A DNA stretch of 64,000 nucleotides. Origin: an uncultured delta proteobacterium. Lineage in GTDB: Bacteria > Desulfobacterota > Syntrophorhabdia > Syntrophorhabdales > WCHB1-27. Below the pieces are notes generated by a model that searched no databases, was not told the DNA's origin, and worked only from the letters and a program-made list of their open reading frames with translations. Position 1 is the stretch's first letter, and the number at the start of each line of letters is the position of its first letter. Made by a program: the position numbers and the translations under genes. The stretch is from positions 256,001 to 320,000 of the forward strand of contig CAWEPK010000008.1 in NCBI GenBank assembly GCA_963810935.1. Reading direction: 5' to 3'. Below are positions 1 to 64,000 of the stretch, one piece after another.

Positions 1-145
1 CGGGGTCGGCCAGGTCTTTTTCATATGAAAAACCTATCCGCTCCAGGTCTTCGGGACCGTAAACCGGCTTAACGTGGATACCCGACTGGAGCGTCACGTC
101 CGTTATCTGGTCCTTCCCGTCCTTTGTGTATTTTGCAACTCCCAT
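1..145 (-). CDS. B12-dependent acyl-CoA (methylmalonyl-CoA-like) mutase large subunit, N-terminus (runs off window)
   Basis: Manual translation from ATG at 145 (GGAGG RBS upstream): MGVAKYTKDGKDQITDVTLQSGIHVKPVYGPEDLERIGFSYEKDLADP, matching the SGI.VKPVY.P.D N-terminus of MCM-family large subunits; follows the B12-binding subunit gene. Confidence 0.85.
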   Translation of the reverse strand, partial: MGVAKYTKDGKDQITDVTLQSGIHVKPVYGPEDLERIGFSYEKDLADP

Positions 146-158
146 CTCGCCTCCTTAA

Positions 159-223
159 TGGGGCTTGCGTCGCCCCCTCCACGAGCAAAGCTCGTAGAGC
201 CTCCCCTTCATAAAAAGGAAGAG
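159..223 (-). repeat. Palindromic intergenic repeat, copy 1
   Basis: TGGGGCTTGCGTCGCCCCCTCCACGAGCAAAGCTCGTAGAGCCTCCCCTTCATAAAAAGGAAGAG; about 55/65 identical to 4886-4950. Confidence 0.9.
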
Positions 224-233
224 GCAACACATC

Positions 234-638
234 CTAACCCCGCTTCGCGTTGTCGCGGATAAACTCCACGATTTCGGAAAAACGGGTGCCGCCCGGAAAG
301 ACGCCGGAAACGCCGAGGCCTTTTAGCCGCCCGATGTCGAGGTTGGGTATCACGCCCCCGACAAGGACCATCTTGTCGCCTATCCCCTCTTTGTCCACCG
401 CTTTCATGAGCTTTTGCACGATGGGGATATGGGCGCCGCTCATGATCGAGAGGCCGATAACGTCCACGTCCTCCTGGATCGCTATCCTCACGATCTGATC
501 GACGGTCCTGTGCAGGCCCGTATAAACTACCTCCATGCCCGCTTCCTTGAGGGCCAGGGCAACCACCCTTGCGCCCCTGTCGTGCCCGTCCAGTCCCGGC
601 TTGGCAATCAATACCTTAATGGGTTTCTTGCTCTCCAA
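234..638 (-). CDS. Cobalamin-binding small subunit of acyl-CoA mutase
   Basis: AKPGLDGHDRGA (DxHxxG), GLSIMSG, VGGVIP; likely TTG start at 638 after GGGAGGGG. Confidence 0.95.
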   Translation of the reverse strand: MESKKPIKVLIAKPGLDGHDRGARVVALALKEAGMEVVYTGLHRTVDQIVRIAIQEDVDVIGLSIMSGAHIPIVQKLMKAVDKEGIGDKMVLVGGVIPNLDIGRLKGLGVSGVFPGGTRFSEIVEFIRDNAKRG

Positions 639-669
639 CTTCCCCTCCCGCAGCACCTGCCGCTACCGA

Positions 670-682
670 GTATACTGTATAC
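670..682. promoter_or_regulatory. Putative GntR-family operator GTATACTGTATAC (site 1)
   Basis: 13-bp palindrome identical at 8502 and 24901. Confidence 0.75.
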
Positions 683-727
683 AAATCAAAAAATCACAAG
701 AAATGTAACTTCCGATACGATTAATCA

Positions 728-1435
728 TCAATTTCCCTTTACGGACATATCTTTCAGGACTATTTCCATCCCCCGGAGAAGGTGCCTTCTGACCAGTATT
801 TCAACGTTTTGAGGGTCCCGTTCCTTCATAGCCTGGACTATCTTTTCGTGCTCCGCGAGGGAGGCGGCCGCGTTCTCCGTGCAGTTAAGCAGGCGCCTCC
901 TGTACCGCGAGATGAAGTCCCGGAAATTGCCTATGAGGGCGCAAAGCGTCTTGCTCCCCGAGGCATTGAAAATGATCTCGTCCAGGCTGTCGTTGAACTG
1001 CGTCATCCTCGTCGTGTCGCCGCGCTTCAATGCCTCCCTGTATCCGTCCAGGGCAGCCTCCATCCGCGCGATTGTCGACCCGTTCATGCGCGCCGTCGCA
1101 AGGCCCGCTGCGTAGCTTTCGATCACCGCCCGTATCCCGAAGGTTTCCTCTATCTCTTCCGCCGAGAGGTCCTTCACGACGAAGCCGCCCTTCTCCAGCC
1201 TTTCCACCAGGCCGTCCTGCTCCAATTTGCGAAAGGCCTCCCTGACGGGGATGCGGCTGATCTTCATCTGGCCTGAAAGAGTATTCTCAACAAGCCTCTG
1301 GCCCGGATAAAGGTCACCTTTTACGATCGCCTCCCGCAGCGAAGCGTAGGCCGTCTCCCCGATGGGGCGCGGCTTGCCGACCGCCTTGATGCCCTTAAGC
1401 GGCTTGACCGTTTTGACTCCTTGCTTCTGCGCCAC
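728..1435 (-). CDS. GntR-family regulator (wHTH + FCD)
   Basis: LREAIVKGDLYPGQRLVE...SRIPVREA; C-terminal EHEKIVQA. Confidence 0.95.
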   Translation of the reverse strand: MAQKQGVKTVKPLKGIKAVGKPRPIGETAYASLREAIVKGDLYPGQRLVENTLSGQMKISRIPVREAFRKLEQDGLVERLEKGGFVVKDLSAEEIEETFGIRAVIESYAAGLATARMNGSTIARMEAALDGYREALKRGDTTRMTQFNDSLDEIIFNASGSKTLCALIGNFRDFISRYRRRLLNCTENAAASLAEHEKIVQAMKERDPQNVEILVRRHLLRGMEIVLKDMSVKGN

Positions 1436-1449
1436 CGGCTACCTCCCGT

Positions 1450-1728
1450 CTATCCGCAGCGATACTGGACGCCGCATTCTCCTCTGGGATATTCCCAGGT
1501 AATGGCTTTGTGCACACAGGCGATCTTGCACGTGCCGCACTCCAGGCATCCTGCGTATTCGACGACTATCTCCTGCGTATCCTCGTTCACCGAATAGAGA
1601 TGGCCCGGGCAGATGCGGATGCAATACCTCTCCTTGCACCGGGCGCAAATCTCCTTATCCAGCTTGATATGGCTCTCTTTGTCGTTTTTGATGGCGTCGA
1701 GCGCCAGCTTCTCTTCAACCTTCATCAC
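1450..1728 (-). CDS. fixX: Ferredoxin-like protein FixX
   Basis: CARC...CIRICP, CLECGTC..C, WEYPRG; overlaps fixC. Confidence 0.9.
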   Translation of the reverse strand: MMKVEEKLALDAIKNDKESHIKLDKEICARCKERYCIRICPGHLYSVNEDTQEIVVEYAGCLECGTCKIACVHKAITWEYPRGECGVQYRCG

Positions 1729-3020
1729 ATCCGCCTCAGTGCCAGAAAGTCTTTGAACCCCTGAAACGCGCTGATATACCGTTTGTTTACCGCCTTGGCT
1801 GTCTTGTAAAGGGACCCCTTCGGCCCCTCCCCTATAGTAAAGAGCTCCTCGAACAGCTCGCAGAGGAACCGCGGGTAGACGCTTAAGAACCGTGGGTTTT
1901 CCAGTACCTCACCGGAATGGCGGAACGTCTCCATATCTTTGAGGACGAAGCTCTCCTTCAATTTCTGCTCATAGACCGAAAGCGCCCCGGCCGAGAAGTC
2001 ACCCTTCGACAGCGCCTCATCCGCAGCCTCTGCGGCGATGACGCCGGAGGCCACCGCGAAATCCATGCCCCTCACCGTAAGCCCCATATTGAGGGCCAGG
2101 CCCGCGGCGTCCCCCGCAATGAGCATCCCGCCCGTGTAAAGCTTCGTCAGGCCGCCGTACCCCGCCTCGGAGATGATATGGGCCGAATATTCCTTAAGCT
2201 CGCCGCCTTTAAGGAAGCGCGCTACTTCCGGTCTTGCCGTAAAGCCGTCGATCAGGCGGTGCATCTCGGCATCGCCCGCATTTTTCAGAAAAGAGCCTAT
2301 CCCTACGACGATGCCGGCGGAGATGCTCTCCCTGTTCGTGTAGAGAAATCCCCCGCCGAACATGCCTTTGGTAACCGACCCCGCGTAAAGGCCGGCCGCG
2401 CCCTCGCCCTCTTCGAGGCCGAAACGCTCCTCGATCCTGCCGGGCTCGAGCTTGTATACCTCTTTGATCGCTACGGCGTAATCGGCAGGCTCGAGGTCTT
2501 TCCGCAGGCCCGCCTTTTCCGCCATGAAGGAAAGCGCCCCGTCCGCGGCGATCACTATATTCGCCGGTATCTCCTCGTCGCCGATCCTGACGCCTGCTAC
2601 GCGGCCGTCCTCGAAGAGCAGCCCGTCCACCTTCCGCTTCGGGATGACGAACCCTCCCTTCTCCATGACCTTCTCGGAAAGCCAGTTGTCGAAGGTCGCG
2701 CGAAGGACCGTGTAGCTCATGTACGGCGGTTTCTTCCATTTGTCGTTTGTGTGCTCGACCTGCACGGACGCGCCCTCGTCGAGGAGCGTCACTATCTCCC
2801 TGACGACCGGCCGCTCGAAAGGCGCTTCTTTGAGGATCGCGGGGATATACTTGCGCAACGGCGCTACGTAAATCCTGCCTCCTGTAACGTTCTTGCTCCC
2901 GCACGTATCGCCCCGTTCCAGGAGTATGACCTGTCTGCCTGCTTCAAGCAGGCGGTAGGCGGCGCAAAGACCCGCAAGCCCTCCGCCGACGATCACCACA
3001 TCCATTTTATCTTCAGACAT
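1725..3020 (-). CDS. fixC: ETF:quinone oxidoreductase FixC-like flavoprotein
   Basis: VGGGLAG, GSKNVTGG, GGGFLYTN, AGDAAG, RGMDFA. Confidence 0.92.
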   Translation of the reverse strand: MSEDKMDVVIVGGGLAGLCAAYRLLEAGRQVILLERGDTCGSKNVTGGRIYVAPLRKYIPAILKEAPFERPVVREIVTLLDEGASVQVEHTNDKWKKPPYMSYTVLRATFDNWLSEKVMEKGGFVIPKRKVDGLLFEDGRVAGVRIGDEEIPANIVIAADGALSFMAEKAGLRKDLEPADYAVAIKEVYKLEPGRIEERFGLEEGEGAAGLYAGSVTKGMFGGGFLYTNRESISAGIVVGIGSFLKNAGDAEMHRLIDGFTARPEVARFLKGGELKEYSAHIISEAGYGGLTKLYTGGMLIAGDAAGLALNMGLTVRGMDFAVASGVIAAEAADEALSKGDFSAGALSVYEQKLKESFVLKDMETFRHSGEVLENPRFLSVYPRFLCELFEELFTIGEGPKGSLYKTAKAVNKRYISAFQGFKDFLALRRM

Positions 3021-3022
3021 CG

Positions 3023-4000
3023 TTATCCGCCGGTCCTCTTTTTAAGCTCCGCGGTCATCGCAGGCACTACATCGAACAAGTCTCCCACGATCCCGTAATT
3101 GGCATACTGGAAGATGATGGCGTTCGGGTCCCTGTTTACGGCAAGGACCAGCTTCGACGTATCCATGCCCATTATATGATGGATTGCGCCCGATATGCCG
3201 ATAGCAATGTACAGCTTGGGCGATACGGTCTTGCCGCTCTTGCCCACCTGGTCTTCCACGTCGCGCCAGCCCGCGTCGACGACCGACCTCGTCGCGCCGA
3301 CCGTCCCCCCGAGCACAGCCGCAAGCTCCTCGATAAGGGCAAAGTTTTCGGGGGCCTTCAGACCCCTGCCGCCTGACACTATCGTATCGGCCTCGGTGAG
3401 ATCGACCTTGCCCGCCTGCTTCTGCTCAACCCGAAGCACCTTCGTGTGCATCGCACTTGCGTCGAGCCCTGCCTGTTTCTCTATGAGGGTGCCCGCTCCA
3501 CCGGCGGCCTCAGCGACCGGGAACGTGTTCGGCCTGGTGGTCACGATAACGGGATAGGCGGCAGGTGAGACTTCCGTGAGCACCTTGCCGCCGTAAATGG
3601 GCCGCACGAAGCTCATCGGGTCTGTGTCCCATGCTGCGGCCGTTACGTCGGACACTATGCCGCAGCCGAGGAGCACTGCGACCCTCGGCAGGAAATCGCG
3701 CCCTGTCTGCGTCGCGCCCGCAACTATTATTTTAGGGTTGGCTTCCTTGGCATAACCTGCAAAGGCTGCCGCATAAGCTTCCGGCGTGTATGACTCAAGC
3801 AGGGGGTCGTCGATATGGACGAGCGTCTCCGTTAATGCGAGCAGCTTTTCTGCAAGCTTTCCGGAAAGTGGGCCCAGCACTGCGGCCTCGACCTTAAACC
3901 GGCCGGATTGCGCAAGCCGGCGGCCCTCGCTCAAAACCTCCAGGGAAGCCTTTTTTGCCTCGTCGCCCTTAGTCTCCACAAATACAAGGATAGTCTCCAT
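3023..4000 (-). CDS. etfA: Electron transfer flavoprotein alpha subunit
   Basis: IVSGGRG, GATRSVVDAGW, PKLYIAIGISGA. Confidence 0.95.
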   Translation of the reverse strand: METILVFVETKGDEAKKASLEVLSEGRRLAQSGRFKVEAAVLGPLSGKLAEKLLALTETLVHIDDPLLESYTPEAYAAAFAGYAKEANPKIIVAGATQTGRDFLPRVAVLLGCGIVSDVTAAAWDTDPMSFVRPIYGGKVLTEVSPAAYPVIVTTRPNTFPVAEAAGGAGTLIEKQAGLDASAMHTKVLRVEQKQAGKVDLTEADTIVSGGRGLKAPENFALIEELAAVLGGTVGATRSVVDAGWRDVEDQVGKSGKTVSPKLYIAIGISGAIHHIMGMDTSKLVLAVNRDPNAIIFQYANYGIVGDLFDVVPAMTAELKKRTGG

Positions 4001-4008
4001 GGCTCCCC

Positions 4009-4791
4009 CTAAATGACCCGTTCTACGTCGGCGAGGATCTTTACCGCCTCTGCCGCGGCCTCTGCCGCTTCCCCGCCTATGATCTTAACGGGCGGCCTTT
4101 TCTTCGGGGCAAGGTAGCGTTTTACCCGCACCTTCGACCCGGCGAGGCCCACCGCATCGCTCTCCAGCCCCAGGTCTTCCGGCCCTATCTTCGGTATCTG
4201 GGCCTTCATCGCCTTCATGACACCCGTGATCGGCGCTACGCGCGGCTGGTTCAGACCTTTCTGTACGGTAATGACTGCGGGCAGGGAAACCTCGATGACT
4301 TCCCTCCCGCTTTCCGTGAGCGATTCTGCAACCGCCTTCCCTTCGCCGATATCGAGCTTCACGACTGCGCCGACGTGAGGGAGCCCCAGGAACTGCGCGA
4401 CCATGGGCCCGACCTCGCCCCTGTCGTCGTCAACGGCCTGCCTGCCGCACAATACGATGTCGTACGGCTCCTTCGCCACCGCTTTCGAGAGGGCCAGCGC
4501 GGTCGAATAGCCGTCGCCGTCGAGGAAAGCCGCGTTCTCCAGGAGCAGGGCGGCGTCCGCCCCCATGGCAATGCCGGTCCTGAGCACCTCCGTCGCCTTG
4601 CCTGCGCCCAGGGTTATGACCAGCACGCGCCCGCCGAGGCGCTCTCTTATCCGCAGGGCCTCTTCGAGGGCGAACTCGTCGAATATGCTCGTAGCGAACT
4701 TCTGCTCGATCTCGAGCTTTGCACCGTCGCCCTTTATCTCTATGGCCGCTTCCGCGTCGGGCACCTGCTTTGCCAGAACGACTACATTCAT
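4009..4791 (-). CDS. etfB: Electron transfer flavoprotein beta subunit
   Basis: KQVPD, DEFALEEAL, AMGAD, CGRQAVD. Confidence 0.95.
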   Translation of the reverse strand: MNVVVLAKQVPDAEAAIEIKGDGAKLEIEQKFATSIFDEFALEEALRIRERLGGRVLVITLGAGKATEVLRTGIAMGADAALLLENAAFLDGDGYSTALALSKAVAKEPYDIVLCGRQAVDDDRGEVGPMVAQFLGLPHVGAVVKLDIGEGKAVAESLTESGREVIEVSLPAVITVQKGLNQPRVAPITGVMKAMKAQIPKIGPEDLGLESDAVGLAGSKVRVKRYLAPKKRPPVKIIGGEAAEAAAEAVKILADVERVI

Positions 4792-4813
4792 TTCCGATAC
4801 CTCCGTTAACAGA

Positions 4814-4877
4814 TCACGTCTTTCCTATTATCAGCCTGCCCAGGAAGTCCTTTATGATCTCGTGCGTACCGCCGCCG
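4814..4877 (-). repeat. Orphan duplicate of the last 64 nt of the acyl-CoA dehydrogenase gene
   Basis: 58/64 identical to 4957-5020; encodes GGTHEIIKDFLGRLIIGKT* versus ...GKS*. Confidence 0.95.
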
Positions 4878-4885
4878 GCAATTAC

Positions 4886-4950
4886 TGGGGCTCGCGTCGC
4901 CCCCTCCACCGGCAAAGCCGGCGGAGCCACCCCCTCATAAAAAGGAAGAA
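4886..4950 (-). repeat. Palindromic intergenic repeat, copy 2
   Basis: Same element as 159-223 with compensatory stem changes (CCGGC-AAA-GCCGG versus CGAGC-AAA-GCTCG). Confidence 0.9.
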
Positions 4951-4956
4951 AAAGCA

Positions 4957-6105
4957 TCACGACTTGCCTATAATCAGCCTGCCCAGGAAGTCCTTGATAA
5001 TCTCGTGCGTCCCGCCGCCGTACAGCAGGAACCGGGCGTCCCTGAAGTGGCGCTGGGGGTCGTACTCGCGGGCGAAACCGTTGGCGCCCCAGATGCGCGT
5101 TACCTCATCGACCACCTTGCAGCACGTTTCCGTGGCAAACATCTTGGCCATGGCTGCTTCCTTGCGGCTGGACAGCTTTTCCTTTATACGCCATGCCGCG
5201 CTGTAGACCAACAACCTGCTCGCCTCCATCTCGGTAGCCATATCGGCGAACTTGGCCCTGATGAGCTGATAGCTGCCGATGGGCTTCCCGAAGGCGACGC
5301 GCTTCCTTGCGTATTCGAGTCCCTCGTCGTAGGCCGCCTGGGCGATACCGATCGCCATCGCGCCCGTCATGGTCCGTACCTCGTCGAGGATCTCGCCCAG
5401 GTACTCGACCCCTTTGTTGATCTCCTCGCCCAACAGGTTCTCTTCCGGCACCCTCACGTTGTCGAAAACCAGCTCGCCCGTGATCGTGCCCCTGCACCCG
5501 AGCTTATCGATCACCTGTCCTGCTGCAAACCCCGGCGTCCCTTTCTCGACGAGGAAGAAGTTGAGTCCCTTGTTCCCCAGCTTGACGTCCGTAGTCGCGA
5601 GGACCGTAGCCATGTCTGCGATAGGGCCGTTCGTGATCCACATTTTGGTACCGTTAATCACCCATTCATTTCCCTCTTTGACAGCCGTAGTCCGCGTTGC
5701 CGCGAGGTCGGACCCCGACTGGTCCTCGGTGAAGCACATGGTGGCCACCTTCTCGCCCCGCATTGCCGGATACAGGCAGCGTTCTTTGATTGCGTCGGAG
5801 CCGAAGCGGTAAATGAAATAGGTGCCCATCAGGATATTCATGATTGCGCTCTGGGCGAAGCCGACCGATGCGCGCGCTATCTGCTCGTAAAAGATCATAG
5901 CGGTGACAGGGTCCGCGTTCATGCCCCCTATCTCTTCGGGATAGCGCAGGCCCAGGTAGCCGAGCTTCCCGAACTCACGCCACAGCTCCATGGGGAACTC
6001 GTCTTTCTCGTCGATCTCCCGCGCCTTCGGCACGATCATACGGTCGACCGTATCGGTGACCATCTTTTTGAAAAATTCCTGCTCTTCGGTCAGCCTGAAG
6101 TCCAT
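4957..6105 (-). CDS. Acyl-CoA dehydrogenase
   Basis: MDFRLTEEQ, FTEDQSGSD, NGTKMWITNG, RVAFGKPI, YGGGTHEI. Confidence 0.95.
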   Translation of the reverse strand: MDFRLTEEQEFFKKMVTDTVDRMIVPKAREIDEKDEFPMELWREFGKLGYLGLRYPEEIGGMNADPVTAMIFYEQIARASVGFAQSAIMNILMGTYFIYRFGSDAIKERCLYPAMRGEKVATMCFTEDQSGSDLAATRTTAVKEGNEWVINGTKMWITNGPIADMATVLATTDVKLGNKGLNFFLVEKGTPGFAAGQVIDKLGCRGTITGELVFDNVRVPEENLLGEEINKGVEYLGEILDEVRTMTGAMAIGIAQAAYDEGLEYARKRVAFGKPIGSYQLIRAKFADMATEMEASRLLVYSAAWRIKEKLSSRKEAAMAKMFATETCCKVVDEVTRIWGANGFAREYDPQRHFRDARFLLYGGGTHEIIKDFLGRLIIGKS

Positions 6106-6217
6106 TCGCAACCTCCTCCCGGTTAGTCCCGCCGGCCTCCATTATCTCAAATGTCCGGGCGTCCTTTCAAGGGGAACCACCCTGCCCCGCCTGCACCCGC
6201 CCATGCGGAGCTTCGGC

Positions 6218-7168
6218 CTATTTTTCTATCCTGAACACGACCTTTTCGACAATGCTCTCGACCGCGCCGTAAGGGTCCCGCTTCCTCTCGACGGCCTCCC
6301 CGGCTATCTCCATGCAGACCTTATCGTCCCGGACCGCCGCGCCTGCACGCTGCCAGACCTCTTCCTTTAGAAGGTCCATAGTGAAGGCGGCAGTCCTCTC
6401 CTCTCTGCGCTTCTTTCTCCGTCCTTCTTCCGCGAGGAAGCGCCAGTGCCTGTCGATTTCACCCGCAAGGTCTGTAATGCCCTCGCCCCGGTCTGCCCGC
6501 GTGCTCATTACCGGGGGCAGCCAGCCGTCCGAGCCTGCGGCCAGTATGGAGGCGATGGTGGCTTTCGCACTCTCCGCCCCCGCGATATCGGTCTTATTGA
6601 CTACGATAATATCGCCAACCTCCAGAAGACCCGCCTTCAACAATTGGACCTCGTCGCCGTACTCAGGCGTAAAAAGGACGATCATCGTATCGCACAGGTA
6701 AGAAAGGGCCTTCTCGCCCTGCCCGGCCCCCATGCTTTCAACCAGGACTCTCTCCTTACCCAGGGCCTCCAGGACATATACCGCACCTGCCGCTGCCCTC
6801 GCAAGTCCGCCGGGGTAACCCCTGTGCGCCATCGACCTTATAAAAACGCCCAGTTTCTCCGCGCCTTTCATCCGTAGCCGGTCGGCCAGGAGCGCGCCTG
6901 CGCCCGCAATGCTCGTGGGGTCAACCGCTACGACACCCACCCTCTTTCCCTGCCCGGCGAAAGCCACGGCCAGTCCGCCCGTTACGGTGCTCTTACCCGC
7001 ACCGGGCGGCCCTGTGATGCCTATTATATGGGCCCTGCCCGTATGGCCGAAGAGACGGGAGAGCTCAACGTAACCCTCCCTCGACCCGTTCTCGATCAGC
7101 GTGATGAGACGGGCGGCGCTTTTTTCATCGCCCGCTATTATCTTCTCTGCGAGCCCTGACACAGCCAA
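6218..7168 (-). CDS. meaB: Mutase-associated GTPase chaperone MeaB/ArgK
   Basis: GITGPPGAGKST, AVDPTS, DRLRM, FIRSMA, VNKTD. Confidence 0.93.
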   Translation of the reverse strand: MAVSGLAEKIIAGDEKSAARLITLIENGSREGYVELSRLFGHTGRAHIIGITGPPGAGKSTVTGGLAVAFAGQGKRVGVVAVDPTSIAGAGALLADRLRMKGAEKLGVFIRSMAHRGYPGGLARAAAGAVYVLEALGKERVLVESMGAGQGEKALSYLCDTMIVLFTPEYGDEVQLLKAGLLEVGDIIVVNKTDIAGAESAKATIASILAAGSDGWLPPVMSTRADRGEGITDLAGEIDRHWRFLAEEGRRKKRREERTAAFTMDLLKEEVWQRAGAAVRDDKVCMEIAGEAVERKRDPYGAVESIVEKVVFRIEK

Positions 7169-7181
7169 TGAGCGATCCGCC

Positions 7182-8372
7182 TCAGATGACCTCTTTATTT
7201 TTCATCTCTTTGATCTGTTCATCGGAATATCCCAGCACCTTCCCGTAAATCTCAGCGTTATGCTCACCGAACCTCGGCGGGAACGACATTGTCCGGCTGT
7301 TCTCTGTGAGGAACGCGGTCATGTGCGGCGGCGGCGCCATCCATATCTTCGTGCCGGTCACAGGGTCCGTGGCGGTGAGCATCGACTTCGAAACCAGCGT
7401 GTCCTCCATGACGTCTTTTATCGTGTTGACCCTCGATATGGGAATGGTCGCCTTGTTGAAAACCTCGATTATATCGTCGGTGGTACGGGTGCGCGTACAA
7501 CTGTTTATCTGCTCGTTCAGGCTTATTACGTCCGCGATCCTGCCCTTGTTCTTCTCGTATTCGGGCCGCGCCAGCTTCTCGAAGCCCGGTAATTGCGTGA
7601 AGGAAACCCACTGGCGGTCGTTCCCTACCGCTATGTAGACGTATCCGTCTTTCGTTTCGTAGACTGAAACGGGGGAAAAGAACTCGTGCGTATTGCCTCT
7701 GCGCGTCACCTTCGTGCCGAAGGACTTGGCTAGGCCCAAGGCCACCGTGAGCCAGGACGTGGTGGACATGAACATCGAAACGTCGATCCTCTCGCCCTCT
7801 CCTGTCAGCGCCCGCTTGCAAAGCGCCTTCATAATCAGGCCGTAACCGTGCTCGCTCGTCCCCATGTCCGGAAGCGGGATACCGAGGACCTGCGGGTCCC
7901 CGCCCGCATTCCCCGTAAGCTCCATCAGGCCCCCTCTCGCCTGGAGGATGGGATCGTAAGCCGCCTCGTTGCTTTCCGGCCCGAAGCCCGTGAGGCCCAT
8001 CCAGATGAGGTCCGGCTTGACCGCTTTGAGCGATTCGTAGTCTACGCCGAGCTTTTCGTAGTTGCGCGGGAGCTGGTTCGTCGCGAAGATATCGACGTTC
8101 ATCTTCACGATCATTTCCTTGAGCAGCTTCCGCCCTTCCGGCGATCCCAGGTTGAGGGTAACGGCTTTCTTTCCCGCGTTTATCGTAAGGAAATAAGCGT
8201 TCATCTTCTCTTCGCCGAGCCTGTTATCGCCGATCTGCCGGTTCGGGTCACCGAATACCGGGTGCTCCAGCCTGATAACACGCATGCCGTCCATTGCGAG
8301 CCTGTAGCTCAGATATGGCAATACGGTGGCCTGCTCCAGCGAGAGCATCGTCATATTCCTGAAAACGTCCAT
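7182..8372 (-). CDS. Class III CoA-transferase (CaiB/BaiF family)
   Basis: GDPNR, NAGKKAVTL, TGFGP, AYDPILQA..GLM, PPRFGEHN. Confidence 0.93.
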   Translation of the reverse strand: MDVFRNMTMLSLEQATVLPYLSYRLAMDGMRVIRLEHPVFGDPNRQIGDNRLGEEKMNAYFLTINAGKKAVTLNLGSPEGRKLLKEMIVKMNVDIFATNQLPRNYEKLGVDYESLKAVKPDLIWMGLTGFGPESNEAAYDPILQARGGLMELTGNAGGDPQVLGIPLPDMGTSEHGYGLIMKALCKRALTGEGERIDVSMFMSTTSWLTVALGLAKSFGTKVTRRGNTHEFFSPVSVYETKDGYVYIAVGNDRQWVSFTQLPGFEKLARPEYEKNKGRIADVISLNEQINSCTRTRTTDDIIEVFNKATIPISRVNTIKDVMEDTLVSKSMLTATDPVTGTKIWMAPPPHMTAFLTENSRTMSFPPRFGEHNAEIYGKVLGYSDEQIKEMKNKEVI

Positions 8373-8449
8373 GCCGTCCTCCTACGGGATAATCCCAAAG
8401 CCGGCCTTTCCCGCGCAGAAAAAATTTTCGCTTTACCCCAATTTTTCGG

Positions 8450-8479
8450 TTGACACAATCATGCTATTATTCGTATCAT
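8450..8479 (+). promoter_or_regulatory. sigma70-type promoter for the Mo-enzyme operon
   Basis: TTGACA (8450-8455), 18 nt, TATCAT (8474-8479). Confidence 0.55.
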
Positions 8480-8501
8480 TCTGTTCATGGTGCGAGGGTA
8501 T

Positions 8502-8514
8502 GTATACTGTATAC
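8502..8514. promoter_or_regulatory. Putative GntR-family operator GTATACTGTATAC (site 2)
   Basis: Identical palindrome between two face-to-face promoters. Confidence 0.75.
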
Positions 8515-8527
8515 CGTCCCCTTGTCC

Positions 8528-8557
8528 AGTATAGTTAAGACGGCGGTTTCTTGTCAA
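8528..8557 (-). promoter_or_regulatory. sigma70-type promoter for the CoA-transferase operon
   Basis: Minus strand TTGACA (8557-8552), 18 nt, TATACT (8533-8528). Confidence 0.6.
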
Positions 8558-8741
8558 GAGAATTTAAACGATATAAAATGGTGGCAACGGACGGGCGAGT
8601 GAGTCTTCGTTGCAATGAGCGGTGAGGCCGGGGGGCTTATTCGCGGACGGCTTACCGCCAATGACCGTCCATTGTGTTGAAAGATTTCAGAATATACGAG
8701 AGGCCGACAGTGAATATAAACGATAGAGGGGCCGACAAACA

Positions 8742-9743
8742 ATGAGACTGCCCCCTTTCCAATACCTATCGCCGGGGAAAGTGAAAGAGGCTCTGCAGAT
8801 GCTGCACGACCACAAGGGAAGCGTGTGCATGAGCGCCGGCGGGACAGACATCGTGAGCCGTCTGCGGCAGAGGCTCGTTGCCCCGCGCTACCTGATGAGC
8901 CTCAAGAACGTGCCGGAGTTGAAGGGCATCAAAAAAAAGAAGAACGAGCTTGTCATATCCGCCGGGACGAGCCTGCGGGACATCGCGGAGGACCCGGATG
9001 TCGGCTTGCTTTTCGGCGCCCTGGCAGTCTCGGCCGGTCTGGTCGCCGCCTCGCCCATCCGCAACATCGCAACTATCGGGGGCAATATCCTTCAGGATAC
9101 GAGGTGCCTCTTACGTAACCAGTCGGAGCTGGTCCGCGACGCTGCGCCTGCATGCCTGAAACAAGGCGGGAAAGCCTGCCTCGCGCAAAAAGGCGCAACC
9201 CGGTGCCTCTCCGTCTACCAGGGCGACCTGGCGCCGGTCCTCATCGCCTTCGACGCCAAGGCCGTGCTGAAAAAACTCGGCTCGTCCAGGACAGCCCCCG
9301 TATCGGAGCTTTTTTCCGGCAAAGGGAACCAGCCGTTTGCAGTGGAAGACGACGAGCTTCTCACCCAGGTTATCATCCCCGTGCAGCACGGGCATTACGC
9401 CGCTGCCTATAAAAAACTGCGGATGCGCACAGGGCTCGATTATCCCTTCGCCGCTGCTGCGGCCTTCGTCTCTCTCTCTGCTAAGGGTGTGATCGACCGG
9501 GCGCGCCTTGTCGTCGGCGCTGCCGGTCCGGCCCCCGTGATAGTCGAGGAGGCGGCCTCCATTCTTAAAGGGCGCGCGCCTGCGGAAGCGGACCGCGAGG
9601 CGGCTGCGGCCTGCGCGCTCAAAGCCGCAAAGGTGATAGACAACCTCCCCCTCCCCGCTGATTACAGGAGAAAAATGGCGAAGGTGGCGGCGCGCCGGGC
9701 CATCGATGATGCGCTGGGCGCTATCTCAGGGGCGGGTGCGTGA
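8742..9743 (+). CDS. Xanthine-dehydrogenase-family FAD subunit with [4Fe-4S] insertion (HcrB-like)
   Basis: AGGTD, IRNIATIGGN; four-Cys insert TRC...ACLK...ACL...RC, then GDLAP. Confidence 0.9.
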   Translation: MRLPPFQYLSPGKVKEALQMLHDHKGSVCMSAGGTDIVSRLRQRLVAPRYLMSLKNVPELKGIKKKKNELVISAGTSLRDIAEDPDVGLLFGALAVSAGLVAASPIRNIATIGGNILQDTRCLLRNQSELVRDAAPACLKQGGKACLAQKGATRCLSVYQGDLAPVLIAFDAKAVLKKLGSSRTAPVSELFSGKGNQPFAVEDDELLTQVIIPVQHGHYAAAYKKLRMRTGLDYPFAAAAAFVSLSAKGVIDRARLVVGAAGPAPVIVEEAASILKGRAPAEADREAAAACALKAAKVIDNLPLPADYRRKMAKVAARRAIDDALGAISGAGA

Positions 9744-10231
9744 TGGCCAAGTCAGAGAAAATAATGGTGAAGCTGCGGGTTAACGGCGAGGATTATTCTT
9801 TACTGATCGTCCCCCATCTGACGCTTCTTGAAGCACTGCGCGAAGAGCTGCACCTGACGGGTGCCAAGGAAAGCTGCGGCCGCGGCGCCTGCGGGACCTG
9901 CACGGTACTCCTCGACGGCCTGCCGGTGCGTTCCTGCCTGCTCCTTGCGGCGGAAGCGGAAGGCAGGGAGGTTACGACGATAGAAGGGCTCGGCAAAAAA
10001 GGAGCGCTCCACCCCCTGCAGGAGGCGTTCGTCGCCCACCACGCGATACAATGCGGTTTCTGCACGCCCGGAATGATCCTGACGGCCAAGGCGTTCCTCG
10101 ACAAGAACCCGGACCCGACGGAAGAAGAAATACAGATGGCCCTTTCCGGCAACGTCTGCCGCTGCACCGGCTATACGAAAATCGTCGAAGCAGTCAAGGC
10201 TGCGTCCGCCAAGGCCGGCGGAGGTAAGTAG
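9740..10231 (+). CDS. 2x[2Fe-2S] subunit (HcrC/CoxS-like)
   Basis: CGRGACGTCT, QCGFCTPG, CRCTGY. Confidence 0.95.
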   Translation: MMAKSEKIMVKLRVNGEDYSLLIVPHLTLLEALREELHLTGAKESCGRGACGTCTVLLDGLPVRSCLLLAAEAEGREVTTIEGLGKKGALHPLQEAFVAHHAIQCGFCTPGMILTAKAFLDKNPDPTEEEIQMALSGNVCRCTGYTKIVEAVKAASAKAGGGK

Positions 10232-10238
10232 CGAAATT

Positions 10239-12522
10239 ATGGAAGAACTCTCTATCATAGGGAAGAGCGAGGGCGGAAGGGTCGATACTGCGGCAAAAGC
10301 GACGGGCGAGGCCCTCTTTTCCGCGGACCTCTCTCTGCCCCGCATGCTCGTAGGCAAAGTACTCCGCTCCCCTCATGCCCACGCCCGCATCGTCAGCGTC
10401 GATACGTCGAAGGCCGAGCGGCTGCCCGGCGTACGCTCTATCGTGACATCGGCTGACAGCACAGGCGAGAAGTGGGGCGTCTTCCGCTATACGCAGGACC
10501 AGGCGTTCCTGCCAGCCGACAAGGTCCGCTTCATAGGGGAAGAGGTTGCCGCAGTCGCGGCAATAGACGAAGACACGGCGCTCGAAGCCCTGAAGCTTAT
10601 AAAAGTCGAATACGAGGAGCTGCCCGCCGTCTTCACGATTGAAGAAGCGATCAAGCCGGGCGCGGTCCTCATACATGACACGAACCCCGGCAACATCAAC
10701 GTACACGTCAAGATAGACGTGGGCGACGTCGATAAGGGTTTTTCCGCTTCCTATCTTGTCAGGGAGGATACGTTCAACGCTCCGGAGGAGTCTTATTTCC
10801 AGGCCGAGCCGTACGCGGTCGTCGCCTCCTTCGACAGCTCGGGCAACCTCGAGATATGGATGCCGAACGCCGGCCCTCACCTGAAGGCGAAGCCCCTTTC
10901 AAACTGCCTGCGGATGCCCCTCAACAAGGTCAGGGTAAGAAAAATCACGATCGGCGGGGCCTTCGGCGGCAGGTCGGAGATATCGCCCGCCGACGTAATC
11001 TGCGCGCTCCTTGCCCGCAAAGCCGGCGTACCGGTGAAGCTCGCTTACACGAGAGAAGAAAATACGGTTGCGACGCGCCAGGCCCACGGCATGATCGTGA
11101 AGATAAAAACGGGCGTGGACCGGGAAGGCCGCGTCGTAGCGAGGGACCTCACCTGCCACATGGACGGAGGCGCTTATTCCAGCACGGGGCCTATCGCCAC
11201 GAGCGTGCCATTCCTCTGCATGGAGCAGGCGTACCGGATGGAAAACGTCCGCTACAACGGCTACCGCGTCTTCACGAACAAGCCGATAAGGGGCATGTAC
11301 AGGACGCACGGACGCGCCTTCGCCTCCGGCGTCGATTTGCAGCTCGATATGATCGGCGAGGAAATGGGCATCGACCCCGCCGAGATCAGGATCAGGAACG
11401 CGCGCCAGGCCGGCGACTACACCCCTACGAAATCGCTCGTCGTGAGCTGCGCCATGACGGAGACCATCGAGCGCGCGTGCGACGCCGCCGGCTGGAAGGA
11501 GAAGTGGGGCAAGCTCCCGCCCTTCCATGGTATCGGCATAGGGTGCAACTCGGTCCAGACGGGCTTTCCCATGGGCATAAGGGGCGGCTCTTCCGCCTTT
11601 ATCAAATTCAACGAGGACGGCGGCGCCACGGTCATATCGGGTGTCGTTGACAACGGGCAGGGCAATGAGAACATGCTCGTCCAGATCGCGGCCGAAGAGC
11701 TGGGGATACTGCCCGAAGACATACAGCCTCATCAGCGCGGATACCGAGGTGACGCCGAGCGACCCCGGCTCGTACTCAATGTGCGAGACCTTCGTCGGCG
11801 GCAACGCGGTGAGGCTCGCGGCGAAGGACGCGAAAGAGAAGCTTTTCAAGTTCGCGGCGCGCGCCCTTGAGTCGAAGCCGGAAGACCTCGCCGCCAGGGG
11901 AAGGAAGATCTTCGTAAAGGGAGAGCCGGAAAGGTCGATACCCTTTACCAAGGCAGTCCGCATGGCCCTTTCCAAGGGTGAGTCGATAGCCGGCGAAGGC
12001 TCTTACTGGCCCAAAGTCGACCCGAGGCGCGAGTGGGTAGATAACCCGGTCGGGCAGCTCAGCGAGGCCTTCTCCTTCGGCACGACTATCGTCGAGGTGA
12101 AAGTGGACCCGGAAACGGGACTTGTGGATGTTATAGAGGCCTGGGCCGCGCAGGACGTGGGGCGCGCCCTCAACCCGAAGATCGTGGAAGGGCAGTTCGA
12201 AGGCGGCCTTGCGATGGGCGGACAGGGCGGCATGCTGACTGAATTCCATGTCTTTGACCGTGGGAGGTGCCTCAATCCGGACCAGATGGACTACGGGGTG
12301 CCGCTTGCCCCCGACATGCCGAAGATCAACTCGATCATCGTCGAGAGCAACGACCCCGCCGGGCCTTACGGCGCCAAGGAGGCAGGCATGTCTATCGCCA
12401 TGTCTGCGGCACAGGCTTACGTCTCGGCCGTCTGCAACGCCATAGGGGCGCCGATCACGGAGTACCCGCTCACCCCGGACAAGGTCTTAGCTGCGATAGA
12501 GCGAAAGGGTAAAAAGGGCTGA
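10239..12522 (+). CDS. Molybdopterin-binding subunit (HcrA/XdhA-like), one +1 frameshift at about 11727
   Basis: LRSPHAHA, GGAFGGR, DGGAY, DNGQG; continues LISADT...DVGRALNP..VEGQ..GG in the next frame. Confidence 0.9.
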
Positions 12523-12527
12523 ATCCA

Positions 12528-12959
12528 ATGCAGGTCCAGAAGATCGACCACATATGCTTCGCCGTAGCCGACCTGGAAAAGACAAAGCGCATATACAGCG
12601 AAAACCTTGGTATGAAGCCGGACCTCGAGTACGTAGCCGACTCCGAGCACATCAAAGTGGCGCGTTATTACGTCGGCGGGGTGGCGATAGAGTTCATGGA
12701 GCCTACGAGCCGGGATTGTGATGTAGCCAAGTTTATAGAACAAAGGGGTGACGGCGCGTTCCTCATTTCGTACCGCGTCGATAACCTCGAGACCGCGTTG
12801 GAAGAGCTCAAGGCCAAGGGAGCGAAACTGATAGACGAAAAGCCTAGGGAGCTTTTCGGAAACCGATACGCCTTTATACAGAAGCCAAGCGAGATGGCAG
12901 GCGTACTGGTGGAGCTTCTGGACGGGGAGTTCGACCCGAGCCAGGTAAAGCGCACGTAG
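12528..12959 (+). CDS. Methylmalonyl-CoA epimerase family (VOC) protein
   Basis: IDHICFAVADLE, IEFMEP, GVLVEL; mutase context. Confidence 0.85.
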   Translation: MQVQKIDHICFAVADLEKTKRIYSENLGMKPDLEYVADSEHIKVARYYVGGVAIEFMEPTSRDCDVAKFIEQRGDGAFLISYRVDNLETALEELKAKGAKLIDEKPRELFGNRYAFIQKPSEMAGVLVELLDGEFDPSQVKRT

Positions 12960-13051
12960 AACCGGCAAAGAGAAGCCGGATACGAAAGGGTCGTCGGGCC
13001 TTCCTTTTTGGGCCGCCATGACCGGTTAATAAAATATAGGGGGTAATTATA

Positions 13052-14077
13052 ATGAAGAGATTCTATCTCGGCGTCGTGGTATGCCTTGCGCTCTTTCTTG
13101 TCATGGCACTTGCCGCGCCTCAGCAGGCCCGTTGCCAAAGCAAGATCACGCTCACCTACGCCAATTTCCCGCCATCGACCACGTTCCCCTGCGTTCAGAT
13201 GGAGAGGTGGGCCAAGGAAGTCGAGAAACGGACCAACGGGAAGGTAAAAATCCAGACATTCCCCGGCGGGACCCTCCTGCCGGCGAAGAATATCTTCGAC
13301 GGCGTGATAACCGGCACGGCCGACATCGGGAACTTCGCGATGAGCTATCAGCCCGGCCGGTTCCCCGTTTCCGAGGCGGTTGACCTGCCCATGGGTTTCA
13401 GCAGCGCCAGGAACGCAAGCCTCGCCCTCTACGACCTCATCGAAAAGTACCCCAAAGAGTTCGACAAGGTGAAGCTGCTGACCGTCTTCACCTGCCCTCC
13501 GGCCGACTTCATGACGATAAAACCCGTCCGCTCGCTGAAAGACCTGAAGGGCATGGAGCTTGCCGTGTCGGGTACGGGCGCTGAGGCCGTCAAGAGGCTG
13601 GGTGCCATCCCCGTGGCCATGCCGCAGTCGGAAAGGCCCGAGGCCCTGCAGAAAGGCGTAGTAAAGGGCGTTGTCTCTTCGATGGAGGTCCTCAAAGACC
13701 TCAACTACTCGGCCTACTGCCCGTATGCGACCGACACGAACCTCTTCGTCGTCACCTTCGCCGTCGTCATGAACAAGGATAAATGGAACGCGATGCCTGC
13801 CGACGTGAAGAAAGTGATGGACGACATGCGCAGGGAGCAGGCGGAATGGACGGGCAGATACGTCGACGACCACGTCAAGGAAGCCCTCGAGTGGTCAAAG
13901 CAGAAGTACGGCCACCAGGTTATCAACCTGCCTGCCTCTGATAAGGCGCAGATACCTGTCCTCGTGAAGCCTATGATGGACGAGTACATAAAGAGGGTCT
14001 CCGCTAAAGGGCTTCCGGGCGAGCAGATCGTACAGGACATCCATAAGCTGAGAGATAAGTACGAGAAGTCCAGGTAG
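13052..14077 (+). CDS. dctP: TRAP substrate-binding protein
   Basis: Signal peptide, VEKRTNGKV, PGRFP, DLKG, ALQKGVV. Confidence 0.92.
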   Translation: MKRFYLGVVVCLALFLVMALAAPQQARCQSKITLTYANFPPSTTFPCVQMERWAKEVEKRTNGKVKIQTFPGGTLLPAKNIFDGVITGTADIGNFAMSYQPGRFPVSEAVDLPMGFSSARNASLALYDLIEKYPKEFDKVKLLTVFTCPPADFMTIKPVRSLKDLKGMELAVSGTGAEAVKRLGAIPVAMPQSERPEALQKGVVKGVVSSMEVLKDLNYSAYCPYATDTNLFVVTFAVVMNKDKWNAMPADVKKVMDDMRREQAEWTGRYVDDHVKEALEWSKQKYGHQVINLPASDKAQIPVLVKPMMDEYIKRVSAKGLPGEQIVQDIHKLRDKYEKSR

Positions 14078-14293
14078 GCCGTAAGCGGGCAAGAGCGCAC
14101 CGGTCAATCCAAAAGTCTTAAACGGCCGCGGCCTGCACGAAAGCAGTGTGCAGGCCAAAGGCCGCTCGCAACAGGATCGGCAAGCGAAAGCAAGCAACGG
14201 GCGTTGGGAGGCGTCCGCGCAACAAGCGGGCCGGCCGCTTGAGGGGCCTTTTTTAAGGCCCGGCGGGCAGGTTCCGGCTCAAGGGGAGGTAAC

Positions 14294-14776
14294 ATGAAGT
14301 ATCTCGATTACGCGACCGTCATAATCAACAAGGTGCTGCTCGTTTGTGGCGGCATCGCAGTGCTTGCCCTTATGCTCCTCGCTACGGGCAACGTACTCCT
14401 GAGGATCCTCCATTTCCCTTTCAGGGGGACATACGAGATCGTCTCCTTTCTCGGGGCCATCGTCATCTCCTTTGCCCTGGGATACACCGTGAAAAGAAGG
14501 GACCACATCGTAGTGGATATCCTTTCGGAGAAGTATCCCGCAGTGCTCGCAAAAATTATCGACACCATCGCCGATATCGCCGTCGCGATATTCTTCGCCA
14601 TCGTCGCCTGGCAGATGTACGTATGGGGCATGAAGATCTGCGACGAAAGCGAGGTCTCCGAAACGCTCAAGATCATTTATTATCCGTTCGTCTTTGCGTG
14701 TGCCCTGGGTTTCGCTGCGCTCTCCTTCAACGCGCTGGTCGATTTCTTAAAGAAAATAAGCGGACGGGAGGCATAG
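14294..14776 (+). CDS. dctQ: TRAP small permease
   Basis: Four TM segments, HIVVD. Confidence 0.9.
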   Translation: MKYLDYATVIINKVLLVCGGIAVLALMLLATGNVLLRILHFPFRGTYEIVSFLGAIVISFALGYTVKRRDHIVVDILSEKYPAVLAKIIDTIADIAVAIFFAIVAWQMYVWGMKICDESEVSETLKIIYYPFVFACALGFAALSFNALVDFLKKISGREA

Positions 14777-14779
14777 ACG

Positions 14780-16087
14780 ATGAGCGGCCCTATGATAGGC
14801 ATTTACGGCATTCTCGTAATGTTCGCGGTGCTCTTCCTGCTCCGCATACCCGCCGGCTTCACGATGGCGATCGTAGGATTTCTCGGCGTCGCCTACGTAA
14901 CGTCGTTCAAGGCGGCTTTCGGCCTGATCGGCACCGATATGTGGAATATCTTCTCGAACTACGGCCTGACGGTCATCCCCATGTTCATTCTGGTGGGCGA
15001 GTTCGTCCACTACGCAGGCTATAACAACGGGCTTTATCACGCCACGTACAAGTGGTTCGGCCACTATAAAGGCGGCCTCGCCATAACGACCATCATGGCC
15101 TGCGCCGCTTTTTCGGCCATATCCGGCAGCAATACCGCGACCGCCGCGACGATGAGCTCGGTGGCTATACCGGAGATGCGGAAGTACAAATACCACCCGC
15201 AGCTCAACGCCGGGTCAGTTGCCGCAGGGGCGACGCTCGGGGTGCTAATACCGCCCAGCATCGTTCTCGTTGTCTACGGTCTCTATACCGGCCAATCGAT
15301 AGGCAAGCTCTTTTTCGGCAACGTCATACCGAGCGCCATACTGACCGTGCTGATCGCGTGCACTGTCTTCTACATCTGCTGGCGCCACCCCGACTGGGGC
15401 CCCGCCGCGGAAAAGAGCACCTGGAAAGAACGTTTCAAGGCGCTGCCCGACATCATCGACATCCTTATCCTGTTCGCCATAATAATGTACGCCCTCTTCA
15501 CCGGCGTCGTAACAGCCACCGAGGCCGCAGCCGCAAGCTCGACGCTCGGTCTTGCTATCTGTCTCGTCCGCAGGAAGATAACATGGCATGGCTTTATCAC
15601 GTCGATACTCGACACGCTCCGCATCTCCTGCATGGTCTTCATGATCGTCGCGGGCGCCGTTATATTCGGCCGTTTCCTCACCGTGACGAGGCTGCCCTTC
15701 GAGATAGCGGGGATCATAGGCGGCCTCAACATGCCGGGCTGGATGCTTTTGTGGGTTATCCTGATTTGCTACATCATCGGCGGCTGCGTGATGGACGCGC
15801 TGGCTTTCCTGCTTGTTTCGCTGCCGATCTTTTATCCCCTCGTGATGCAGCTCGGTTACGATCCGATCTGGTTCGGCCAGGTTATCTGCATAGTGACGAC
15901 CATGGGCTCGATCATGCCGCCCATAGGCATATGCTGTTACGTGGTGGCAGGCATGGCCAAGGACATACCTCTGGGTACCGTGTTCAGGGGAGGACTCTAC
16001 TACATACCGTCCTATATAATATCGATCATATTGTTGATGCTATCACCGTATTGGACGGTCCTCGTCTTATCGAACCTGGTGAGATAG
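14780..16087 (+). CDS. dctM: TRAP large permease
   Basis: IPMFIL, SGSNTATAA, GVLIPPS, DPIWFG. Confidence 0.95.
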   Translation: MSGPMIGIYGILVMFAVLFLLRIPAGFTMAIVGFLGVAYVTSFKAAFGLIGTDMWNIFSNYGLTVIPMFILVGEFVHYAGYNNGLYHATYKWFGHYKGGLAITTIMACAAFSAISGSNTATAATMSSVAIPEMRKYKYHPQLNAGSVAAGATLGVLIPPSIVLVVYGLYTGQSIGKLFFGNVIPSAILTVLIACTVFYICWRHPDWGPAAEKSTWKERFKALPDIIDILILFAIIMYALFTGVVTATEAAAASSTLGLAICLVRRKITWHGFITSILDTLRISCMVFMIVAGAVIFGRFLTVTRLPFEIAGIIGGLNMPGWMLLWVILICYIIGGCVMDALAFLLVSLPIFYPLVMQLGYDPIWFGQVICIVTTMGSIMPPIGICCYVVAGMAKDIPLGTVFRGGLYYIPSYIISIILLMLSPYWTVLVLSNLVR

Positions 16088-16096
16088 TACGAACCC

Positions 16097-16135
16097 CGAC
16101 CATGCCAGGCGCAAAACACGCCCGGCATGGTCGGT
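16097..16135 (+). terminator. Hairpin after dctM
   Basis: CCGACCATGCC...GGCATGGTCGG inverted repeat. Confidence 0.55.
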
Positions 16136-16392
16136 TATGCTCCGTGCATACGCAATTCAATCCGCTGAAAATACCACTAGACGGACAGCGATTGTCGATC
16201 CTGACTGCGAAAGGACGACGTTTTTGTCGAACAGTCCAGCCTACCGGCCTGGCATAGACAATTATATCAAGTAGTTATGGCTGGAAGGGGCAGGTACGAA
16301 TATTGCTATCATGTTTTGCAGATGGCACAATAGCCGCCGAATAAAGGGCCATTGACGGGAAGAAGGTACGGCGGTATATTAGGACGGGAAGC

Positions 16393-17520
16393 ATGAGCTA
16401 CTCGGTTTTTTCAAAAAGGTTTTCAGCAGGCGCCATACTTCTGGCAGTCTCTATTTTTCTTCTTGCATCCGCCGCCGCTCACGCACAACAGGCAGCCCCT
16501 TCCTACCCGCCTTCCGCTTCCATATCGGCCCCGCTCGTGCGGGAAGGCGACTTGGCGGCCGCCCTCGATAGTGCATTCGGCCTGGGCAACGGGCGCGACG
16601 AGGCGGCAGCCGAGAACCGTCTTTCCGAGATAGCCATCACCCCCAAAAACGGCTGGATCGCAGATTATCCTGTGACGCCCGATATCGCCTCCGAGATCCA
16701 GCAAGGGGTCATAGAAGCGGCGGATTCGGGCAGGCTCGGCTTCGGCAGGGACGAGGCGATGAACAGGCTCCAGACCGTGCTCGTAAGCGCCGGCCTTATC
16801 AACAGGCCTTATGACGGCAGCGCTTACGCCGCCGCCGCGCCCCAGTCGGCGAACCCCGGCTATCCATACCCGGACCCTGCGGCCCTCGGCGACTACTATG
16901 CCTCACAGGGGCCTCCGGTCCTGACCTATTACTCTCCGCCCCCCGATTATGCATACCTTTACTCGTATGTGGATTACCCCTTCTGGTATTCCGGCTTCTG
17001 GATGCCCGGCTTTTTCGTCCTGCGCGACTTCCACCGGCCTTACGGGACATACGGCCGCTCCTTCGTCTCCAACCACTTCGTCCGGCCGGGCACGAATGCG
17101 GTCTACCGCGTAAACCCGACCGCGAGGCTCGCGGGCACAGCGGCCACATACGCGGCTGCTCCGGCCCGTGGGTTCGCAACTGCCCGCGGCGTGGCGGGCG
17201 CTCCATCGTCCGCTGGAGCATCCGGCTCGCGAGGCCCTGCGGGCACGTACCGCTCCCCCGGCACGGCGGGCTCCGTACCGCGCAGCGCCTTCTCGCAGCC
17301 AAGCCCCTACGGTACGCCCCGTGTAGCGATGTCGGCCACACGCTCGGCCGCGCCCTCTGCGCCTGCTTTCAGCGGCGGACATAGCTCGTTCTTCAGCTCG
17401 TCGCACCCCTCATCCGGCTCGTTCCGTTCCTCCGGCGGCTTTGGCGGAGGGTCCTCGGGCGGCCGTTCTTCCTCCGGCGGTTCCCACGGCGGAGGGGGCG
17501 GACACGGCGGGCACAGGTAG
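16393..17520 (+). CDS. Hypothetical secreted protein with Tyr/Pro-rich core and Ser/Gly-rich tail
   Basis: Signal peptide (AAAHA), GWIADYPVTPD, YYSPPPDY..LY, low-complexity C-terminus; TTGACG-17-TATATT at 16352-16380. Confidence 0.75.
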   Translation: MSYSVFSKRFSAGAILLAVSIFLLASAAAHAQQAAPSYPPSASISAPLVREGDLAAALDSAFGLGNGRDEAAAENRLSEIAITPKNGWIADYPVTPDIASEIQQGVIEAADSGRLGFGRDEAMNRLQTVLVSAGLINRPYDGSAYAAAAPQSANPGYPYPDPAALGDYYASQGPPVLTYYSPPPDYAYLYSYVDYPFWYSGFWMPGFFVLRDFHRPYGTYGRSFVSNHFVRPGTNAVYRVNPTARLAGTAATYAAAPARGFATARGVAGAPSSAGASGSRGPAGTYRSPGTAGSVPRSAFSQPSPYGTPRVAMSATRSAAPSAPAFSGGHSSFFSSSHPSSGSFRSSGGFGGGSSGGRSSSGGSHGGGGGHGGHR

Positions 17521-17830
17521 TCACTGCGGATCGAATACTTATCGCGGATTAACGAGAAAGCAAAAAAGCTAAACCAATGCTTTGGGCGGCGGTAAAGGCG
17601 GGTGATACTATGGAGCAATGTGGGATACTGCGCAACCAACAAGATGCGGCGGCAAAATTGATGAGATAATTAGCGCGGGTACAGTACAGGTTTCAAAGGG
17701 GCCGGGAGATTTTGGATGGAATTCGCGTTGTTTTCGACGGCGCGCGGCGGAGGCGTACTCTTTTGTACGTCGAGCACGCCGCGCCTAGAAAACGACGCGA
17801 AGGCCGCCAAAAGATCCCGGCCCCCTATTT

Positions 17831-19135
17831 CTATTGACCCATTAGTTTCGTTGGCAGCCACGTAGCCAGTCCGGGGAAAATGAACAGCAGTATCCCGCCT
17901 ACCACCAGGCTGATAAGGAACGGGTACACGCCCTGGTAGATGGTCCCCATCGGAATTTTCGTTATCTGCTTGACGATAAAGACGCAGACTGCCACAGGCG
18001 GTATGACCACGCCTATCATCACCGTGATGGCGATGATCATGCTGAACCAGATGGGGTTATAGCCGAGCTTGATGATGGCCGGGAAGAAGATAGGCGTCGC
18101 CAGGATCATGAAGGCCAGATCGTCGATGAAGGAGCCGCCCAGCAAGTAGATGAAGGCAATGAGGACAACAATGATATCCCGGTTGAACGGCAGGGAGACG
18201 ATCCAATCGGCAGAGAGCATCGGTATCTTCGTGACGGCTATAAAGTGGCCGAGGATCGTCGAGCTCATGACGAGGAGGAGCACCATGCACGCCGTCCTCA
18301 CTGCCTCGATGATCGATTTAACATACGCCTTGAGGTCTAGGTCGCGCTTCAACAACGTCAAAAGGAGCACGAAGCAGGTGCCTACGCTGCCCGCCTCCGT
18401 GGGGGTAAAAAAGCCGAGCATGATGCCGCCGACCATCAGCAGGAAGACTACGACCACCCAACCGACCTCGGGGAGCACCCTTAGCCTTGCGCCCCACGAG
18501 AAAACCGGCCCTTTCGGCCCGACGGCGGGATTGATCTTGCACCATCCGTAAATCACGATCACGAAAAAGAAAGCAATAAGCAGGCCCGGAAAGACGCCGG
18601 CGAGGAAGAGCCGCCCGATGGACTGGTCGGAGATAATGCCGAAGATAATGAGCGTCACGGAAGGAGGCAGGAGTATGCCCAGCGTGCCGACAGTGGCAAC
18701 GATGCCCGACGAGAGCCGCCTGTCGTAGCCGTAGCGCTCCATTTCGGGGACGGCCACGCTCGCGAAAGTCGCGGTCGTCGCCGGGGTCGAACCGCATATC
18801 GCCTTGAAGGCGGTCGCTCCCGCGACAGTGGAAATGGCAAGGCCTCCCGGTATATGCCCTACGAATTTATAAGATGCATCGAAGAGCTTCTTCGCTATGC
18901 CTGAGTTGAACGCGACCTGACCCATCAATATGAAGAGAGGCACGACGGTCAGGCTGTACGACGTGAAGACATCGAAGAAGTCTTTAGCGAGCAGGTTGAG
19001 GGCCGCCTCCCATGACATAAGGATGCCGAACCCGACGAAACCCACGGCTATCATGGCGAACGACATCTCGATCCCCGTAAGGAAAAGCAAAAGGACCGCG
19101 ATAAGACCGATTATACCGACCGTTACCTCACTCAT
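17831..19135 (-). CDS. dctM: TRAP large permease
   Basis: VPLFILMG, GILLPPS, FTPTEAG, NPIWF. Confidence 0.95.
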   Translation of the reverse strand: MSEVTVGIIGLIAVLLLFLTGIEMSFAMIAVGFVGFGILMSWEAALNLLAKDFFDVFTSYSLTVVPLFILMGQVAFNSGIAKKLFDASYKFVGHIPGGLAISTVAGATAFKAICGSTPATTATFASVAVPEMERYGYDRRLSSGIVATVGTLGILLPPSVTLIIFGIISDQSIGRLFLAGVFPGLLIAFFFVIVIYGWCKINPAVGPKGPVFSWGARLRVLPEVGWVVVVFLLMVGGIMLGFFTPTEAGSVGTCFVLLLTLLKRDLDLKAYVKSIIEAVRTACMVLLLVMSSTILGHFIAVTKIPMLSADWIVSLPFNRDIIVVLIAFIYLLGGSFIDDLAFMILATPIFFPAIIKLGYNPIWFSMIIAITVMIGVVIPPVAVCVFIVKQITKIPMGTIYQGVYPFLISLVVGGILLFIFPGLATWLPTKLMGQ

Positions 19136-19610
19136 ACTTACCTCTCGATACTTTCACGATGTCGGCCAGGAGCACCAGGCACTGCACAAAACAACAGACT
19201 GCAAGGGCGTAAGCGACGGGATAGAACGGCAGGTGGCGGGTCAGTGTGACCTCGCCCGCGCTGTGCAGCTCGAACCCGAGTTTGAGAAGGTTCCAGCCGA
19301 TCAGAATGAAGAGGGTCAGTGCCATGAGCCTCGTCACTATGTCGAACCCGGCGCGGACAGCCTTCGGGAACTTGGAGTAAACGGTATCGACGTATATATG
19401 CCCGCGAATCCACGAAGTAATGGGGATCGCGAAGGCCAGCACCAGCGCCCCGCCCAGGCCTACAAGCTCGTAGGTCCCGATAATCGGATGTCCGAACGTC
19501 CTGCCGACTACATCAGCAGTAGTAAGGAGCATCAAGCCAGTGAGGACGACGCACGAGACGGCCTGCATCCACTTGCCCACTTTCTCGACGTATGCCAATG
19601 CGGTATCCAT
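19128..19610 (-). CDS. dctQ: TRAP small permease
   Basis: GTYELV, GHIYVD; ATG 19610 after GGAGG. Confidence 0.9.
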   Translation of the reverse strand: MDTALAYVEKVGKWMQAVSCVVLTGLMLLTTADVVGRTFGHPIIGTYELVGLGGALVLAFAIPITSWIRGHIYVDTVYSKFPKAVRAGFDIVTRLMALTLFILIGWNLLKLGFELHSAGEVTLTRHLPFYPVAYALAVCCFVQCLVLLADIVKVSRGKYE

Positions 19611-19729
19611 GAAGCCTCCAATCACGCAGGCGCACCGCACGCGGCATTTGCCCCGCCGCGCCGTTCTTTTACTTGACGTTTACCTATCGCACTTACACCG
19701 CGCGCAGATACGCCCGTCTCATTCCATCG

Positions 19730-20758
19730 TCAATGGGTCTTCAGGTAATCCTGGCAGAACTTGACCGCCTCTGCGCCCGGCAGACCCTTCGAATTCGACT
19801 CTTTAATGTACTCGTCGGACATGGGCTTAAGCTTAGCGCGCCATCTCTCCTGCTCAGCCGCTGAAAGGTTAACGATCTTCCCGCCCTTGGCAAGCAGCGC
19901 ATCCGTCCCTTCCTTGTCCGCTTCGTCCCAGTTCTTCGCGGCCTTCTCCACCCACTCCGTGTTGATCTGCTCGATAATTTTCTGGTCTTCGGCAGGGATC
20001 ATGTTCCATTTCTTCTTGCTCATGAAGATCATGGCCGCGTTCACGTGGGCCGAGCCGTACTGCGTTACGCTGGACAGGACCTCGGAGAGCTTCCACCCCT
20101 TCATGATCTCCAGGGGACCGACGACGCCGTTTACGACGCCGCGCGCCAGGGAGTCATACGCGTCGCCCATAGGCATGCCGACGGGCGCCCCGCCGAGGTG
20201 CTCGATGATCTTCGCGCTCGACCCGGTGGAGCGTATCTTCAAACCTTTCATCTCTTCCAGCTTCGTGATGGGCTTTTTCGTGCAAAGCTGCTGCGGACCG
20301 GCCGTGTAAAAGAACATGATCTTCGCGTCATCGAGCTCCTTCGGCTTGAACTTTGCGTAAAAAGCGTTCGTCAGGTGGTTGCCCTGGGTCGCGCTCTTGT
20401 AGCCGTAAGGCAGGTCGATCGTCTCCATCATCGGAAAACGTCCCTTCGTGTAAGAGACGAACGTGTCCCCCAGGTCGGCTATGCCTTTCCGGACGCTGTC
20501 GTAAACCTGCGTCGTCGGAGCGAGAATGCCGCCCGGGAAAAAGTCGACCTTGACCCTGCCATTAGTCCTCTTTTCCACCTCCTTGCTCCAGTCGGCCATC
20601 AACATGGCCATCCTGTGCGTGGCGGGGAACGTCGATTCGGAGAACTTGAGGACCACCTTGGGGCTTTCAGCGGATGCCGCCAAAGGACAGACGGCCATCG
20701 CAAAGAACGCCAGAAGGGCGATCATTACCTGGATTGCCACAATACGCTTGTTCATCAC
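19730..20758 (-). CDS. dctP: TRAP substrate-binding protein
   Basis: Signal peptide, VEKRTNGRV, KGLKIR, YDSLARGVV. Confidence 0.92.
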   Translation of the reverse strand: MMNKRIVAIQVMIALLAFFAMAVCPLAASAESPKVVLKFSESTFPATHRMAMLMADWSKEVEKRTNGRVKVDFFPGGILAPTTQVYDSVRKGIADLGDTFVSYTKGRFPMMETIDLPYGYKSATQGNHLTNAFYAKFKPKELDDAKIMFFYTAGPQQLCTKKPITKLEEMKGLKIRSTGSSAKIIEHLGGAPVGMPMGDAYDSLARGVVNGVVGPLEIMKGWKLSEVLSSVTQYGSAHVNAAMIFMSKKKWNMIPAEDQKIIEQINTEWVEKAAKNWDEADKEGTDALLAKGGKIVNLSAAEQERWRAKLKPMSDEYIKESNSKGLPGAEAVKFCQDYLKTH

Positions 20759-20833
20759 GTACCTCCCGTGTTTAAGATTCTACCTGTTTCCTTTTCGCAA
20801 ACTACCCGTTTGAAACGCGGGTGGGTCCCAACG

Positions 20834-21400
20834 TCATAACCGTTTATATGAATACATGACGGCCAGCACCCTCGCCCTCTTCTTGCCGACGCTTTTCCCG
20901 CTGTGCGGGACGGACGAATCGAAATAGATGCTGTCCCCTTTGCGGAGGGTATACGTCTTGTCTCCGTAAACAAACTCGTGGGTCCCCTCCAGCACGTACA
21001 TGAACTCCTCCCCCTCGTGGGAGAAGACCGCCTCTTCGTCGAAGGCCGGGGCAATCAGGTAGGGCTCCATGTTCTTGCCCGTCTTTTTGTACGCGAGGGA
21101 GTCGTACTCGTAGCGCCCCGCCGCTGTTTTTGCGGTCGTGTTCTCCCTCTCGTCCGCACGGACGATGCACAGCTTCGTATCGCTCGGGACCTGCGTTTCC
21201 GCCGATATAAGTAACATGAGGTCCACTCCCAGACCGCGGGCTATTTTACCGAGCGTCGAAAATGGGGGGGCTTTATCGGAATTCTCGATTTTAGACAGGT
21301 AGCCTTTCGTCAGCCCGCTTGACTTTGCGAGCCGTTCCAGCGAAATCCCCTCGCCCAACCTTACCTTCCTGATATTCCCGGCTATCTGCTTTTCGTTCAT
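20834..21400 (-). CDS. XRE-family HTH + cupin regulator
   Basis: LAKSSGLTKGYLSKIEN; HEGEEFMYVLEG, GDSIYFDS..PH. Confidence 0.93.
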   Translation of the reverse strand: MNEKQIAGNIRKVRLGEGISLERLAKSSGLTKGYLSKIENSDKAPPFSTLGKIARGLGVDLMLLISAETQVPSDTKLCIVRADERENTTAKTAAGRYEYDSLAYKKTGKNMEPYLIAPAFDEEAVFSHEGEEFMYVLEGTHEFVYGDKTYTLRKGDSIYFDSSVPHSGKSVGKKRARVLAVMYSYKRL

Positions 21401-21430
21401 CCGCTTTTTTCTTTAACGTGCGTTGCTGGT

Positions 21431-21459
21431 ATGGTATCCTTACTGGAAACTTCTGTCAA
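21431..21459 (-). promoter_or_regulatory. Promoter of the XRE regulator with overlapping palindromic operator
   Basis: TTGACA-17-TACCAT on minus; GTATCC-N5-GGAAAC at 21434-21450. Confidence 0.55.
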
Positions 21460-21494
21460 GAATATTTGTTCGGGGAAGGAGGCGGCGACCCATT

Positions 21495-22295
21495 ATGATG
21501 AGACTGAACGACAAGGTGGCAATCGTGACGGGCGGGGGACATGGCATAGGCAGGGCAATAGCGGCCGCCTACGCGTCCGAAGGGGCGTCGGTCGTAATAT
21601 CCGGGCGGGACGTCGGGCGCCTCGCGCAAACCGCAGGCGAGTTGGCCGCAACAGGCGCAAGGGTAAAGGCGGTCAAGGCCGATATCTCCGTCGAGGCGGA
21701 CGCGCGGAAACTCGTGGATGAAGCGGTGGCGGCCTTCGGCAGGATCGACATCCTCGTCAACAATGCGGCGGTTACGGGACCTGTCCTCCCCGTGTCGCAG
21801 ATGGATATAGCCGCATGGACGGAGACGCTCGCGACGAACGTCACCGGCACCATGCTCTGCGCCCGCGAGGCTCTGCGGTACATGATCCCGCAAAAAAGCG
21901 GCGTTATCGTCAATATGTCTTCAGAGGGCGGCAGGGGCGCGGACGGCCGCGCAGGCTACCCCAACAGGAGCGCCTACTGCTCTTCCAAGATAGCGATCAT
22001 AGGATTGACGGAGACGTTAGCCGTGGAGGTGGGACAGTTCGGCATTCGCGTCAACGCCATCAGCCCCGCCGGGGTCATGGGAGAGCGCATCAGAACGATC
22101 ATGACCAACAGGGCAGCCGCCATGGGTATCACGATGGAGGAGCTGGTCAGCCGCCACGTGTCGAACTATTCCCTCGGCAGGATGGCCGAGGAATCGGAGA
22201 TAGCGGCAGTTGCAGTATTTCTGGCCTCCAATGAATCATCCGCAATAACGGGCCAGACAATCGTGGCGAACTGCGGGCAGCATATAGTTCACTAG
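21495..22295 (+). CDS. SDR-family oxidoreductase
   Basis: TGGGHGIG, NNA, YCSSK. Confidence 0.93.
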   Translation: MMRLNDKVAIVTGGGHGIGRAIAAAYASEGASVVISGRDVGRLAQTAGELAATGARVKAVKADISVEADARKLVDEAVAAFGRIDILVNNAAVTGPVLPVSQMDIAAWTETLATNVTGTMLCAREALRYMIPQKSGVIVNMSSEGGRGADGRAGYPNRSAYCSSKIAIIGLTETLAVEVGQFGIRVNAISPAGVMGERIRTIMTNRAAAMGITMEELVSRHVSNYSLGRMAEESEIAAVAVFLASNESSAITGQTIVANCGQHIVH

Positions 22296-22380
22296 AGAAT
22301 AAGGCCGGAGTCTTCTCGCGTCCGTTCCGTTATATATGCTACGCCGCCTCTTCCTTTCTCCGAGGCGCGCGTGCACCTTG

Positions 22381-23646
22381 CTAGAGCGGCTCGTAATGGT
22401 ACTTCGAGGCGATATACGCCATCGACTCGTCGATGGCTGCCGCCGTCTGGTTCAGATCGTCTTCGGTGTGGCGGTAGCTGATATATCCGTGATGGTGGGG
22501 GGTAAGGAAAATCCCCCGCCGGATAAGCTGCGTGTAGAAGTCCGTCCGCCTGCCCTTCTGCGTTTCTCCCTTGTCCTTCTTGAAGGTGACGAAGAACATC
22601 GGCGCCAGGCCGGACAATTCGGCCCCGGTCTCGTATTTGTCGATGGTCGCCTGTATTTTCTTCAGGAACCGGCCGCCCTTCTCCCATATACCGGCGATCA
22701 CCTTTTCGCGCTCCATTACCTCGATGGTCTTCAGGGCCGCGATGTAGCCGTCGCTGTTGGGGAAGAACGTGCTCGATATAAAGAGCTTCTGCGACGCGGC
22801 CATCATCACATCGGCCTTTCCTGTGACTACGCTGATCGCGTACCCGTTCGCCATGCCTTTACCGAGCACGGTAAGGTCGGGCGTTACGCCGTATAGCTCC
22901 TGCGCTCCGCCCATGGCGAGCCTGAAACATGTGCGGACCTCGTCGAAGACGAGCACGGCCCCGTATTTGTCTGCAAGCGCCCTCACCCCTTCGAGGAAGC
23001 CCGGCGCCGGCTCCGCCATCTTCTGATGGAGCGCGTGGCCGAACGGCGTCATGATGATCGCCGCAGTCTGGTCGCCGTATTTCGCCATCAGCTCTTCGAG
23101 GGACGCGAGGTTGTTGTAATGGAACTCGTGCACGTCCTCATAGAGCTTAGCGGGGATGCCGCCCTTCATCTCTACCGACCAGTCATGCCAGCCGTGGTAG
23201 CCGCTCCGCATGACCTTCAGCTTGCCCGTGTACGCACGGGCGATGCGGATGCTTGCCGTAGTCGCGTCGGAGCCCGTCTTGAGGAAGATGCTCATTTCCG
23301 ATGATGGGACAATCCCGGTCAGCTTTTCGGCAAGTGTATTCTGGTGCCTCTGGGTCAGGGTGAAGCAGAAACCCTTGTCTTTTATCTGACTGATGACCGC
23401 ATCATCGACCTCGTCTTCCCTGTAGCCCAGGATGATCGGCCCGTACCCGCAGAGGAAGTCGATATATTCGTTGCCGTCCACGTCCGTCAGGTGGGCGCCC
23501 TTGCCCGACTCAAGGAAAATCGGGTACTCCCCCTCGATGAAGTCGCCAGGCTTTCTCGCTCCCAACACACCGCCCGGCACCACCTTCTTTGCCTGTTCGA
23601 AATACTCCAGGCTTTTCGTGATGTTCAGTTTTCCGGCTTCTTTCAT
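22381..23646 (-). CDS. Class III PLP aminotransferase, GSA-aminomutase-like; resembles acyl-CoA beta-transaminase Kat
   Basis: DVDGNEYID, TGSDAT, GYHGWHD, FDEVRT, PDLTVLGKGMANG, SSTFFPNSDG. Confidence 0.85.
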   Translation of the reverse strand: MKEAGKLNITKSLEYFEQAKKVVPGGVLGARKPGDFIEGEYPIFLESGKGAHLTDVDGNEYIDFLCGYGPIILGYREDEVDDAVISQIKDKGFCFTLTQRHQNTLAEKLTGIVPSSEMSIFLKTGSDATTASIRIARAYTGKLKVMRSGYHGWHDWSVEMKGGIPAKLYEDVHEFHYNNLASLEELMAKYGDQTAAIIMTPFGHALHQKMAEPAPGFLEGVRALADKYGAVLVFDEVRTCFRLAMGGAQELYGVTPDLTVLGKGMANGYAISVVTGKADVMMAASQKLFISSTFFPNSDGYIAALKTIEVMEREKVIAGIWEKGGRFLKKIQATIDKYETGAELSGLAPMFFVTFKKDKGETQKGRRTDFYTQLIRRGIFLTPHHHGYISYRHTEDDLNQTAAAIDESMAYIASKYHYEPL

Positions 23647-23689
23647 GAGAGAATACCCCCTTCTGCCGAGACCGCGAAACGCGGGCCCT

Positions 23690-24835
23690 CTAAATTTCCA
23701 GCATTGACGAAACGCTCTCCGTCTGGTGTATGCGCGCGCCCCGGCTCATCAGGGCGGCGAGGAATTTCTCCGGGTTGATGCAGCCCTCCGGGGCCACCAC
23801 GCCCTTCACGTTTACGTCGCCCGCACGCATCATCAGCGCGGCAATGGAAGCGGGGAGTCCCGTTCCCGGCGCCATCCTGCCCACGATGTCGGCCGTGTAC
23901 GTAACGCGCTTGCCCCCCCTGTCCCCTTTTACTATCACCTTCAGGCCGGACGCCGCCGGCCCCTTGTCCCTGCTTTGCGGGATCGAGCCCCAGACCCGCA
24001 GGGTCAGGTCATAGGGGACCACTTTAACCCCTTTGACGTCTACCGGCTCGGTGCTCAAAAACCCGGTATCTTTCTGCTCCTTGATGAGGTCGTCAACCCA
24101 GGTGGGTATAAGTGCGCCTTTTATGACGACCCTTTTAACATCCTTTATATATCTTGGAATGGTGAGCGGCTGCGGATGGCCCACGTAACGGACCCGGCAC
24201 ACGCCGAGGGGTTCCAGAAAAGTATCGGTCTCCTCTCCCGTCCCGCCTTCGACGTACTCCAGTTTCCCGTCAAGAAACTGGGGGACCATGCCCGTGATCA
24301 TGTGAAGGCTGTGGTCCCAGGCCGCGCCCTCGGAGAGGTCGGCAATGGCCACCACCCAGTAAAGAGCGACTTCATCGACCCTGTCCAACCGGTCCGCGTA
24401 ATATTTGACGATCACGTTGTTCGTGCCCGGGTCGGAGCCCATGCCCGTGAGCACCGTTATCCCCGCATCCCGCGCCGCGGCATCGATCTCGGAGGCGAAA
24501 AGGATCTCCGTGCCCTGGTAATCGTCGCAGATATCGATATAGTTGACGCGCGCCTCGACTGCCGCCTTCGCAACGGGCACGGCTGTCTTGTAGAACGGCC
24601 CTGCGCAGTTTATCACTACGTCGGCTTCTTTGATAGCCGCGACGAGGCCCGCGTGATCGTTCACGTCGACCTTTCTGAGTGATACCTTGTCGCTGGCGCG
24701 GAGTTTCGGCTGCACCCTTTCCGGGTCGATGGCGATGTCCCCCAGGACAACGCTTTTTACTTGCTCCTGCTTGATCAGATCACGGGCCACCCCCTGGCCC
24801 ATGGCCCCTGTGCCGCCAAGCACCAATGTCTGCAT
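23690..24835 (-). CDS. Saccharopine dehydrogenase / lysine 6-dehydrogenase family oxidoreductase
   Basis: LGGTGAMG, NCAGPFY, YIDICDD, GMGSDPG, HPQP, GVVAPE. Confidence 0.9.
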   Translation of the reverse strand: MQTLVLGGTGAMGQGVARDLIKQEQVKSVVLGDIAIDPERVQPKLRASDKVSLRKVDVNDHAGLVAAIKEADVVINCAGPFYKTAVPVAKAAVEARVNYIDICDDYQGTEILFASEIDAAARDAGITVLTGMGSDPGTNNVIVKYYADRLDRVDEVALYWVVAIADLSEGAAWDHSLHMITGMVPQFLDGKLEYVEGGTGEETDTFLEPLGVCRVRYVGHPQPLTIPRYIKDVKRVVIKGALIPTWVDDLIKEQKDTGFLSTEPVDVKGVKVVPYDLTLRVWGSIPQSRDKGPAASGLKVIVKGDRGGKRVTYTADIVGRMAPGTGLPASIAALMMRAGDVNVKGVVAPEGCINPEKFLAALMSRGARIHQTESVSSMLEI

Positions 24836-24900
24836 GACCCCTCCCGCCTTTGTTGGATTAACCGTACCGAAGGAATAACACGCCTTCCGAATACGATACT

Positions 24901-24935
24901 GTATACTGTATACGAAAAATCCGATTGCATGTCAA
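24901..24935 (-). promoter_or_regulatory. sigma70 promoter whose -10 is overlapped by operator GTATACTGTATAC (site 3)
   Basis: TTGACA (24935-24930), 17 nt, TATACA (24912-24907); palindrome at 24901-24913. Confidence 0.75.
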
Positions 24936-25542
24936 GAAAAGAAGATAAGTGCAAGCCATACGCCGCGCAAGCGCCCCGCACGCGCCTTTGTCTTCCGGGC
25001 AACAAAAAAACCTTTGCCGGGACGCTGCATGGCCACCGCAAAGGTTCCGACGTACGATAAGGCCGCCCCAAAAACGGTCAGCGGCACTGGAGCCCCCCTG
25101 CATTGCAGGTCAGCCCGTGCCGCTGAGCCTAGTTCCGCTCCCCCTTCACCCCCGAAAAATAGACTTTACGAACATATCTATACTTTGTCAACGAAATAAT
25201 TTAGGTAGACCCCGCGTCATCGCAAGTAAGCGAGATTATTGACCCACAGTCCGCTCCTTCCGCGATGACTGTATTTATTACCGCACACATGCGCCTAATT
25301 TCACAATCTTCCCTTTTCCAAAAGGCCGCTATAGCCGCTAAGCAAGCGCCCTTCTTCCCTCCGTCGCATTGATGGCTCAAATCCGGCGTGGCGATTTTAA
25401 GGGATCGCTTGTGAGCATTTTCACACGACATTTTTCTCCCTTCCCGCTCTTCGGGCGATTTAGACAGACGGGCTGCCCGTTTTTCTATAAGCGGCCGGAT
25501 GAGTTATAATAGACAACATAGCGGCGCCTCGAGAGGGAAAAA

Positions 25543-26270
25543 GTGGCAAACAAGGATGCGGAGTATAAGAGCGGCTGCGCTTTCTGCGGAAAAGAGATCG
25601 TTTACTCGGGTAGCCCGCGCGAGCTTCCCTGTGTTTTCTGCGGCCGCGTTTTCACCACCGAGGCCGCATGCGTTGAAGGTCATTTCGTGTGCGACGCATG
25701 CCATTCCCTGCCGGCAGGCGACGCGACGGAACGCCTGGCCGTAACAAGCGCTTCCATCAATCCCCTCGGCATGGCTGTAACCCTGATGAAAAATCCCGCC
25801 GTCAAGATGCACGGGCCGGAGCACCATTTCCTCGTCCCGGCAGTCCTCATTTCCGCCTTCTGCAACGCGTCCGGCCGCCAGGGCCAGAAGAGGCAATGAT
25901 CGCCAAAGCGCGGCAGCGGGCGGAACACGTCCTGGGCGGGTTCTGCGGGTTCTATGGCGATTGCGGCGCGGCGGTCGGCACGGGTATATTCGTAAGCGTG
26001 GTAACCGGCGCAACACCGCTGTCGAAAAAGGAATGGAGGCTTGCGAACCTGATGACTGCCCGCAGCCTCCTTATAATCGCAGAGGCCGGCGGGCCGCGCT
26101 GCTGTAAGCGCAACTCCTTCCTCGCCATATCGGAGGCCGTCCGCTTTTCGGAAGAGGAGTTACGCGTCCGGATGGAGTCCGGGCCTGCCTCGATTAACTG
26201 CGAGTTCCACGACCTGAACAAGGAATGCAGGAAGTCCGCGTGCCCGTTCTATCCGCACGCGTCTATATAG
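25543..26270 (+). CDS. Cys-rich DUF5714-like protein, frameshifted at about 25890
   Basis: CAFC, CVFC, CDACH, MHGPEHH in the first frame; GGFCGFYGDCGAAVG, GGPRCCKR, CPFY in the second. Confidence 0.75.
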
Positions 26271-26324
26271 GAAACCCGGTGCCGTCGAGAAAAGCCGCCT
26301 TCCTTGACAGGTCCAACATTCTTC

Positions 26325-26353
26325 TTGACAATAAATTAGCCTGATCGTAATCT
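26325..26353 (+). promoter_or_regulatory. sigma70 promoter of the FadR/Liv/XDH operon
   Basis: TTGACA-17-TAATCT. Confidence 0.5.
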
Positions 26354-26414
26354 TTGCAATCATTATATATGTTTTCACCCTCTACCAATCGAGCAACACT
26401 ATCCGGGTGCAGCG

Positions 26415-27146
26415 ATGTTCAGTGCCGTAAGGTTCAATAAGGTCTCGCAGCAGATAATCTCTCAGATACGGGGCCGTATCCTGGAAGGCAGGCTCTCTCC
26501 GGGCGACAGGCTGCCCTCCGAAGGCGCGCTCATGGAAGAATTCCAGGTGAGCAAGCAGACATTGAGAGAGGCCCTGCGCGCACTGGAATACATGGGGCTT
26601 ATCGAGGTCAGGAAGGGCGTCCAGGGAGGCCCGTACATTGTCGAAGTGGATGCCGGTATCACGAAGGACGTCCTCACTAATTTCCTCTACTTCAAGAACC
26701 TTTCCGTCGCGAGCCTGTCGGAGGTAAGGAAGCTCATCGACCCTTACGCCGCAGGCAGGGCAGCGCGGCTAATGGGCAAGCCGGATTTTGACAGGCTGGC
26801 CGAGGTTATAAGAATCTCCAGGGACGCCCGGCCGGACGACTATTCGGTGGACCTGGCCGAGAACGACCTCAATTTTCACCGTATCATCGCCTCTTCTGCG
26901 GGCAACCCCATCCTCGAACTGGTGGTCGACCTCGTGGAATCGCTGCTCGGCGATCTGAAAAGCATGATGAAGCCCGACTCGGGTTTCTCCCTCGCCGTGC
27001 TTCTGGCCCACGAGCGCATCTTCAAGGCAATCGAGGCGAAGGATGAAGGGCGCGCGTCTGCGGAGATGTACGAGCACGTAGTCCGTGTGGAAGAAGAGTT
27101 GGCAAAGCTGGAAGACAGGGCCGGCCTCTGGCGCAGAAAGAGATAG
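26415..27146 (+). CDS. FadR/GntR-family regulator
   Basis: PGDRLPSE, SKQTLREAL, FHRIIA..GN, HERI. Confidence 0.93.
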   Translation: MFSAVRFNKVSQQIISQIRGRILEGRLSPGDRLPSEGALMEEFQVSKQTLREALRALEYMGLIEVRKGVQGGPYIVEVDAGITKDVLTNFLYFKNLSVASLSEVRKLIDPYAAGRAARLMGKPDFDRLAEVIRISRDARPDDYSVDLAENDLNFHRIIASSAGNPILELVVDLVESLLGDLKSMMKPDSGFSLAVLLAHERIFKAIEAKDEGRASAEMYEHVVRVEEELAKLEDRAGLWRRKR

Positions 27147-27209
27147 GAAAGGAGAACAAAATTACGGGGCAACGGGTGCAGGCCGGCACCAAACCATAAG
27201 GAGGGGCAG

Positions 27210-28463
27210 ATGTACACCAAGAAGGTCGTGGCAATCGTTCTGGCTGCAACGTTCCTGCTGCCGTTTCTCTCCGGCACGGGCTATTCGGCGGAAAAGCTGA
27301 CGAAAATAAAAGTCGGCCTTATGTTCGGCCTCACCGGCGCGGCCTCCCCTATCGGCCCGGTCCAGCTACGGGGGGCCAAGCTGGCTGTAAAGGAAATAAA
27401 CGAGAAAGGCGGCGTCAATTACGGCGGAAAGAAGCTGCCCCTCGAATATGTGGTGAAGGACGACGAAACGAAGCCCGACATCGCCATCCGCCGTTACAGG
27501 GAGCTGATGACGGAAGACAAGATACAGGGCCTCGTCGCAACGACGTTCGCCCCCATCGCGGCTGCCATCAACAAGGAAGTCGCGAAGAACCCGACCGTCT
27601 TCTTCTCCGCGTGCGTCTCCCCGATCAATATGTTCAAGAAGGACGAGCTTGCGGAATCGACCCTCGCCATCCTGGGCGACGCCTACTCCATCGGTTACTC
27701 GGGCGCTGCCTATATCATCAACAAGCTGGGCTACAAGAACATCTACCACTTCGCGCCCGCCTATGCTTTCGGCTGGGACCAGTATGCAGGGGCCAGGGAC
27801 GCGGTCAAGAAATACGGCGGCAAGATCGACTACATAGAGGCGCCGGTCGGCACTGCGGATTTCAGCTCGTACATCCTGAAGATCGCAGAAAAGAAGCCTG
27901 ACATCGTCATGATGTCCCAGTGGGGCGTCGATGCGATCAACGTGCTGAAACAGGCCAACGAGCTGGGCCTCAATAAGAAGACCAAGATATGGTTCGACTG
28001 GATGACCAACGTCTTCGGCAGCGGCGTACCCGGCGAGGCGCTTGAGAACGTTTACTCCCTTATGTACTGGTACTGGAATATGCAGGGATTCGACGACCCC
28101 GTCGTCGGCAAAGCGACGAAGGACTTCGACGCCAAGTACCGCAAAGAATATAACGACGTGCCCGACCCTTACGCGGCGGCTGCTTATATCGCGGTCAAGG
28201 AGTTTGTCAGGGGCATAGAGGTATCCCAGTCGGTCGATCCCAAGGTAGTGGTTGCGGCGCTCAAGAAGAACCCGAAATTCGACTCGATGAAGGGACCGGG
28301 CACCTGGAGGGCGGACGGTCATGCGCTCTTCAAGTACGGCGCGTTCGTAACTATCGGCAAGGGGGCGAAGGAAAGGAAGGAGAAGCAGGACCTGGTGAAG
28401 GTGATCGGCGCCTACACCGGCGAGGACTACCTGCCTACCTTACAGAGCCTCGGTTACAAGTAG
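27210..28463 (+). CDS. Liv-type ABC substrate-binding protein
   Basis: Signal peptide, LTGAAS, EINEKGG, DDETKP, YAFGW. Confidence 0.9.
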   Translation: MYTKKVVAIVLAATFLLPFLSGTGYSAEKLTKIKVGLMFGLTGAASPIGPVQLRGAKLAVKEINEKGGVNYGGKKLPLEYVVKDDETKPDIAIRRYRELMTEDKIQGLVATTFAPIAAAINKEVAKNPTVFFSACVSPINMFKKDELAESTLAILGDAYSIGYSGAAYIINKLGYKNIYHFAPAYAFGWDQYAGARDAVKKYGGKIDYIEAPVGTADFSSYILKIAEKKPDIVMMSQWGVDAINVLKQANELGLNKKTKIWFDWMTNVFGSGVPGEALENVYSLMYWYWNMQGFDDPVVGKATKDFDAKYRKEYNDVPDPYAAAAYIAVKEFVRGIEVSQSVDPKVVVAALKKNPKFDSMKGPGTWRADGHALFKYGAFVTIGKGAKERKEKQDLVKVIGAYTGEDYLPTLQSLGYK

Positions 28464-28473
28464 GATAACGCTG

Positions 28474-28507
28474 ACCGGGGAAGGGGCCCTCCCCTTCCCC
28501 GGTTTTT
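28474..28507 (+). terminator. Hairpin + U-tract after the binding protein gene
   Basis: ACCGGGGAAGGGG-loop-CCCCTTCCCCGGT-TTTT. Confidence 0.7.
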
Positions 28508-28530
28508 CGCACAAAAGAAAGTTGCAGTCT

Positions 28531-29301
28531 ATGACCGACATAGCAATCCGCACGAAAGGCATCACCAAGGAATTTGCCGGTCTGGTTGCGGTCAACAACG
28601 TGGACTGCGAGATACGCCGCAATGAGACAGTGGGCGTTATCGGCCCGAACGGCGCTGGCAAATCGACCTTCTTCAACCTGCTGACAGGCTATTTCATACC
28701 GGAGTCGGGCCGGATCGATTACTTTGATAAGGAGATCACGCGCGTCCCGCCGCACGAGCGCGTGGCCTTAGGCATCGTCCGGACGTTCCAACTCGTCTCC
28801 GTCTTCGATACCCTCACAGTCCTCGAAAACATGCTCCTCGCCCGTGTGCGCTTCGACGGCGCATACAGGCGCACGGACAGGTTCTTCCTGAAGTCCCTTT
28901 CACGGAGCACGCAGACGGTCTTCTGCATGGAGGCGCTGGACGCCATAGGCATAGCCAACAAGGCGCACGTCAAGGTCTCCCAACTCTCCTACGGCAAGAA
29001 AAGGGAGCTGGAGATTGCCATTGCCATGACGATGGACCCGACTGTCCTCCTTCTTGACGAGCCGCTGGCGGGCCTCTCGATGGTGGAGATCACCGAGATA
29101 GTCAATATCATCAGGGGACTTAAGGGCAAGATGACGATAGTGCTCGTTGAACACAAGATATCGAAGGTCCTGGACCTCGTGGAAAGGCTCTATGTAATGC
29201 ACGAGGGGCAGGTCATCACGTGCGGCGAGCCGAACGCGGTGATATGCGACCCGGCCGTCAAGCAGTGCTACTTCGGCAAGGAAGACGCAGTATGCTATTG
29301 A
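28531..29301 (+). CDS. livG: ABC ATPase, LivG-like
   Basis: GPNGAGKST, LSYG, LLLDEP, VEH. Confidence 0.9.
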   Translation: MTDIAIRTKGITKEFAGLVAVNNVDCEIRRNETVGVIGPNGAGKSTFFNLLTGYFIPESGRIDYFDKEITRVPPHERVALGIVRTFQLVSVFDTLTVLENMLLARVRFDGAYRRTDRFFLKSLSRSTQTVFCMEALDAIGIANKAHVKVSQLSYGKKRELEIAIAMTMDPTVLLLDEPLAGLSMVEITEIVNIIRGLKGKMTIVLVEHKISKVLDLVERLYVMHEGQVITCGEPNAVICDPAVKQCYFGKEDAVCY

Positions 29302-29984
29302 AAATCGAGGGCATCGACGCCCATTACGGCAGCGCCCAGGTGCTCCACGACGTAAGCGTAGAGGCACAGCAGGGCGAGCTCGTCTGCATCGTCGGCAGGA
29401 ACGGCGCGGGCAAGACGACGCTCTTAAAAACCGTGGCCGGGTTCATGCACCCGTCAAAGGGCAGCGTAATTTTCGACGGCAGGCCCATCGGCCGTTTGAA
29501 GCCAGAAAAAGTCGCCCGCCTCGGCATCAAGTACGTCTGGCAGGACAAGCGTGTCTTCGCCGAGCTGACCGTCCGCGAGAACATGGAGCTTGCGAGCTAC
29601 CCTCTGAAGGCGGACCTCAACGAATCCCTCGAAAAGCTATTCGCGGTCTCGCAAAAGATGAAGACGCTCCTCGACTCGAAGGCGAAAGGCCTGAGCGGAG
29701 GGGAGAGGCAGATCCTGCTTATAGGCCGGGCGCTTGCGGGCAACCCCAGGCTGCTTCTGATCGACGAGCCGACGGAGGGGCTCGCAGCAAAGGTGATCGA
29801 CGACATCTCCCGCATACTGACGGACATGAAGGGGCGCGTCTCGATGATAGTTGTCGAGCAGAACCTCGTTATCGTCTCCCAGCTTGCCGACAGGATATAT
29901 ATCATGAAAGAAGGCAGCGTGCTCAGGGAGATATCGGACAAAGGCATGATACAGGACCAGGCGTACATAGAATCGCTGTTGTGA
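29292..29984 (+). CDS. livF: ABC ATPase, LivF-like
   Basis: GRNGAGKTT, LSGGERQ, DEPTEGL, VEQN. Confidence 0.9.
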   Translation: MLLKIEGIDAHYGSAQVLHDVSVEAQQGELVCIVGRNGAGKTTLLKTVAGFMHPSKGSVIFDGRPIGRLKPEKVARLGIKYVWQDKRVFAELTVRENMELASYPLKADLNESLEKLFAVSQKMKTLLDSKAKGLSGGERQILLIGRALAGNPRLLLIDEPTEGLAAKVIDDISRILTDMKGRVSMIVVEQNLVIVSQLADRIYIMKEGSVLREISDKGMIQDQAYIESLL

Positions 29985-30985
29985 GGCAGCAAAAAAAAGG
30001 CATGGGCGGCGATAAAAGCATATTCAGAAAAATAGACGATTCGGGGGCGATCAATTTCGCCGTCATGATCGTAGGCTTCAGCCTCTTCGCGTGGTTCGCG
30101 TCCGTAAACAAAGTCACCGATTTTATCATCTTTTGCATCTATGTCCTCGGCTTCGACGTGCTTTACGGCCGCATGGGGCGCATCTCCTTCGGCCATATGC
30201 TCTACCTCGGTGCAGGCGCGTACGGGGCCGCGATGTCCGCAAAGTATATCTCTACGGACCCCTTCCTCGCGATCTTCATGGGCCTTGCAGCGGGCGCGGC
30301 AGTGGGCTTACTGCTCGGCCCCATCTGCGTGCGCGTGAAGGGCGCGGCCTTCGCCCTTATCAACGTGGCCTTCAACCAGATAGGATATTTCCTCGTCCTC
30401 GTCGCTCTCGCAAGGTACACGGGCGGAGAAGACGGGGTCTCCCTCACGTTCGCCAAGTACGGGTTCATCAATTTCGGCGAGGTCCATTTCCTTTTCTGCT
30501 TCTGCCTGTTCTGTCTCATAGTCTCGTATTACCTGATGCAGAAGCTGAAGCGCTCGGCTTTCGGGGCGATACTGACGGGCATAAAGGAAAACGAAACCAG
30601 GGTGCGCTTTTTGGGCTACAACACGTTTTTCTATAAAAGGGCCGCTTTTATCATATCGACGACCTTGTCTGCGCTGGCGGGCGCGCTCTTCGTGCTCGAC
30701 TACGGTTTCGCCAACCCGAGTTTCATGGACCCCGCACGCAACGTGGAGGTCATCTTCGCGGCGCTCATAGGCGGGCCGGGCACGGAGTCGGGGCCGGTGG
30801 CCGGCGGCACGGCATATATGGTCATAAGCAATTACCTGGCGAAATACATCACGCGATGGGAGTTGTTCATGGGCCTCGCGCTGCTCATAATCGCTTTCAG
30901 GTTCAGGAAAGGCATGATGGGATACATCGAGGACCTTATAACGTCAAGGCGCGAGCGCAAGGCGTCGGGACAGGCGGAGCGGTAA
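29981..30985 (+). CDS. livM: ABC permease, LivM-like
   Basis: SFGH, TGGEDG, IKENETR...LGY. Confidence 0.88.
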   Translation: MRQQKKGMGGDKSIFRKIDDSGAINFAVMIVGFSLFAWFASVNKVTDFIIFCIYVLGFDVLYGRMGRISFGHMLYLGAGAYGAAMSAKYISTDPFLAIFMGLAAGAAVGLLLGPICVRVKGAAFALINVAFNQIGYFLVLVALARYTGGEDGVSLTFAKYGFINFGEVHFLFCFCLFCLIVSYYLMQKLKRSAFGAILTGIKENETRVRFLGYNTFFYKRAAFIISTTLSALAGALFVLDYGFANPSFMDPARNVEVIFAALIGGPGTESGPVAGGTAYMVISNYLAKYITRWELFMGLALLIIAFRFRKGMMGYIEDLITSRRERKASGQAER

Positions 30986-31818
30986 TGCTCGAAGTCATCG
31001 CATACGGACTGACGATAGGCGGCATCCTTTACATTATATCGATAGGCTTCTCGCTGACCTTCGGCAGCATGAGGATCGTCAATTTCGCCCACGGCCTCGT
31101 CTATGCCGTAGGCGCCTACGCCCTCGTGTCGATGATGCACGTGACAAGAGGCAATTTCCTCCTCGCGGCCATACTTGCCGTCGCCGCGTCGCTGCCGGTC
31201 AGCTACGTCATAGAGAAGTTCGTCATAAGGAGGCTCTACGGCAAGTCGATAGACTACGCCATCATCGCGAGCTACGCGGTCCTGCTTATGGGCGTCGATA
31301 TCATCAAGTGGATATGGGGCGCGAGCCCCCTGCCCCTGAACGACCCCGTCGGCAGGAGCCTGGCCGTCCTCTCTTTCGATATACCGGTTTACAGGGTTAT
31401 CATTATCGTCCTGTCGTTCCTGATATTCATCGGCCTCTCGCTTTTCTTCAAGAAAACGATTATAGGCAAGATAGTAGTCGCGGGCCTCCAGGACAGAGAG
31501 GCTGTGCAGGGCCTGGGGATCGACATAGACAAATATTTCGCAATCGTCTTCATGATAGGGAGCGCGCTGGCCGCACTCGGCGGGGTACTATACGCGCCGA
31601 TCAGCACGGTCCACCCGTACATGGGCTTCCGCGTAGTCACCCTTTGTTTTGCTGTCGTTATAGTAGGCGGCATGGGAAACCTGAAGGGGACCGCGATTGC
31701 GTCTTACGTGCTTGGGATGGTGATGGCCCTTACGGCCTGGTTCTGGGGGCCTGCCGCGGAGGCTATGATCTTCGCCGTGATGGCGGTTGTCCTGATTTTC
31801 CGGCCGATAGAGATCTAG
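30985..31818 (+). CDS. livH: ABC permease, LivH-like
   Basis: VNFAHG, VIVGGMG. Confidence 0.88.
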   Translation: MLEVIAYGLTIGGILYIISIGFSLTFGSMRIVNFAHGLVYAVGAYALVSMMHVTRGNFLLAAILAVAASLPVSYVIEKFVIRRLYGKSIDYAIIASYAVLLMGVDIIKWIWGASPLPLNDPVGRSLAVLSFDIPVYRVIIIVLSFLIFIGLSLFFKKTIIGKIVVAGLQDREAVQGLGIDIDKYFAIVFMIGSALAALGGVLYAPISTVHPYMGFRVVTLCFAVVIVGGMGNLKGTAIASYVLGMVMALTAWFWGPAAEAMIFAVMAVVLIFRPIEI

Positions 31819-31890
31819 GCCTAAGGTCGCGAGCAGCAGGAAAAGCCGCACCGGCTTTGAGGCGGGCAATGGTGCGAAAAGGAGCGAGCC

Positions 31891-32811
31891 ATGAAGTTCT
31901 CGGGGAACGTATCATACACCAAAGAACGTGAATGGGAGCAATACCTGATGCCGCGCACGGTCGAGGAGGCCCTCGACATACTTAGGCAGCACAGGGGCAG
32001 GGCCAGGATCATAGCAGGCGGGACCGATGTCGTAGTGCAGGCCAGGGACGGCTCAAGGGCCGAAAAGGTCCTGGTCGATATCACCCGCATCAAGGGCCTG
32101 GGCTACATCAGGAAAGATAAAGAAACGGTCCACATAGGCTGCCTCGCAACACATGCCGAGGTGGCTGCGTCCGGGATCGTCCGGGAGAAAGGGTCTGCAC
32201 TGGCCGAAGGCGCCTCGCGTCTCGGCTCTCCACAGATAAGGAACATGGCGACCGTTGCGGGCAATATCGTCAACGCCCAGCCGGGCGCGGATACGGTGAT
32301 CCCCCTGCTCGCGCTCGATGCGCAGGTCCGCATCGTCGGCAGCCGCGGCGAGCGGTGGGTGCCGCTAACGAAGCTCTTCACCGGCGTCGGACAGTGTCGC
32401 GTGGACAGCACGCGCGAGTTGCTGACGGAGATCGCCTTCGCCGCCCACAAAAAAAGCGAGGGCAGCGCCGCCTTCAGGCTCGCCAAGCGCGCGGCCCTGG
32501 TGCTCCCCATCCTTACGGCGGCGGCGTTCGTTGCGATAGACCCTAAGGCAGGCACGTTCCTGAAGGCAAGGATCGCGGTCGGCCCCGTTGCCCTCACGCC
32601 GCTGCGCTGCACTGCGGCGGAGAAGCTGCTTTCGGGCGCGCCGGCCGGCGAGGAAGCCATAAAGAAGGCGGCGAGAGAGGCGGCCGCCGCCGCGCAGCCG
32701 AGGAGCAGCCTTATCCGGGGCACCAGGGAATACCGGCAGGCGATGGTCGAGGTCCTGGTCGAAAGGGCCCTGAAGACTGCGCTCAAAAGGGCGGAGGGGC
32801 AAAATGGCTAA
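31891..32811 (+). CDS. XDH/CoxM-family FAD subunit
   Basis: IAGGTD, QIRNMATVAGNI..A.PGAD; no Cys insert. Confidence 0.92.
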   Translation: MKFSGNVSYTKEREWEQYLMPRTVEEALDILRQHRGRARIIAGGTDVVVQARDGSRAEKVLVDITRIKGLGYIRKDKETVHIGCLATHAEVAASGIVREKGSALAEGASRLGSPQIRNMATVAGNIVNAQPGADTVIPLLALDAQVRIVGSRGERWVPLTKLFTGVGQCRVDSTRELLTEIAFAAHKKSEGSAAFRLAKRAALVLPILTAAAFVAIDPKAGTFLKARIAVGPVALTPLRCTAAEKLLSGAPAGEEAIKKAAREAAAAAQPRSSLIRGTREYRQAMVEVLVERALKTALKRAEGQNG

Positions 32812-33280
32812 GGAAAAGGTGAGGCTGACCGTAAACGGGAAAAGCACGGCCATTGAGGCGGAGCCGGGTGAGATGCTCGTAGACGTGCTGCGCGACAGGC
32901 TGGGGCTGATGGGGACCAAGGCCGGATGCCGCACGGGCGAATGCGGGACGTGCTCGGTCATCATGAACGGCGTACTCGTCGCCTCCTGCATCGTCCCTAT
33001 AAAGAAGGCCGACAGGGCGAGCATAACGACCATAGAGGGTCTCGAAAAGGCGGGCGAGCTGCACGCAGTCCAGAAGGCGTTCATCGAAAAAGGGGCCATA
33101 CAGTGCGGCTTCTGCACACCTGCGATGGTGCTGGCGGGAAAGGTCCTGCTCGATAATAACCCTAACCCTACGAGAGAGCAGATACTGGAGGCTATATCGG
33201 GCATACTTTGCAGGTGCACCGGTTACCAGAAGATCCTCGAGGCGATAGTCTGGGCGTCGCAAGCCCAAGGACCGAGGTGA
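32804..33280 (+). CDS. 2x[2Fe-2S] subunit
   Basis: CRTGECGTC, QCGFCTP, CRCTGY. Confidence 0.95.
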   Translation: MAKEKVRLTVNGKSTAIEAEPGEMLVDVLRDRLGLMGTKAGCRTGECGTCSVIMNGVLVASCIVPIKKADRASITTIEGLEKAGELHAVQKAFIEKGAIQCGFCTPAMVLAGKVLLDNNPNPTREQILEAISGILCRCTGYQKILEAIVWASQAQGPR

Positions 33281-33283
33281 CGT

Positions 33284-35641
33284 ATGAGCCAGGAGAAAGC
33301 CGGAAGGAACGGTCTGAAGAAAGCGGGCGAATTTTCCGTCATCGGCAAATCGATGCTGAGGATGGATGGCCGGGATAAAGTTGCGGGCACGTTCAAGTAT
33401 ATAGGTGACTTCGAGTTCGCGCGCCTGCTCCACGGTGCAGTGCTGCGCAGCCCCCACCCGCACGCGCTCATAAAGAAGATCGACACGTCGGTAGCGAAAG
33501 CCCTGCCGGGCGTCGTTGCCGTGCTTACCGCCAAAGACGTGCCGGGCAGGAACGGCTTCGGCGCGATCACCCCGGACCAGCCCGTCATCTGCGGCGACAA
33601 GGTGCGGTTCGTGGGCGACGCAGTGGCCCTCGTCGCCGCGGAAGATGAGAAGACTGCGATAAAAGCGCTGCGCCTCATAAAAGTCGAGTACCAGGTGCTG
33701 CCGGCCGTCTTCTCCCCCGTTGACGCCCTGGCGCCGAACGCCCCGAAGGTCCATGACGCGGGCAACCTCATCACTACGTCGAGAGTGCAGAAAGGCGACG
33801 TGGACGCAGGCTTCAGGGAGGCCGACGTAGTGCTCGAGCGCACGTATGAGGTGCCCTTTCTGGAGCACGCATACCTTGAGCCGGACGTCACCGTGGCAGT
33901 ACCCGGAGGCGACGGGACAATGGCGGTATACGGCCCGATGCAGGCGCCCTTCACAACAAGGAGGAACGTCGCGCCCGTGCTCGGCGTCCCCGTAAACAAG
34001 GTCAGGTGCGTGGCGGTCTCGCCCGGCGGCGGGTTCGGCGGCAAGGAAGACTCGCCCGTCGATACGGCAGTGCGGGCCGCTGTCCTCGCCTGGACGTGCG
34101 GAAGGCCCGTGCGCCTGGAATATTCGCGCGAAGAGATCATGCTCTCCACGTGCAAGCGCCACCCCATGATACTCAAGTGCAAGATCGGCGCAAAGAAAGA
34201 CGGCAGGTTCACGGCATTCGCAGGGACGATCTACGACGAGCAGGGTGCGTACGCGTCGCTGGGGCCGGTACTGCCGCCGGCCGGAGGCGTCCATGCCCAC
34301 GCGGTAATCATGCTCGCCGGCCCCTACCAGATACCGAACGTGGCCGTCGAGGGCCACCTCGTCTTTACGAACCACCCGTATGGGGGCGCAATGCGCGGCT
34401 TCGGCGCGCCCCAGGCGAACTTCGCGCATGAATCGCTCGTGGACGAGCTGGCCGGCATGCTGCAGATGGACCCTTACGCCCTGCGGATGAAAAATGCCTT
34501 CGCCCTAGGCTCGGTCACAGCCACAGGCCAGGTCCTCGACCAGAGCGTCGGCCTGCGCGAGACCATGGAAGAGACCCACAGGACCTTCGGATGGCCGGAG
34601 AAAAGAAAGGCCGCAGCCGAACGCGCGGGCGGGGCCGGATCGGACAAGCGTACCGGCTACGGCATGGCGATAGGCTGGTACAGGACGAGCATAGGCACTT
34701 CCTTCGACGGGTGCGCAGCCAACGTGCACCTCATGGAAGACGGCTCGGTCATCATTTACCAGGGCCTCGTCGAGATGGGCCAGGGCATGCATACGGGCAT
34801 CTCACAGATAGCGGCGGAGGCGCTGGGCGTAGCGCTGGAAGACGTCAGGGTGATCACGCCCGACACGGACAGCGCCCCCGAATCGGGGCCTACTGTCGGC
34901 TCGCGCTGCCTTACGCTCATGGGGAACGCAATACTGCTTGCAATACAGCCGATAAAGGAATCGCTGATGCAATCGGCCTCGGAGCTTCTCGAAACGCCCG
35001 TCGCCAGGCTCGCCGCAGCAGACCGCTGGATCTACGACAGGGAAAACCCGGAGATGCGACTACAGGTCAAAGAGGCGGCCCGCCGCTGCATGGCCCTCGG
35101 CAGAAGGATGATGGGACAGGGCTGGTACACGCCGCCCAAGGCGACGCTCGACCCGAAAACAGGCCAGGGCAACCCCTACTTCGTGTATACTTATGCCACG
35201 CAGATGGCGGAGGTAGAAGTTGACACGAGGACCGGCGAGGCGCAGGTTAAAAAAATCGTCGCTTCTTTCGACATCGGCAAGGCGATCAACCCCATGCTGC
35301 TCGAAGGTCAGATAGACGGCGGCATCGGCATGGGCCTCGGTTACGCACTCACGGAAAAGGTCGTGATCGACAAAGGCGTCATACAAAACCTTGGGCTGAA
35401 AGATTATCTTATCCCAACGTCCCTCGACATTCCGGAGATAGCATCTACAATGATCGAGAAACACAACATCCACGGTCCCTTCGGGGCGAAGGGCATCGGC
35501 GAGATGCCAAACATACCGACGCCCGCGGCAATCAACAACGCCATCGCCGACGCCATCGGCGCGCGCCTTTACAAACTGCCTCTGGATTCGGAATCCGTCT
35601 GGAGGGCAATGCGAGACGCAAAAGAAAAGAGAGGGAGGTAA
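33284..35641 (+). CDS. XDH-family molybdopterin subunit
   Basis: HAYLEP, GGGFGGK, GAMRGFG, MGQG, GAKGIGE. Confidence 0.95.
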   Translation: MSQEKAGRNGLKKAGEFSVIGKSMLRMDGRDKVAGTFKYIGDFEFARLLHGAVLRSPHPHALIKKIDTSVAKALPGVVAVLTAKDVPGRNGFGAITPDQPVICGDKVRFVGDAVALVAAEDEKTAIKALRLIKVEYQVLPAVFSPVDALAPNAPKVHDAGNLITTSRVQKGDVDAGFREADVVLERTYEVPFLEHAYLEPDVTVAVPGGDGTMAVYGPMQAPFTTRRNVAPVLGVPVNKVRCVAVSPGGGFGGKEDSPVDTAVRAAVLAWTCGRPVRLEYSREEIMLSTCKRHPMILKCKIGAKKDGRFTAFAGTIYDEQGAYASLGPVLPPAGGVHAHAVIMLAGPYQIPNVAVEGHLVFTNHPYGGAMRGFGAPQANFAHESLVDELAGMLQMDPYALRMKNAFALGSVTATGQVLDQSVGLRETMEETHRTFGWPEKRKAAAERAGGAGSDKRTGYGMAIGWYRTSIGTSFDGCAANVHLMEDGSVIIYQGLVEMGQGMHTGISQIAAEALGVALEDVRVITPDTDSAPESGPTVGSRCLTLMGNAILLAIQPIKESLMQSASELLETPVARLAAADRWIYDRENPEMRLQVKEAARRCMALGRRMMGQGWYTPPKATLDPKTGQGNPYFVYTYATQMAEVEVDTRTGEAQVKKIVASFDIGKAINPMLLEGQIDGGIGMGLGYALTEKVVIDKGVIQNLGLKDYLIPTSLDIPEIASTMIEKHNIHGPFGAKGIGEMPNIPTPAAINNAIADAIGARLYKLPLDSESVWRAMRDAKEKRGR

Positions 35642-35645
35642 GCTC

Positions 35646-36452
35646 ATGCTCCGTTTCAGCGCGAATCTCACCATGATGTTTAACGAAGTCGAGTTCCTCG
35701 ACAGGTTCGGGAGGGCGGCGGCGGCCGGCTTCAAGGCGGTCGAGTATATGTTCCCCTACCCTTACGAGAAAGACGTACTCGCTGACAAGCTGCACGCCTT
35801 CGATCTGGAGCAGGTGCTCATCAACCTTCCCGCAGGCAACTGGGAAGGAGGCGAGAGGGGCATCGCGCTGCTGCCCGACAGGGTGGGCGAGTTCGAAGAC
35901 GGGGTCGGCCGCGCCATCGATTACGCAGTTGCGCTCGGCTGCGACCGCGTCAACCTCCTGGTGGGACTGACGCCTTACGACGTGCCGGCACAGACCGCGC
36001 GGCAGACGCTCGTGCGAAACGTACGCTTCGCGGCTACAGCCTTTGCCGCAAAGAAGATCAGGCTCCTCGTCGAGACGATCAATACCCGCGACATGCCGGG
36101 CTTTTATCTCTCCACTACAGATGCATTCCTCGCGCTCTGTAAAGAGGTGGACCATCCGAACGTCTTTTACCAGTACGACGTTTTCCATATGCAGGTAATG
36201 GAAGGGCGCCTGGCCGAGAGGATACGGGCGAATATCGAGAAGATAGCGCATATCCAGGTGGCCGACGAGCCGGGGAGGCATGAGCCGGGGACGGGCGAGA
36301 TCAACTATCCGAACATGTTCCGGTTTATCGAGGAGGCGGGATACAAGGGCTTCGTGGGCTGCGAATACCGCCCGGCAGGAAAAACCGAGGACGGGCTGGA
36401 CTGGCTGAAACCTTATTTGAAAGGAAAACAGCAAACTAACTCAAAGAGATAA
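35646..36452 (+). CDS. hyi: Hydroxypyruvate isomerase
   Basis: FSANL, GFKAVE, YDVFHMQ, HIQVAD.PGRHEPGTGEINY. Confidence 0.92.
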   Translation: MLRFSANLTMMFNEVEFLDRFGRAAAAGFKAVEYMFPYPYEKDVLADKLHAFDLEQVLINLPAGNWEGGERGIALLPDRVGEFEDGVGRAIDYAVALGCDRVNLLVGLTPYDVPAQTARQTLVRNVRFAATAFAAKKIRLLVETINTRDMPGFYLSTTDAFLALCKEVDHPNVFYQYDVFHMQVMEGRLAERIRANIEKIAHIQVADEPGRHEPGTGEINYPNMFRFIEEAGYKGFVGCEYRPAGKTEDGLDWLKPYLKGKQQTNSKR

Positions 36453-36468
36453 ACCAGGAGGCGCTTAA

Positions 36469-37365
36469 ATGTCTAAAATAGCATTCGTCGGACTGGGCAT
36501 CATGGGCAAGCCGATGGCGGCAAATCTGATAAAGGCGGGACATGCGCTCTTCATCTACGACGTAATGGAGGCGCCTGTCGCGGAGCTTGCGGCCAAGGGC
36601 GCAACGCGGTGCGCGAGCGCGAAAGAGGCGGCGGAAAAGTCGGAGATCGTGATCCTGATGCTGCCCGACACGCCCGACGTGGAAGCAGCCATCTTCGGTC
36701 AAAACGGAGTGGCCGCAGGCGTGCGTGCCGGCTCCGTAGTCGTCGATATGAGCTCCATCTCACCCATCGCCACCCGCAGGTTCGCAGAAAGCCTAGCGGC
36801 AAAGGGGGTGGAGATGCTCGACGCCCCCGTCTCCGGCGGCCAGGTCGGCGCCGAGAACGCGACGCTTTCGATCATGGTCGGCGGCAAGGAAGAGGTATTC
36901 GAGAAGATCAAGCCGATCTTTGAAAAAGTGGGAAAGAATATCGTCCGGATCGGCGGCAACGGCGACGGCCAGACCTGCAAGGTAGCAAACCAGATCGTCG
37001 TCGCCCTCACCATAGAGGCCGTCTCCGAGGCGCTGGTTTTTGCCTCAAAGGCCGGGGCCGACGTAGCCAAAGTCAGGGAAGCCCTTCTCGGCGGTTTCGC
37101 CCAGAGCAGGATACTCGAAATCCACGGCCAGAGGATGATCGACCGCAATTTTCAACCGGGATTCAGGGTGCGGCTCCACCAGAAGGACCTCAACCTGGCG
37201 CTCCAGGCAGGCCGGGAGCTGGGCGTGGCCCTTCCCAATACGGCAACCGCGCAGCAGCTTTATACAGCGCTTGTTGCCGAGAAAGGGGGAGACCTGGACC
37301 ATTCGGCAATGATCGAGGTGATCGAGAAGCTGGCGGCCCATGCCATCGGGCCGTCCGGGAAATAG
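36469..37365 (+). CDS. glxR: 2-hydroxy-3-oxopropionate (tartronate semialdehyde) reductase
   Basis: GLGIMGKPM, DAPVSGG, GDGQTCKVANQ, LHQKDL. Confidence 0.88.
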   Translation: MSKIAFVGLGIMGKPMAANLIKAGHALFIYDVMEAPVAELAAKGATRCASAKEAAEKSEIVILMLPDTPDVEAAIFGQNGVAAGVRAGSVVVDMSSISPIATRRFAESLAAKGVEMLDAPVSGGQVGAENATLSIMVGGKEEVFEKIKPIFEKVGKNIVRIGGNGDGQTCKVANQIVVALTIEAVSEALVFASKAGADVAKVREALLGGFAQSRILEIHGQRMIDRNFQPGFRVRLHQKDLNLALQAGRELGVALPNTATAQQLYTALVAEKGGDLDHSAMIEVIEKLAAHAIGPSGK

Positions 37366-37390
37366 GCGGTTTTCCACCTGCGTCCGATGG

Positions 37391-38488
37391 CTAGGCGCGT
37401 TTTTTCTTCGTCACGCAGTGGACGCCCTGTCCTGCGAAGCCCGGCTTAAAGCAGAGGCTGTCCGACTTGCAGAACGCCGGCCGCCTGTCCCCTTCCCTCC
37501 ATCGGTTCACCAGGTCCGGCTCCGCGATCAGGGGGCGGCTCAGCGCGATATAGTCGGCCGTCCCGTCGGCGACCAATCTTTCCGCTGCTTCATAGAGCCG
37601 TATGCCGCCCACAAGCATCAGCGGCACCCGGACCTTCTCTTTGTACCGGCGGGCTGCCGCCAGGTAGTAGGCCCCTCCCTCCGCAACGGCCGCCTTCCCC
37701 GTCCTCGACGGGCCGTAAGCGCCGTACGGCGTGCCCCCGCTCATCTCTATCGCGTCCACGCCTCCCGCCTCCAGCATGGTAGAAACGGAAAGCATGTCAT
37801 CGACGGTAAAACCGCCGTCTTCGTAGTCTTCGGCGTTGATCTTGACGGTAACGGCAAAATCCGGACCGACCGCCGCCCGCACGGCAGCGACCGTCTCCAG
37901 GAGAAGCCTCGCCCTGCCCTCTACGGCGCCGCCATAGCCGTCCTGCCTTTTGTTAATGCGGGGCGAAAGGAACTGGCTCAACATGTAGCCGTGGGCTGCG
38001 TGCACCTGCACGCCGTCAAAGCCGGCTTTCTTCGACCTGGCCGCCGCTGCCGCGAAGGCTTCTACCGTATGCCGCAAGTCATCGGCGCTCATAGCGCATG
38101 AAGCGCTCCCGTCCGGCGCCAGGTCGGAAGGCCCCTTGGCCGTCATGCCGGTCAGCTCCTTGTTGGCCCTGCTCCCCGCATGGGCAAGCTGCGCCATGAT
38201 TACTCCGCCCGCACCGTGCACCGCGTCCGTCAGTCCTTTAAGCGGCCCGATGTAGTCGTCGCTGTATATCGCCTGCTGCCACCTGCCCGCCTGCCCCTCC
38301 GGGCTTACATACGTATGGCCGGATATGATGATGCCCACGCCGCCTTTCGCGAGCCCGACGAGAACATCCTTCAGGGCGTCCGTAGGATAGCCTTCCGGCG
38401 TCGCCATGCCTTCCCACGTGGCCGACCGTACAAACCTGTTCGCTACCTTTATGTTGTTGAGCTTCGTTGCCTCAAAAAGCTGCGCCAT
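37391..38488 (-). CDS. NADH:flavin oxidoreductase (OYE family)
   Basis: NRFVRSAT, QLAHAG, GFDGVQVHAAHGY, SRPLIAEP. Confidence 0.92.
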   Translation of the reverse strand: MAQLFEATKLNNIKVANRFVRSATWEGMATPEGYPTDALKDVLVGLAKGGVGIIISGHTYVSPEGQAGRWQQAIYSDDYIGPLKGLTDAVHGAGGVIMAQLAHAGSRANKELTGMTAKGPSDLAPDGSASCAMSADDLRHTVEAFAAAAARSKKAGFDGVQVHAAHGYMLSQFLSPRINKRQDGYGGAVEGRARLLLETVAAVRAAVGPDFAVTVKINAEDYEDGGFTVDDMLSVSTMLEAGGVDAIEMSGGTPYGAYGPSRTGKAAVAEGGAYYLAAARRYKEKVRVPLMLVGGIRLYEAAERLVADGTADYIALSRPLIAEPDLVNRWREGDRRPAFCKSDSLCFKPGFAGQGVHCVTKKKRA

Positions 38489-38499
38489 CTCTTCCTCCT

Positions 38500-39195
38500 T
38501 TATTCCAGCAGAAGCAGGGGATTGAAACGCGTCTCACGGTCATAGACGTCGACCCCCTCGTGCCGCTTCAGAAAACCGACCATCCAATAGGTGAACGGAG
38601 TAACCACCGCCTCGTAGACCGACTTGAACATCCATTGGGTAACGATCGTCCAGCCCAGGACCGCAGGCGGCATCACACCATAAAAGGCAATGGTTATGAA
38701 CACGGTCGAATCGAGGGCCTGCCCCACGACGGTCGATCCTATCGTGCGCGTCCAGAGCCAGCGGCCTTCGGTCGCTATCTTCATCTTGGCCAGGACGAAG
38801 GAGTTTGCAAACTCGCCCACGAGGTAGGCGGCGAAAGACGCGGCGAGGATCCTCGGCGTGCAGCCGAGTATCCGCTCGTAGGCAGACTGGCCGTCCCAGA
38901 AAGGCGCGGAGGGCATTGCCTGTCCTGCCAGTATGGCGATAACGGCAATGAAGTTGCAGAAGAAGCCGAGCCAGATCACCTGCCTCGCCCGCCGGTAGCC
39001 GTAGACTTCCGTGAGGACGTCGCCGAAGACGTAGCTCAGCGGAAAAATCACTATGCTGGCGGGAAGGACAAGCCCCCACACGCGCACGAGCTTCACCGCC
39101 ATTATGTTCGCCGTGATGAGGCACGTCGTGAAGACAGCCGCAATGAAGACGAACCACGCCGAATATCCCTTTTGCCCGCTGTTATTTTGGACCAT
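38500..39195 (-). CDS. Queuosine precursor transporter (YhhQ/VUT family)
   Basis: FP..Y...DVLTEVYGY, PRILAAS, LWTRTIGST. Confidence 0.9.
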   Translation of the reverse strand: MVQNNSGQKGYSAWFVFIAAVFTTCLITANIMAVKLVRVWGLVLPASIVIFPLSYVFGDVLTEVYGYRRARQVIWLGFFCNFIAVIAILAGQAMPSAPFWDGQSAYERILGCTPRILAASFAAYLVGEFANSFVLAKMKIATEGRWLWTRTIGSTVVGQALDSTVFITIAFYGVMPPAVLGWTIVTQWMFKSVYEAVVTPFTYWMVGFLKRHEGVDVYDRETRFNPLLLLE

Positions 39196-39318
39196 GACCT
39201 ATAGATACTATACCGCGACCTGCCCCGATTTCAACTCCCCGTCTCCTTGCCGCATCCGCGCCTCTGCACTATAATTAAGAAAACTACGCGATGCCGCATC
39301 GGCCGAAAGGGGGCAAAA

Positions 39319-39801
39319 ATGGACGTGTACGATTACGCCATGCAGATGGAGAAAGATGGAGAACAGCTTTACAGGGAAGGGGCGCGCCTGTCCGGGCACA
39401 AGGGCCTCGCCTCGATAATGACGATGCTCGCGGACGCGGAGATCGCCCATTACAACCTCTTCAAGCGCATGAAGGAGCACGAGGGCGGGCGCCTGCCTGA
39501 GACAAACCTGCTCAAGGACGTCAAGAATGTATTTGTGACGATGAAGGAGCAAGGCGGCCTTGAGTCCATCGGCGTGTCGGAGATAGACCTTTACAAAAAG
39601 GCCCAGGACATAGAAAAGAAGAGCGAGGACTTCTACCGCGAATCGGCGTCAAAGGTGGACGGCGCCGAGCGCGAGTCATTCATCCAGGTGGCCGACGAGG
39701 AGAAGAAGCACTACTTCATTCTTCAGCAGATAATAGACTTCGTCTCCCGGCCGCAGCAGTGGCTTGAAAACGCGGAATGGTACCACCTGGACGAATACTG
39801 A
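39319..39801 (+). CDS. Rubrerythrin/ferritin-like protein
   Basis: Two E..Y...E..H repeats (EIAH, EEKKH). Confidence 0.85.
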   Translation: MDVYDYAMQMEKDGEQLYREGARLSGHKGLASIMTMLADAEIAHYNLFKRMKEHEGGRLPETNLLKDVKNVFVTMKEQGGLESIGVSEIDLYKKAQDIEKKSEDFYRESASKVDGAERESFIQVADEEKKHYFILQQIIDFVSRPQQWLENAEWYHLDEY

Positions 39802-39811
39802 CGCCTAAGCC

Positions 39812-39997
39812 TTATTTTTCGATCTTCTTCTTACACCGCACGCACTGAAGGGAACCGGTGTCGTGGATGACGTCTTCCGCGTACACCTTTTCGGAACCCG
39901 GGTCCGCCTTCTCCTCGTCCGTAGCGCATACTGCACAGACGTACTCTTTCCGCTTGGTATGGTAGGCCCTCAACTTCTTCTCGTCGAGCATGGGCAT
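39812..39997 (-). CDS. Small hypothetical Zn-ribbon protein
   Basis: CAVC...CVRC; AGGAGAG RBS. Confidence 0.65.
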   Translation of the reverse strand: MPMLDEKKLRAYHTKRKEYVCAVCATDEEKADPGSEKVYAEDVIHDTGSLQCVRCKKKIEK

Positions 39998-40109
39998 CGC
40001 GCAACTCTCCTTTCGTTTTATTCGCTCTATTGATGTGACGTATTTAAGATAGTGTAATCACGGATTGGGGGCGGCGCAATGTAAGCCGGGGGAGTCTGTC
40101 GGGGACGGC

Positions 40110-40796
40110 CTACCGAAGCTCGACGCGCTTTATGCCTTCGATGCCCGAAACGTATGTTACGATATCCCGATCGAGGGGCTGGACCGTATGGAAACGGAGC
40201 TTGAATTCGACGAGAAGCTCCTTCCTCTCGCGGTTCTTGCTCAGGGCGAAGCTGCTAATCCTGACGCCGTGCCTGTCGAGCACGTCATGCACCCGGTCGA
40301 GCTGGCCCTCGACGTCGTCCGAAAGAATCAGCAGGTCCCTGAACCAGTCCCTTTTCAACCTTCTCTCAAGCGACTTCAGGCTGACAAGCGAGCCGACTGC
40401 AATAGCCGAGACGGCGGTGCTGAAAAGATAGTAGCCGGCCCCCGCTGCCAGCCCTACGGAGCAGACGACCCACATGCAAGCCGCGGTGGTCAGCCCCCTT
40501 GTTGAGTTCCTGTACCGTATGATGGCCCCCGCGCCGAGGAAGCCGATGCCGGTGATCGCCTGCGCTGCTATGCGCGCAGGGTCGAGGCCGATGTGAAACA
40601 GGGCCGCCGCCTGATACTTGTAGACTATGGACTCGGAAAGGACCATAGCCAGAGCCGAGCCGAGCGAGACGAGCAGATAGGTCCTTATGCCCGCTTCCCT
40701 GCCGTGCACCTCCCTCTCCAGCCCGATAACCGCTCCGAGAAACGATGCCAGAAACAGCCTTGCTACTATCTCGGTTTCGCCTGCCATAGTCATCAC
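40110..40796 (-). CDS. MgtC/SapB family membrane protein
   Basis: IGLERE, AGIRT, GIGFLGAG, GLTTAA. Confidence 0.92.
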   Translation of the reverse strand: MMTMAGETEIVARLFLASFLGAVIGLEREVHGREAGIRTYLLVSLGSALAMVLSESIVYKYQAAALFHIGLDPARIAAQAITGIGFLGAGAIIRYRNSTRGLTTAACMWVVCSVGLAAGAGYYLFSTAVSAIAVGSLVSLKSLERRLKRDWFRDLLILSDDVEGQLDRVHDVLDRHGVRISSFALSKNRERKELLVEFKLRFHTVQPLDRDIVTYVSGIEGIKRVELR

Positions 40797-41003
40797 CTTC
40801 CTTGCGTCCGGACGTGATACCCATTATATCAGGTTAGGCAGCGGCCCGGTCGATTTTTTGAAGGCGGCCGGGCAAGTCGATTGTCCCCGTTTCGGGACCG
40901 GCAGCGTACTATCGGAGGCGCCCATAAGTTTTCGGCGTTTACATCCGATAAACTCAGGATGGTTGAGAACGGAAGTTCCTTTGAAGGGCTGGACGGCCGG
41001 AAG

Positions 41004-42170
41004 ATGAAAATTGAAGTGAAATCCGACAGACCCGGGCGCGAGCTGAAGGTTGCTCGTCTCGACGTTTCCGGCTCGTCCGACTCCCTGACGCTCTCCCTTT
41101 CGGGCGATTGGAGGCTATCCAACTCCCTTCCTCCCCGGGACGCCCTCAAACGGGAAATCGCGAATAATCCTTCTATACATACGATAGAGTTCGAGGCAGC
41201 CCGCCTTGCCGGCTGGGACAGCGGCCTTCTTGCCTTTCTACGGGACATCATGGCCTTCTGCGCGAGCCGCAATATAGAGCTGCGCCTGGACGGCCTGCCT
41301 GCCGGTGTCCGGCGCCTCATGACGCTCGCTGCGACGGGCCCGGGGCACGCGGAGGGCCAACACGGCCGGACGACTGCGCAGCCCCTGGAGCGCCTGGGCG
41401 GACTCTCCGTCGCGGGGGCGAGCGCCGTCACCGAAACGCTCGGCTTCCTCGGAGAAGTGATGGCAGCTTTTTTCAGGATGCTGAAGGGCAAGACCCGCTT
41501 CCGCGGGCATGACTTTTTGCGGTTCATTCAGGAGTGCGGCGTGGACGCCCTCCCCATCGTATCGCTCATCTCCATCCTGGTCGGCCTCATCCTCGCCTTC
41601 GTCGGCGCCATCCAGCTCAGGATGTTCGGCGCGCAGATATATATCGCGAACCTCGTCGGCATCTCGATGGTGCGGGCCATGGGCGCCATCATGACGGGCA
41701 TCATCATGGCGGGCCGCACCGGCGCCTCCTTTGCCGCGGCCATCGGCACCATGCAGGTTAACGAGGAGGTAGACGCCCTTCGGACGTCCGGCATACCGCC
41801 CATCGATTTCCTAGTCCTGCCCAGGGTGCTCGCCCTGGCGGTCATGATGCCGCTCCTGACGCTCTACGCAGACCTCATGGGCATCCTGGGCGGCCTCATC
41901 GTGGCGGTCGCCGGCCTGGACATAAATCTGTTCGAGTACCTGAACCAGACAAAGCTTGCGGTTAACCTGACGAACGTAGGCATAGGCATTTTCAGCGGCC
42001 TCGTTTTCGGCGTCCTCGTCGGGCTTGCGGGCTGCCTGCGGGGCGTGCAGTGCGGCCGCAGCGCATCCGCAGTCGGGAGCGCTACCACGTCGGCCGTTGT
42101 TTCCGGCATAGTGAGCATTATCGTCGCCACCGCCATAATCACCGTGGTCTGCGACATGCTGAGGATATAA
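41004..42170 (+). CDS. mlaE: MlaE-family permease with N-terminal STAS-like domain
   Basis: AGRTGAS..A.IGTM...EEVDAL, LVLPR. Confidence 0.9.
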   Translation: MKIEVKSDRPGRELKVARLDVSGSSDSLTLSLSGDWRLSNSLPPRDALKREIANNPSIHTIEFEAARLAGWDSGLLAFLRDIMAFCASRNIELRLDGLPAGVRRLMTLAATGPGHAEGQHGRTTAQPLERLGGLSVAGASAVTETLGFLGEVMAAFFRMLKGKTRFRGHDFLRFIQECGVDALPIVSLISILVGLILAFVGAIQLRMFGAQIYIANLVGISMVRAMGAIMTGIIMAGRTGASFAAAIGTMQVNEEVDALRTSGIPPIDFLVLPRVLALAVMMPLLTLYADLMGILGGLIVAVAGLDINLFEYLNQTKLAVNLTNVGIGIFSGLVFGVLVGLAGCLRGVQCGRSASAVGSATTSAVVSGIVSIIVATAIITVVCDMLRI

Positions 42171-42182
42171 GGCAAAAGGAAC

Positions 42183-43006
42183 ATGAGCACAGGGGACCCA
42201 CAGATCGTAGTAAAGGACTTGACCATGGCTTACGGCAGCAGGGTCGTGCAGCGGGACCTCACGTTCACCGTCCACGAAGGTGACGTCTTCATCATAATGG
42301 GCGGCAGCGGCTGCGGCAAAAGCACGCTCATGCGCCACCTCATCGGCCTCCAGAGGCCCGCGAAAGGGTCAGTCCTGTACGGGAGCGTCAACTTCTGGAA
42401 CGAGCCGGACGAGCGGCGCGAGGCCATGATGCGCCGCTGGGGCATACTTTATCAGAGCGGGGCGCTGTGGAGTCTCGATGACGCTCGCCGAGAACATCGC
42501 CCTGCCCCTGGAAGAATACACCACGCTGTCTCCCGGCCGGGTAAAGGAGATAGTCTCCCTGAAGCTCGCCCTTGTCGGCCTTTCAGGTTTCGAGGACTAC
42601 TACCCGGCAGAGATCAGCGGAGGCATGAAGAAACGGGCCGGCCTGGCACGCGCGATGGCCCTCGACCCGGAAATCCTGTTCCTCGACGAGCCGTCGGCGG
42701 GGCTCGACCCGATAAGCGCGAGCCTCCTCGACCAGCTCATTGTCGAGGCTGAAAGACAGCCTGGGCACGACCGTAGTCGCAGTCACGCACGAACTGGCGA
42801 GCATACTTGCCATAGGCACCGATTCCGTCTTCCTCGACAGCGATGCCAAGACCATGATAGCGTCCGGACCCCCGGCGAAGCTGCTGGCGGAATGCGATAA
42901 CCTCACCGTCCACACCTTCCTGACCAGGGGCCGTGAGATAAGACCGGACGGGGCGAGCGTCCCAAAGCAGCAGCAAGGGGCGTCACGCCGCAGGGAGATA
43001 CCATGA
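42183..43006 (+). CDS. mlaF: MlaF-family ABC ATPase with two +1 frameshifts (about 42473 and 42748)
   Basis: GGSGCGKST; ISGGMKKR..LDEPSAGLDP; VTHEL in three successive frames. Confidence 0.85.
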
Positions 43007-43971
43007 GCAAACCGGCGAGCAAGACATTGATCGGCGCTTTTACCGCGGGGGCCGTCGTACTGGCCGTCCTTGCGGTCGTAATCTTCGGGTCCGGCCGTTT
43101 CTTCAAGAAGACCTTCGTTAACGTCATGTATTTCCACGGCTCGGTCAAGGGTCTCAGCGTCGGCAGTCCCGTCACATTCCGCGGGGTCCGCATCGGGTCG
43201 GTAAAGGATATAGAGCTTCGCTACGACGCGAAGGACCTCTCCTTCATCATCTGCGTATACGCCGACTTCGACCCGGACAGGATAGTCTACGTCGGCCACC
43301 GGCCAGGCACACAGCATACCGAGGAGCTGATACAGAAGGGCTTGCGCGCGCGCCTCGAGGCCCAAAGCATCGTCACGGGCCAACTCGTGATAAACCTCGA
43401 TTTCTGGCCGGGAAAACCCGCGACAATCATGGGGCTCGATAAGCGATACCCGGAGATACCAACCATAGCCTCCGAGATAGACGAATGGCTCAACCTGGCG
43501 GAGCAAATCCCGGTCAAAGAGCTTTCGGCAAAGGCTATGTCCGCGCTGGAAAAACTCGATAAGCTGATAAGCTCGCCTTATGTATCTTCGAGCCTGAAAT
43601 CGATGAGCGAAAGCATGAAGGAGACGAGGGCGATCGTCATCAAGATAGGCAGCCAGATAGACCCCATAGTCGCCAACATCAAGGAGGGCACCGGCGAGCT
43701 GCGCGACCTGGTCCGCAAGGGGCAGAACGTCCCTGAAAGGCTGGACAGCACGCTTACTGCGGCGGAAGACGCCATGAAGCAGGCACAGAAGACGCTTGCC
43801 TCGGCGCAGGAAGTCGCCTCCGAAGATTCGTCGCTCGTCCGCGATCTGGGGTCCACCCTCGAGGAAGTCTCGGCAACGGCGCGCTCGCTGCGGTTCTTGA
43901 GCGACTACCTCCAACGCCACCCGGAGGCGATCATGCAGGGAAAGAAAACCGATAAAGGAGACAGGCCATGA
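43003..43971 (+). CDS. MlaD/MCE-family protein (PqiB-like)
   Basis: GSVKGLSVGSPV.FRGV.IG.V, GLRARL, YLQRHPE. Confidence 0.9.
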   Translation: MSKPASKTLIGAFTAGAVVLAVLAVVIFGSGRFFKKTFVNVMYFHGSVKGLSVGSPVTFRGVRIGSVKDIELRYDAKDLSFIICVYADFDPDRIVYVGHRPGTQHTEELIQKGLRARLEAQSIVTGQLVINLDFWPGKPATIMGLDKRYPEIPTIASEIDEWLNLAEQIPVKELSAKAMSALEKLDKLISSPYVSSSLKSMSESMKETRAIVIKIGSQIDPIVANIKEGTGELRDLVRKGQNVPERLDSTLTAAEDAMKQAQKTLASAQEVASEDSSLVRDLGSTLEEVSATARSLRFLSDYLQRHPEAIMQGKKTDKGDRP

Positions 43972-44609
43972 AACACGTGCCCATCCTTATAAGGACAGCC
44001 TGCCTGGCCCTTGGCCTTCTCGTGCTAGCCGGATGCGGCAGCTCGCCAACGCCCAAGTTCTACACGCTCCATTCGGTCGCAGCAAAAGCGGCCGACCCGG
44101 CGCCTGCCGGTCCGCAAATAGAGCAGCCGGCCGCGCCGGTGGTTATCGGGATCGGCCCGGTCGAGATACCCGACTACCTCGACCGGCCGCAGCTCGTCAC
44201 CCGGTCCGAGCAGAACCGGATGCGCCTTCTGGAGTTCGACCTGTGGACCGGCTCCCTGAGGGCGGACGTCGGCCGCGTCCTGATGGAAGACCTGTGCGCC
44301 CTCCTCCCGCCCGACCGTTTCTCGGTCGTCTGGTGGAAGCAGGGGGCGGCGATGGATTACAGGGTGGCCCTCCACATCCACCGCTTCGATGCCGGACCGG
44401 GTGAAGTGCTCCTTTCCGCCCAATGGATGGTCTTCACGAAAGAGAAAAAGGGCGCATCGCTAATAGCAACCTCCCGTTTAACGGAAGCCTCGGGCGCGGA
44501 CCCCGGCGAGACGGTCGCTGCCATGAGCAGGGCCCTCGCCAGGCTGAGCAGAGAGATCGCGCAAAAAGTGCAGGGATCGACGTTGCGCGAGCCGGGCGGA
44601 CAAAACTAA
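43968..44609 (+). CDS. PqiC-like auxiliary lipoprotein
   Basis: Lipobox LAGC, PDYLDRPQLV. Confidence 0.85.
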   Translation: MKHVPILIRTACLALGLLVLAGCGSSPTPKFYTLHSVAAKAADPAPAGPQIEQPAAPVVIGIGPVEIPDYLDRPQLVTRSEQNRMRLLEFDLWTGSLRADVGRVLMEDLCALLPPDRFSVVWWKQGAAMDYRVALHIHRFDAGPGEVLLSAQWMVFTKEKKGASLIATSRLTEASGADPGETVAAMSRALARLSREIAQKVQGSTLREPGGQN

Positions 44610-44775
44610 ACGGCCTTTGGAAGAAGGGCCTCATCGCCTAAACGGACGGCGCGATGCGACGCTCGCCTCACCAGAATATGCACGCCGTGTTTCTATTGAC
44701 AAATAGCTGGAGTCGTATATACTTGCGAACAGGGGGCGCCGCTGTACAACGGCGCCCTCCGTATACAGGGAGGGC

Positions 44776-46557
44776 ATGGAAGAACAGGTCCAGATAGAAG
44801 AAGCATTGCAGTGGGCGGAGCAAAGGTACAGGCATATCTTTGAGAACGCCACTGAAGGCATTTTCGAAGCGGGCATCAACGGCCGGTTCGTCAGTGCAAA
44901 CCCCGCCCTCGCCCGTCTCCACGGCTACGACTCTCCCGCAAAGCTAATAAGCGCGATCGACAACATCCGCGACCAGCTCTTTATCGACCCCGACCGCCAC
45001 AGAAATATGATAGCCCTTCTGAAGGAGCACGACGCGGTGCGCGACTTCGAAGCCCGGATGAGGGCAAAGGACGGCAGCGGGCACTGGGTTTCCATAAACG
45101 TGCGGGCCTTCAAGGATGAAGACGGCAAAATCCTCTTCTACGAAGGCACGATGACGGACATAACTACGCGCAAAGAGGCCGAGCAGGCCCTTGCGGAGAG
45201 CGAGGAGCGGTACAGGACGGTCATCGAGCACTCGAACGACGGCATCGCCATAACAAAGGACGGCATGCACGAGTACGTCAACTCGCGGTTCGTGGAGATG
45301 TTCGGCTATCAAAGCCCGCAGGATGTAATCCACAAGCCTATCACGATAATAGTCCACCCGGAAGACAAGCAACGGGTCATGGCGATGCACAGGCGGAGGA
45401 TGGAAGGTCAGCCGGTGCCCCCAAGGTACGAGTTCAAAGGGATCACGGCCTCCGGCGGCATCCTTTTCATCGAGGTCTCCGCTGCGGCCACCACATTCAA
45501 GAACGACCCCGTCATTCTCATCTTTCTGAGGGACGTGACCGAGCGAAAGCGCGCCGAGCAGGTCTTCCTCGAGTCGCACAGGGAGCTTGAGCAGCTCAAC
45601 CGCGCGAAGACGAAGGCCGTAAACCACATCTCGCACGAGCTGAAGACGCCTCTTGCAGTCGTCCATGGGAACATCCGGATATTGAGGCGCAAGTTTGAGG
45701 GCGTCTCCGGCAGTGAGACCGTCACGCCCCTTCTCGACACGATGGAGCGGAACGTAGAGCGGCTTTCCCGGATGCAGAGAGAGGCCGACGAGATCCTCCG
45801 CACGTCGCAGGAACTGGAGGCGGAAAGCCTGGTAGGCGAGATAGACAAGCTCCGTGAGCGGTTGTCCGATTTCGGGGACATACCGGCAGAGATAGGCCCG
45901 TGCCTGGACACCGTAAGAGAATGGGTGGACGGCCAGGTGCCGCGCGCCACGGATGCCTTCCAGCCCCTCGACCTTCACCCCTTCCTGCAGCAGGCTGCGG
46001 AAAGGGCCAGGCACGCCGCCGGCGACAGGAGCATACAGGTGGGCATCGAGGGCGACGCGAGCGCAAGCATATGGATCCTCACCGAGCCTTCCGTCCTCAG
46101 GGAGGTAATCGACGGCCTCTTGCGGAACGCGATAGAAAATACCCCGGACGGCGGGAGCGTAACCGTTTCCATCGAGGAGAGGGAGGAAGACGTGCTGGTG
46201 CACGTGACGGACACGGGCGTCGGCATCTCGGAAGAGAACCAGCAGTATATATTCGACGGCTTCTTCCACCCGAAAGACACGGAGATATACGCCTCGAAGC
46301 AGCCCTACGATTTTTTTGCGGGCGGTAAAGGCTTAGACCTGCTCAGGATGAAATATTACGCCGAGCGCTTCGGTTTTGCGCTCTCCGTAAAGAGCACCCG
46401 CTGCCCCAACCTGCCTACCGACGCCGACGTCTGCCCCGGCAGCGTCACCCGCTGCCATTATAATCAGGCAACGGGCGACTGCCAGAAATCGGGCAGCACC
46501 TTCACGGTCACATTCATCAGGAACCCGGAGAAACCGGGTAAACCCGCAAAGGCATAA
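44776..46557 (+). CDS. PAS-PAS sensor histidine kinase
   Basis: Two PAS/PAC domains, SHELKTPL, NAIEN, DTGVGI, GGKGLDL. Confidence 0.92.
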   Translation: MEEQVQIEEALQWAEQRYRHIFENATEGIFEAGINGRFVSANPALARLHGYDSPAKLISAIDNIRDQLFIDPDRHRNMIALLKEHDAVRDFEARMRAKDGSGHWVSINVRAFKDEDGKILFYEGTMTDITTRKEAEQALAESEERYRTVIEHSNDGIAITKDGMHEYVNSRFVEMFGYQSPQDVIHKPITIIVHPEDKQRVMAMHRRRMEGQPVPPRYEFKGITASGGILFIEVSAAATTFKNDPVILIFLRDVTERKRAEQVFLESHRELEQLNRAKTKAVNHISHELKTPLAVVHGNIRILRRKFEGVSGSETVTPLLDTMERNVERLSRMQREADEILRTSQELEAESLVGEIDKLRERLSDFGDIPAEIGPCLDTVREWVDGQVPRATDAFQPLDLHPFLQQAAERARHAAGDRSIQVGIEGDASASIWILTEPSVLREVIDGLLRNAIENTPDGGSVTVSIEEREEDVLVHVTDTGVGISEENQQYIFDGFFHPKDTEIYASKQPYDFFAGGKGLDLLRMKYYAERFGFALSVKSTRCPNLPTDADVCPGSVTRCHYNQATGDCQKSGSTFTVTFIRNPEKPGKPAKA

Positions 46558-46600
46558 GAGACACCCGGCCTGTATTTTTTATCCACGAATTCAGATGGAC

Positions 46601-46627
46601 TTAACAATTTACCCTCCCGTCCGATAA
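46601..46627 (+). promoter_or_regulatory. Possible sigma28 promoter
   Basis: TTAA-N15-TCCGATAA upstream of the chemoreceptor. Confidence 0.4.
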
Positions 46628-46673
46628 TAGAACCAGGTGTCAAAACATACCGACCTTTTTGGGGGGAGATAGC

Positions 46674-48335
46674 ATGAAGCTGAGTAAAATTCAGCTCTAT
46701 TGTGGGAAAGCGATCAATCTCAAAGAGATGAGCATCACTGGTAGGCTCCGTATCGGACTCGGCCTGATCATCTTTTTTCTTGTGGTGCTGACAATTACGG
46801 GCATAAGGTCCCTGACTATGATGAACGCCGACATGGGCCGCATCATGCAGGACAACTACCGCAAGATCGCCGGCGCTCAGACCATGAGGAACGCCATAGC
46901 CGATATCGACAACCACATGTACAATGCGGCCCTCGCCAATGACGCCGAAACAACCAGGGCGGACACGGGAAAAATAAAGGAAGCCCGTGACACATACAGC
47001 GCGGCCATGGCCGACCTCGAAAAACTTGAGCTTAACCCAAAGGGTAAGGAGATCCTGGGCATTATCAAGGACAACTTCAGCATCGTGCAGAACGCGCATG
47101 ACCGCGTGCTCGAGCTGATAACCACAAACAACATGAGCAACGCCACCAATACGCTGATGGCCAGCCGCGAGATATCGAAGGGTTTATCGGCGGCTTCCGA
47201 AGACATGGTGCGCTACCAGCAGCAGCGGGCGGTCGAAAATGCCGAACGGGCGGAAGCCACTTTCGTGCGCACGCGCTATTTCCTGATCGTACTGGGCGGC
47301 TCGGTCCTGCTCTTCGCCCTTTTCCTGTCCCGCTTCTTGTCCAGCAGCATCACCGTCCCTTTGAGCGAAGGCGTCGCAGTAGCGAAAAGGATAGCCGAAG
47401 GCGACCTTACGGCCCGCATAGATAACCCTTCGACCGACGAGACCGGGCAACTGCTTCAGGCAATGTCGAATATGGTGGGGAACCTGCGGCGGATCATCGG
47501 CGAAGTAAAGACCGCGGCGGGCAACATCGCCTCCGCAAGCCAGCAGCTTAACGCAAGCTCGGAGCTTATGTCGAAAGGCGCGGGCGACCAGGCGACCAGG
47601 AGCACCCAGGTTGCAACTGCATCCGTCGAGATGTCACAGACAGTGCTCGACATCGCCCGGAACGCTTCATCGATAGAGACCTCGGCCACGGGCACGGCCG
47701 GAATGGCGAGGGACGGCGAAGGCGTAGTGGAAAGGTCCGTAGAGAAAATCAGGGCCATTGCGAAGACCCTCGGCGAATCGGCGGAGCTGATAAAACTCCT
47801 CGGCGAGCGGTCTAACCAGATAGGCGCAATTATAAATGTAATCAACGAGATAGCGGACCAGACGAACCTGCTCGCCCTTAACGCGGCGATCGAGGCGGCC
47901 CGCGCGGGAGACGCGGGGAGGGGTTTTGCGGTGGTCGCCGACGAAGTGAGGAAGCTCGCGGAGAGAACGGGCAACTCCACGTCAGAGATAGGCGGCATGA
48001 TAAACGCCATCCAGGCGGAGGTTCGCAGGGCCGTCCTTTCCATGGACAACATCACGAAGGAAGTCAACGTGGGCGTCGACCTCTCGAACGAGGCGGGCGG
48101 GGTCCTGCGCGATATCGTGGCAGCCGTCGAGCAGCTTCACCTTATGGTGCAGCAGATCGCCTCGGCTACCGAAGAGATGACGACCAGCTCCGACGAGATC
48201 CACAAGGACATCGAAGGCATCGCATCCGTGTCGCGCGACGCGTCGGCCAGCTCGGAACAGATAGCGCAGGCAAGCCAGGAGCTTGCGAACCTGTCATTGG
48301 GACTTGAAAAGGTTGTGAGCGGGTTTACGGTTTAG
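46674..48335 (+). CDS. Methyl-accepting chemotaxis protein (4HB sensor, HAMP)
   Basis: QTNLLALNAAIEAARAG..GRGFAVVADEVRKLAE. Confidence 0.95.
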   Translation: MKLSKIQLYCGKAINLKEMSITGRLRIGLGLIIFFLVVLTITGIRSLTMMNADMGRIMQDNYRKIAGAQTMRNAIADIDNHMYNAALANDAETTRADTGKIKEARDTYSAAMADLEKLELNPKGKEILGIIKDNFSIVQNAHDRVLELITTNNMSNATNTLMASREISKGLSAASEDMVRYQQQRAVENAERAEATFVRTRYFLIVLGGSVLLFALFLSRFLSSSITVPLSEGVAVAKRIAEGDLTARIDNPSTDETGQLLQAMSNMVGNLRRIIGEVKTAAGNIASASQQLNASSELMSKGAGDQATRSTQVATASVEMSQTVLDIARNASSIETSATGTAGMARDGEGVVERSVEKIRAIAKTLGESAELIKLLGERSNQIGAIINVINEIADQTNLLALNAAIEAARAGDAGRGFAVVADEVRKLAERTGNSTSEIGGMINAIQAEVRRAVLSMDNITKEVNVGVDLSNEAGGVLRDIVAAVEQLHLMVQQIASATEEMTTSSDEIHKDIEGIASVSRDASASSEQIAQASQELANLSLGLEKVVSGFTV

Positions 48336-48817
48336 GGACCTTCCGGCTTCTTGTCGAGGTCCTGCAAGGCTGCGTCGGACAGCTTTTTGACGACATCACT
48401 AGAGGCGCTTCTGTTCACTTCAGAATATAGGCGCCTTGCTTCTTCTTTCGAACCCTTCAGCAAGGCAATCCTGGCGAGGTAGAGCCTGGAGATATCCCGC
48501 ACGCCTGCCGGGCCGGCCTTGGCCGCCTCCTGGAAGGTGCGTTCCGTTCGGGCAAGCGCGTCGCCCTGCGGGTTGCCCACGTATTCCTGGTAGCTTCTGA
48601 TCCCCTGTGCCAGAAGGAATTGCGCCTTTTCGTCCCTGGCGGACCGATAGTAGCCGTAGCCCCACCCTGCGCCGCCGACAATGACGGCGATGATCGCGAT
48701 AGCGATGCAGCGGTTCCTGTTCTCGCGGACCCAGTCTATCGTGTCGGTGAAGAAAGACTGGATTGGATCGGGCCTTCTGATCTCGTCGCGGACGTTCTTT
48801 TTAACTTTCATCGGCAT
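48332..48817 (-). CDS. YfgM/TPR-like membrane-anchored protein
   Basis: One TM segment followed by helical repeats. Confidence 0.6.
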   Translation of the reverse strand: MPMKVKKNVRDEIRRPDPIQSFFTDTIDWVRENRNRCIAIAIIAVIVGGAGWGYGYYRSARDEKAQFLLAQGIRSYQEYVGNPQGDALARTERTFQEAAKAGPAGVRDISRLYLARIALLKGSKEEARRLYSEVNRSASSDVVKKLSDAALQDLDKKPEGP

Positions 48818-48953
48818 GCCAGTATTCCAACACAGGCGGTTCTAAATGTCAACGCCGTCTCGCTGCGCTGAAAAAAAGGCTAAACCATTGCTTTGTGCGG
48901 CTGGACTCGCACCCGAGAAAACGACGCGAAAGGCGCGGAAAGATCCCGCCCCC

Positions 48954-50154
48954 CTACCTCCCGGCGGCGGCCCGCGCCGCTGCCAGATATACTCTGACCC
49001 GGCGCATGTTGGGCTCATCCAGGATGCTCGCCAGTCTCCTTTCGCTCAATGACGCCAGGGCATTAATATTGTCGATCCCATGATCGTCCAGCTTCTGAAC
49101 ATTCGCCAGTCCCAAGCCCTTAAGGTGCATCATGGCCAGCTCTTCCCGCTGGTCTTTGTCGAGCATTTCCGGATCAATACCATAGCTCGTCTCCACCCCC
49201 TTTGCTTCCAGCCGGTCCCGCGTTGCCTCGTCGATAAAGAACAGCTCGCTGACCGGGGCGGTATAGGAGAAAACCGTGTAGCGGTCGATCAGGAAGAACG
49301 TGCCGAAGGCAAGGACAAGGGCTAAAAGGCAGGCCATTAATTGCTGCCTGCCTGGTCGGATGCCCTGGAGCAGGGTCACGCAGGCCATCGTCTCGATGCC
49401 GAAGGCCGCAAAGCCGACATAACCCAGGGCGGGCATTTCGAAGAGTTTCACGCTCTCGAAGAATGGGACCGTATAGACCCACTTGGTGACGGACCAGTAA
49501 TTCCAGAATTCCCACAGCACGCCGCAGGCAAGGCCCGCCAGCACGGCCGCGAGCATCGGCTTCAGGCGGCCCTCTTCCAGGTCGCGCAGGAAAGAGGCGC
49601 GTCGTGCGCGGTAGTTTATGCCGTCCGCCACAAGGGCGAAAAAGCCCCAGGCAAGGCCGAAAAAGTACGTGGGGAACACCAGGCAGAGGACAAGCAACAG
49701 GAGGCCGAAAGGCATTTCATAACGGCCCCGGCGCCCGGCTGCAAGCGGTGTGCACTTTGCCTCGGGGAGGATGCGCAGGAAAAGCTCGTTCGTCAGGTAG
49801 ACAGCCGGGATGACCGTGCCGAACGCCAGGAAGTACCCGCCGAACCGGACGACGGGGTACGGCGTCACGTTGATGTAGAACCAGTTTTGCAGCCGCAGGT
49901 TGAGAAGCTCGAAGAGGCACCAGAAGCCCGCTGAAAATACGGCGAGCCGGAACAGCCTGCTGCCCGGTACGCGCCTGCTACCGTCTCTTAAAGCCCAGTA
50001 TCGCGTAGATAAGGACTATGTACGACCACCAGGCTACCAGGTAAAACTGGTACATCACCGGCTCGATCTTTTTTATCAGCGTGTAGTAGCCCAGGAATTG
50101 AAACAGGATGGCAAAAACGACCAGAAGCGTGGAAACGCTTTTAGCTTTCAGCAT
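48954..50154 (-). CDS. Hypothetical multi-pass membrane protein, frameshifted at about 49995
   Basis: ATG 50154 MLKAKSVSTLL...AWWSYI; continues FELLNLRLQNW...WEFWNYW in another frame; HhH-like C-terminus. Confidence 0.7.
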
Positions 50155-50203
50155 TCACGCCCCCGAAGGCGCACCCGGACATCGGGACCTACGGGGTCGA
50201 CGG

Positions 50204-51172
50204 CTACCGGTGGTTACTCGCAGACCTCGGCGGCTCCTGGTCCGTCGCCTCTGTAAAATCGTCCGATTGCGGCGGCGCCATGACCCTGACCGCCCCCATA
50301 TAGTGTCTCTCGAAATAACCGCCGCCGAGATGATCGACTTTTACGCCTCTTTTGAAGACGGAAGAAGCGTGTATGAACGTGCCCTCGCCGATATAGATGC
50401 CCACGTGGCTCGGGTAGCGGGCCAGGTTCTTGGTCCTGAAGAAGACAAGGTCGCCGGTGGCCAGCTCGTCCTTCTCCACTCTTGTGCCGGTGCAGTACTG
50501 TTCCTTCGCGCTGCGCGGCAGTTGGACCTCGAAGATCTCATACATTTTTTTGACAAAGGCCGAGCAATCGAGCCCCCTCACGCTGTCTCCGCCGTATCTG
50601 TAAGGCGCGCCTGCGAAGCTCTTCGCCACCTTAACCAGGATACCGCGCTCCTCCTCGCTCTTCCAGGGCTTGAGCGGCTTGTTGCTGAAAGCGATCGGGA
50701 CCTCTGCATCGTCGTCAGCGGCCTTCGGGATGAATACGGTCGTTCCGGGTTTCAGGCGCTTTCTGGCGAGCTTGTTGAGGTCGATGATATCCTGTTTGTC
50801 TACGCTGAACCGGCTCGCGAGCTTATCGAAAGTGTCGCCCTTCCTGGTCTGGTATTCTATGTATTCGTTCTCGTCTTCCCCTGCGGCGGGCTGAACAGCC
50901 GGGATTGTCCGGGGAGCGGCTTGCTTTACGGGCTCTTTCGCCTTTACGGTCTTTACAGGCGCGTTTCGGTCCGCCTTCCAGCGGCCCGAGGCGCCGCGGC
51001 TGTGCTTCGCCCTGGCAGACCTGTACTTGTTAGCCGTACCATGCTTCTTTGAAGTCTTTCGATGTTGATCCCCCGACCAGTCCCTGTTATTCCGGACGGC
51101 CGGATAACCCTGCGAAGAAAAAATGACCAGAACAAAAAGCGTAAAAAAGGAGACTAAAAATGTTCTTCTCAT
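50204..51172 (-). CDS. LysM + NlpC/P60 peptidoglycan endopeptidase
   Basis: KGDTFDKLASRF, GAPYRYGG...LDCSAF, HVGIY, FIHAS. Confidence 0.92.
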   Translation of the reverse strand: MRRTFLVSFFTLFVLVIFSSQGYPAVRNNRDWSGDQHRKTSKKHGTANKYRSARAKHSRGASGRWKADRNAPVKTVKAKEPVKQAAPRTIPAVQPAAGEDENEYIEYQTRKGDTFDKLASRFSVDKQDIIDLNKLARKRLKPGTTVFIPKAADDDAEVPIAFSNKPLKPWKSEEERGILVKVAKSFAGAPYRYGGDSVRGLDCSAFVKKMYEIFEVQLPRSAKEQYCTGTRVEKDELATGDLVFFRTKNLARYPSHVGIYIGEGTFIHASSVFKRGVKVDHLGGGYFERHYMGAVRVMAPPQSDDFTEATDQEPPRSASNHR

Positions 51173-51393
51173 TATCCGCCTCTTACCCGGAGTTCCTTTT
51201 TTATCAGAAGCGGAAAAATCAGTCAAGCACTTTTTTACGAACAGAATGAGACTTGAAAGGCAAGTCTGCGACTTTCATAAGGAAATATTTTTTGAGCAGG
51301 CGCGCGCCTAAACGACGCAGCCCCACCCGGCGGCCTTATTGACCGGAAGACCGGTTTCGGCTATAATAAAGGGCCTTTAGAGGAGGGCCGACC

Positions 51394-53157
51394 TTGAGAA
51401 ACGTGTATTGCGGCGTGCTCACAGCAGCCGATGCGGGAAAGACTGTCGAGCTTGCGGGATGGGTCTACAGAAGGCGCGACCATGGCGGCCTGATCTTCTT
51501 CGACCTGCGTGACGTGACGGGTATCGTCCAGGTGGTCTTCTCGCCTGCGATAGCACCCTCCGCCCACGCACAAGCACATGAGATCAAACCGGAATACGTC
51601 GTCACCATCAAGGGGACGGTCTCGCCGAGGCCCGAAGGCACGGAGAACCCGAACATCCCCACCGGGCAGATCGAGGTGCTCGTCTCATCCTTCTCAGTCC
51701 TGAACACGTGCAAGCCCCTGCCCTTCCAGCTCGACGAGCCGGCAGGCGACGAGGAAGCGCCGAACGAGTCGCTGAGGCTGAAGTACCGCTACCTGGATAT
51801 GCGCAGGCCGCAGGTGCAGGAGCGTTTTCTTGCGCGCAGCAGGGCCTCCCAGGCGATACGCAACTACCTGACCACAGAGGGGTTTTACGAGATAGAGACG
51901 CCGTTCCTCACCAAAAGCACACCCGAAGGCGCGAGGGACTTCATCGTGCCGTCGAGGCTGAACATAGGGCAGTTCTATGCCCTGCCCCAGTCGCCGCAGC
52001 TCTTCAAACAGATATTGATGGTGGCCGGGTTCGACAAGTACTTTCAGATAGTCCGCTGCTTCCGTGACGAGGACCTGCGGGCGGACAGGCAGCCCGAATT
52101 CACCCAGCTCGACCTGGAGATGAGCTTCGTCGACGTGGACGACGTAATAGCGGTGAGCGAAGGCATAATGGCTGTCCTTTATGAATCCATAAAGAAAACG
52201 CCGCTTTCCGGCCCATTCCAGCGAATGGACTTCAGCGAGGCCATGGAGCGCTACGGGACGGACAAGCCTGATTTGCGGTTCGAGCTTCCCATGGAAGACC
52301 TGACGCCGCACTTTTCGTCCACGCAGTTCGGTGTCTTCAAAAAGACGGTCGACGCCGGCGGGGCCATAAAGGGCATCGCCCTGAAAGGCAGGCAGCTTTC
52401 GCGCAAAGACCTCGATACGGCCGTCGATACGGCCAAGTCCCTCGGGTCCGGCGGCCTCATCTGGATGCGTAAAGACGAAGGCAAGCTCGTCTCGCCCATC
52501 GTAAAATACCTCACCGAAAACGAGACGCAGGCAATAGACGCGGCCTTCGCCCTCGAAAACGGGGACGTTGTCTTCATAATGGCCGACGCACGCGCCAGGG
52601 TCAACGAAATGATGGGGCGGTTCCGCTTGTATCTCGGCGAACGGTACGACCTTATCAGGAAAGACGAGGACCGCTTCCTGTGGGTCGTCGATTTCCCGCT
52701 CTTCGAATACAGCGAGGAGGAAAAGAGGTACGTTGCCCGGCACCACCCGTTCACGTCGCCTAAAGGACGCGTCTCGGATTTCTCCGGCGATTACGACACG
52801 ATGCGGGCAAGGGCCTATGACCTCGTTCTGAACGGAGTAGAGATAGGCGGCGGCAGCATCAGGATACACGAGAAAGACGAGCAGATGGCGATGTTCAGGC
52901 TCCTCAACATCAAAGAAGAGGAGGCGGTCGTGCAGTTCGGTTTCCTCCTCGAGGCCCTCGAAATGGGCGCGCCTCCGCACGGCGGCATAGCCTTCGGCGT
53001 GGACCGCATACTCATGATGCTGCTCCACGTGGAAAGCATAAGAGACGTGATCCCCTTCCCTAAGACGCAGAAAGGCGCCTGTCTGCTGTCGGGTGCGCCC
53101 GCGCCCGTTAAGCCGAGGCAGCTTGCCGAGCTGCGCCTGCGGATCACTAAGGAGTAG
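51394..53157 (+). CDS. aspS: Aspartate--tRNA ligase (likely non-discriminating)
   Basis: RRDHGG, TPEGARD, LPQSPQ, FRDEDLRADRQPEF, PPHGG. Confidence 0.98.
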   Translation: MRNVYCGVLTAADAGKTVELAGWVYRRRDHGGLIFFDLRDVTGIVQVVFSPAIAPSAHAQAHEIKPEYVVTIKGTVSPRPEGTENPNIPTGQIEVLVSSFSVLNTCKPLPFQLDEPAGDEEAPNESLRLKYRYLDMRRPQVQERFLARSRASQAIRNYLTTEGFYEIETPFLTKSTPEGARDFIVPSRLNIGQFYALPQSPQLFKQILMVAGFDKYFQIVRCFRDEDLRADRQPEFTQLDLEMSFVDVDDVIAVSEGIMAVLYESIKKTPLSGPFQRMDFSEAMERYGTDKPDLRFELPMEDLTPHFSSTQFGVFKKTVDAGGAIKGIALKGRQLSRKDLDTAVDTAKSLGSGGLIWMRKDEGKLVSPIVKYLTENETQAIDAAFALENGDVVFIMADARARVNEMMGRFRLYLGERYDLIRKDEDRFLWVVDFPLFEYSEEEKRYVARHHPFTSPKGRVSDFSGDYDTMRARAYDLVLNGVEIGGGSIRIHEKDEQMAMFRLLNIKEEEAVVQFGFLLEALEMGAPPHGGIAFGVDRILMMLLHVESIRDVIPFPKTQKGACLLSGAPAPVKPRQLAELRLRITKE

Positions 53158-53166
53158 AGACCAGCA

Positions 53167-54981
53167 TTGCCTAACAAAAAGAAGAAAGGCTTCATTTTCA
53201 AAAACATCGTAAAGAGCAGCCAGTTCCCCCTGGTGGATGAAGAGAAACCGGAGCTGTTCAAGGGGGTCTTTCCGTACTCGGAGATGGTGCGGGTCAATTT
53301 CGACCACAAGATAGAGTTGATCGACCCGCCCGAAGAGATCTTTATAACGGACACTACCTTCAGGGACGGCCAGCAATCGAGGCCCCCTTTCACCGTAAAG
53401 CAGATCGAGGACCTCTTTAGCTTCCTCCACAGGCTGTCCGGGCCGAACGGCGTAATACGCCAGTCCGAGTTCTTCCTCTATACGGAAAAGGACAAGGAGG
53501 CGGTGGCCAAATGCCTTGAAAAGGGTTACCGCTACCCGGAGATTACGGGCTGGATTCGCGCCAATATAGACGATTTACAGCTTGTCCGCGATTTCGGCCT
53601 GAAGGAGACGGGCATGCTCACGAGCATATCCGACTACCACATCTTCTACAAGTTCAAGAAGACACGCTCCCAGGTGTTCAACGAATATATAAAGATGGTC
53701 GAGGCGACCCTCGAGGCAGGCATCGTACCCAGGTGCCACTTCGAGGACGTGACAAGGGCCGACATCCACGGCTTCTGCGTCCCCTTCGCACAGGCGCTCA
53801 TGGCGCTCTCCGAAGAGGCGAAGATGCCCGTGAAAATTCGCCTCTGCGACACCCTGGGCGTTGGCGTCACTTACCCCGGCGCAGCCCTGCCCCGCTCCAT
53901 AGGGAAGATCATCAGGGCGATGATCGACGACGCGGGCGTGCCGTCCGAGTACCTGGAGTGGCACGGGCATAACGATTTTTACAGGGGCGTCGTGGGAGCG
54001 GCGAGTGCGTGGCTGTACGGCTGCACCTTCGCGAACGGCACGCTACTGGGCATAGGGGAACGGACAGGCAATACCCCCATCGAGGCACTCCTGATGGAGT
54101 ATATCTCGCTCATCGGGGACGACAACGGGGTGGACACGAGGGCGATTACCGAGGTGCGGAACTACTTCGAGAAAGAGGTGGGAATGCACATCCCGAGGAA
54201 CCAGCCGTTCGTCGGCTCCGATTTCAACGCCACGTCGGCGGGCGTCCATATCGACGGCCTCGCGAAGAACGAGGAGGTCTATACATCCTTCGATACGAAG
54301 AGAATCCTCGACAGGCCGATAGCGGTAAATATAACGGACAAGTCCGGCCTTGCGGGCATAGCCCACTGGATCAACGCCCATTTCGCCCTGACCGGCCAAA
54401 ACGCGATAGAGAAAAGCAACCCGGGCGTGGCGAGGATCAATAAACGCATCCTGAAGACATATGAGGAAGGCAGGGTGACGGCCATTTCCGACGAGGAGAT
54501 GGAGCACATGGTCCGCATATACCTGCCCTCCGTCCTGCCTTCGGAATTCGAGGCGTTAAAGAAGCGCGCCTACGACATGGCCGCCCACCTGATAGAGCGC
54601 TGCATCGAGGAGGGCGATCTGAAGAGCATGGCGCCGGAGCGGCAGGAGCTTGTGCTCAACAAGCTCGTTTCCGATTATCCTTTCATCCAGTTTGGCTACG
54701 TAGTCAATGTCGAGGGTGTGAAAGTCACGAGGAACATCACCCAGGCCGTGGATAAAGCAAAGTACGCCAAGATCGACCTGCACGAGGACTTCTCCGGCAG
54801 GGATTGGTTCATAGAGCCGCTGAAATCGGGTAAGATATGGGTCACGGACCTCTATTCGTCGAGGATCACAGGCGCTCTTTGTATAACCGTCTCCGGCCCC
54901 ATCGCAGACGAGACCGGCGAGATAGTGGGGATCCTGGGCCTGGATATTAAGTTTGAGGACTTGACCAAGGCTGAGGAGTAA
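53167..54981 (+). CDS. Re-citrate synthase-like DRE-TIM enzyme with C-terminal Cache/PDC-like domain
   Basis: TDTTFRDGQQSR, CHFED.TRAD, WHGHND, GERTGN; C-terminal RDWF...TDLYSS.ITGALCITVS.PI....G...GILGLD. Confidence 0.8.
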   Translation: MPNKKKKGFIFKNIVKSSQFPLVDEEKPELFKGVFPYSEMVRVNFDHKIELIDPPEEIFITDTTFRDGQQSRPPFTVKQIEDLFSFLHRLSGPNGVIRQSEFFLYTEKDKEAVAKCLEKGYRYPEITGWIRANIDDLQLVRDFGLKETGMLTSISDYHIFYKFKKTRSQVFNEYIKMVEATLEAGIVPRCHFEDVTRADIHGFCVPFAQALMALSEEAKMPVKIRLCDTLGVGVTYPGAALPRSIGKIIRAMIDDAGVPSEYLEWHGHNDFYRGVVGAASAWLYGCTFANGTLLGIGERTGNTPIEALLMEYISLIGDDNGVDTRAITEVRNYFEKEVGMHIPRNQPFVGSDFNATSAGVHIDGLAKNEEVYTSFDTKRILDRPIAVNITDKSGLAGIAHWINAHFALTGQNAIEKSNPGVARINKRILKTYEEGRVTAISDEEMEHMVRIYLPSVLPSEFEALKKRAYDMAAHLIERCIEEGDLKSMAPERQELVLNKLVSDYPFIQFGYVVNVEGVKVTRNITQAVDKAKYAKIDLHEDFSGRDWFIEPLKSGKIWVTDLYSSRITGALCITVSGPIADETGEIVGILGLDIKFEDLTKAEE

Positions 54982-54994
54982 GGTCAAACATCAC

Positions 54995-55029
54995 CCCTCA
55001 CCCCGCCCTCTCCCCCAGGGGGCGAGGGA
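54995..55029 (+). repeat. BoxC/REP-like palindromic element
   Basis: CCCTCACCCCGCCCTCTCCCCCAGGGGGCGAGGGA. Confidence 0.55.
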
Positions 55030-55085
55030 ATAAAAGAACGGTACGGCAACATTAAAGGCCGGTACTGTGAAGGAATTCATTAATC

Positions 55086-56205
55086 ATGCTTGACGACATA
55101 AAGGCACGAACCGACGTCCTTGTCGAGCGTATGGCGGCGCTCCGAGGTTATCTTTGACGCCCCTTCCCTCAAGACGCGCGTAGCCGAATACGACCAGACC
55201 CTGGCCCAAAAAGATTTCTGGACGGACCAGGAGCGGGCCCAGAAGCTGCTCAAGGAGCGGGCCAGGCTCCAGGACGAGCTTTCCCGTTGGGAGGGGAAGG
55301 AGAAGGAGCTTGAGGAGATCCTTATCCTGAGCGATTTCGCCAAGGAAACTGAGGACCAGGAGGACGTCTCGGAGCTTGAGCGAAGGGTCGAGGCCTTAGA
55401 CGGCGAGCTGAACAGCTACGAGATAGAGCGGATGCTGGCGGGGGAGAACGATAAAGAGAACGCCATCATCTATATAAACGCCGGGGCGGGCGGCACAGAG
55501 GCCCAGGACTGGGCGGAGATGCTCCTGCGGATGTACCTCAAGTGGTCGGAAAAGAAGGGGTTCGAGACCCAGGTGGTCGATCTTTTAGCGGGTGAAGAGG
55601 CGGGGATCAAGAATGTCACGTTCATTGTCACAGGGCCTTACGCTTACGGCTACATGAAGTGCGAGAGCGGCATCCATCGCCTGGTGCGCATCTCCCCTTT
55701 CGACGCGGCCGCCAGGAGGCACACGTCTTTCGCGTCCGTCTACGCTTACCCTGAGCTGCCTGAAGACGTCCCGGTGGAAATCAAGGAAGAAGACCTGAAG
55801 ATCGATACCTTCCGGGCAAGCGGCCCCGGAGGCCAGCACGTCAACAGGACGGATTCGGCTATACGCATCACCCACCTGCCCAGCGGCATCGTCGTCCAGT
55901 GCCAGAACGAGCGTTCCCAGCACAAGAATAAGGCCATCGCCATGTCCATCCTCAAGGCCAGGCTTTACGAGCTTGAGAAGAGGAAGCAGGACGAAAAGAT
56001 GAACCAATTAAACAAAGAGAAAAAGGAGATCGCCTGGGGAAGCCAGATACGCTCCTACACCCTCCACCCGTACAAGCTCATCAAAGACCACAGGACAAAA
56101 CTCGAGACACACAACAATGCCGCGGAAAACGTGCTCGACGGAGACCTCGATCAGTACATCAAAGCGTGCCTTTTGTACTTGACTTTCGAGCAAAAAAGAG
56201 ATTAA
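55086..56205 (+). CDS. prfB: Peptide chain release factor 2 with programmed +1 frameshift
   Basis: ATG 55086, GAGGT-TAT-CTT-TGA-C at 55144-55158; SPF and GGQ motifs. Confidence 0.97.
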
Positions 56206-56214
56206 GTATTGGTA

Positions 56215-56452
56215 ATGGAAGAGCTATTTGAAGATAACAAGCTGGGCGAGGCTGGAGGAGAAAATTGACATCCTCCTTAAGACGTATACAGGTGTAAGGG
56301 AGGAAAAAGCGGACCTTGCGGGCAAGGTCGCCTCCCTGGAGACAGAGAACAGGGAGCTAAAGGCACTGGTTGCCAAGATAGAGACTGAAAAAGAAATGGT
56401 CATGCAGAAGGTAAAGGGCATTCTGGACAAGATCCAGAAGATGGAAGCGTAA
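56215..56452 (+). CDS. ZapB-like coiled-coil protein (probable extra G at about 56245)
   Basis: MEELFEDNKL then ARLEEKIDILL in the +1 frame; coiled coil; upstream of zapA. Confidence 0.65.
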
Positions 56453-56465
56453 GCTGGTGACCGGA

Positions 56466-56837
56466 ATGGGTCTTACCCGCCTGACAAGCTCCGACCGGGC
56501 GTCCGCCAGTCCGGACAGTGACGAGCGGCCCGAAGATGAAAGCGTGACCTTGCAGAAGGTAGAAGTAACTATACTGAACCAGGCATTCACGTTCATGTGC
56601 GACGACGAGAAGCGCATCAGGAGGATTGCCGAGCTCGTCGACCGCGAGATCAGTCAGGTAACGAAGGACTTTGGAATAGTTAATACGTTGAACTCCGTGA
56701 TAATGGCCATGATGAAGATGGCCGACGATTACATCGAGATTAAGGACCGGATAGCGAGGGTCGAAGATAAAACCCTAAAACTTTTGAAAAAGGTTGAAAA
56801 CGTCGAGATTCCCTGCGGTGTGCGTGATGAATGGTGA
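56466..56837 (+). CDS. zapA: Cell division protein ZapA
   Basis: VEVTILNQ..., IAELVDREI, precedes 6S RNA. Confidence 0.8.
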   Translation: MGLTRLTSSDRASASPDSDERPEDESVTLQKVEVTILNQAFTFMCDDEKRIRRIAELVDREISQVTKDFGIVNTLNSVIMAMMKMADDYIEIKDRIARVEDKTLKLLKKVENVEIPCGVRDEW

Positions 56838-56985
56838 CCTTAGAACCAACACCTCTTTATCGGGGGCTTATACTTGCTGTGGAGCTGCATGCCCGCCTTG
56901 TTGCGGGACGCATGAAGCAGCAGAAGGGTTCCCACTTGAAACGAGAGGTTCGAGCTCTTACCGTTTACACGGCATTCGCGGGGTC
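56809..56985 (+). ncRNA. ssrS: 6S RNA
   Basis: Closing stem CCCTGCGGTGTGCGTG / CACGGCATTCGCGGGG, GAACC...GGTTC, about 180 nt, zapA-rny synteny. Confidence 0.85.
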
Positions 56986-57128
56986 TTTTCATAGGGGTAG
57001 TACCGAGGATACGTGAGATAAACATAAATAATACGCTGATTTTTGGGAGGTTGAGTTTCAAGATCGGCCATTAACGAAAACAATATAATCCTCGTGCTGC
57101 CCCCTAAAGGAAGCTCTAAGGGGGGACC

Positions 57129-58679
57129 TTGAATATAATAGTCACAGTCGTAATCTGTATAGCAGGTATACTTGCAGGTTACATCGCGTCAAAATTGATC
57201 CAAAAAAAGAAGGTCGGCGAATACCAATCGGTAGGCCGGCAAATACTTGAAGAGGCTAAGAAAGAGGCCGATGTCGTCAAGCGGGAAGCCTCCATCCAGG
57301 CAAAGGATATCGTCATACAGGCACGCAACGAACTGGAACAGGAGGTAAAGGCCAAAAAGGGCGACCTGCAGAACGTGGAAAGGCGCCTCTCCCAGAAAGA
57401 ATCAAACATCGACAGGAAGATGGAGACCCTCGACAAGAAGGAAGAGGACCTCGGTAAGAAGGAAAGGCACCTGGTTAACCGCGAGGGGTTCCTGGAGAAC
57501 AGGATCGGCGAGGCCGAGAAGACCATAAAGGAGCAGCGGGACAAATTGGAGCAAATCGCCGGGATGAGCTCCGATGAAGCCAAGAAGGTGCTCATGCAGG
57601 CCATGGAGGACGAGGCGCGCTACGAGGCGACCAAGGTGGCCCGCAGGATAGAAGAAGAGGCGCGCGAGAGGGCGGACAAGAAGGCCAAAGAGATACTGGC
57701 CATCGCCATCCAGCGCTATGCGGGAGAGTACGTGGCCGAGGACGCGGTCTCCGTGGTCGCCCTGCCGAACGAAGAGATGAAGGGACGCATAATAGGCAGG
57801 GAGGGCCGCAACATAAGGGCCCTGGAGGCGGCTACAGGCGTCGATATCATCATCGACGACACGCCGGAGGCCGTAATCCTTTCCTGCTTCAACCCGATCA
57901 GGAGAGAAGTAGCCCGCGTTGCCATAGAGCGGCTCATCTCGGACGGCAGGATACACCCCGCCCGCATCGAGGAAATCGTCACCAAGGTCGCCGAAGAGCT
58001 GGAAGAGAAGCTGAAGACGACGGGCGAGCAGGCGGTATTCGACGCAGGCGTGCACAACGTCCACCCGGAGGTAGTCAAGCTCCTGGGCAGGCTGAAGTTC
58101 AGAAGCAGTTACTCCCAGAACGTCTACCAGCACTCGCTGGAAGTGGCCTTCATCTGCGGCATAATAGCGGCCGAGCTTAAGCTCAACGTGCAGGAAGCCA
58201 AGCGGGCCGGCCTGCTCCATGATATAGGAAAGGCCGTAGACCACGAGATAGAAGGGTCCCATTCGGCCATAGGCGCAGACCTCGCCAGGAAATACGGAGA
58301 GCCCGAGGACATCGTCCACGCCATACTGGCCCACCACGAGGAGACGGAGCCCGCCAACCTGCTGGACATAATCGTGCAGGCGGCTGACGCCCTCTCCGGC
58401 GCAAGGCCGGGGGCCCGCCGCGAGATGCTCGAATCCTACATCAAGCGGCTTGAAGAGTTGGAGCGCATCGCGTCGAGCTTTTCGGGCGTCGAGAAGTCAT
58501 ACGCCATTCAGGCGGGCAGGGAGATCAGGATCGTCGTGAGCAGCGACAAGATGAACGACGACGGCATCTTCCTCCTGTCGAAGGACATAGCAAAGAAGGT
58601 CGAGGCGGAGCTGTCCTATCCCGGTCAGATCAAGGTGGTCGTCATACGGGAGACAAGAGCGGTCGAGTATGCCCGATAA
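57129..58679 (+). CDS. rny: Ribonuclease Y
   Basis: TM, coiled coil, [20 protein letters not shown]. Confidence 0.97.
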
Positions 58680-59448
58680 CGTCCTGACCGTTCTCTTCCT
58701 GGGCGACGTCATCGGCAAGCCGGGGCGCTTGGCCGCCGTGCAATTCCTCAAGGATGCCCGCGCGGACTTCAAGATCATAAACGGCGAAAACATGGCCGGC
58801 GGGCTGGGCATCACCCCTGCCCTCGGCATAGAGATGATAGAGTCGGGGGTGGACGCGATAACGACAGGCAACCACGTCTGGAAGAAAAAAGAGGTCATCC
58901 CCTACCTGATGGCCGAGCAGCGCGTTATCAGACCCCTGAATTACCCTCCGGGCGCGCCCGGCTTCGGCACAACGATCGTCCGCAAAGGCGACAAAGCGAT
59001 CCGCCTGGCAAATATCGAGGGCAGGACGTTCATGGGCGCCCTCGACTGCCCTTTCCGCGCTATGGACGACTTCCTGGCCGCCGCAGGCGACGGGCCGCCC
59101 ATTATAGTCGATTTCCATGCCGAGGCGACCTCGGAAAAGGTCGCGATGGGCTGGTATCTAGACGGCAGGGTGGCCTGCCTCGTCGGCACGCACACGCACG
59201 TGCAGACGTCGGACAACGTCGTGCTGCCCCAGGGCACGGGTTACCTGACGGACCTCGGCATGACCGGGCCCTTCAATTCCGTCATAGGCATGGACAAAGG
59301 GGCGGTCATCGAGAGGTTCCTTACGCAGTTGCCGCAGAAATACGAGGTGGCGAAGGGCGAGGTCGAGGTGCAGGGCGCCATGATAACGATCGACGCCGTC
59401 ACGAAGCGCTGCCTGAAGATAGAAAGGATCAGAGAAAGGGTGGAATAA
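58669..59448 (+). CDS. ymdB: YmdB/TIGR00282 metallophosphoesterase
   Basis: [28 protein letters not shown]. Confidence 0.95.
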
Positions 59449-59451
59449 GCG

Positions 59452-60696
59452 ATGGACCTTGAGCGCGAGATGGAGATCATCCGGCGCGGCGCGGTTGAGC
59501 TCGTAAGCGTCGAGGAGTTGAAAAAGAAACTGACCCGTGCAAAGGCCGAGAAAAGGCCCCTGCGCGTTAAGCTAGGCATGGACCCGACCGCTCCCGACCT
59601 GCACCTCGGACACACGGTTGTACTCCAGAAATTAAAACAGTTCCAGGAGCTTGGCCACACGGCGATCTTCCTCGTCGGCGACTTCACGGGCATGATCGGC
59701 GACCCGACCGGCAGAATAGAGACGCGGCCAGTCCTCTCGCGCGAGCAGCTCATGGAGAACGCCGAGACGTACAAACGGCAGGTCTTCAAGATCCTCGACC
59801 CCGAAAAAACCGAGATACGCTTCAACAGCGAATGGATGGAGGCGATGAACGCAGCCGACATGATCAGGCTGTGCGCCAAATATACGGTCGCACGCCTGCT
59901 GGAGCGCGACGACTTCAGGAACCGCTACCAGAAAGGCCTGCCCATAAGCGTCCACGAGTTCCTCTACCCCTTCGTCCAGGGGTATGATTCCGTAGCCCTC
60001 AAAGCGGACATCGAGCTCGGCGGCTCCGACCAGATATTCAACCTACTCGTCGGCAGGGAGATCCAGAAAGGCTACGGGCTGGAGCCGCAGGCCGTACTCA
60101 CAGTCCCGCTCCTCGAAGGCACCGACGGCGTCAACAAGATGAGCAAGAGCTACGGCAACTACGTGGGCATAGACGAGCCGCCGGACGTTATTTTCGGCAA
60201 GCTCATGGCCATCTCCGACGAACTCATGTTTCGCTATTACGAGCTTTTGAGCGATATATCCCTGGAAGAGCTGCAAGCCCTGAAGGAAAGCATAAAGAAA
60301 GGGACCGTCCACCCGATGGACGCCAAGATGTGCTTCGCCCGCGAGATGGCCGCCCGCTTCCACAACGCTGACGCCGCAGCGACAGCCGAAGAGGACTGGA
60401 AGAAGGTCCACAGGCAGGGGGAGATACCCGAAAACGTCGAGACTATAACGATCAATATCTCACAACAGACGGCAGCCTCAACAGACGGCGTCTGGCTCCC
60501 CGGCATCCTAAAAGACGCCGGCCTTCTCAGCTCCACGTCCGAAGCCAAGCGCACGATAGGCCAGGGCGGCGTCTACATAGCCGACGGCGGCGACTTCGCC
60601 AAAATCACCAAAGAACACCTACCCGTAGTCACGGGCAAGCCATATACCTTCAAAGTAGGCAAAAAGAAATTCAAGACGGTGGTATTCGAGAGCTGA
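59452..60696 (+). CDS. tyrS: Tyrosine--tRNA ligase
   Basis: [22 protein letters not shown]4 domain. Confidence 0.98.
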
Positions 60697-60728
60697 ATCG
60701 AGCCAGCCTCCGGTGCTATTGGCCCATT

Positions 60729-61052
60729 TCAATGAATGCCCAGTTGCACCTTGATCGCTTCCTCAACCTTGCGCATATCTTCTTCCGTCAGGACGCCTGC
60801 CCGCTTGAAAAGCCTTTCCTTGCTGACGGTCGCCAATTGGTCCGCCATCCCCTTGCTTTCTTTGCCTTCGAAGGCTACTGCCGCTTCGCTCGGGTATAGT
60901 CGGTCCACGTTGCTGGTAAGGGGAACGACCTGAACGCGGTTAAGAAACCTGTTCGAGGCATCGTTACTCACGATAACAGCCGGCCTCTTCTTCCTGATCT
61001 CTCCCCCTATCGAGGGTTCAAAATTGACCCACCAAACCTCACCGCGTTTCAT
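60729..61052 (-). CDS. mazF: PemK/MazF toxin
   Basis: [33 protein letters not shown]. Confidence 0.93.
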
Positions 61053-61269
61053 GGGCTATATCCTTAAAAGTCGCTTCGGCCCATTCCATGGCCTCTTTCT
61101 CTCTTTTCTTGTCCTTCGCCATGTCGGCATAGGATGACTCCAGGTCCGGGCGGACCACGTGCGGCCGAACCAATTCCTGTATGAACCTGCTTATCTTACG
61201 CGGGCCGATTGTTCTGTTCAGACCCTCGTACACTTCCTCGTCTATGGTTATAGTCAATTTCTTCTGCAC
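61039..61269 (-). CDS. Cognate antitoxin (RHH-like)
   Basis: GTG start with [19 protein letters not shown], overlaps toxin start; promoter TTGACA-17-TATAGT at 61319-61291. Confidence 0.8.
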
Positions 61270-61378
61270 CTCGCACCTCTCTATACGTGTACTATACGTG
61301 CAGTGGGGAAAGATGTCAACAGCCAATAAGGGGTATGCCTTTATCCAGGGATAACGCAACGGACGTTGCGGGCGATGA

Positions 61379-61873
61379 TCAGCAGCCCATGTAGAACGGC
61401 GCCTCTACTATCTCGAACTCCGACTCCCCCTCTTCCGCCTTGCGCGCAAGCACTTCAAGGAGCCTCTGAAAGCTGTATATATGCCATGGCCCGATGGACC
61501 GCACCTTCTGCTTATTCTCCCAATCCCACGCACTCACCTCGTCGAGGGTCACCCTCTTCTTCTCCCCCGTCTCTTTGTAAAGAACCGTGAGGGCTATCTC
61601 GTACCTGCCGTCTTTCTTTTCATCGCCGCTCTCCTTCTTCCTCTGCGGCCGCGGCGTCCGCGTCTCGAACACTTCGATGGAGACGTCTTCCTCTTTACTC
61701 TTTAATACCTCTTTGAAATTCGCCTGCCAGTCATACTCGGGTCTCTTCAGTACCTTGTGATCGGGCGTCTCTTCCCCGTCCTGCGGGACAATGTAGTTGT
61801 GCCTTCCCCGGTAGATAGGGCAATTCCTGCATCCGGCTTTTGAGAAAGGGCACTTGTTAACGTTTTCCGGCAT
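61379..61873 (-). CDS. Hypothetical protein with N-terminal Cys cluster
   Basis: KCPFSKAGCRNCPIYRGRH; ends YMGC. Confidence 0.7.
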   Translation of the reverse strand: MPENVNKCPFSKAGCRNCPIYRGRHNYIVPQDGEETPDHKVLKRPEYDWQANFKEVLKSKEEDVSIEVFETRTPRPQRKKESGDEKKDGRYEIALTVLYKETGEKKRVTLDEVSAWDWENKQKVRSIGPWHIYSFQRLLEVLARKAEEGESEFEIVEAPFYMGC

Positions 61874-61978
61874 CGCTGTTCCTTCGGTGGTGGAATAAAT
61901 GCACTTGTATACTAATATATGCCCACCTCCAAATCAAGTGAGGGCGGACGTGCAAGCACAGCGGGAACGTCTGTGGAG

Positions 61979-62202
61979 CCCCGATTACTGCCGCAGCGAG
62001 CGCCGAGCGCGGCAGTAATAAAGCGAGCGAATGCGAAGCGCCGAGCAGGGAGGCTCGCCGGGCTATACCCGGTGGAGAGGGTGCTTAACCCCGATTACTG
62101 TCGGAGCGAGTGCCGAGCGCGGCAGTAATAAAGCGAGCGAATGCGAAGCGCCGAGCAGGGAGGCTCGCCGGGCTTTGCCCGGCGAGGGGGCGCTGAGCCC
62201 CA
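61979..62202 (+). repeat. Two tandem 110-bp palindromic units containing copies 3 and 4 of the intergenic repeat
   Basis: CCGATTACTG at 61981 and 62091; unit ends are the reverse complement of the 159/4886 element. Confidence 0.9.
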
Positions 62203-62211
62203 ATGATAGAT

Positions 62212-62259
62212 GCCCGTCCGTCCTGCCTTCGGGCAATGCTTCCGGCCGGACGGACGGGC
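62212..62259. terminator. Hairpin downstream of the surface-protein gene
   Basis: GCCCGTCCGTCC...GGACGGACGGGC 12-bp stem. Confidence 0.55.
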
Positions 62260-62270
62260 CTTTTGGAGGG

Positions 62271-64000
62271 CTAGTTAGTGTGCCTTTTCCTGCCGCGCGC
62301 CAGACCTGCTGCGGCCGGGATTGCGACGGGGAAGAGGAAGAGCAGCGTCATCGGATATTTCACTCCGTAGACAATGGGAGTCAACGCGTACCGGGTCAAA
62401 GTGCGGAGCGCCTCGTGGCGCCTTATATGTTCAGCCACGGGCGGTGAAAGCCGGTAGTACATGTGGACGAACGCCGCGCCGATGGGGTTTGTAAGCAGGT
62501 ATTTGTCCCTGAAGCCCCGCAGCACCATGACCTCGGGCGCAAGGTAGCTGCCGTAGGCCGCAGTGGCGATGAAGCACCCGCCGCCGCCGCCGCCGCCCGA
62601 CCCGCTGCCGGGGTCGGCCGATGCAGAAGCCGAGCCGGGAGCCCCGCCGCTGGTGCTTATTAAGGGCATACCGTTAGCCGGGGCAGCAGAGCCGTTATTG
62701 AATGCTCCCATGTCCCATGCGCCGGACGACGGCCGAGCGTTTCCGTTGAAATCGACTGGAGCGATGCCCCACGTGTTCTGCATAATCGAGAAGACGTTGT
62801 CCGGCACGGCCGGCGGCGTTGCCGCCAGGTTAAGACCCGTACCGATGGCAGAGGAGCCGCCCCCAAGGGTAAAGTCCGCGTTCGCGGAGTTATTGAAGTT
62901 CGCGTGCCAGCCTTTGGTAGCGCTGTCGCCCGAATGGCTGTCCTGACCGCTTGCGGCTACCCAGGAAGCCAGATTGGGCGGCGATGTAGAGTAATTGTAA
63001 ATGATAGTCGCGCTGCCGGATGCTATCGGCGCGATATAGTTGTATGCGAGCAGGGCCTCGGAGCCGCCGCCCTGGTCGAACCCGTTGTAGTCGCCGACGT
63101 ACATGGGCGCCAGCGGGTTGCCGTTGATGCTCGGATTTCCCAGGAGCAGGTCCGCATTCCCCGTGCCGTTCTGGTTCTGATAAAAGATCGTGTTATCGCT
63201 GTAAATACGCGTCGGCCTGGTCGGTGCGTTGTCCCCGTCCTGGTTACAGAAGCTATAGATCCCATCGCCGTTGTTGAGGGCAAAAACGCAGTTGTAGAGA
63301 TATACGCTTACCCCCATATAGATCCACATGCCGTCGTGATAGTTGCCATAGCTGATACAGTTTACGTAGTACTGGCGGGCATTCGGGTTACCCGCGTTGT
63401 CCGTGGCGTAATCGTCCGCGTTCGCACCGAATCCGGAATAGCTCTGTGTAGCAACGCAATTGAGATAAAGGATATTGTCCGCATAGCGTCCCGGCGGCTC
63501 GCCGACGCAGCCCGTGTCGAAACCCCTTCCGGTGATCGCCCATGCACTGCAGTTGACGTAGGCAATATTCCAGGAGTTCGTCGTCCAGAACCCCATATTG
63601 ACATCCGTCCCGCCTTCCTGCGTGCCCGGCGCGTTTCCGATGTTGTGGGCGCTGCAATTCTGGTAAACGCCCTGGGTGCAGCCGAAGCTCTCGTCCCCCG
63701 TGTAAAAACCGCCGTTATTGGCACGCGAGTTTCCGTCGCATTCGACATTGTAGATGTAAAAACTACCCTGGCAATGCAGATAGAATGAATACGAGGCCGC
63801 TGAATAGACCCTCATGTTCTTGACGTTGAGGCCCTGCATCGGGTTCGATTCGGACGGGCCGTCCGCCTCGAATCCCCTGTTGGTGCTGTTCTGCACGTCG
63901 AACCCCTGCGCGCTCGCGCCGTCCAGCGTCACATAGTTCGTGTTCGTAACCTGGATCAGCGCGCTGTACTGGCCCAGGCCCGCGCCGCCGCCGTTAAAAA
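62271..64000 (-). CDS. Parallel beta-helix surface protein with CFI-box-CTERM (5' end outside window)
   Basis: Asn/Gly-rich beta-helix repeats, DFNGNARP...WDMGAF, Gly linker, [20 protein letters not shown] + basic tail. Confidence 0.85.

What the first reader, a model, noticed from the sequence alone, without database searches (positions are those of the whole stretch)
1..24935. Candidate undescribed catabolic regulon joining a B12 mutase, a divergent Mo enzyme, Etf/FixCX and an acyl-CoA beta-transaminase-like enzyme
Seen: mutase large and small subunits, MeaB, epimerase, class III CoA-transferase, acyl-CoA dehydrogenase, EtfBA-FixCX, HcrBCA-like enzyme and TRAP in two divergent operons. A saccharopine-DH-like and aminotransferase pair several kb further on carries the same operator. 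Knowledge: these families activate an acid to its CoA ester, rearrange the carbon skeleton, epimerise, oxidise and deaminate. Inference: one pathway for a branched or cyclic N-containing acid, for example mutase conversion of a branched aminoacyl-CoA to a beta-aminoacyl-CoA, by analogy with 2-hydroxyisobutyryl-CoA mutase. I recognise no described pathway with this gene set.
Basis: partly seen in the sequence, partly recalled or inferred. Interest (0 to 1): 0.85.

Follow-up and report, generated by a model that had tools for sequence, protein, structure and literature searches.

The report
Expanded anaerobic indoleacetate breakdown regulon
These co-located genes are a strict-anaerobe variant of the known oxygen-free gene set that likely breaks down indoleacetate (the plant hormone auxin, also a tryptophan product); they share a rare DNA palindrome, likely a repressor site, with extra enzyme genes predicted to strip the amino group off the aromatic ring, a step with no tested enzyme in the papers read.

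Summary
The genes and the shared site are real; 'undescribed pathway' is mostly wrong. The mutase operon runs off the window into a CoA ligase, a second Mo enzyme, a lactamase and IOR genes. With these, the set matches the anaerobic indoleacetate (iaa) pathway. The mutase is 56% identical to, and branches with, the mutase of a proxy iaa cluster carrying the published iaaF primer site. It keeps the dicarboxylate-binding Tyr/Arg. The acyl-CoA dehydrogenase has the IaaF GGG motif. GTATAC-N-GTATAC occurs 3 times in 4.06 Mb (0.07 expected), all in this regulon, including before the 22-25 kb pair. The set is near-core in the order (mutase 53 of 61 genomes). Beyond the Aromatoleum operon there is an Hcr-like Mo enzyme (53 of 54 phylum hits co-occur with the mutase), an altered epimerase, a saccharopine-DH-like reductase and a Kat-like transaminase. 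These most likely remove the ring nitrogen at the aminobenzoyl-CoA level; this is inferred and untested. The split HcrA-like gene is an assembly error. The scan already noted this reading on other DNA. Verdict: new variant of a known pathway, with a testable candidate for ring deamination.

The parts
1..145 (-). 5' end of B12 mutase large subunit (542 aa, IaaH-like; rest at G000:C8:254517-256145, followed by PaaK-type ligase, XO-type Mo enzyme FAD/FeS/Mo, lactamase A/B, IOR genes, 2 ABC binding proteins)
234..638 (-). Mutase B12-binding small subunit (IaaG-like, 50% to L095); likely TTG start at 638 behind a G-rich RBS
670..682 (.). Operator-like palindrome GTATAC-T-GTATAC, copy 1, upstream of the mutase genes
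728..1435 (-). GntR/FCD (FadR-subfamily) regulator, inferred binder of the palindrome
   Evidence: a GntR lies in 58 of 80 related loci; site fits the FadR consensus GTM-N0-1-KAC (PMC4494728, passages)
1450..4791 (-). FixX (1450-1728), FixC (1725-3020), EtfA (3023-4000), EtfB (4009-4791): inferred electron outlet of the dehydrogenase
   Evidence: dedicated ETF noted for iaa operons of strict anaerobes (PMC8360864)
4957..6105 (-). IaaF-type (benzylmalonyl-CoA dehydrogenase-like) acyl-CoA dehydrogenase with GGG in place of YEG
   Evidence: (42%)
6218..7168 (-). MeaB GTPase, mutase chaperone (TIGR00750 264 bits, cut-off 241)
7182..8372 (-). Class III CoA-transferase, IaaL-like (37%; sole G000 hit of L095 IaaL)
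8450..8557 (.). Face-to-face sigma70-like promoters (+8450-8479 and -8557-8528, each 11 of 12) with palindrome copy 2 at 8502-8514 between them
8742..9743 (+). HcrB-like FAD subunit with the four-Cys [4Fe-4S] insertion
   Evidence: Cys122/138/146/155 in 26 of 26 rows
9740..10231 (+). HcrC-like 2x[2Fe-2S] subunit
10239..12522 (+). HcrA-like molybdenum subunit; one surplus base at 11727 in this assembly
12528..12959 (+). Methylmalonyl-CoA-epimerase-like VOC protein lacking the second His ligand
13052..16087 (+). TRAP transporter DctP (13052-14077), DctQ (14294-14776), DctM (14780-16087)
22381..23646 (-). GSA-like class III aminotransferase, Kat (acyl-CoA beta-transaminase)-like
23690..24835 (-). 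Saccharopine-dehydrogenase-family NAD(P) oxidoreductase
24901..24913 (.). Palindrome copy 3, 66 bases upstream of the saccharopine-DH-like gene

Best explanation
This is a conserved gene set sharing one rare palindrome, which likely forms a GntR-repressed, strict-anaerobe version of the iaa pathway that degrades indole-3-acetate through CoA esters, with added enzymes predicted to remove the ring amino group. Inferred route. (1) The TRAP system imports the acid; the PaaK-type ligase forms indoleacetyl-CoA, or IOR makes it from tryptophan-derived indolepyruvate. (2) The off-window Mo hydroxylase (IaaIJK-like) oxidises C2 to the oxindole, and the ATP-dependent lactamase opens it to (2-aminophenyl)succinyl-CoA. 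(3) The CoA-transferase moves the CoA, and the B12 mutase, serviced by MeaB, gives (2-aminobenzyl)malonyl-CoA. (4) The VOC protein likely sets its configuration. (5) The GGG dehydrogenase decarboxylates it to 2-aminocinnamoyl-CoA, with electrons leaving through Etf-FixCX. (6) Beta-oxidation enzymes encoded elsewhere give 2-aminobenzoyl-CoA. Steps 1-3, 5 and 6 follow the published pathway by homology (about 0.8); step 4 is my addition. (7) Least certain (about 0.45): the Hcr-like enzyme reduces the aminoaryl-CoA by two electrons, giving benzoyl-CoA plus ammonia. Where present, the saccharopine-DH-like reductase and Kat-like transaminase turn a ring-reduced beta-aminoacyl-CoA into the 2-oxo acyl-CoA plus glutamate, which enters the benzoyl-CoA ring-cleavage route.
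For: Proxy iaa cluster L095 was found by the published iaaF reverse-primer site. Identities to it: mutase large 56%, small 50%, Mo subunit 50%, FeS 53%, dehydrogenase 42%, CoA-transferase 37%, lactamase 34/32%. Its C, E, G, H and L proteins have their sole G000 hit here, F and K their best hit. Tree of 44 mutases: the window clade joins L095/L096 (SH 95) apart from ScpA-type MCM and an HCM-type row. The motifs RQY, IGRG, CGYH, GGGG and ALCS are shared with L095. The dehydrogenase has the IaaF hallmark GGG (PMC8360864) and groups with L095 IaaF (SH 98) away from YEG enzymes. Four same-layout clusters carry a lactamase 56-72% identical to L095 in the same gene slot. TrpB2 lies beside the cluster in 7 of the roughly 120 loci searched and IOR in 6 of 80. 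Conservation: mutase 53, aminotransferase 48, Hcr-like 47, reductase 46, palindrome 49 of 61 genomes. In a 301-genome phylum sample, 53 of 54 Hcr-like and 37 of 40 reductase hits co-occur with the mutase (67 genomes). The Hcr-like enzyme is closest to 4-HBCR among solved structures and keeps its His, Glu and [4Fe-4S] Cys. Kat needs a thioester, turns over beta-Phe-NAC, and has a 60% homolog of unknown role in sulfate reducer NaphS2 (PMC3149608, passages). In G237, which lacks the mutase, reductase plus aminotransferase follow a benzoate-CoA-ligase-family gene. G000 has the ring hydrolase Oah above cut-off.
Against: No growth, expression or enzyme data exist. L095 is a proxy: its forward-primer site did not match within 3 mismatches, and I assigned its iaa names by family and order. 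The ligase is not an IaaB ortholog (no hit), and IaaI, J, M and A have better G000 hits elsewhere. The lactamase is only 32-34% identical, so another substrate is possible. No thiolase or hydratase gene lies in the regulon. Similarity to HcrA is not specific: 649 bits against a cut-off of 995, while three other G000 Mo enzymes score 547-686 and two of them also carry the RGHG His. The reductase is missing in 30 of 67 mutase genomes, and G027 (99% complete) has reductase, aminotransferase and palindrome but no mutase or Hcr-like hit. Kat itself could not be aligned; only 7 of 120 homologs carry the Kat name, and most named ones are called GSA aminotransferase. No benzoyl-CoA reductase above cut-off was found in G000 with two models. 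The reversed control pattern hit 14 of 61 genomes once each. Related genomes are not independent.
Confidence: 0.72

Rival explanations
1. Same iaa-type chemistry, but the physiological substrate is another indole acid, for example a ring-hydroxylated indoleacetate. The Hcr-like enzyme then does ordinary dehydroxylation.
For: Lactamase only 32-34% identical and ligase of a different family from the proxy cluster. The Hcr-like enzyme is closest to a dehydroxylase. DctP is unrelated to the ABC-type IaaM.
Against: Clusters with an IaaCE-close lactamase (56-72%) have the same Hcr-like, epimerase, ligase and mutase genes. Near-core presence across an order fits a common metabolite. TrpB2 and IOR neighbours point to plain indole/tryptophan.
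Confidence: 0.12
2. The core is iaa, but the accessory genes act upstream. The aminotransferase and reductase deaminate tryptamine or tryptophan, and the Hcr-like Mo enzyme oxidises indoleacetaldehyde to indoleacetate.
For: Class III enzymes often act on amines; aminopentol and D-phenylglycine aminotransferases are among the structural hits. An extra [4Fe-4S] cluster also occurs in the oxidative PaoABC (recalled).
Against: Kat-type enzymes need a thioester. In G237 the pair follows a benzoate-CoA-ligase-family gene without the mutase. The Mo subunit scores far higher against 4-HBCR (467 bits) than against the next solved structure (297 bits).
Confidence: 0.1
3. One reading: an undescribed pathway for an aliphatic branched or cyclic amino acid, with an HCM-like mutase making a beta-aminoacyl-CoA for the transaminase.
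For: HCM is the best PDB hit of the mutase (428 bits), the aminotransferase is Kat-like, and a lactamase is present.
Against: No IaaH structure appeared in that search. The mutase is 56% identical to L095 IaaH against 43% to an HCM-type protein, and has Tyr/Arg, not Ile/Gln. It branches with IaaH. The GGG dehydrogenase predicts a 2-carboxyacyl-CoA substrate.
Confidence: 0.05

Closest known systems
iaa gene cluster for anaerobic indoleacetate degradation, Aromatoleum aromaticum EbN1 (IaaB, CE, F, GH, IJK, L, M, A; PMC8360864 introduction, discussion and passages read; Ebenau-Jehle 2012 and Schuehle 2016 not held, known via that paper and recall)
   Same: Split B12 mutase, GGG acyl-CoA dehydrogenase, class III CoA-transferase, XO-type Mo hydroxylase, hydantoinase-type lactamase, GntR regulator; a dedicated ETF as noted there for strict anaerobes.
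   Different: PaaK-type ligase instead of IaaB; divergent lactamase; TRAP; MeaB, epimerase-like VOC, FixCX and IOR genes; no thiolase in the cluster; extra Hcr-like enzyme, saccharopine-DH-like reductase and Kat-like transaminase under one palindrome. None of the extra genes lies in the 20-kb proxy locus L095.
4-hydroxybenzoyl-CoA reductase HcrCAB of Thauera aromatica (PDB 1rm6); Hcr-like putative 4-aminobenzoyl-CoA reductase of Desulfatiglans anilini (PMC7500099, passages)
   Same: Three-subunit XO family, four-Cys insertion in the FAD subunit, aligned His and catalytic Glu. In D. anilini, Hcr-annotated proteins are induced by aniline and 4-aminobenzoate and proposed, untested, to deaminate.
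   Different: About 40% identity and below all three equivalog cut-offs; tied to the iaa mutase rather than to phenol or aniline genes; would act on an ortho-amino group.
Kat, 3-aminobutyryl-CoA aminotransferase of Ca. Cloacamonas acidaminovorans (PMC3149608, passages)
   Same: HemL-like class III enzyme; some close homologs carry the Kat name at JGI; the paper reports a 60% homolog of unknown role in NaphS2.
   Different: No lysine-fermentation genes nearby; paired with a saccharopine-DH-like gene. A direct alignment to Kat was not possible.
2-hydroxyisobutyryl-CoA mutase (PDB 4r3u) and methylmalonyl-CoA mutase
   Same: Fold, B12-binding subunit, MeaB; Tyr89/Arg207 equivalents as in MCM.
   Different: Separate clade; Gly-rich pocket (GLFGGGG where MCM/HCM have HCQT), CGYH and ALCS motifs shared with IaaH.

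Membership tests
iaa cluster | IaaGH-type mutase | tested here: met
   56%/50% to proxy L095, sole G000 hits, shared motifs, joint clade SH 95
iaa cluster | IaaF subclass dehydrogenase with GGG for YEG | tested here: met
   LYGGGT; clade with L095 IaaF, SH 98
iaa cluster | IaaL CoA-transferase and IaaIJK Mo hydroxylase | tested here: met
   IaaL sole hit 37%; IaaK best hit 678 bits versus 399 next; IaaI and IaaJ hits not discriminating
iaa cluster | IaaCE-clade lactamase | tested here: inconclusive
   Sole G000 hits but 32-34%; a closer type (56-72%) fills the same slot in 4 other clusters
iaa cluster | IaaB ligase and IaaA thiolase in the cluster | tested here: not met
   Ligase is PaaK-type with no hit to L095 IaaB; best IaaA hit (49%) on C5 without the palindrome
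iaa cluster | Growth on and induction by indoleacetate | not testable with these tools
   needs culture
Methylmalonyl-CoA mutase | NF006944 cut-off and clade with ScpA | tested here: not met
   434 bits against 876 (split gene); 33-38% to ScpA; separate clade
2-hydroxyisobutyryl-CoA mutase | Ile at the Tyr89 position, no Arg207 (numbering recalled) | tested here: not met
   RQYTG and IGR against RQIAG and MAQ in 4r3u
4-hydroxybenzoyl-CoA reductase | TIGR03193/4/5 equivalog cut-offs | tested here: not met
   177/258, 649/995 (intact G004 ortholog), 203/405
4-hydroxybenzoyl-CoA reductase | Extra [4Fe-4S] Cys in beta; active-site His and Glu in alpha (roles recalled) | tested here: met
   4 Cys in 26 of 26 rows, His in 22 of 22 rows (some loci duplicated), GAKE Glu aligned
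Kat acyl-CoA beta-transaminase | High identity to Kat; activity only on thioesters | tested here: inconclusive
Methylmalonyl-CoA epimerase | TIGR03081 cut-off; His-Glu-His-Glu metal site | tested here: not met
   89 bits against 115; His7 and both Glu kept, second His replaced by Leu in 20 of 20 rows
FadR-subfamily GntR operator | GTM-N0-1-KAC boxes; binding by the regulator | tested here: inconclusive
   Sequence fits and lies at promoters; binding untested

The most novel reading that the evidence does not exclude
The HcrBCA-like enzyme is the deaminating 2-aminobenzoyl-CoA reductase of strict anaerobes: a molybdenum enzyme that reduces an ortho-amino aromatic CoA ester without ATP. The VOC protein, imine/enoyl reductase and Kat-type transaminase form a new module that eliminates the ring nitrogen or captures it as glutamate. 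This would make Syntrophorhabdales and about a fifth of Desulfobacterota the unrecognised mineralisers of tryptophan-derived indoles in methanogenic and sulfidic habitats.
Probability: 0.4. Interest if true: 0.75.

Novelty: new variant of a known kind. Interest (0 to 1): 0.5.

Why it matters
Methanogenic breakdown of tryptophan and indole via oxindole and anthranilate was shown in consortia decades ago (PMC6221969, passages), and 2-aminobenzoyl-CoA reductase is cited as an activity (PMC4539516, passage). I found no tested gene for it in the papers returned; subscription papers were not searchable. This regulon names candidate organisms (a cultured genus, Syntrophorhabdus, is among the record titles), candidate enzymes for the deamination, and a candidate electron outlet (Etf-FixCX) for IaaF, whose acceptor PMC8360864 leaves open. 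The palindrome gives a simple marker for the regulon. The core pathway itself is not new.

Tried and rejected
Homolog search with an IaaF-type dehydrogenase gave no informative names among 120 listed. No plasmid record holds a close mutase or aminotransferase: all mutase hits were under 60% and the best aminotransferase hits 37%. Ebenau-Jehle 2012 is not held; the Kat supplements could not be read and may bear on the Kat assignment; cluster-member look-up could not be made. The idea that reductase plus transaminase replace the IaaP hydratase/dehydrogenase was rejected: 12 of 16 genomes with an IaaP-like hit also have the reductase. A true hcrA pseudogene was rejected. Membership of 16393-22295 in the regulon was rejected. 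The promoter scan at 24836-25000 found nothing. A search for more ligase-reductase-transaminase operons in the order of G237 gave 3 other reductase hits in 37 genomes, whose flanks I did not examine, so that operon is a single case. L095/L096 genomes are not held, so absence of the accessory genes from those genomes is untested. The AlphaFold model of the aminotransferase (pLDDT 68) and the atlas search of the reductase (family only) added nothing. The IQ-TREE run did not finish; trees are FastTree only. No RNA holder listed. Literature searches for Syntrophorhabd + indole + tryptophan (passages of PMC8674449 read) and iaa + sulfate-reducing showed no report of this regulon. A search for HcrA active-site residues found no relevant paper, so those roles are recalled.


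Full report
Observation. The window is G000:C8:256001-320000. The closest homologs of its mutase come from records titled Syntrophorhabdaceae, Syntrophorhabdus or deltaproteobacteria. The leftward operon does not stop at base 1. It continues with the 542-aa mutase large subunit, a PaaK-type CoA ligase, a second xanthine-oxidase-type Mo enzyme, hydantoinase/oxoprolinase A and B, three IOR genes and two ABC binding proteins. The HcrA-like gene is split by one base at 11727, which contigs from 4 of 4 short-read runs of one study lack, so the gene is taken as intact.

The shared site. GTATAC-N-GTATAC occurs 3 times in 4.06 Mb, at window 670, 8502 and 24901. From the hexamer count 0.07 are expected, and other spacers give none. 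The 8502 copy lies between two face-to-face promoter matches of 11 of 12. The pattern is found in 49 of 61 genomes of the order; the reversed control is found once each in 14. It is found in 33 of 80 mutase loci, with the control in 0. In 13 relatives among the listed matches it lies within 0.7 kb upstream of the saccharopine-DH-like gene (read; 34 matches were not listed). It fits the FadR-subfamily consensus (PMC4494728, passages). That the local GntR binds it is inferred.

Identity of the core. PMC8360864 (introduction, discussion and passages) describes the iaa route and says IaaF-subclass enzymes carry GGG for YEG and that iaa operons of strict anaerobes add an ETF. The window enzyme has LYGGGT. 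Lacking the EbN1 proteins, I searched metagenomes with the paper's iaaF reverse-primer site and got L095. It is a complete cluster of regulator, thiolase, ligase, lactamase, dehydrogenase, mutase, Mo enzyme, CoA-transferase and binding protein; I named its genes by family and order, and the forward primer did not match. Identities to the G000 proteins are: mutase 56 and 50%, Mo and FeS subunits 50 and 53%, dehydrogenase 42%, CoA-transferase 37%, lactamase 34 and 32%; the ligase has no hit. C, E, G, H and L have their only G000 hit here and F and K their best; A, B, I, J and M have better hits elsewhere. The mutase keeps Tyr and Arg where HCM has Ile and Gln (residue numbering recalled). It shares CGYH, a glycine-rich pocket and ALCS with L095 and joins L095/L096 in a FastTree of 44 rows (SH 95), apart from ScpA-type and HCM-type rows. 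The dehydrogenase joins L095 IaaF (SH 98) in a 37-row tree. Four deltaproteobacterial clusters of the same layout carry a lactamase 56-72% identical to L095 in the same slot. TrpB2 and IOR genes recur beside the cluster, though G000 gave no TrpB2 hit.

Conservation. Among 61 genomes of the order including G000, the mutase (67% or more) is in 53, the aminotransferase in 48, the Hcr-like subunit in 47 and the reductase in 46. In 16 of 45 relatives the reductase is on the mutase contig within about 32 kb. In 80 mutase loci (many truncated) the neighbours were small subunit 73, lactamase A 66, GntR 58, CoA-transferase 47, ligase 46, an acyl-CoA dehydrogenase 45 (some of YEG type) and Mo subunit 33. 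In an even sample of 301 phylum genomes: mutase 67; Hcr-like 54, of which 53 with the mutase; reductase 40, of which 37 with the mutase. Kinship inflates any test on these counts. VOC, reductase, aminotransferase and Hcr-like genes are repeatedly adjacent in varied order. In G000's genus the reductase-aminotransferase pair has moved and carries its own site.

The accessory module. The Hcr-like enzyme is closest to 4-hydroxybenzoyl-CoA reductase among solved structures. It keeps the four-Cys insertion, the aligned His and the catalytic Glu. It fails the equivalog cut-offs, and other G000 Mo enzymes score as high, one with the exact HcrA motif MRGHG. It works like an Hcr at best and is not filed as one. 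D. anilini induces Hcr-annotated proteins on 4-aminobenzoate, proposed but untested as deaminating (PMC7500099, passages). The aminotransferase forms one 50% cluster. Seven of 120 homologs are named 3-aminobutanoyl-CoA transaminase. Kat needs a thioester, accepts beta-Phe-NAC, and has an unexplained 60% homolog in NaphS2 (PMC3149608), a strain that also has an IaaF ortholog. In G237, without mutase or a close Hcr-like hit, the reductase and aminotransferase follow a benzoate-CoA-ligase-family gene; this is one case. 2-Aminobenzoyl-CoA becomes a beta-amino or beta-enamino acyl-CoA once its ring is reduced, which is the substrate class of Kat (chemical inference). I therefore place the module at ring-nitrogen removal. 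G000 has Oah above cut-off, but no benzoyl-CoA reductase or dienoyl-CoA hydratase above cut-off with the three models tried. The VOC protein lacks one His ligand. An epimerase role fits the stereospecificity of IaaF, but its position beside hcrA allows a role in the nitrogen module.

Verdict. The core is a variant of a described pathway (about 0.8). The whole scheme including an unspecified nitrogen-handling role is about 0.72, and the specific deamination chemistry about 0.4-0.45. Earlier scan notes reached the same reading on this and other genomes; they are unchecked and not counted as support. I had the iaa and deamination ideas in my notes before reading them. New variant of a known kind; interest 0.5.

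Noticed in passing
L136:9873-13848 (G237:C222): Benzoate-CoA-ligase-family gene (TIGR02262 just above cut-off), reductase (48%) and aminotransferase (58%) in one run, in a genome with no mutase hit.
   Followed up: partly
L104:1-1386, L117, L126, L048, L051, L059, L063: TrpB2 (often with IOR) beside the cluster; could route free indole through tryptophan into the pathway. No TrpB2 hit in G000.
   Followed up: partly
L017, L018, L024-L029, L036, L098, L101: Many Syntrophorhabdales clusters have two tandem GGG dehydrogenases (about 53% alike); G000 has one.
   Followed up: partly
L118, L123, L125, L128 versus window operon: Two lactamase types (about 30-38% alike) fill the same gene slot in otherwise matching clusters.
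   Followed up: partly
L051, L057, L059, L063, L064, L067, L085: Variant with a carboxyltransferase-like gene and an ordinary YEG dehydrogenase beside the cluster instead of a GGG enzyme.
   Followed up: no
L160 (G000:C11:71954-79776): HcrAB-like genes in one run with BzdNO-like and activator-like genes, all below cut-offs: an unassigned aryl-CoA reductase cluster.
   Followed up: no
window 26415-37365: GntR, ABC transporter, XDH-like Mo enzyme, hydroxypyruvate isomerase and tartronate-semialdehyde-reductase-like genes; a separate catabolic operon without the palindrome.
   Followed up: no
window 17831-22295: Second TRAP system, XRE-cupin regulator and SDR inserted between the regulon's parts, not conserved beside the mutase elsewhere.
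   Followed up: partly
window 16393-17520 and 25689-26270: Orphan secreted-looking protein with a Gly/Ser-rich tail; DUF5714 protein weakly like the selenoprotein MbdU.
   Followed up: no
L088: Mutase from a record titled Pseudodonghicola sits inside the Desulfobacula branch; misbinning or transfer.
   Followed up: no
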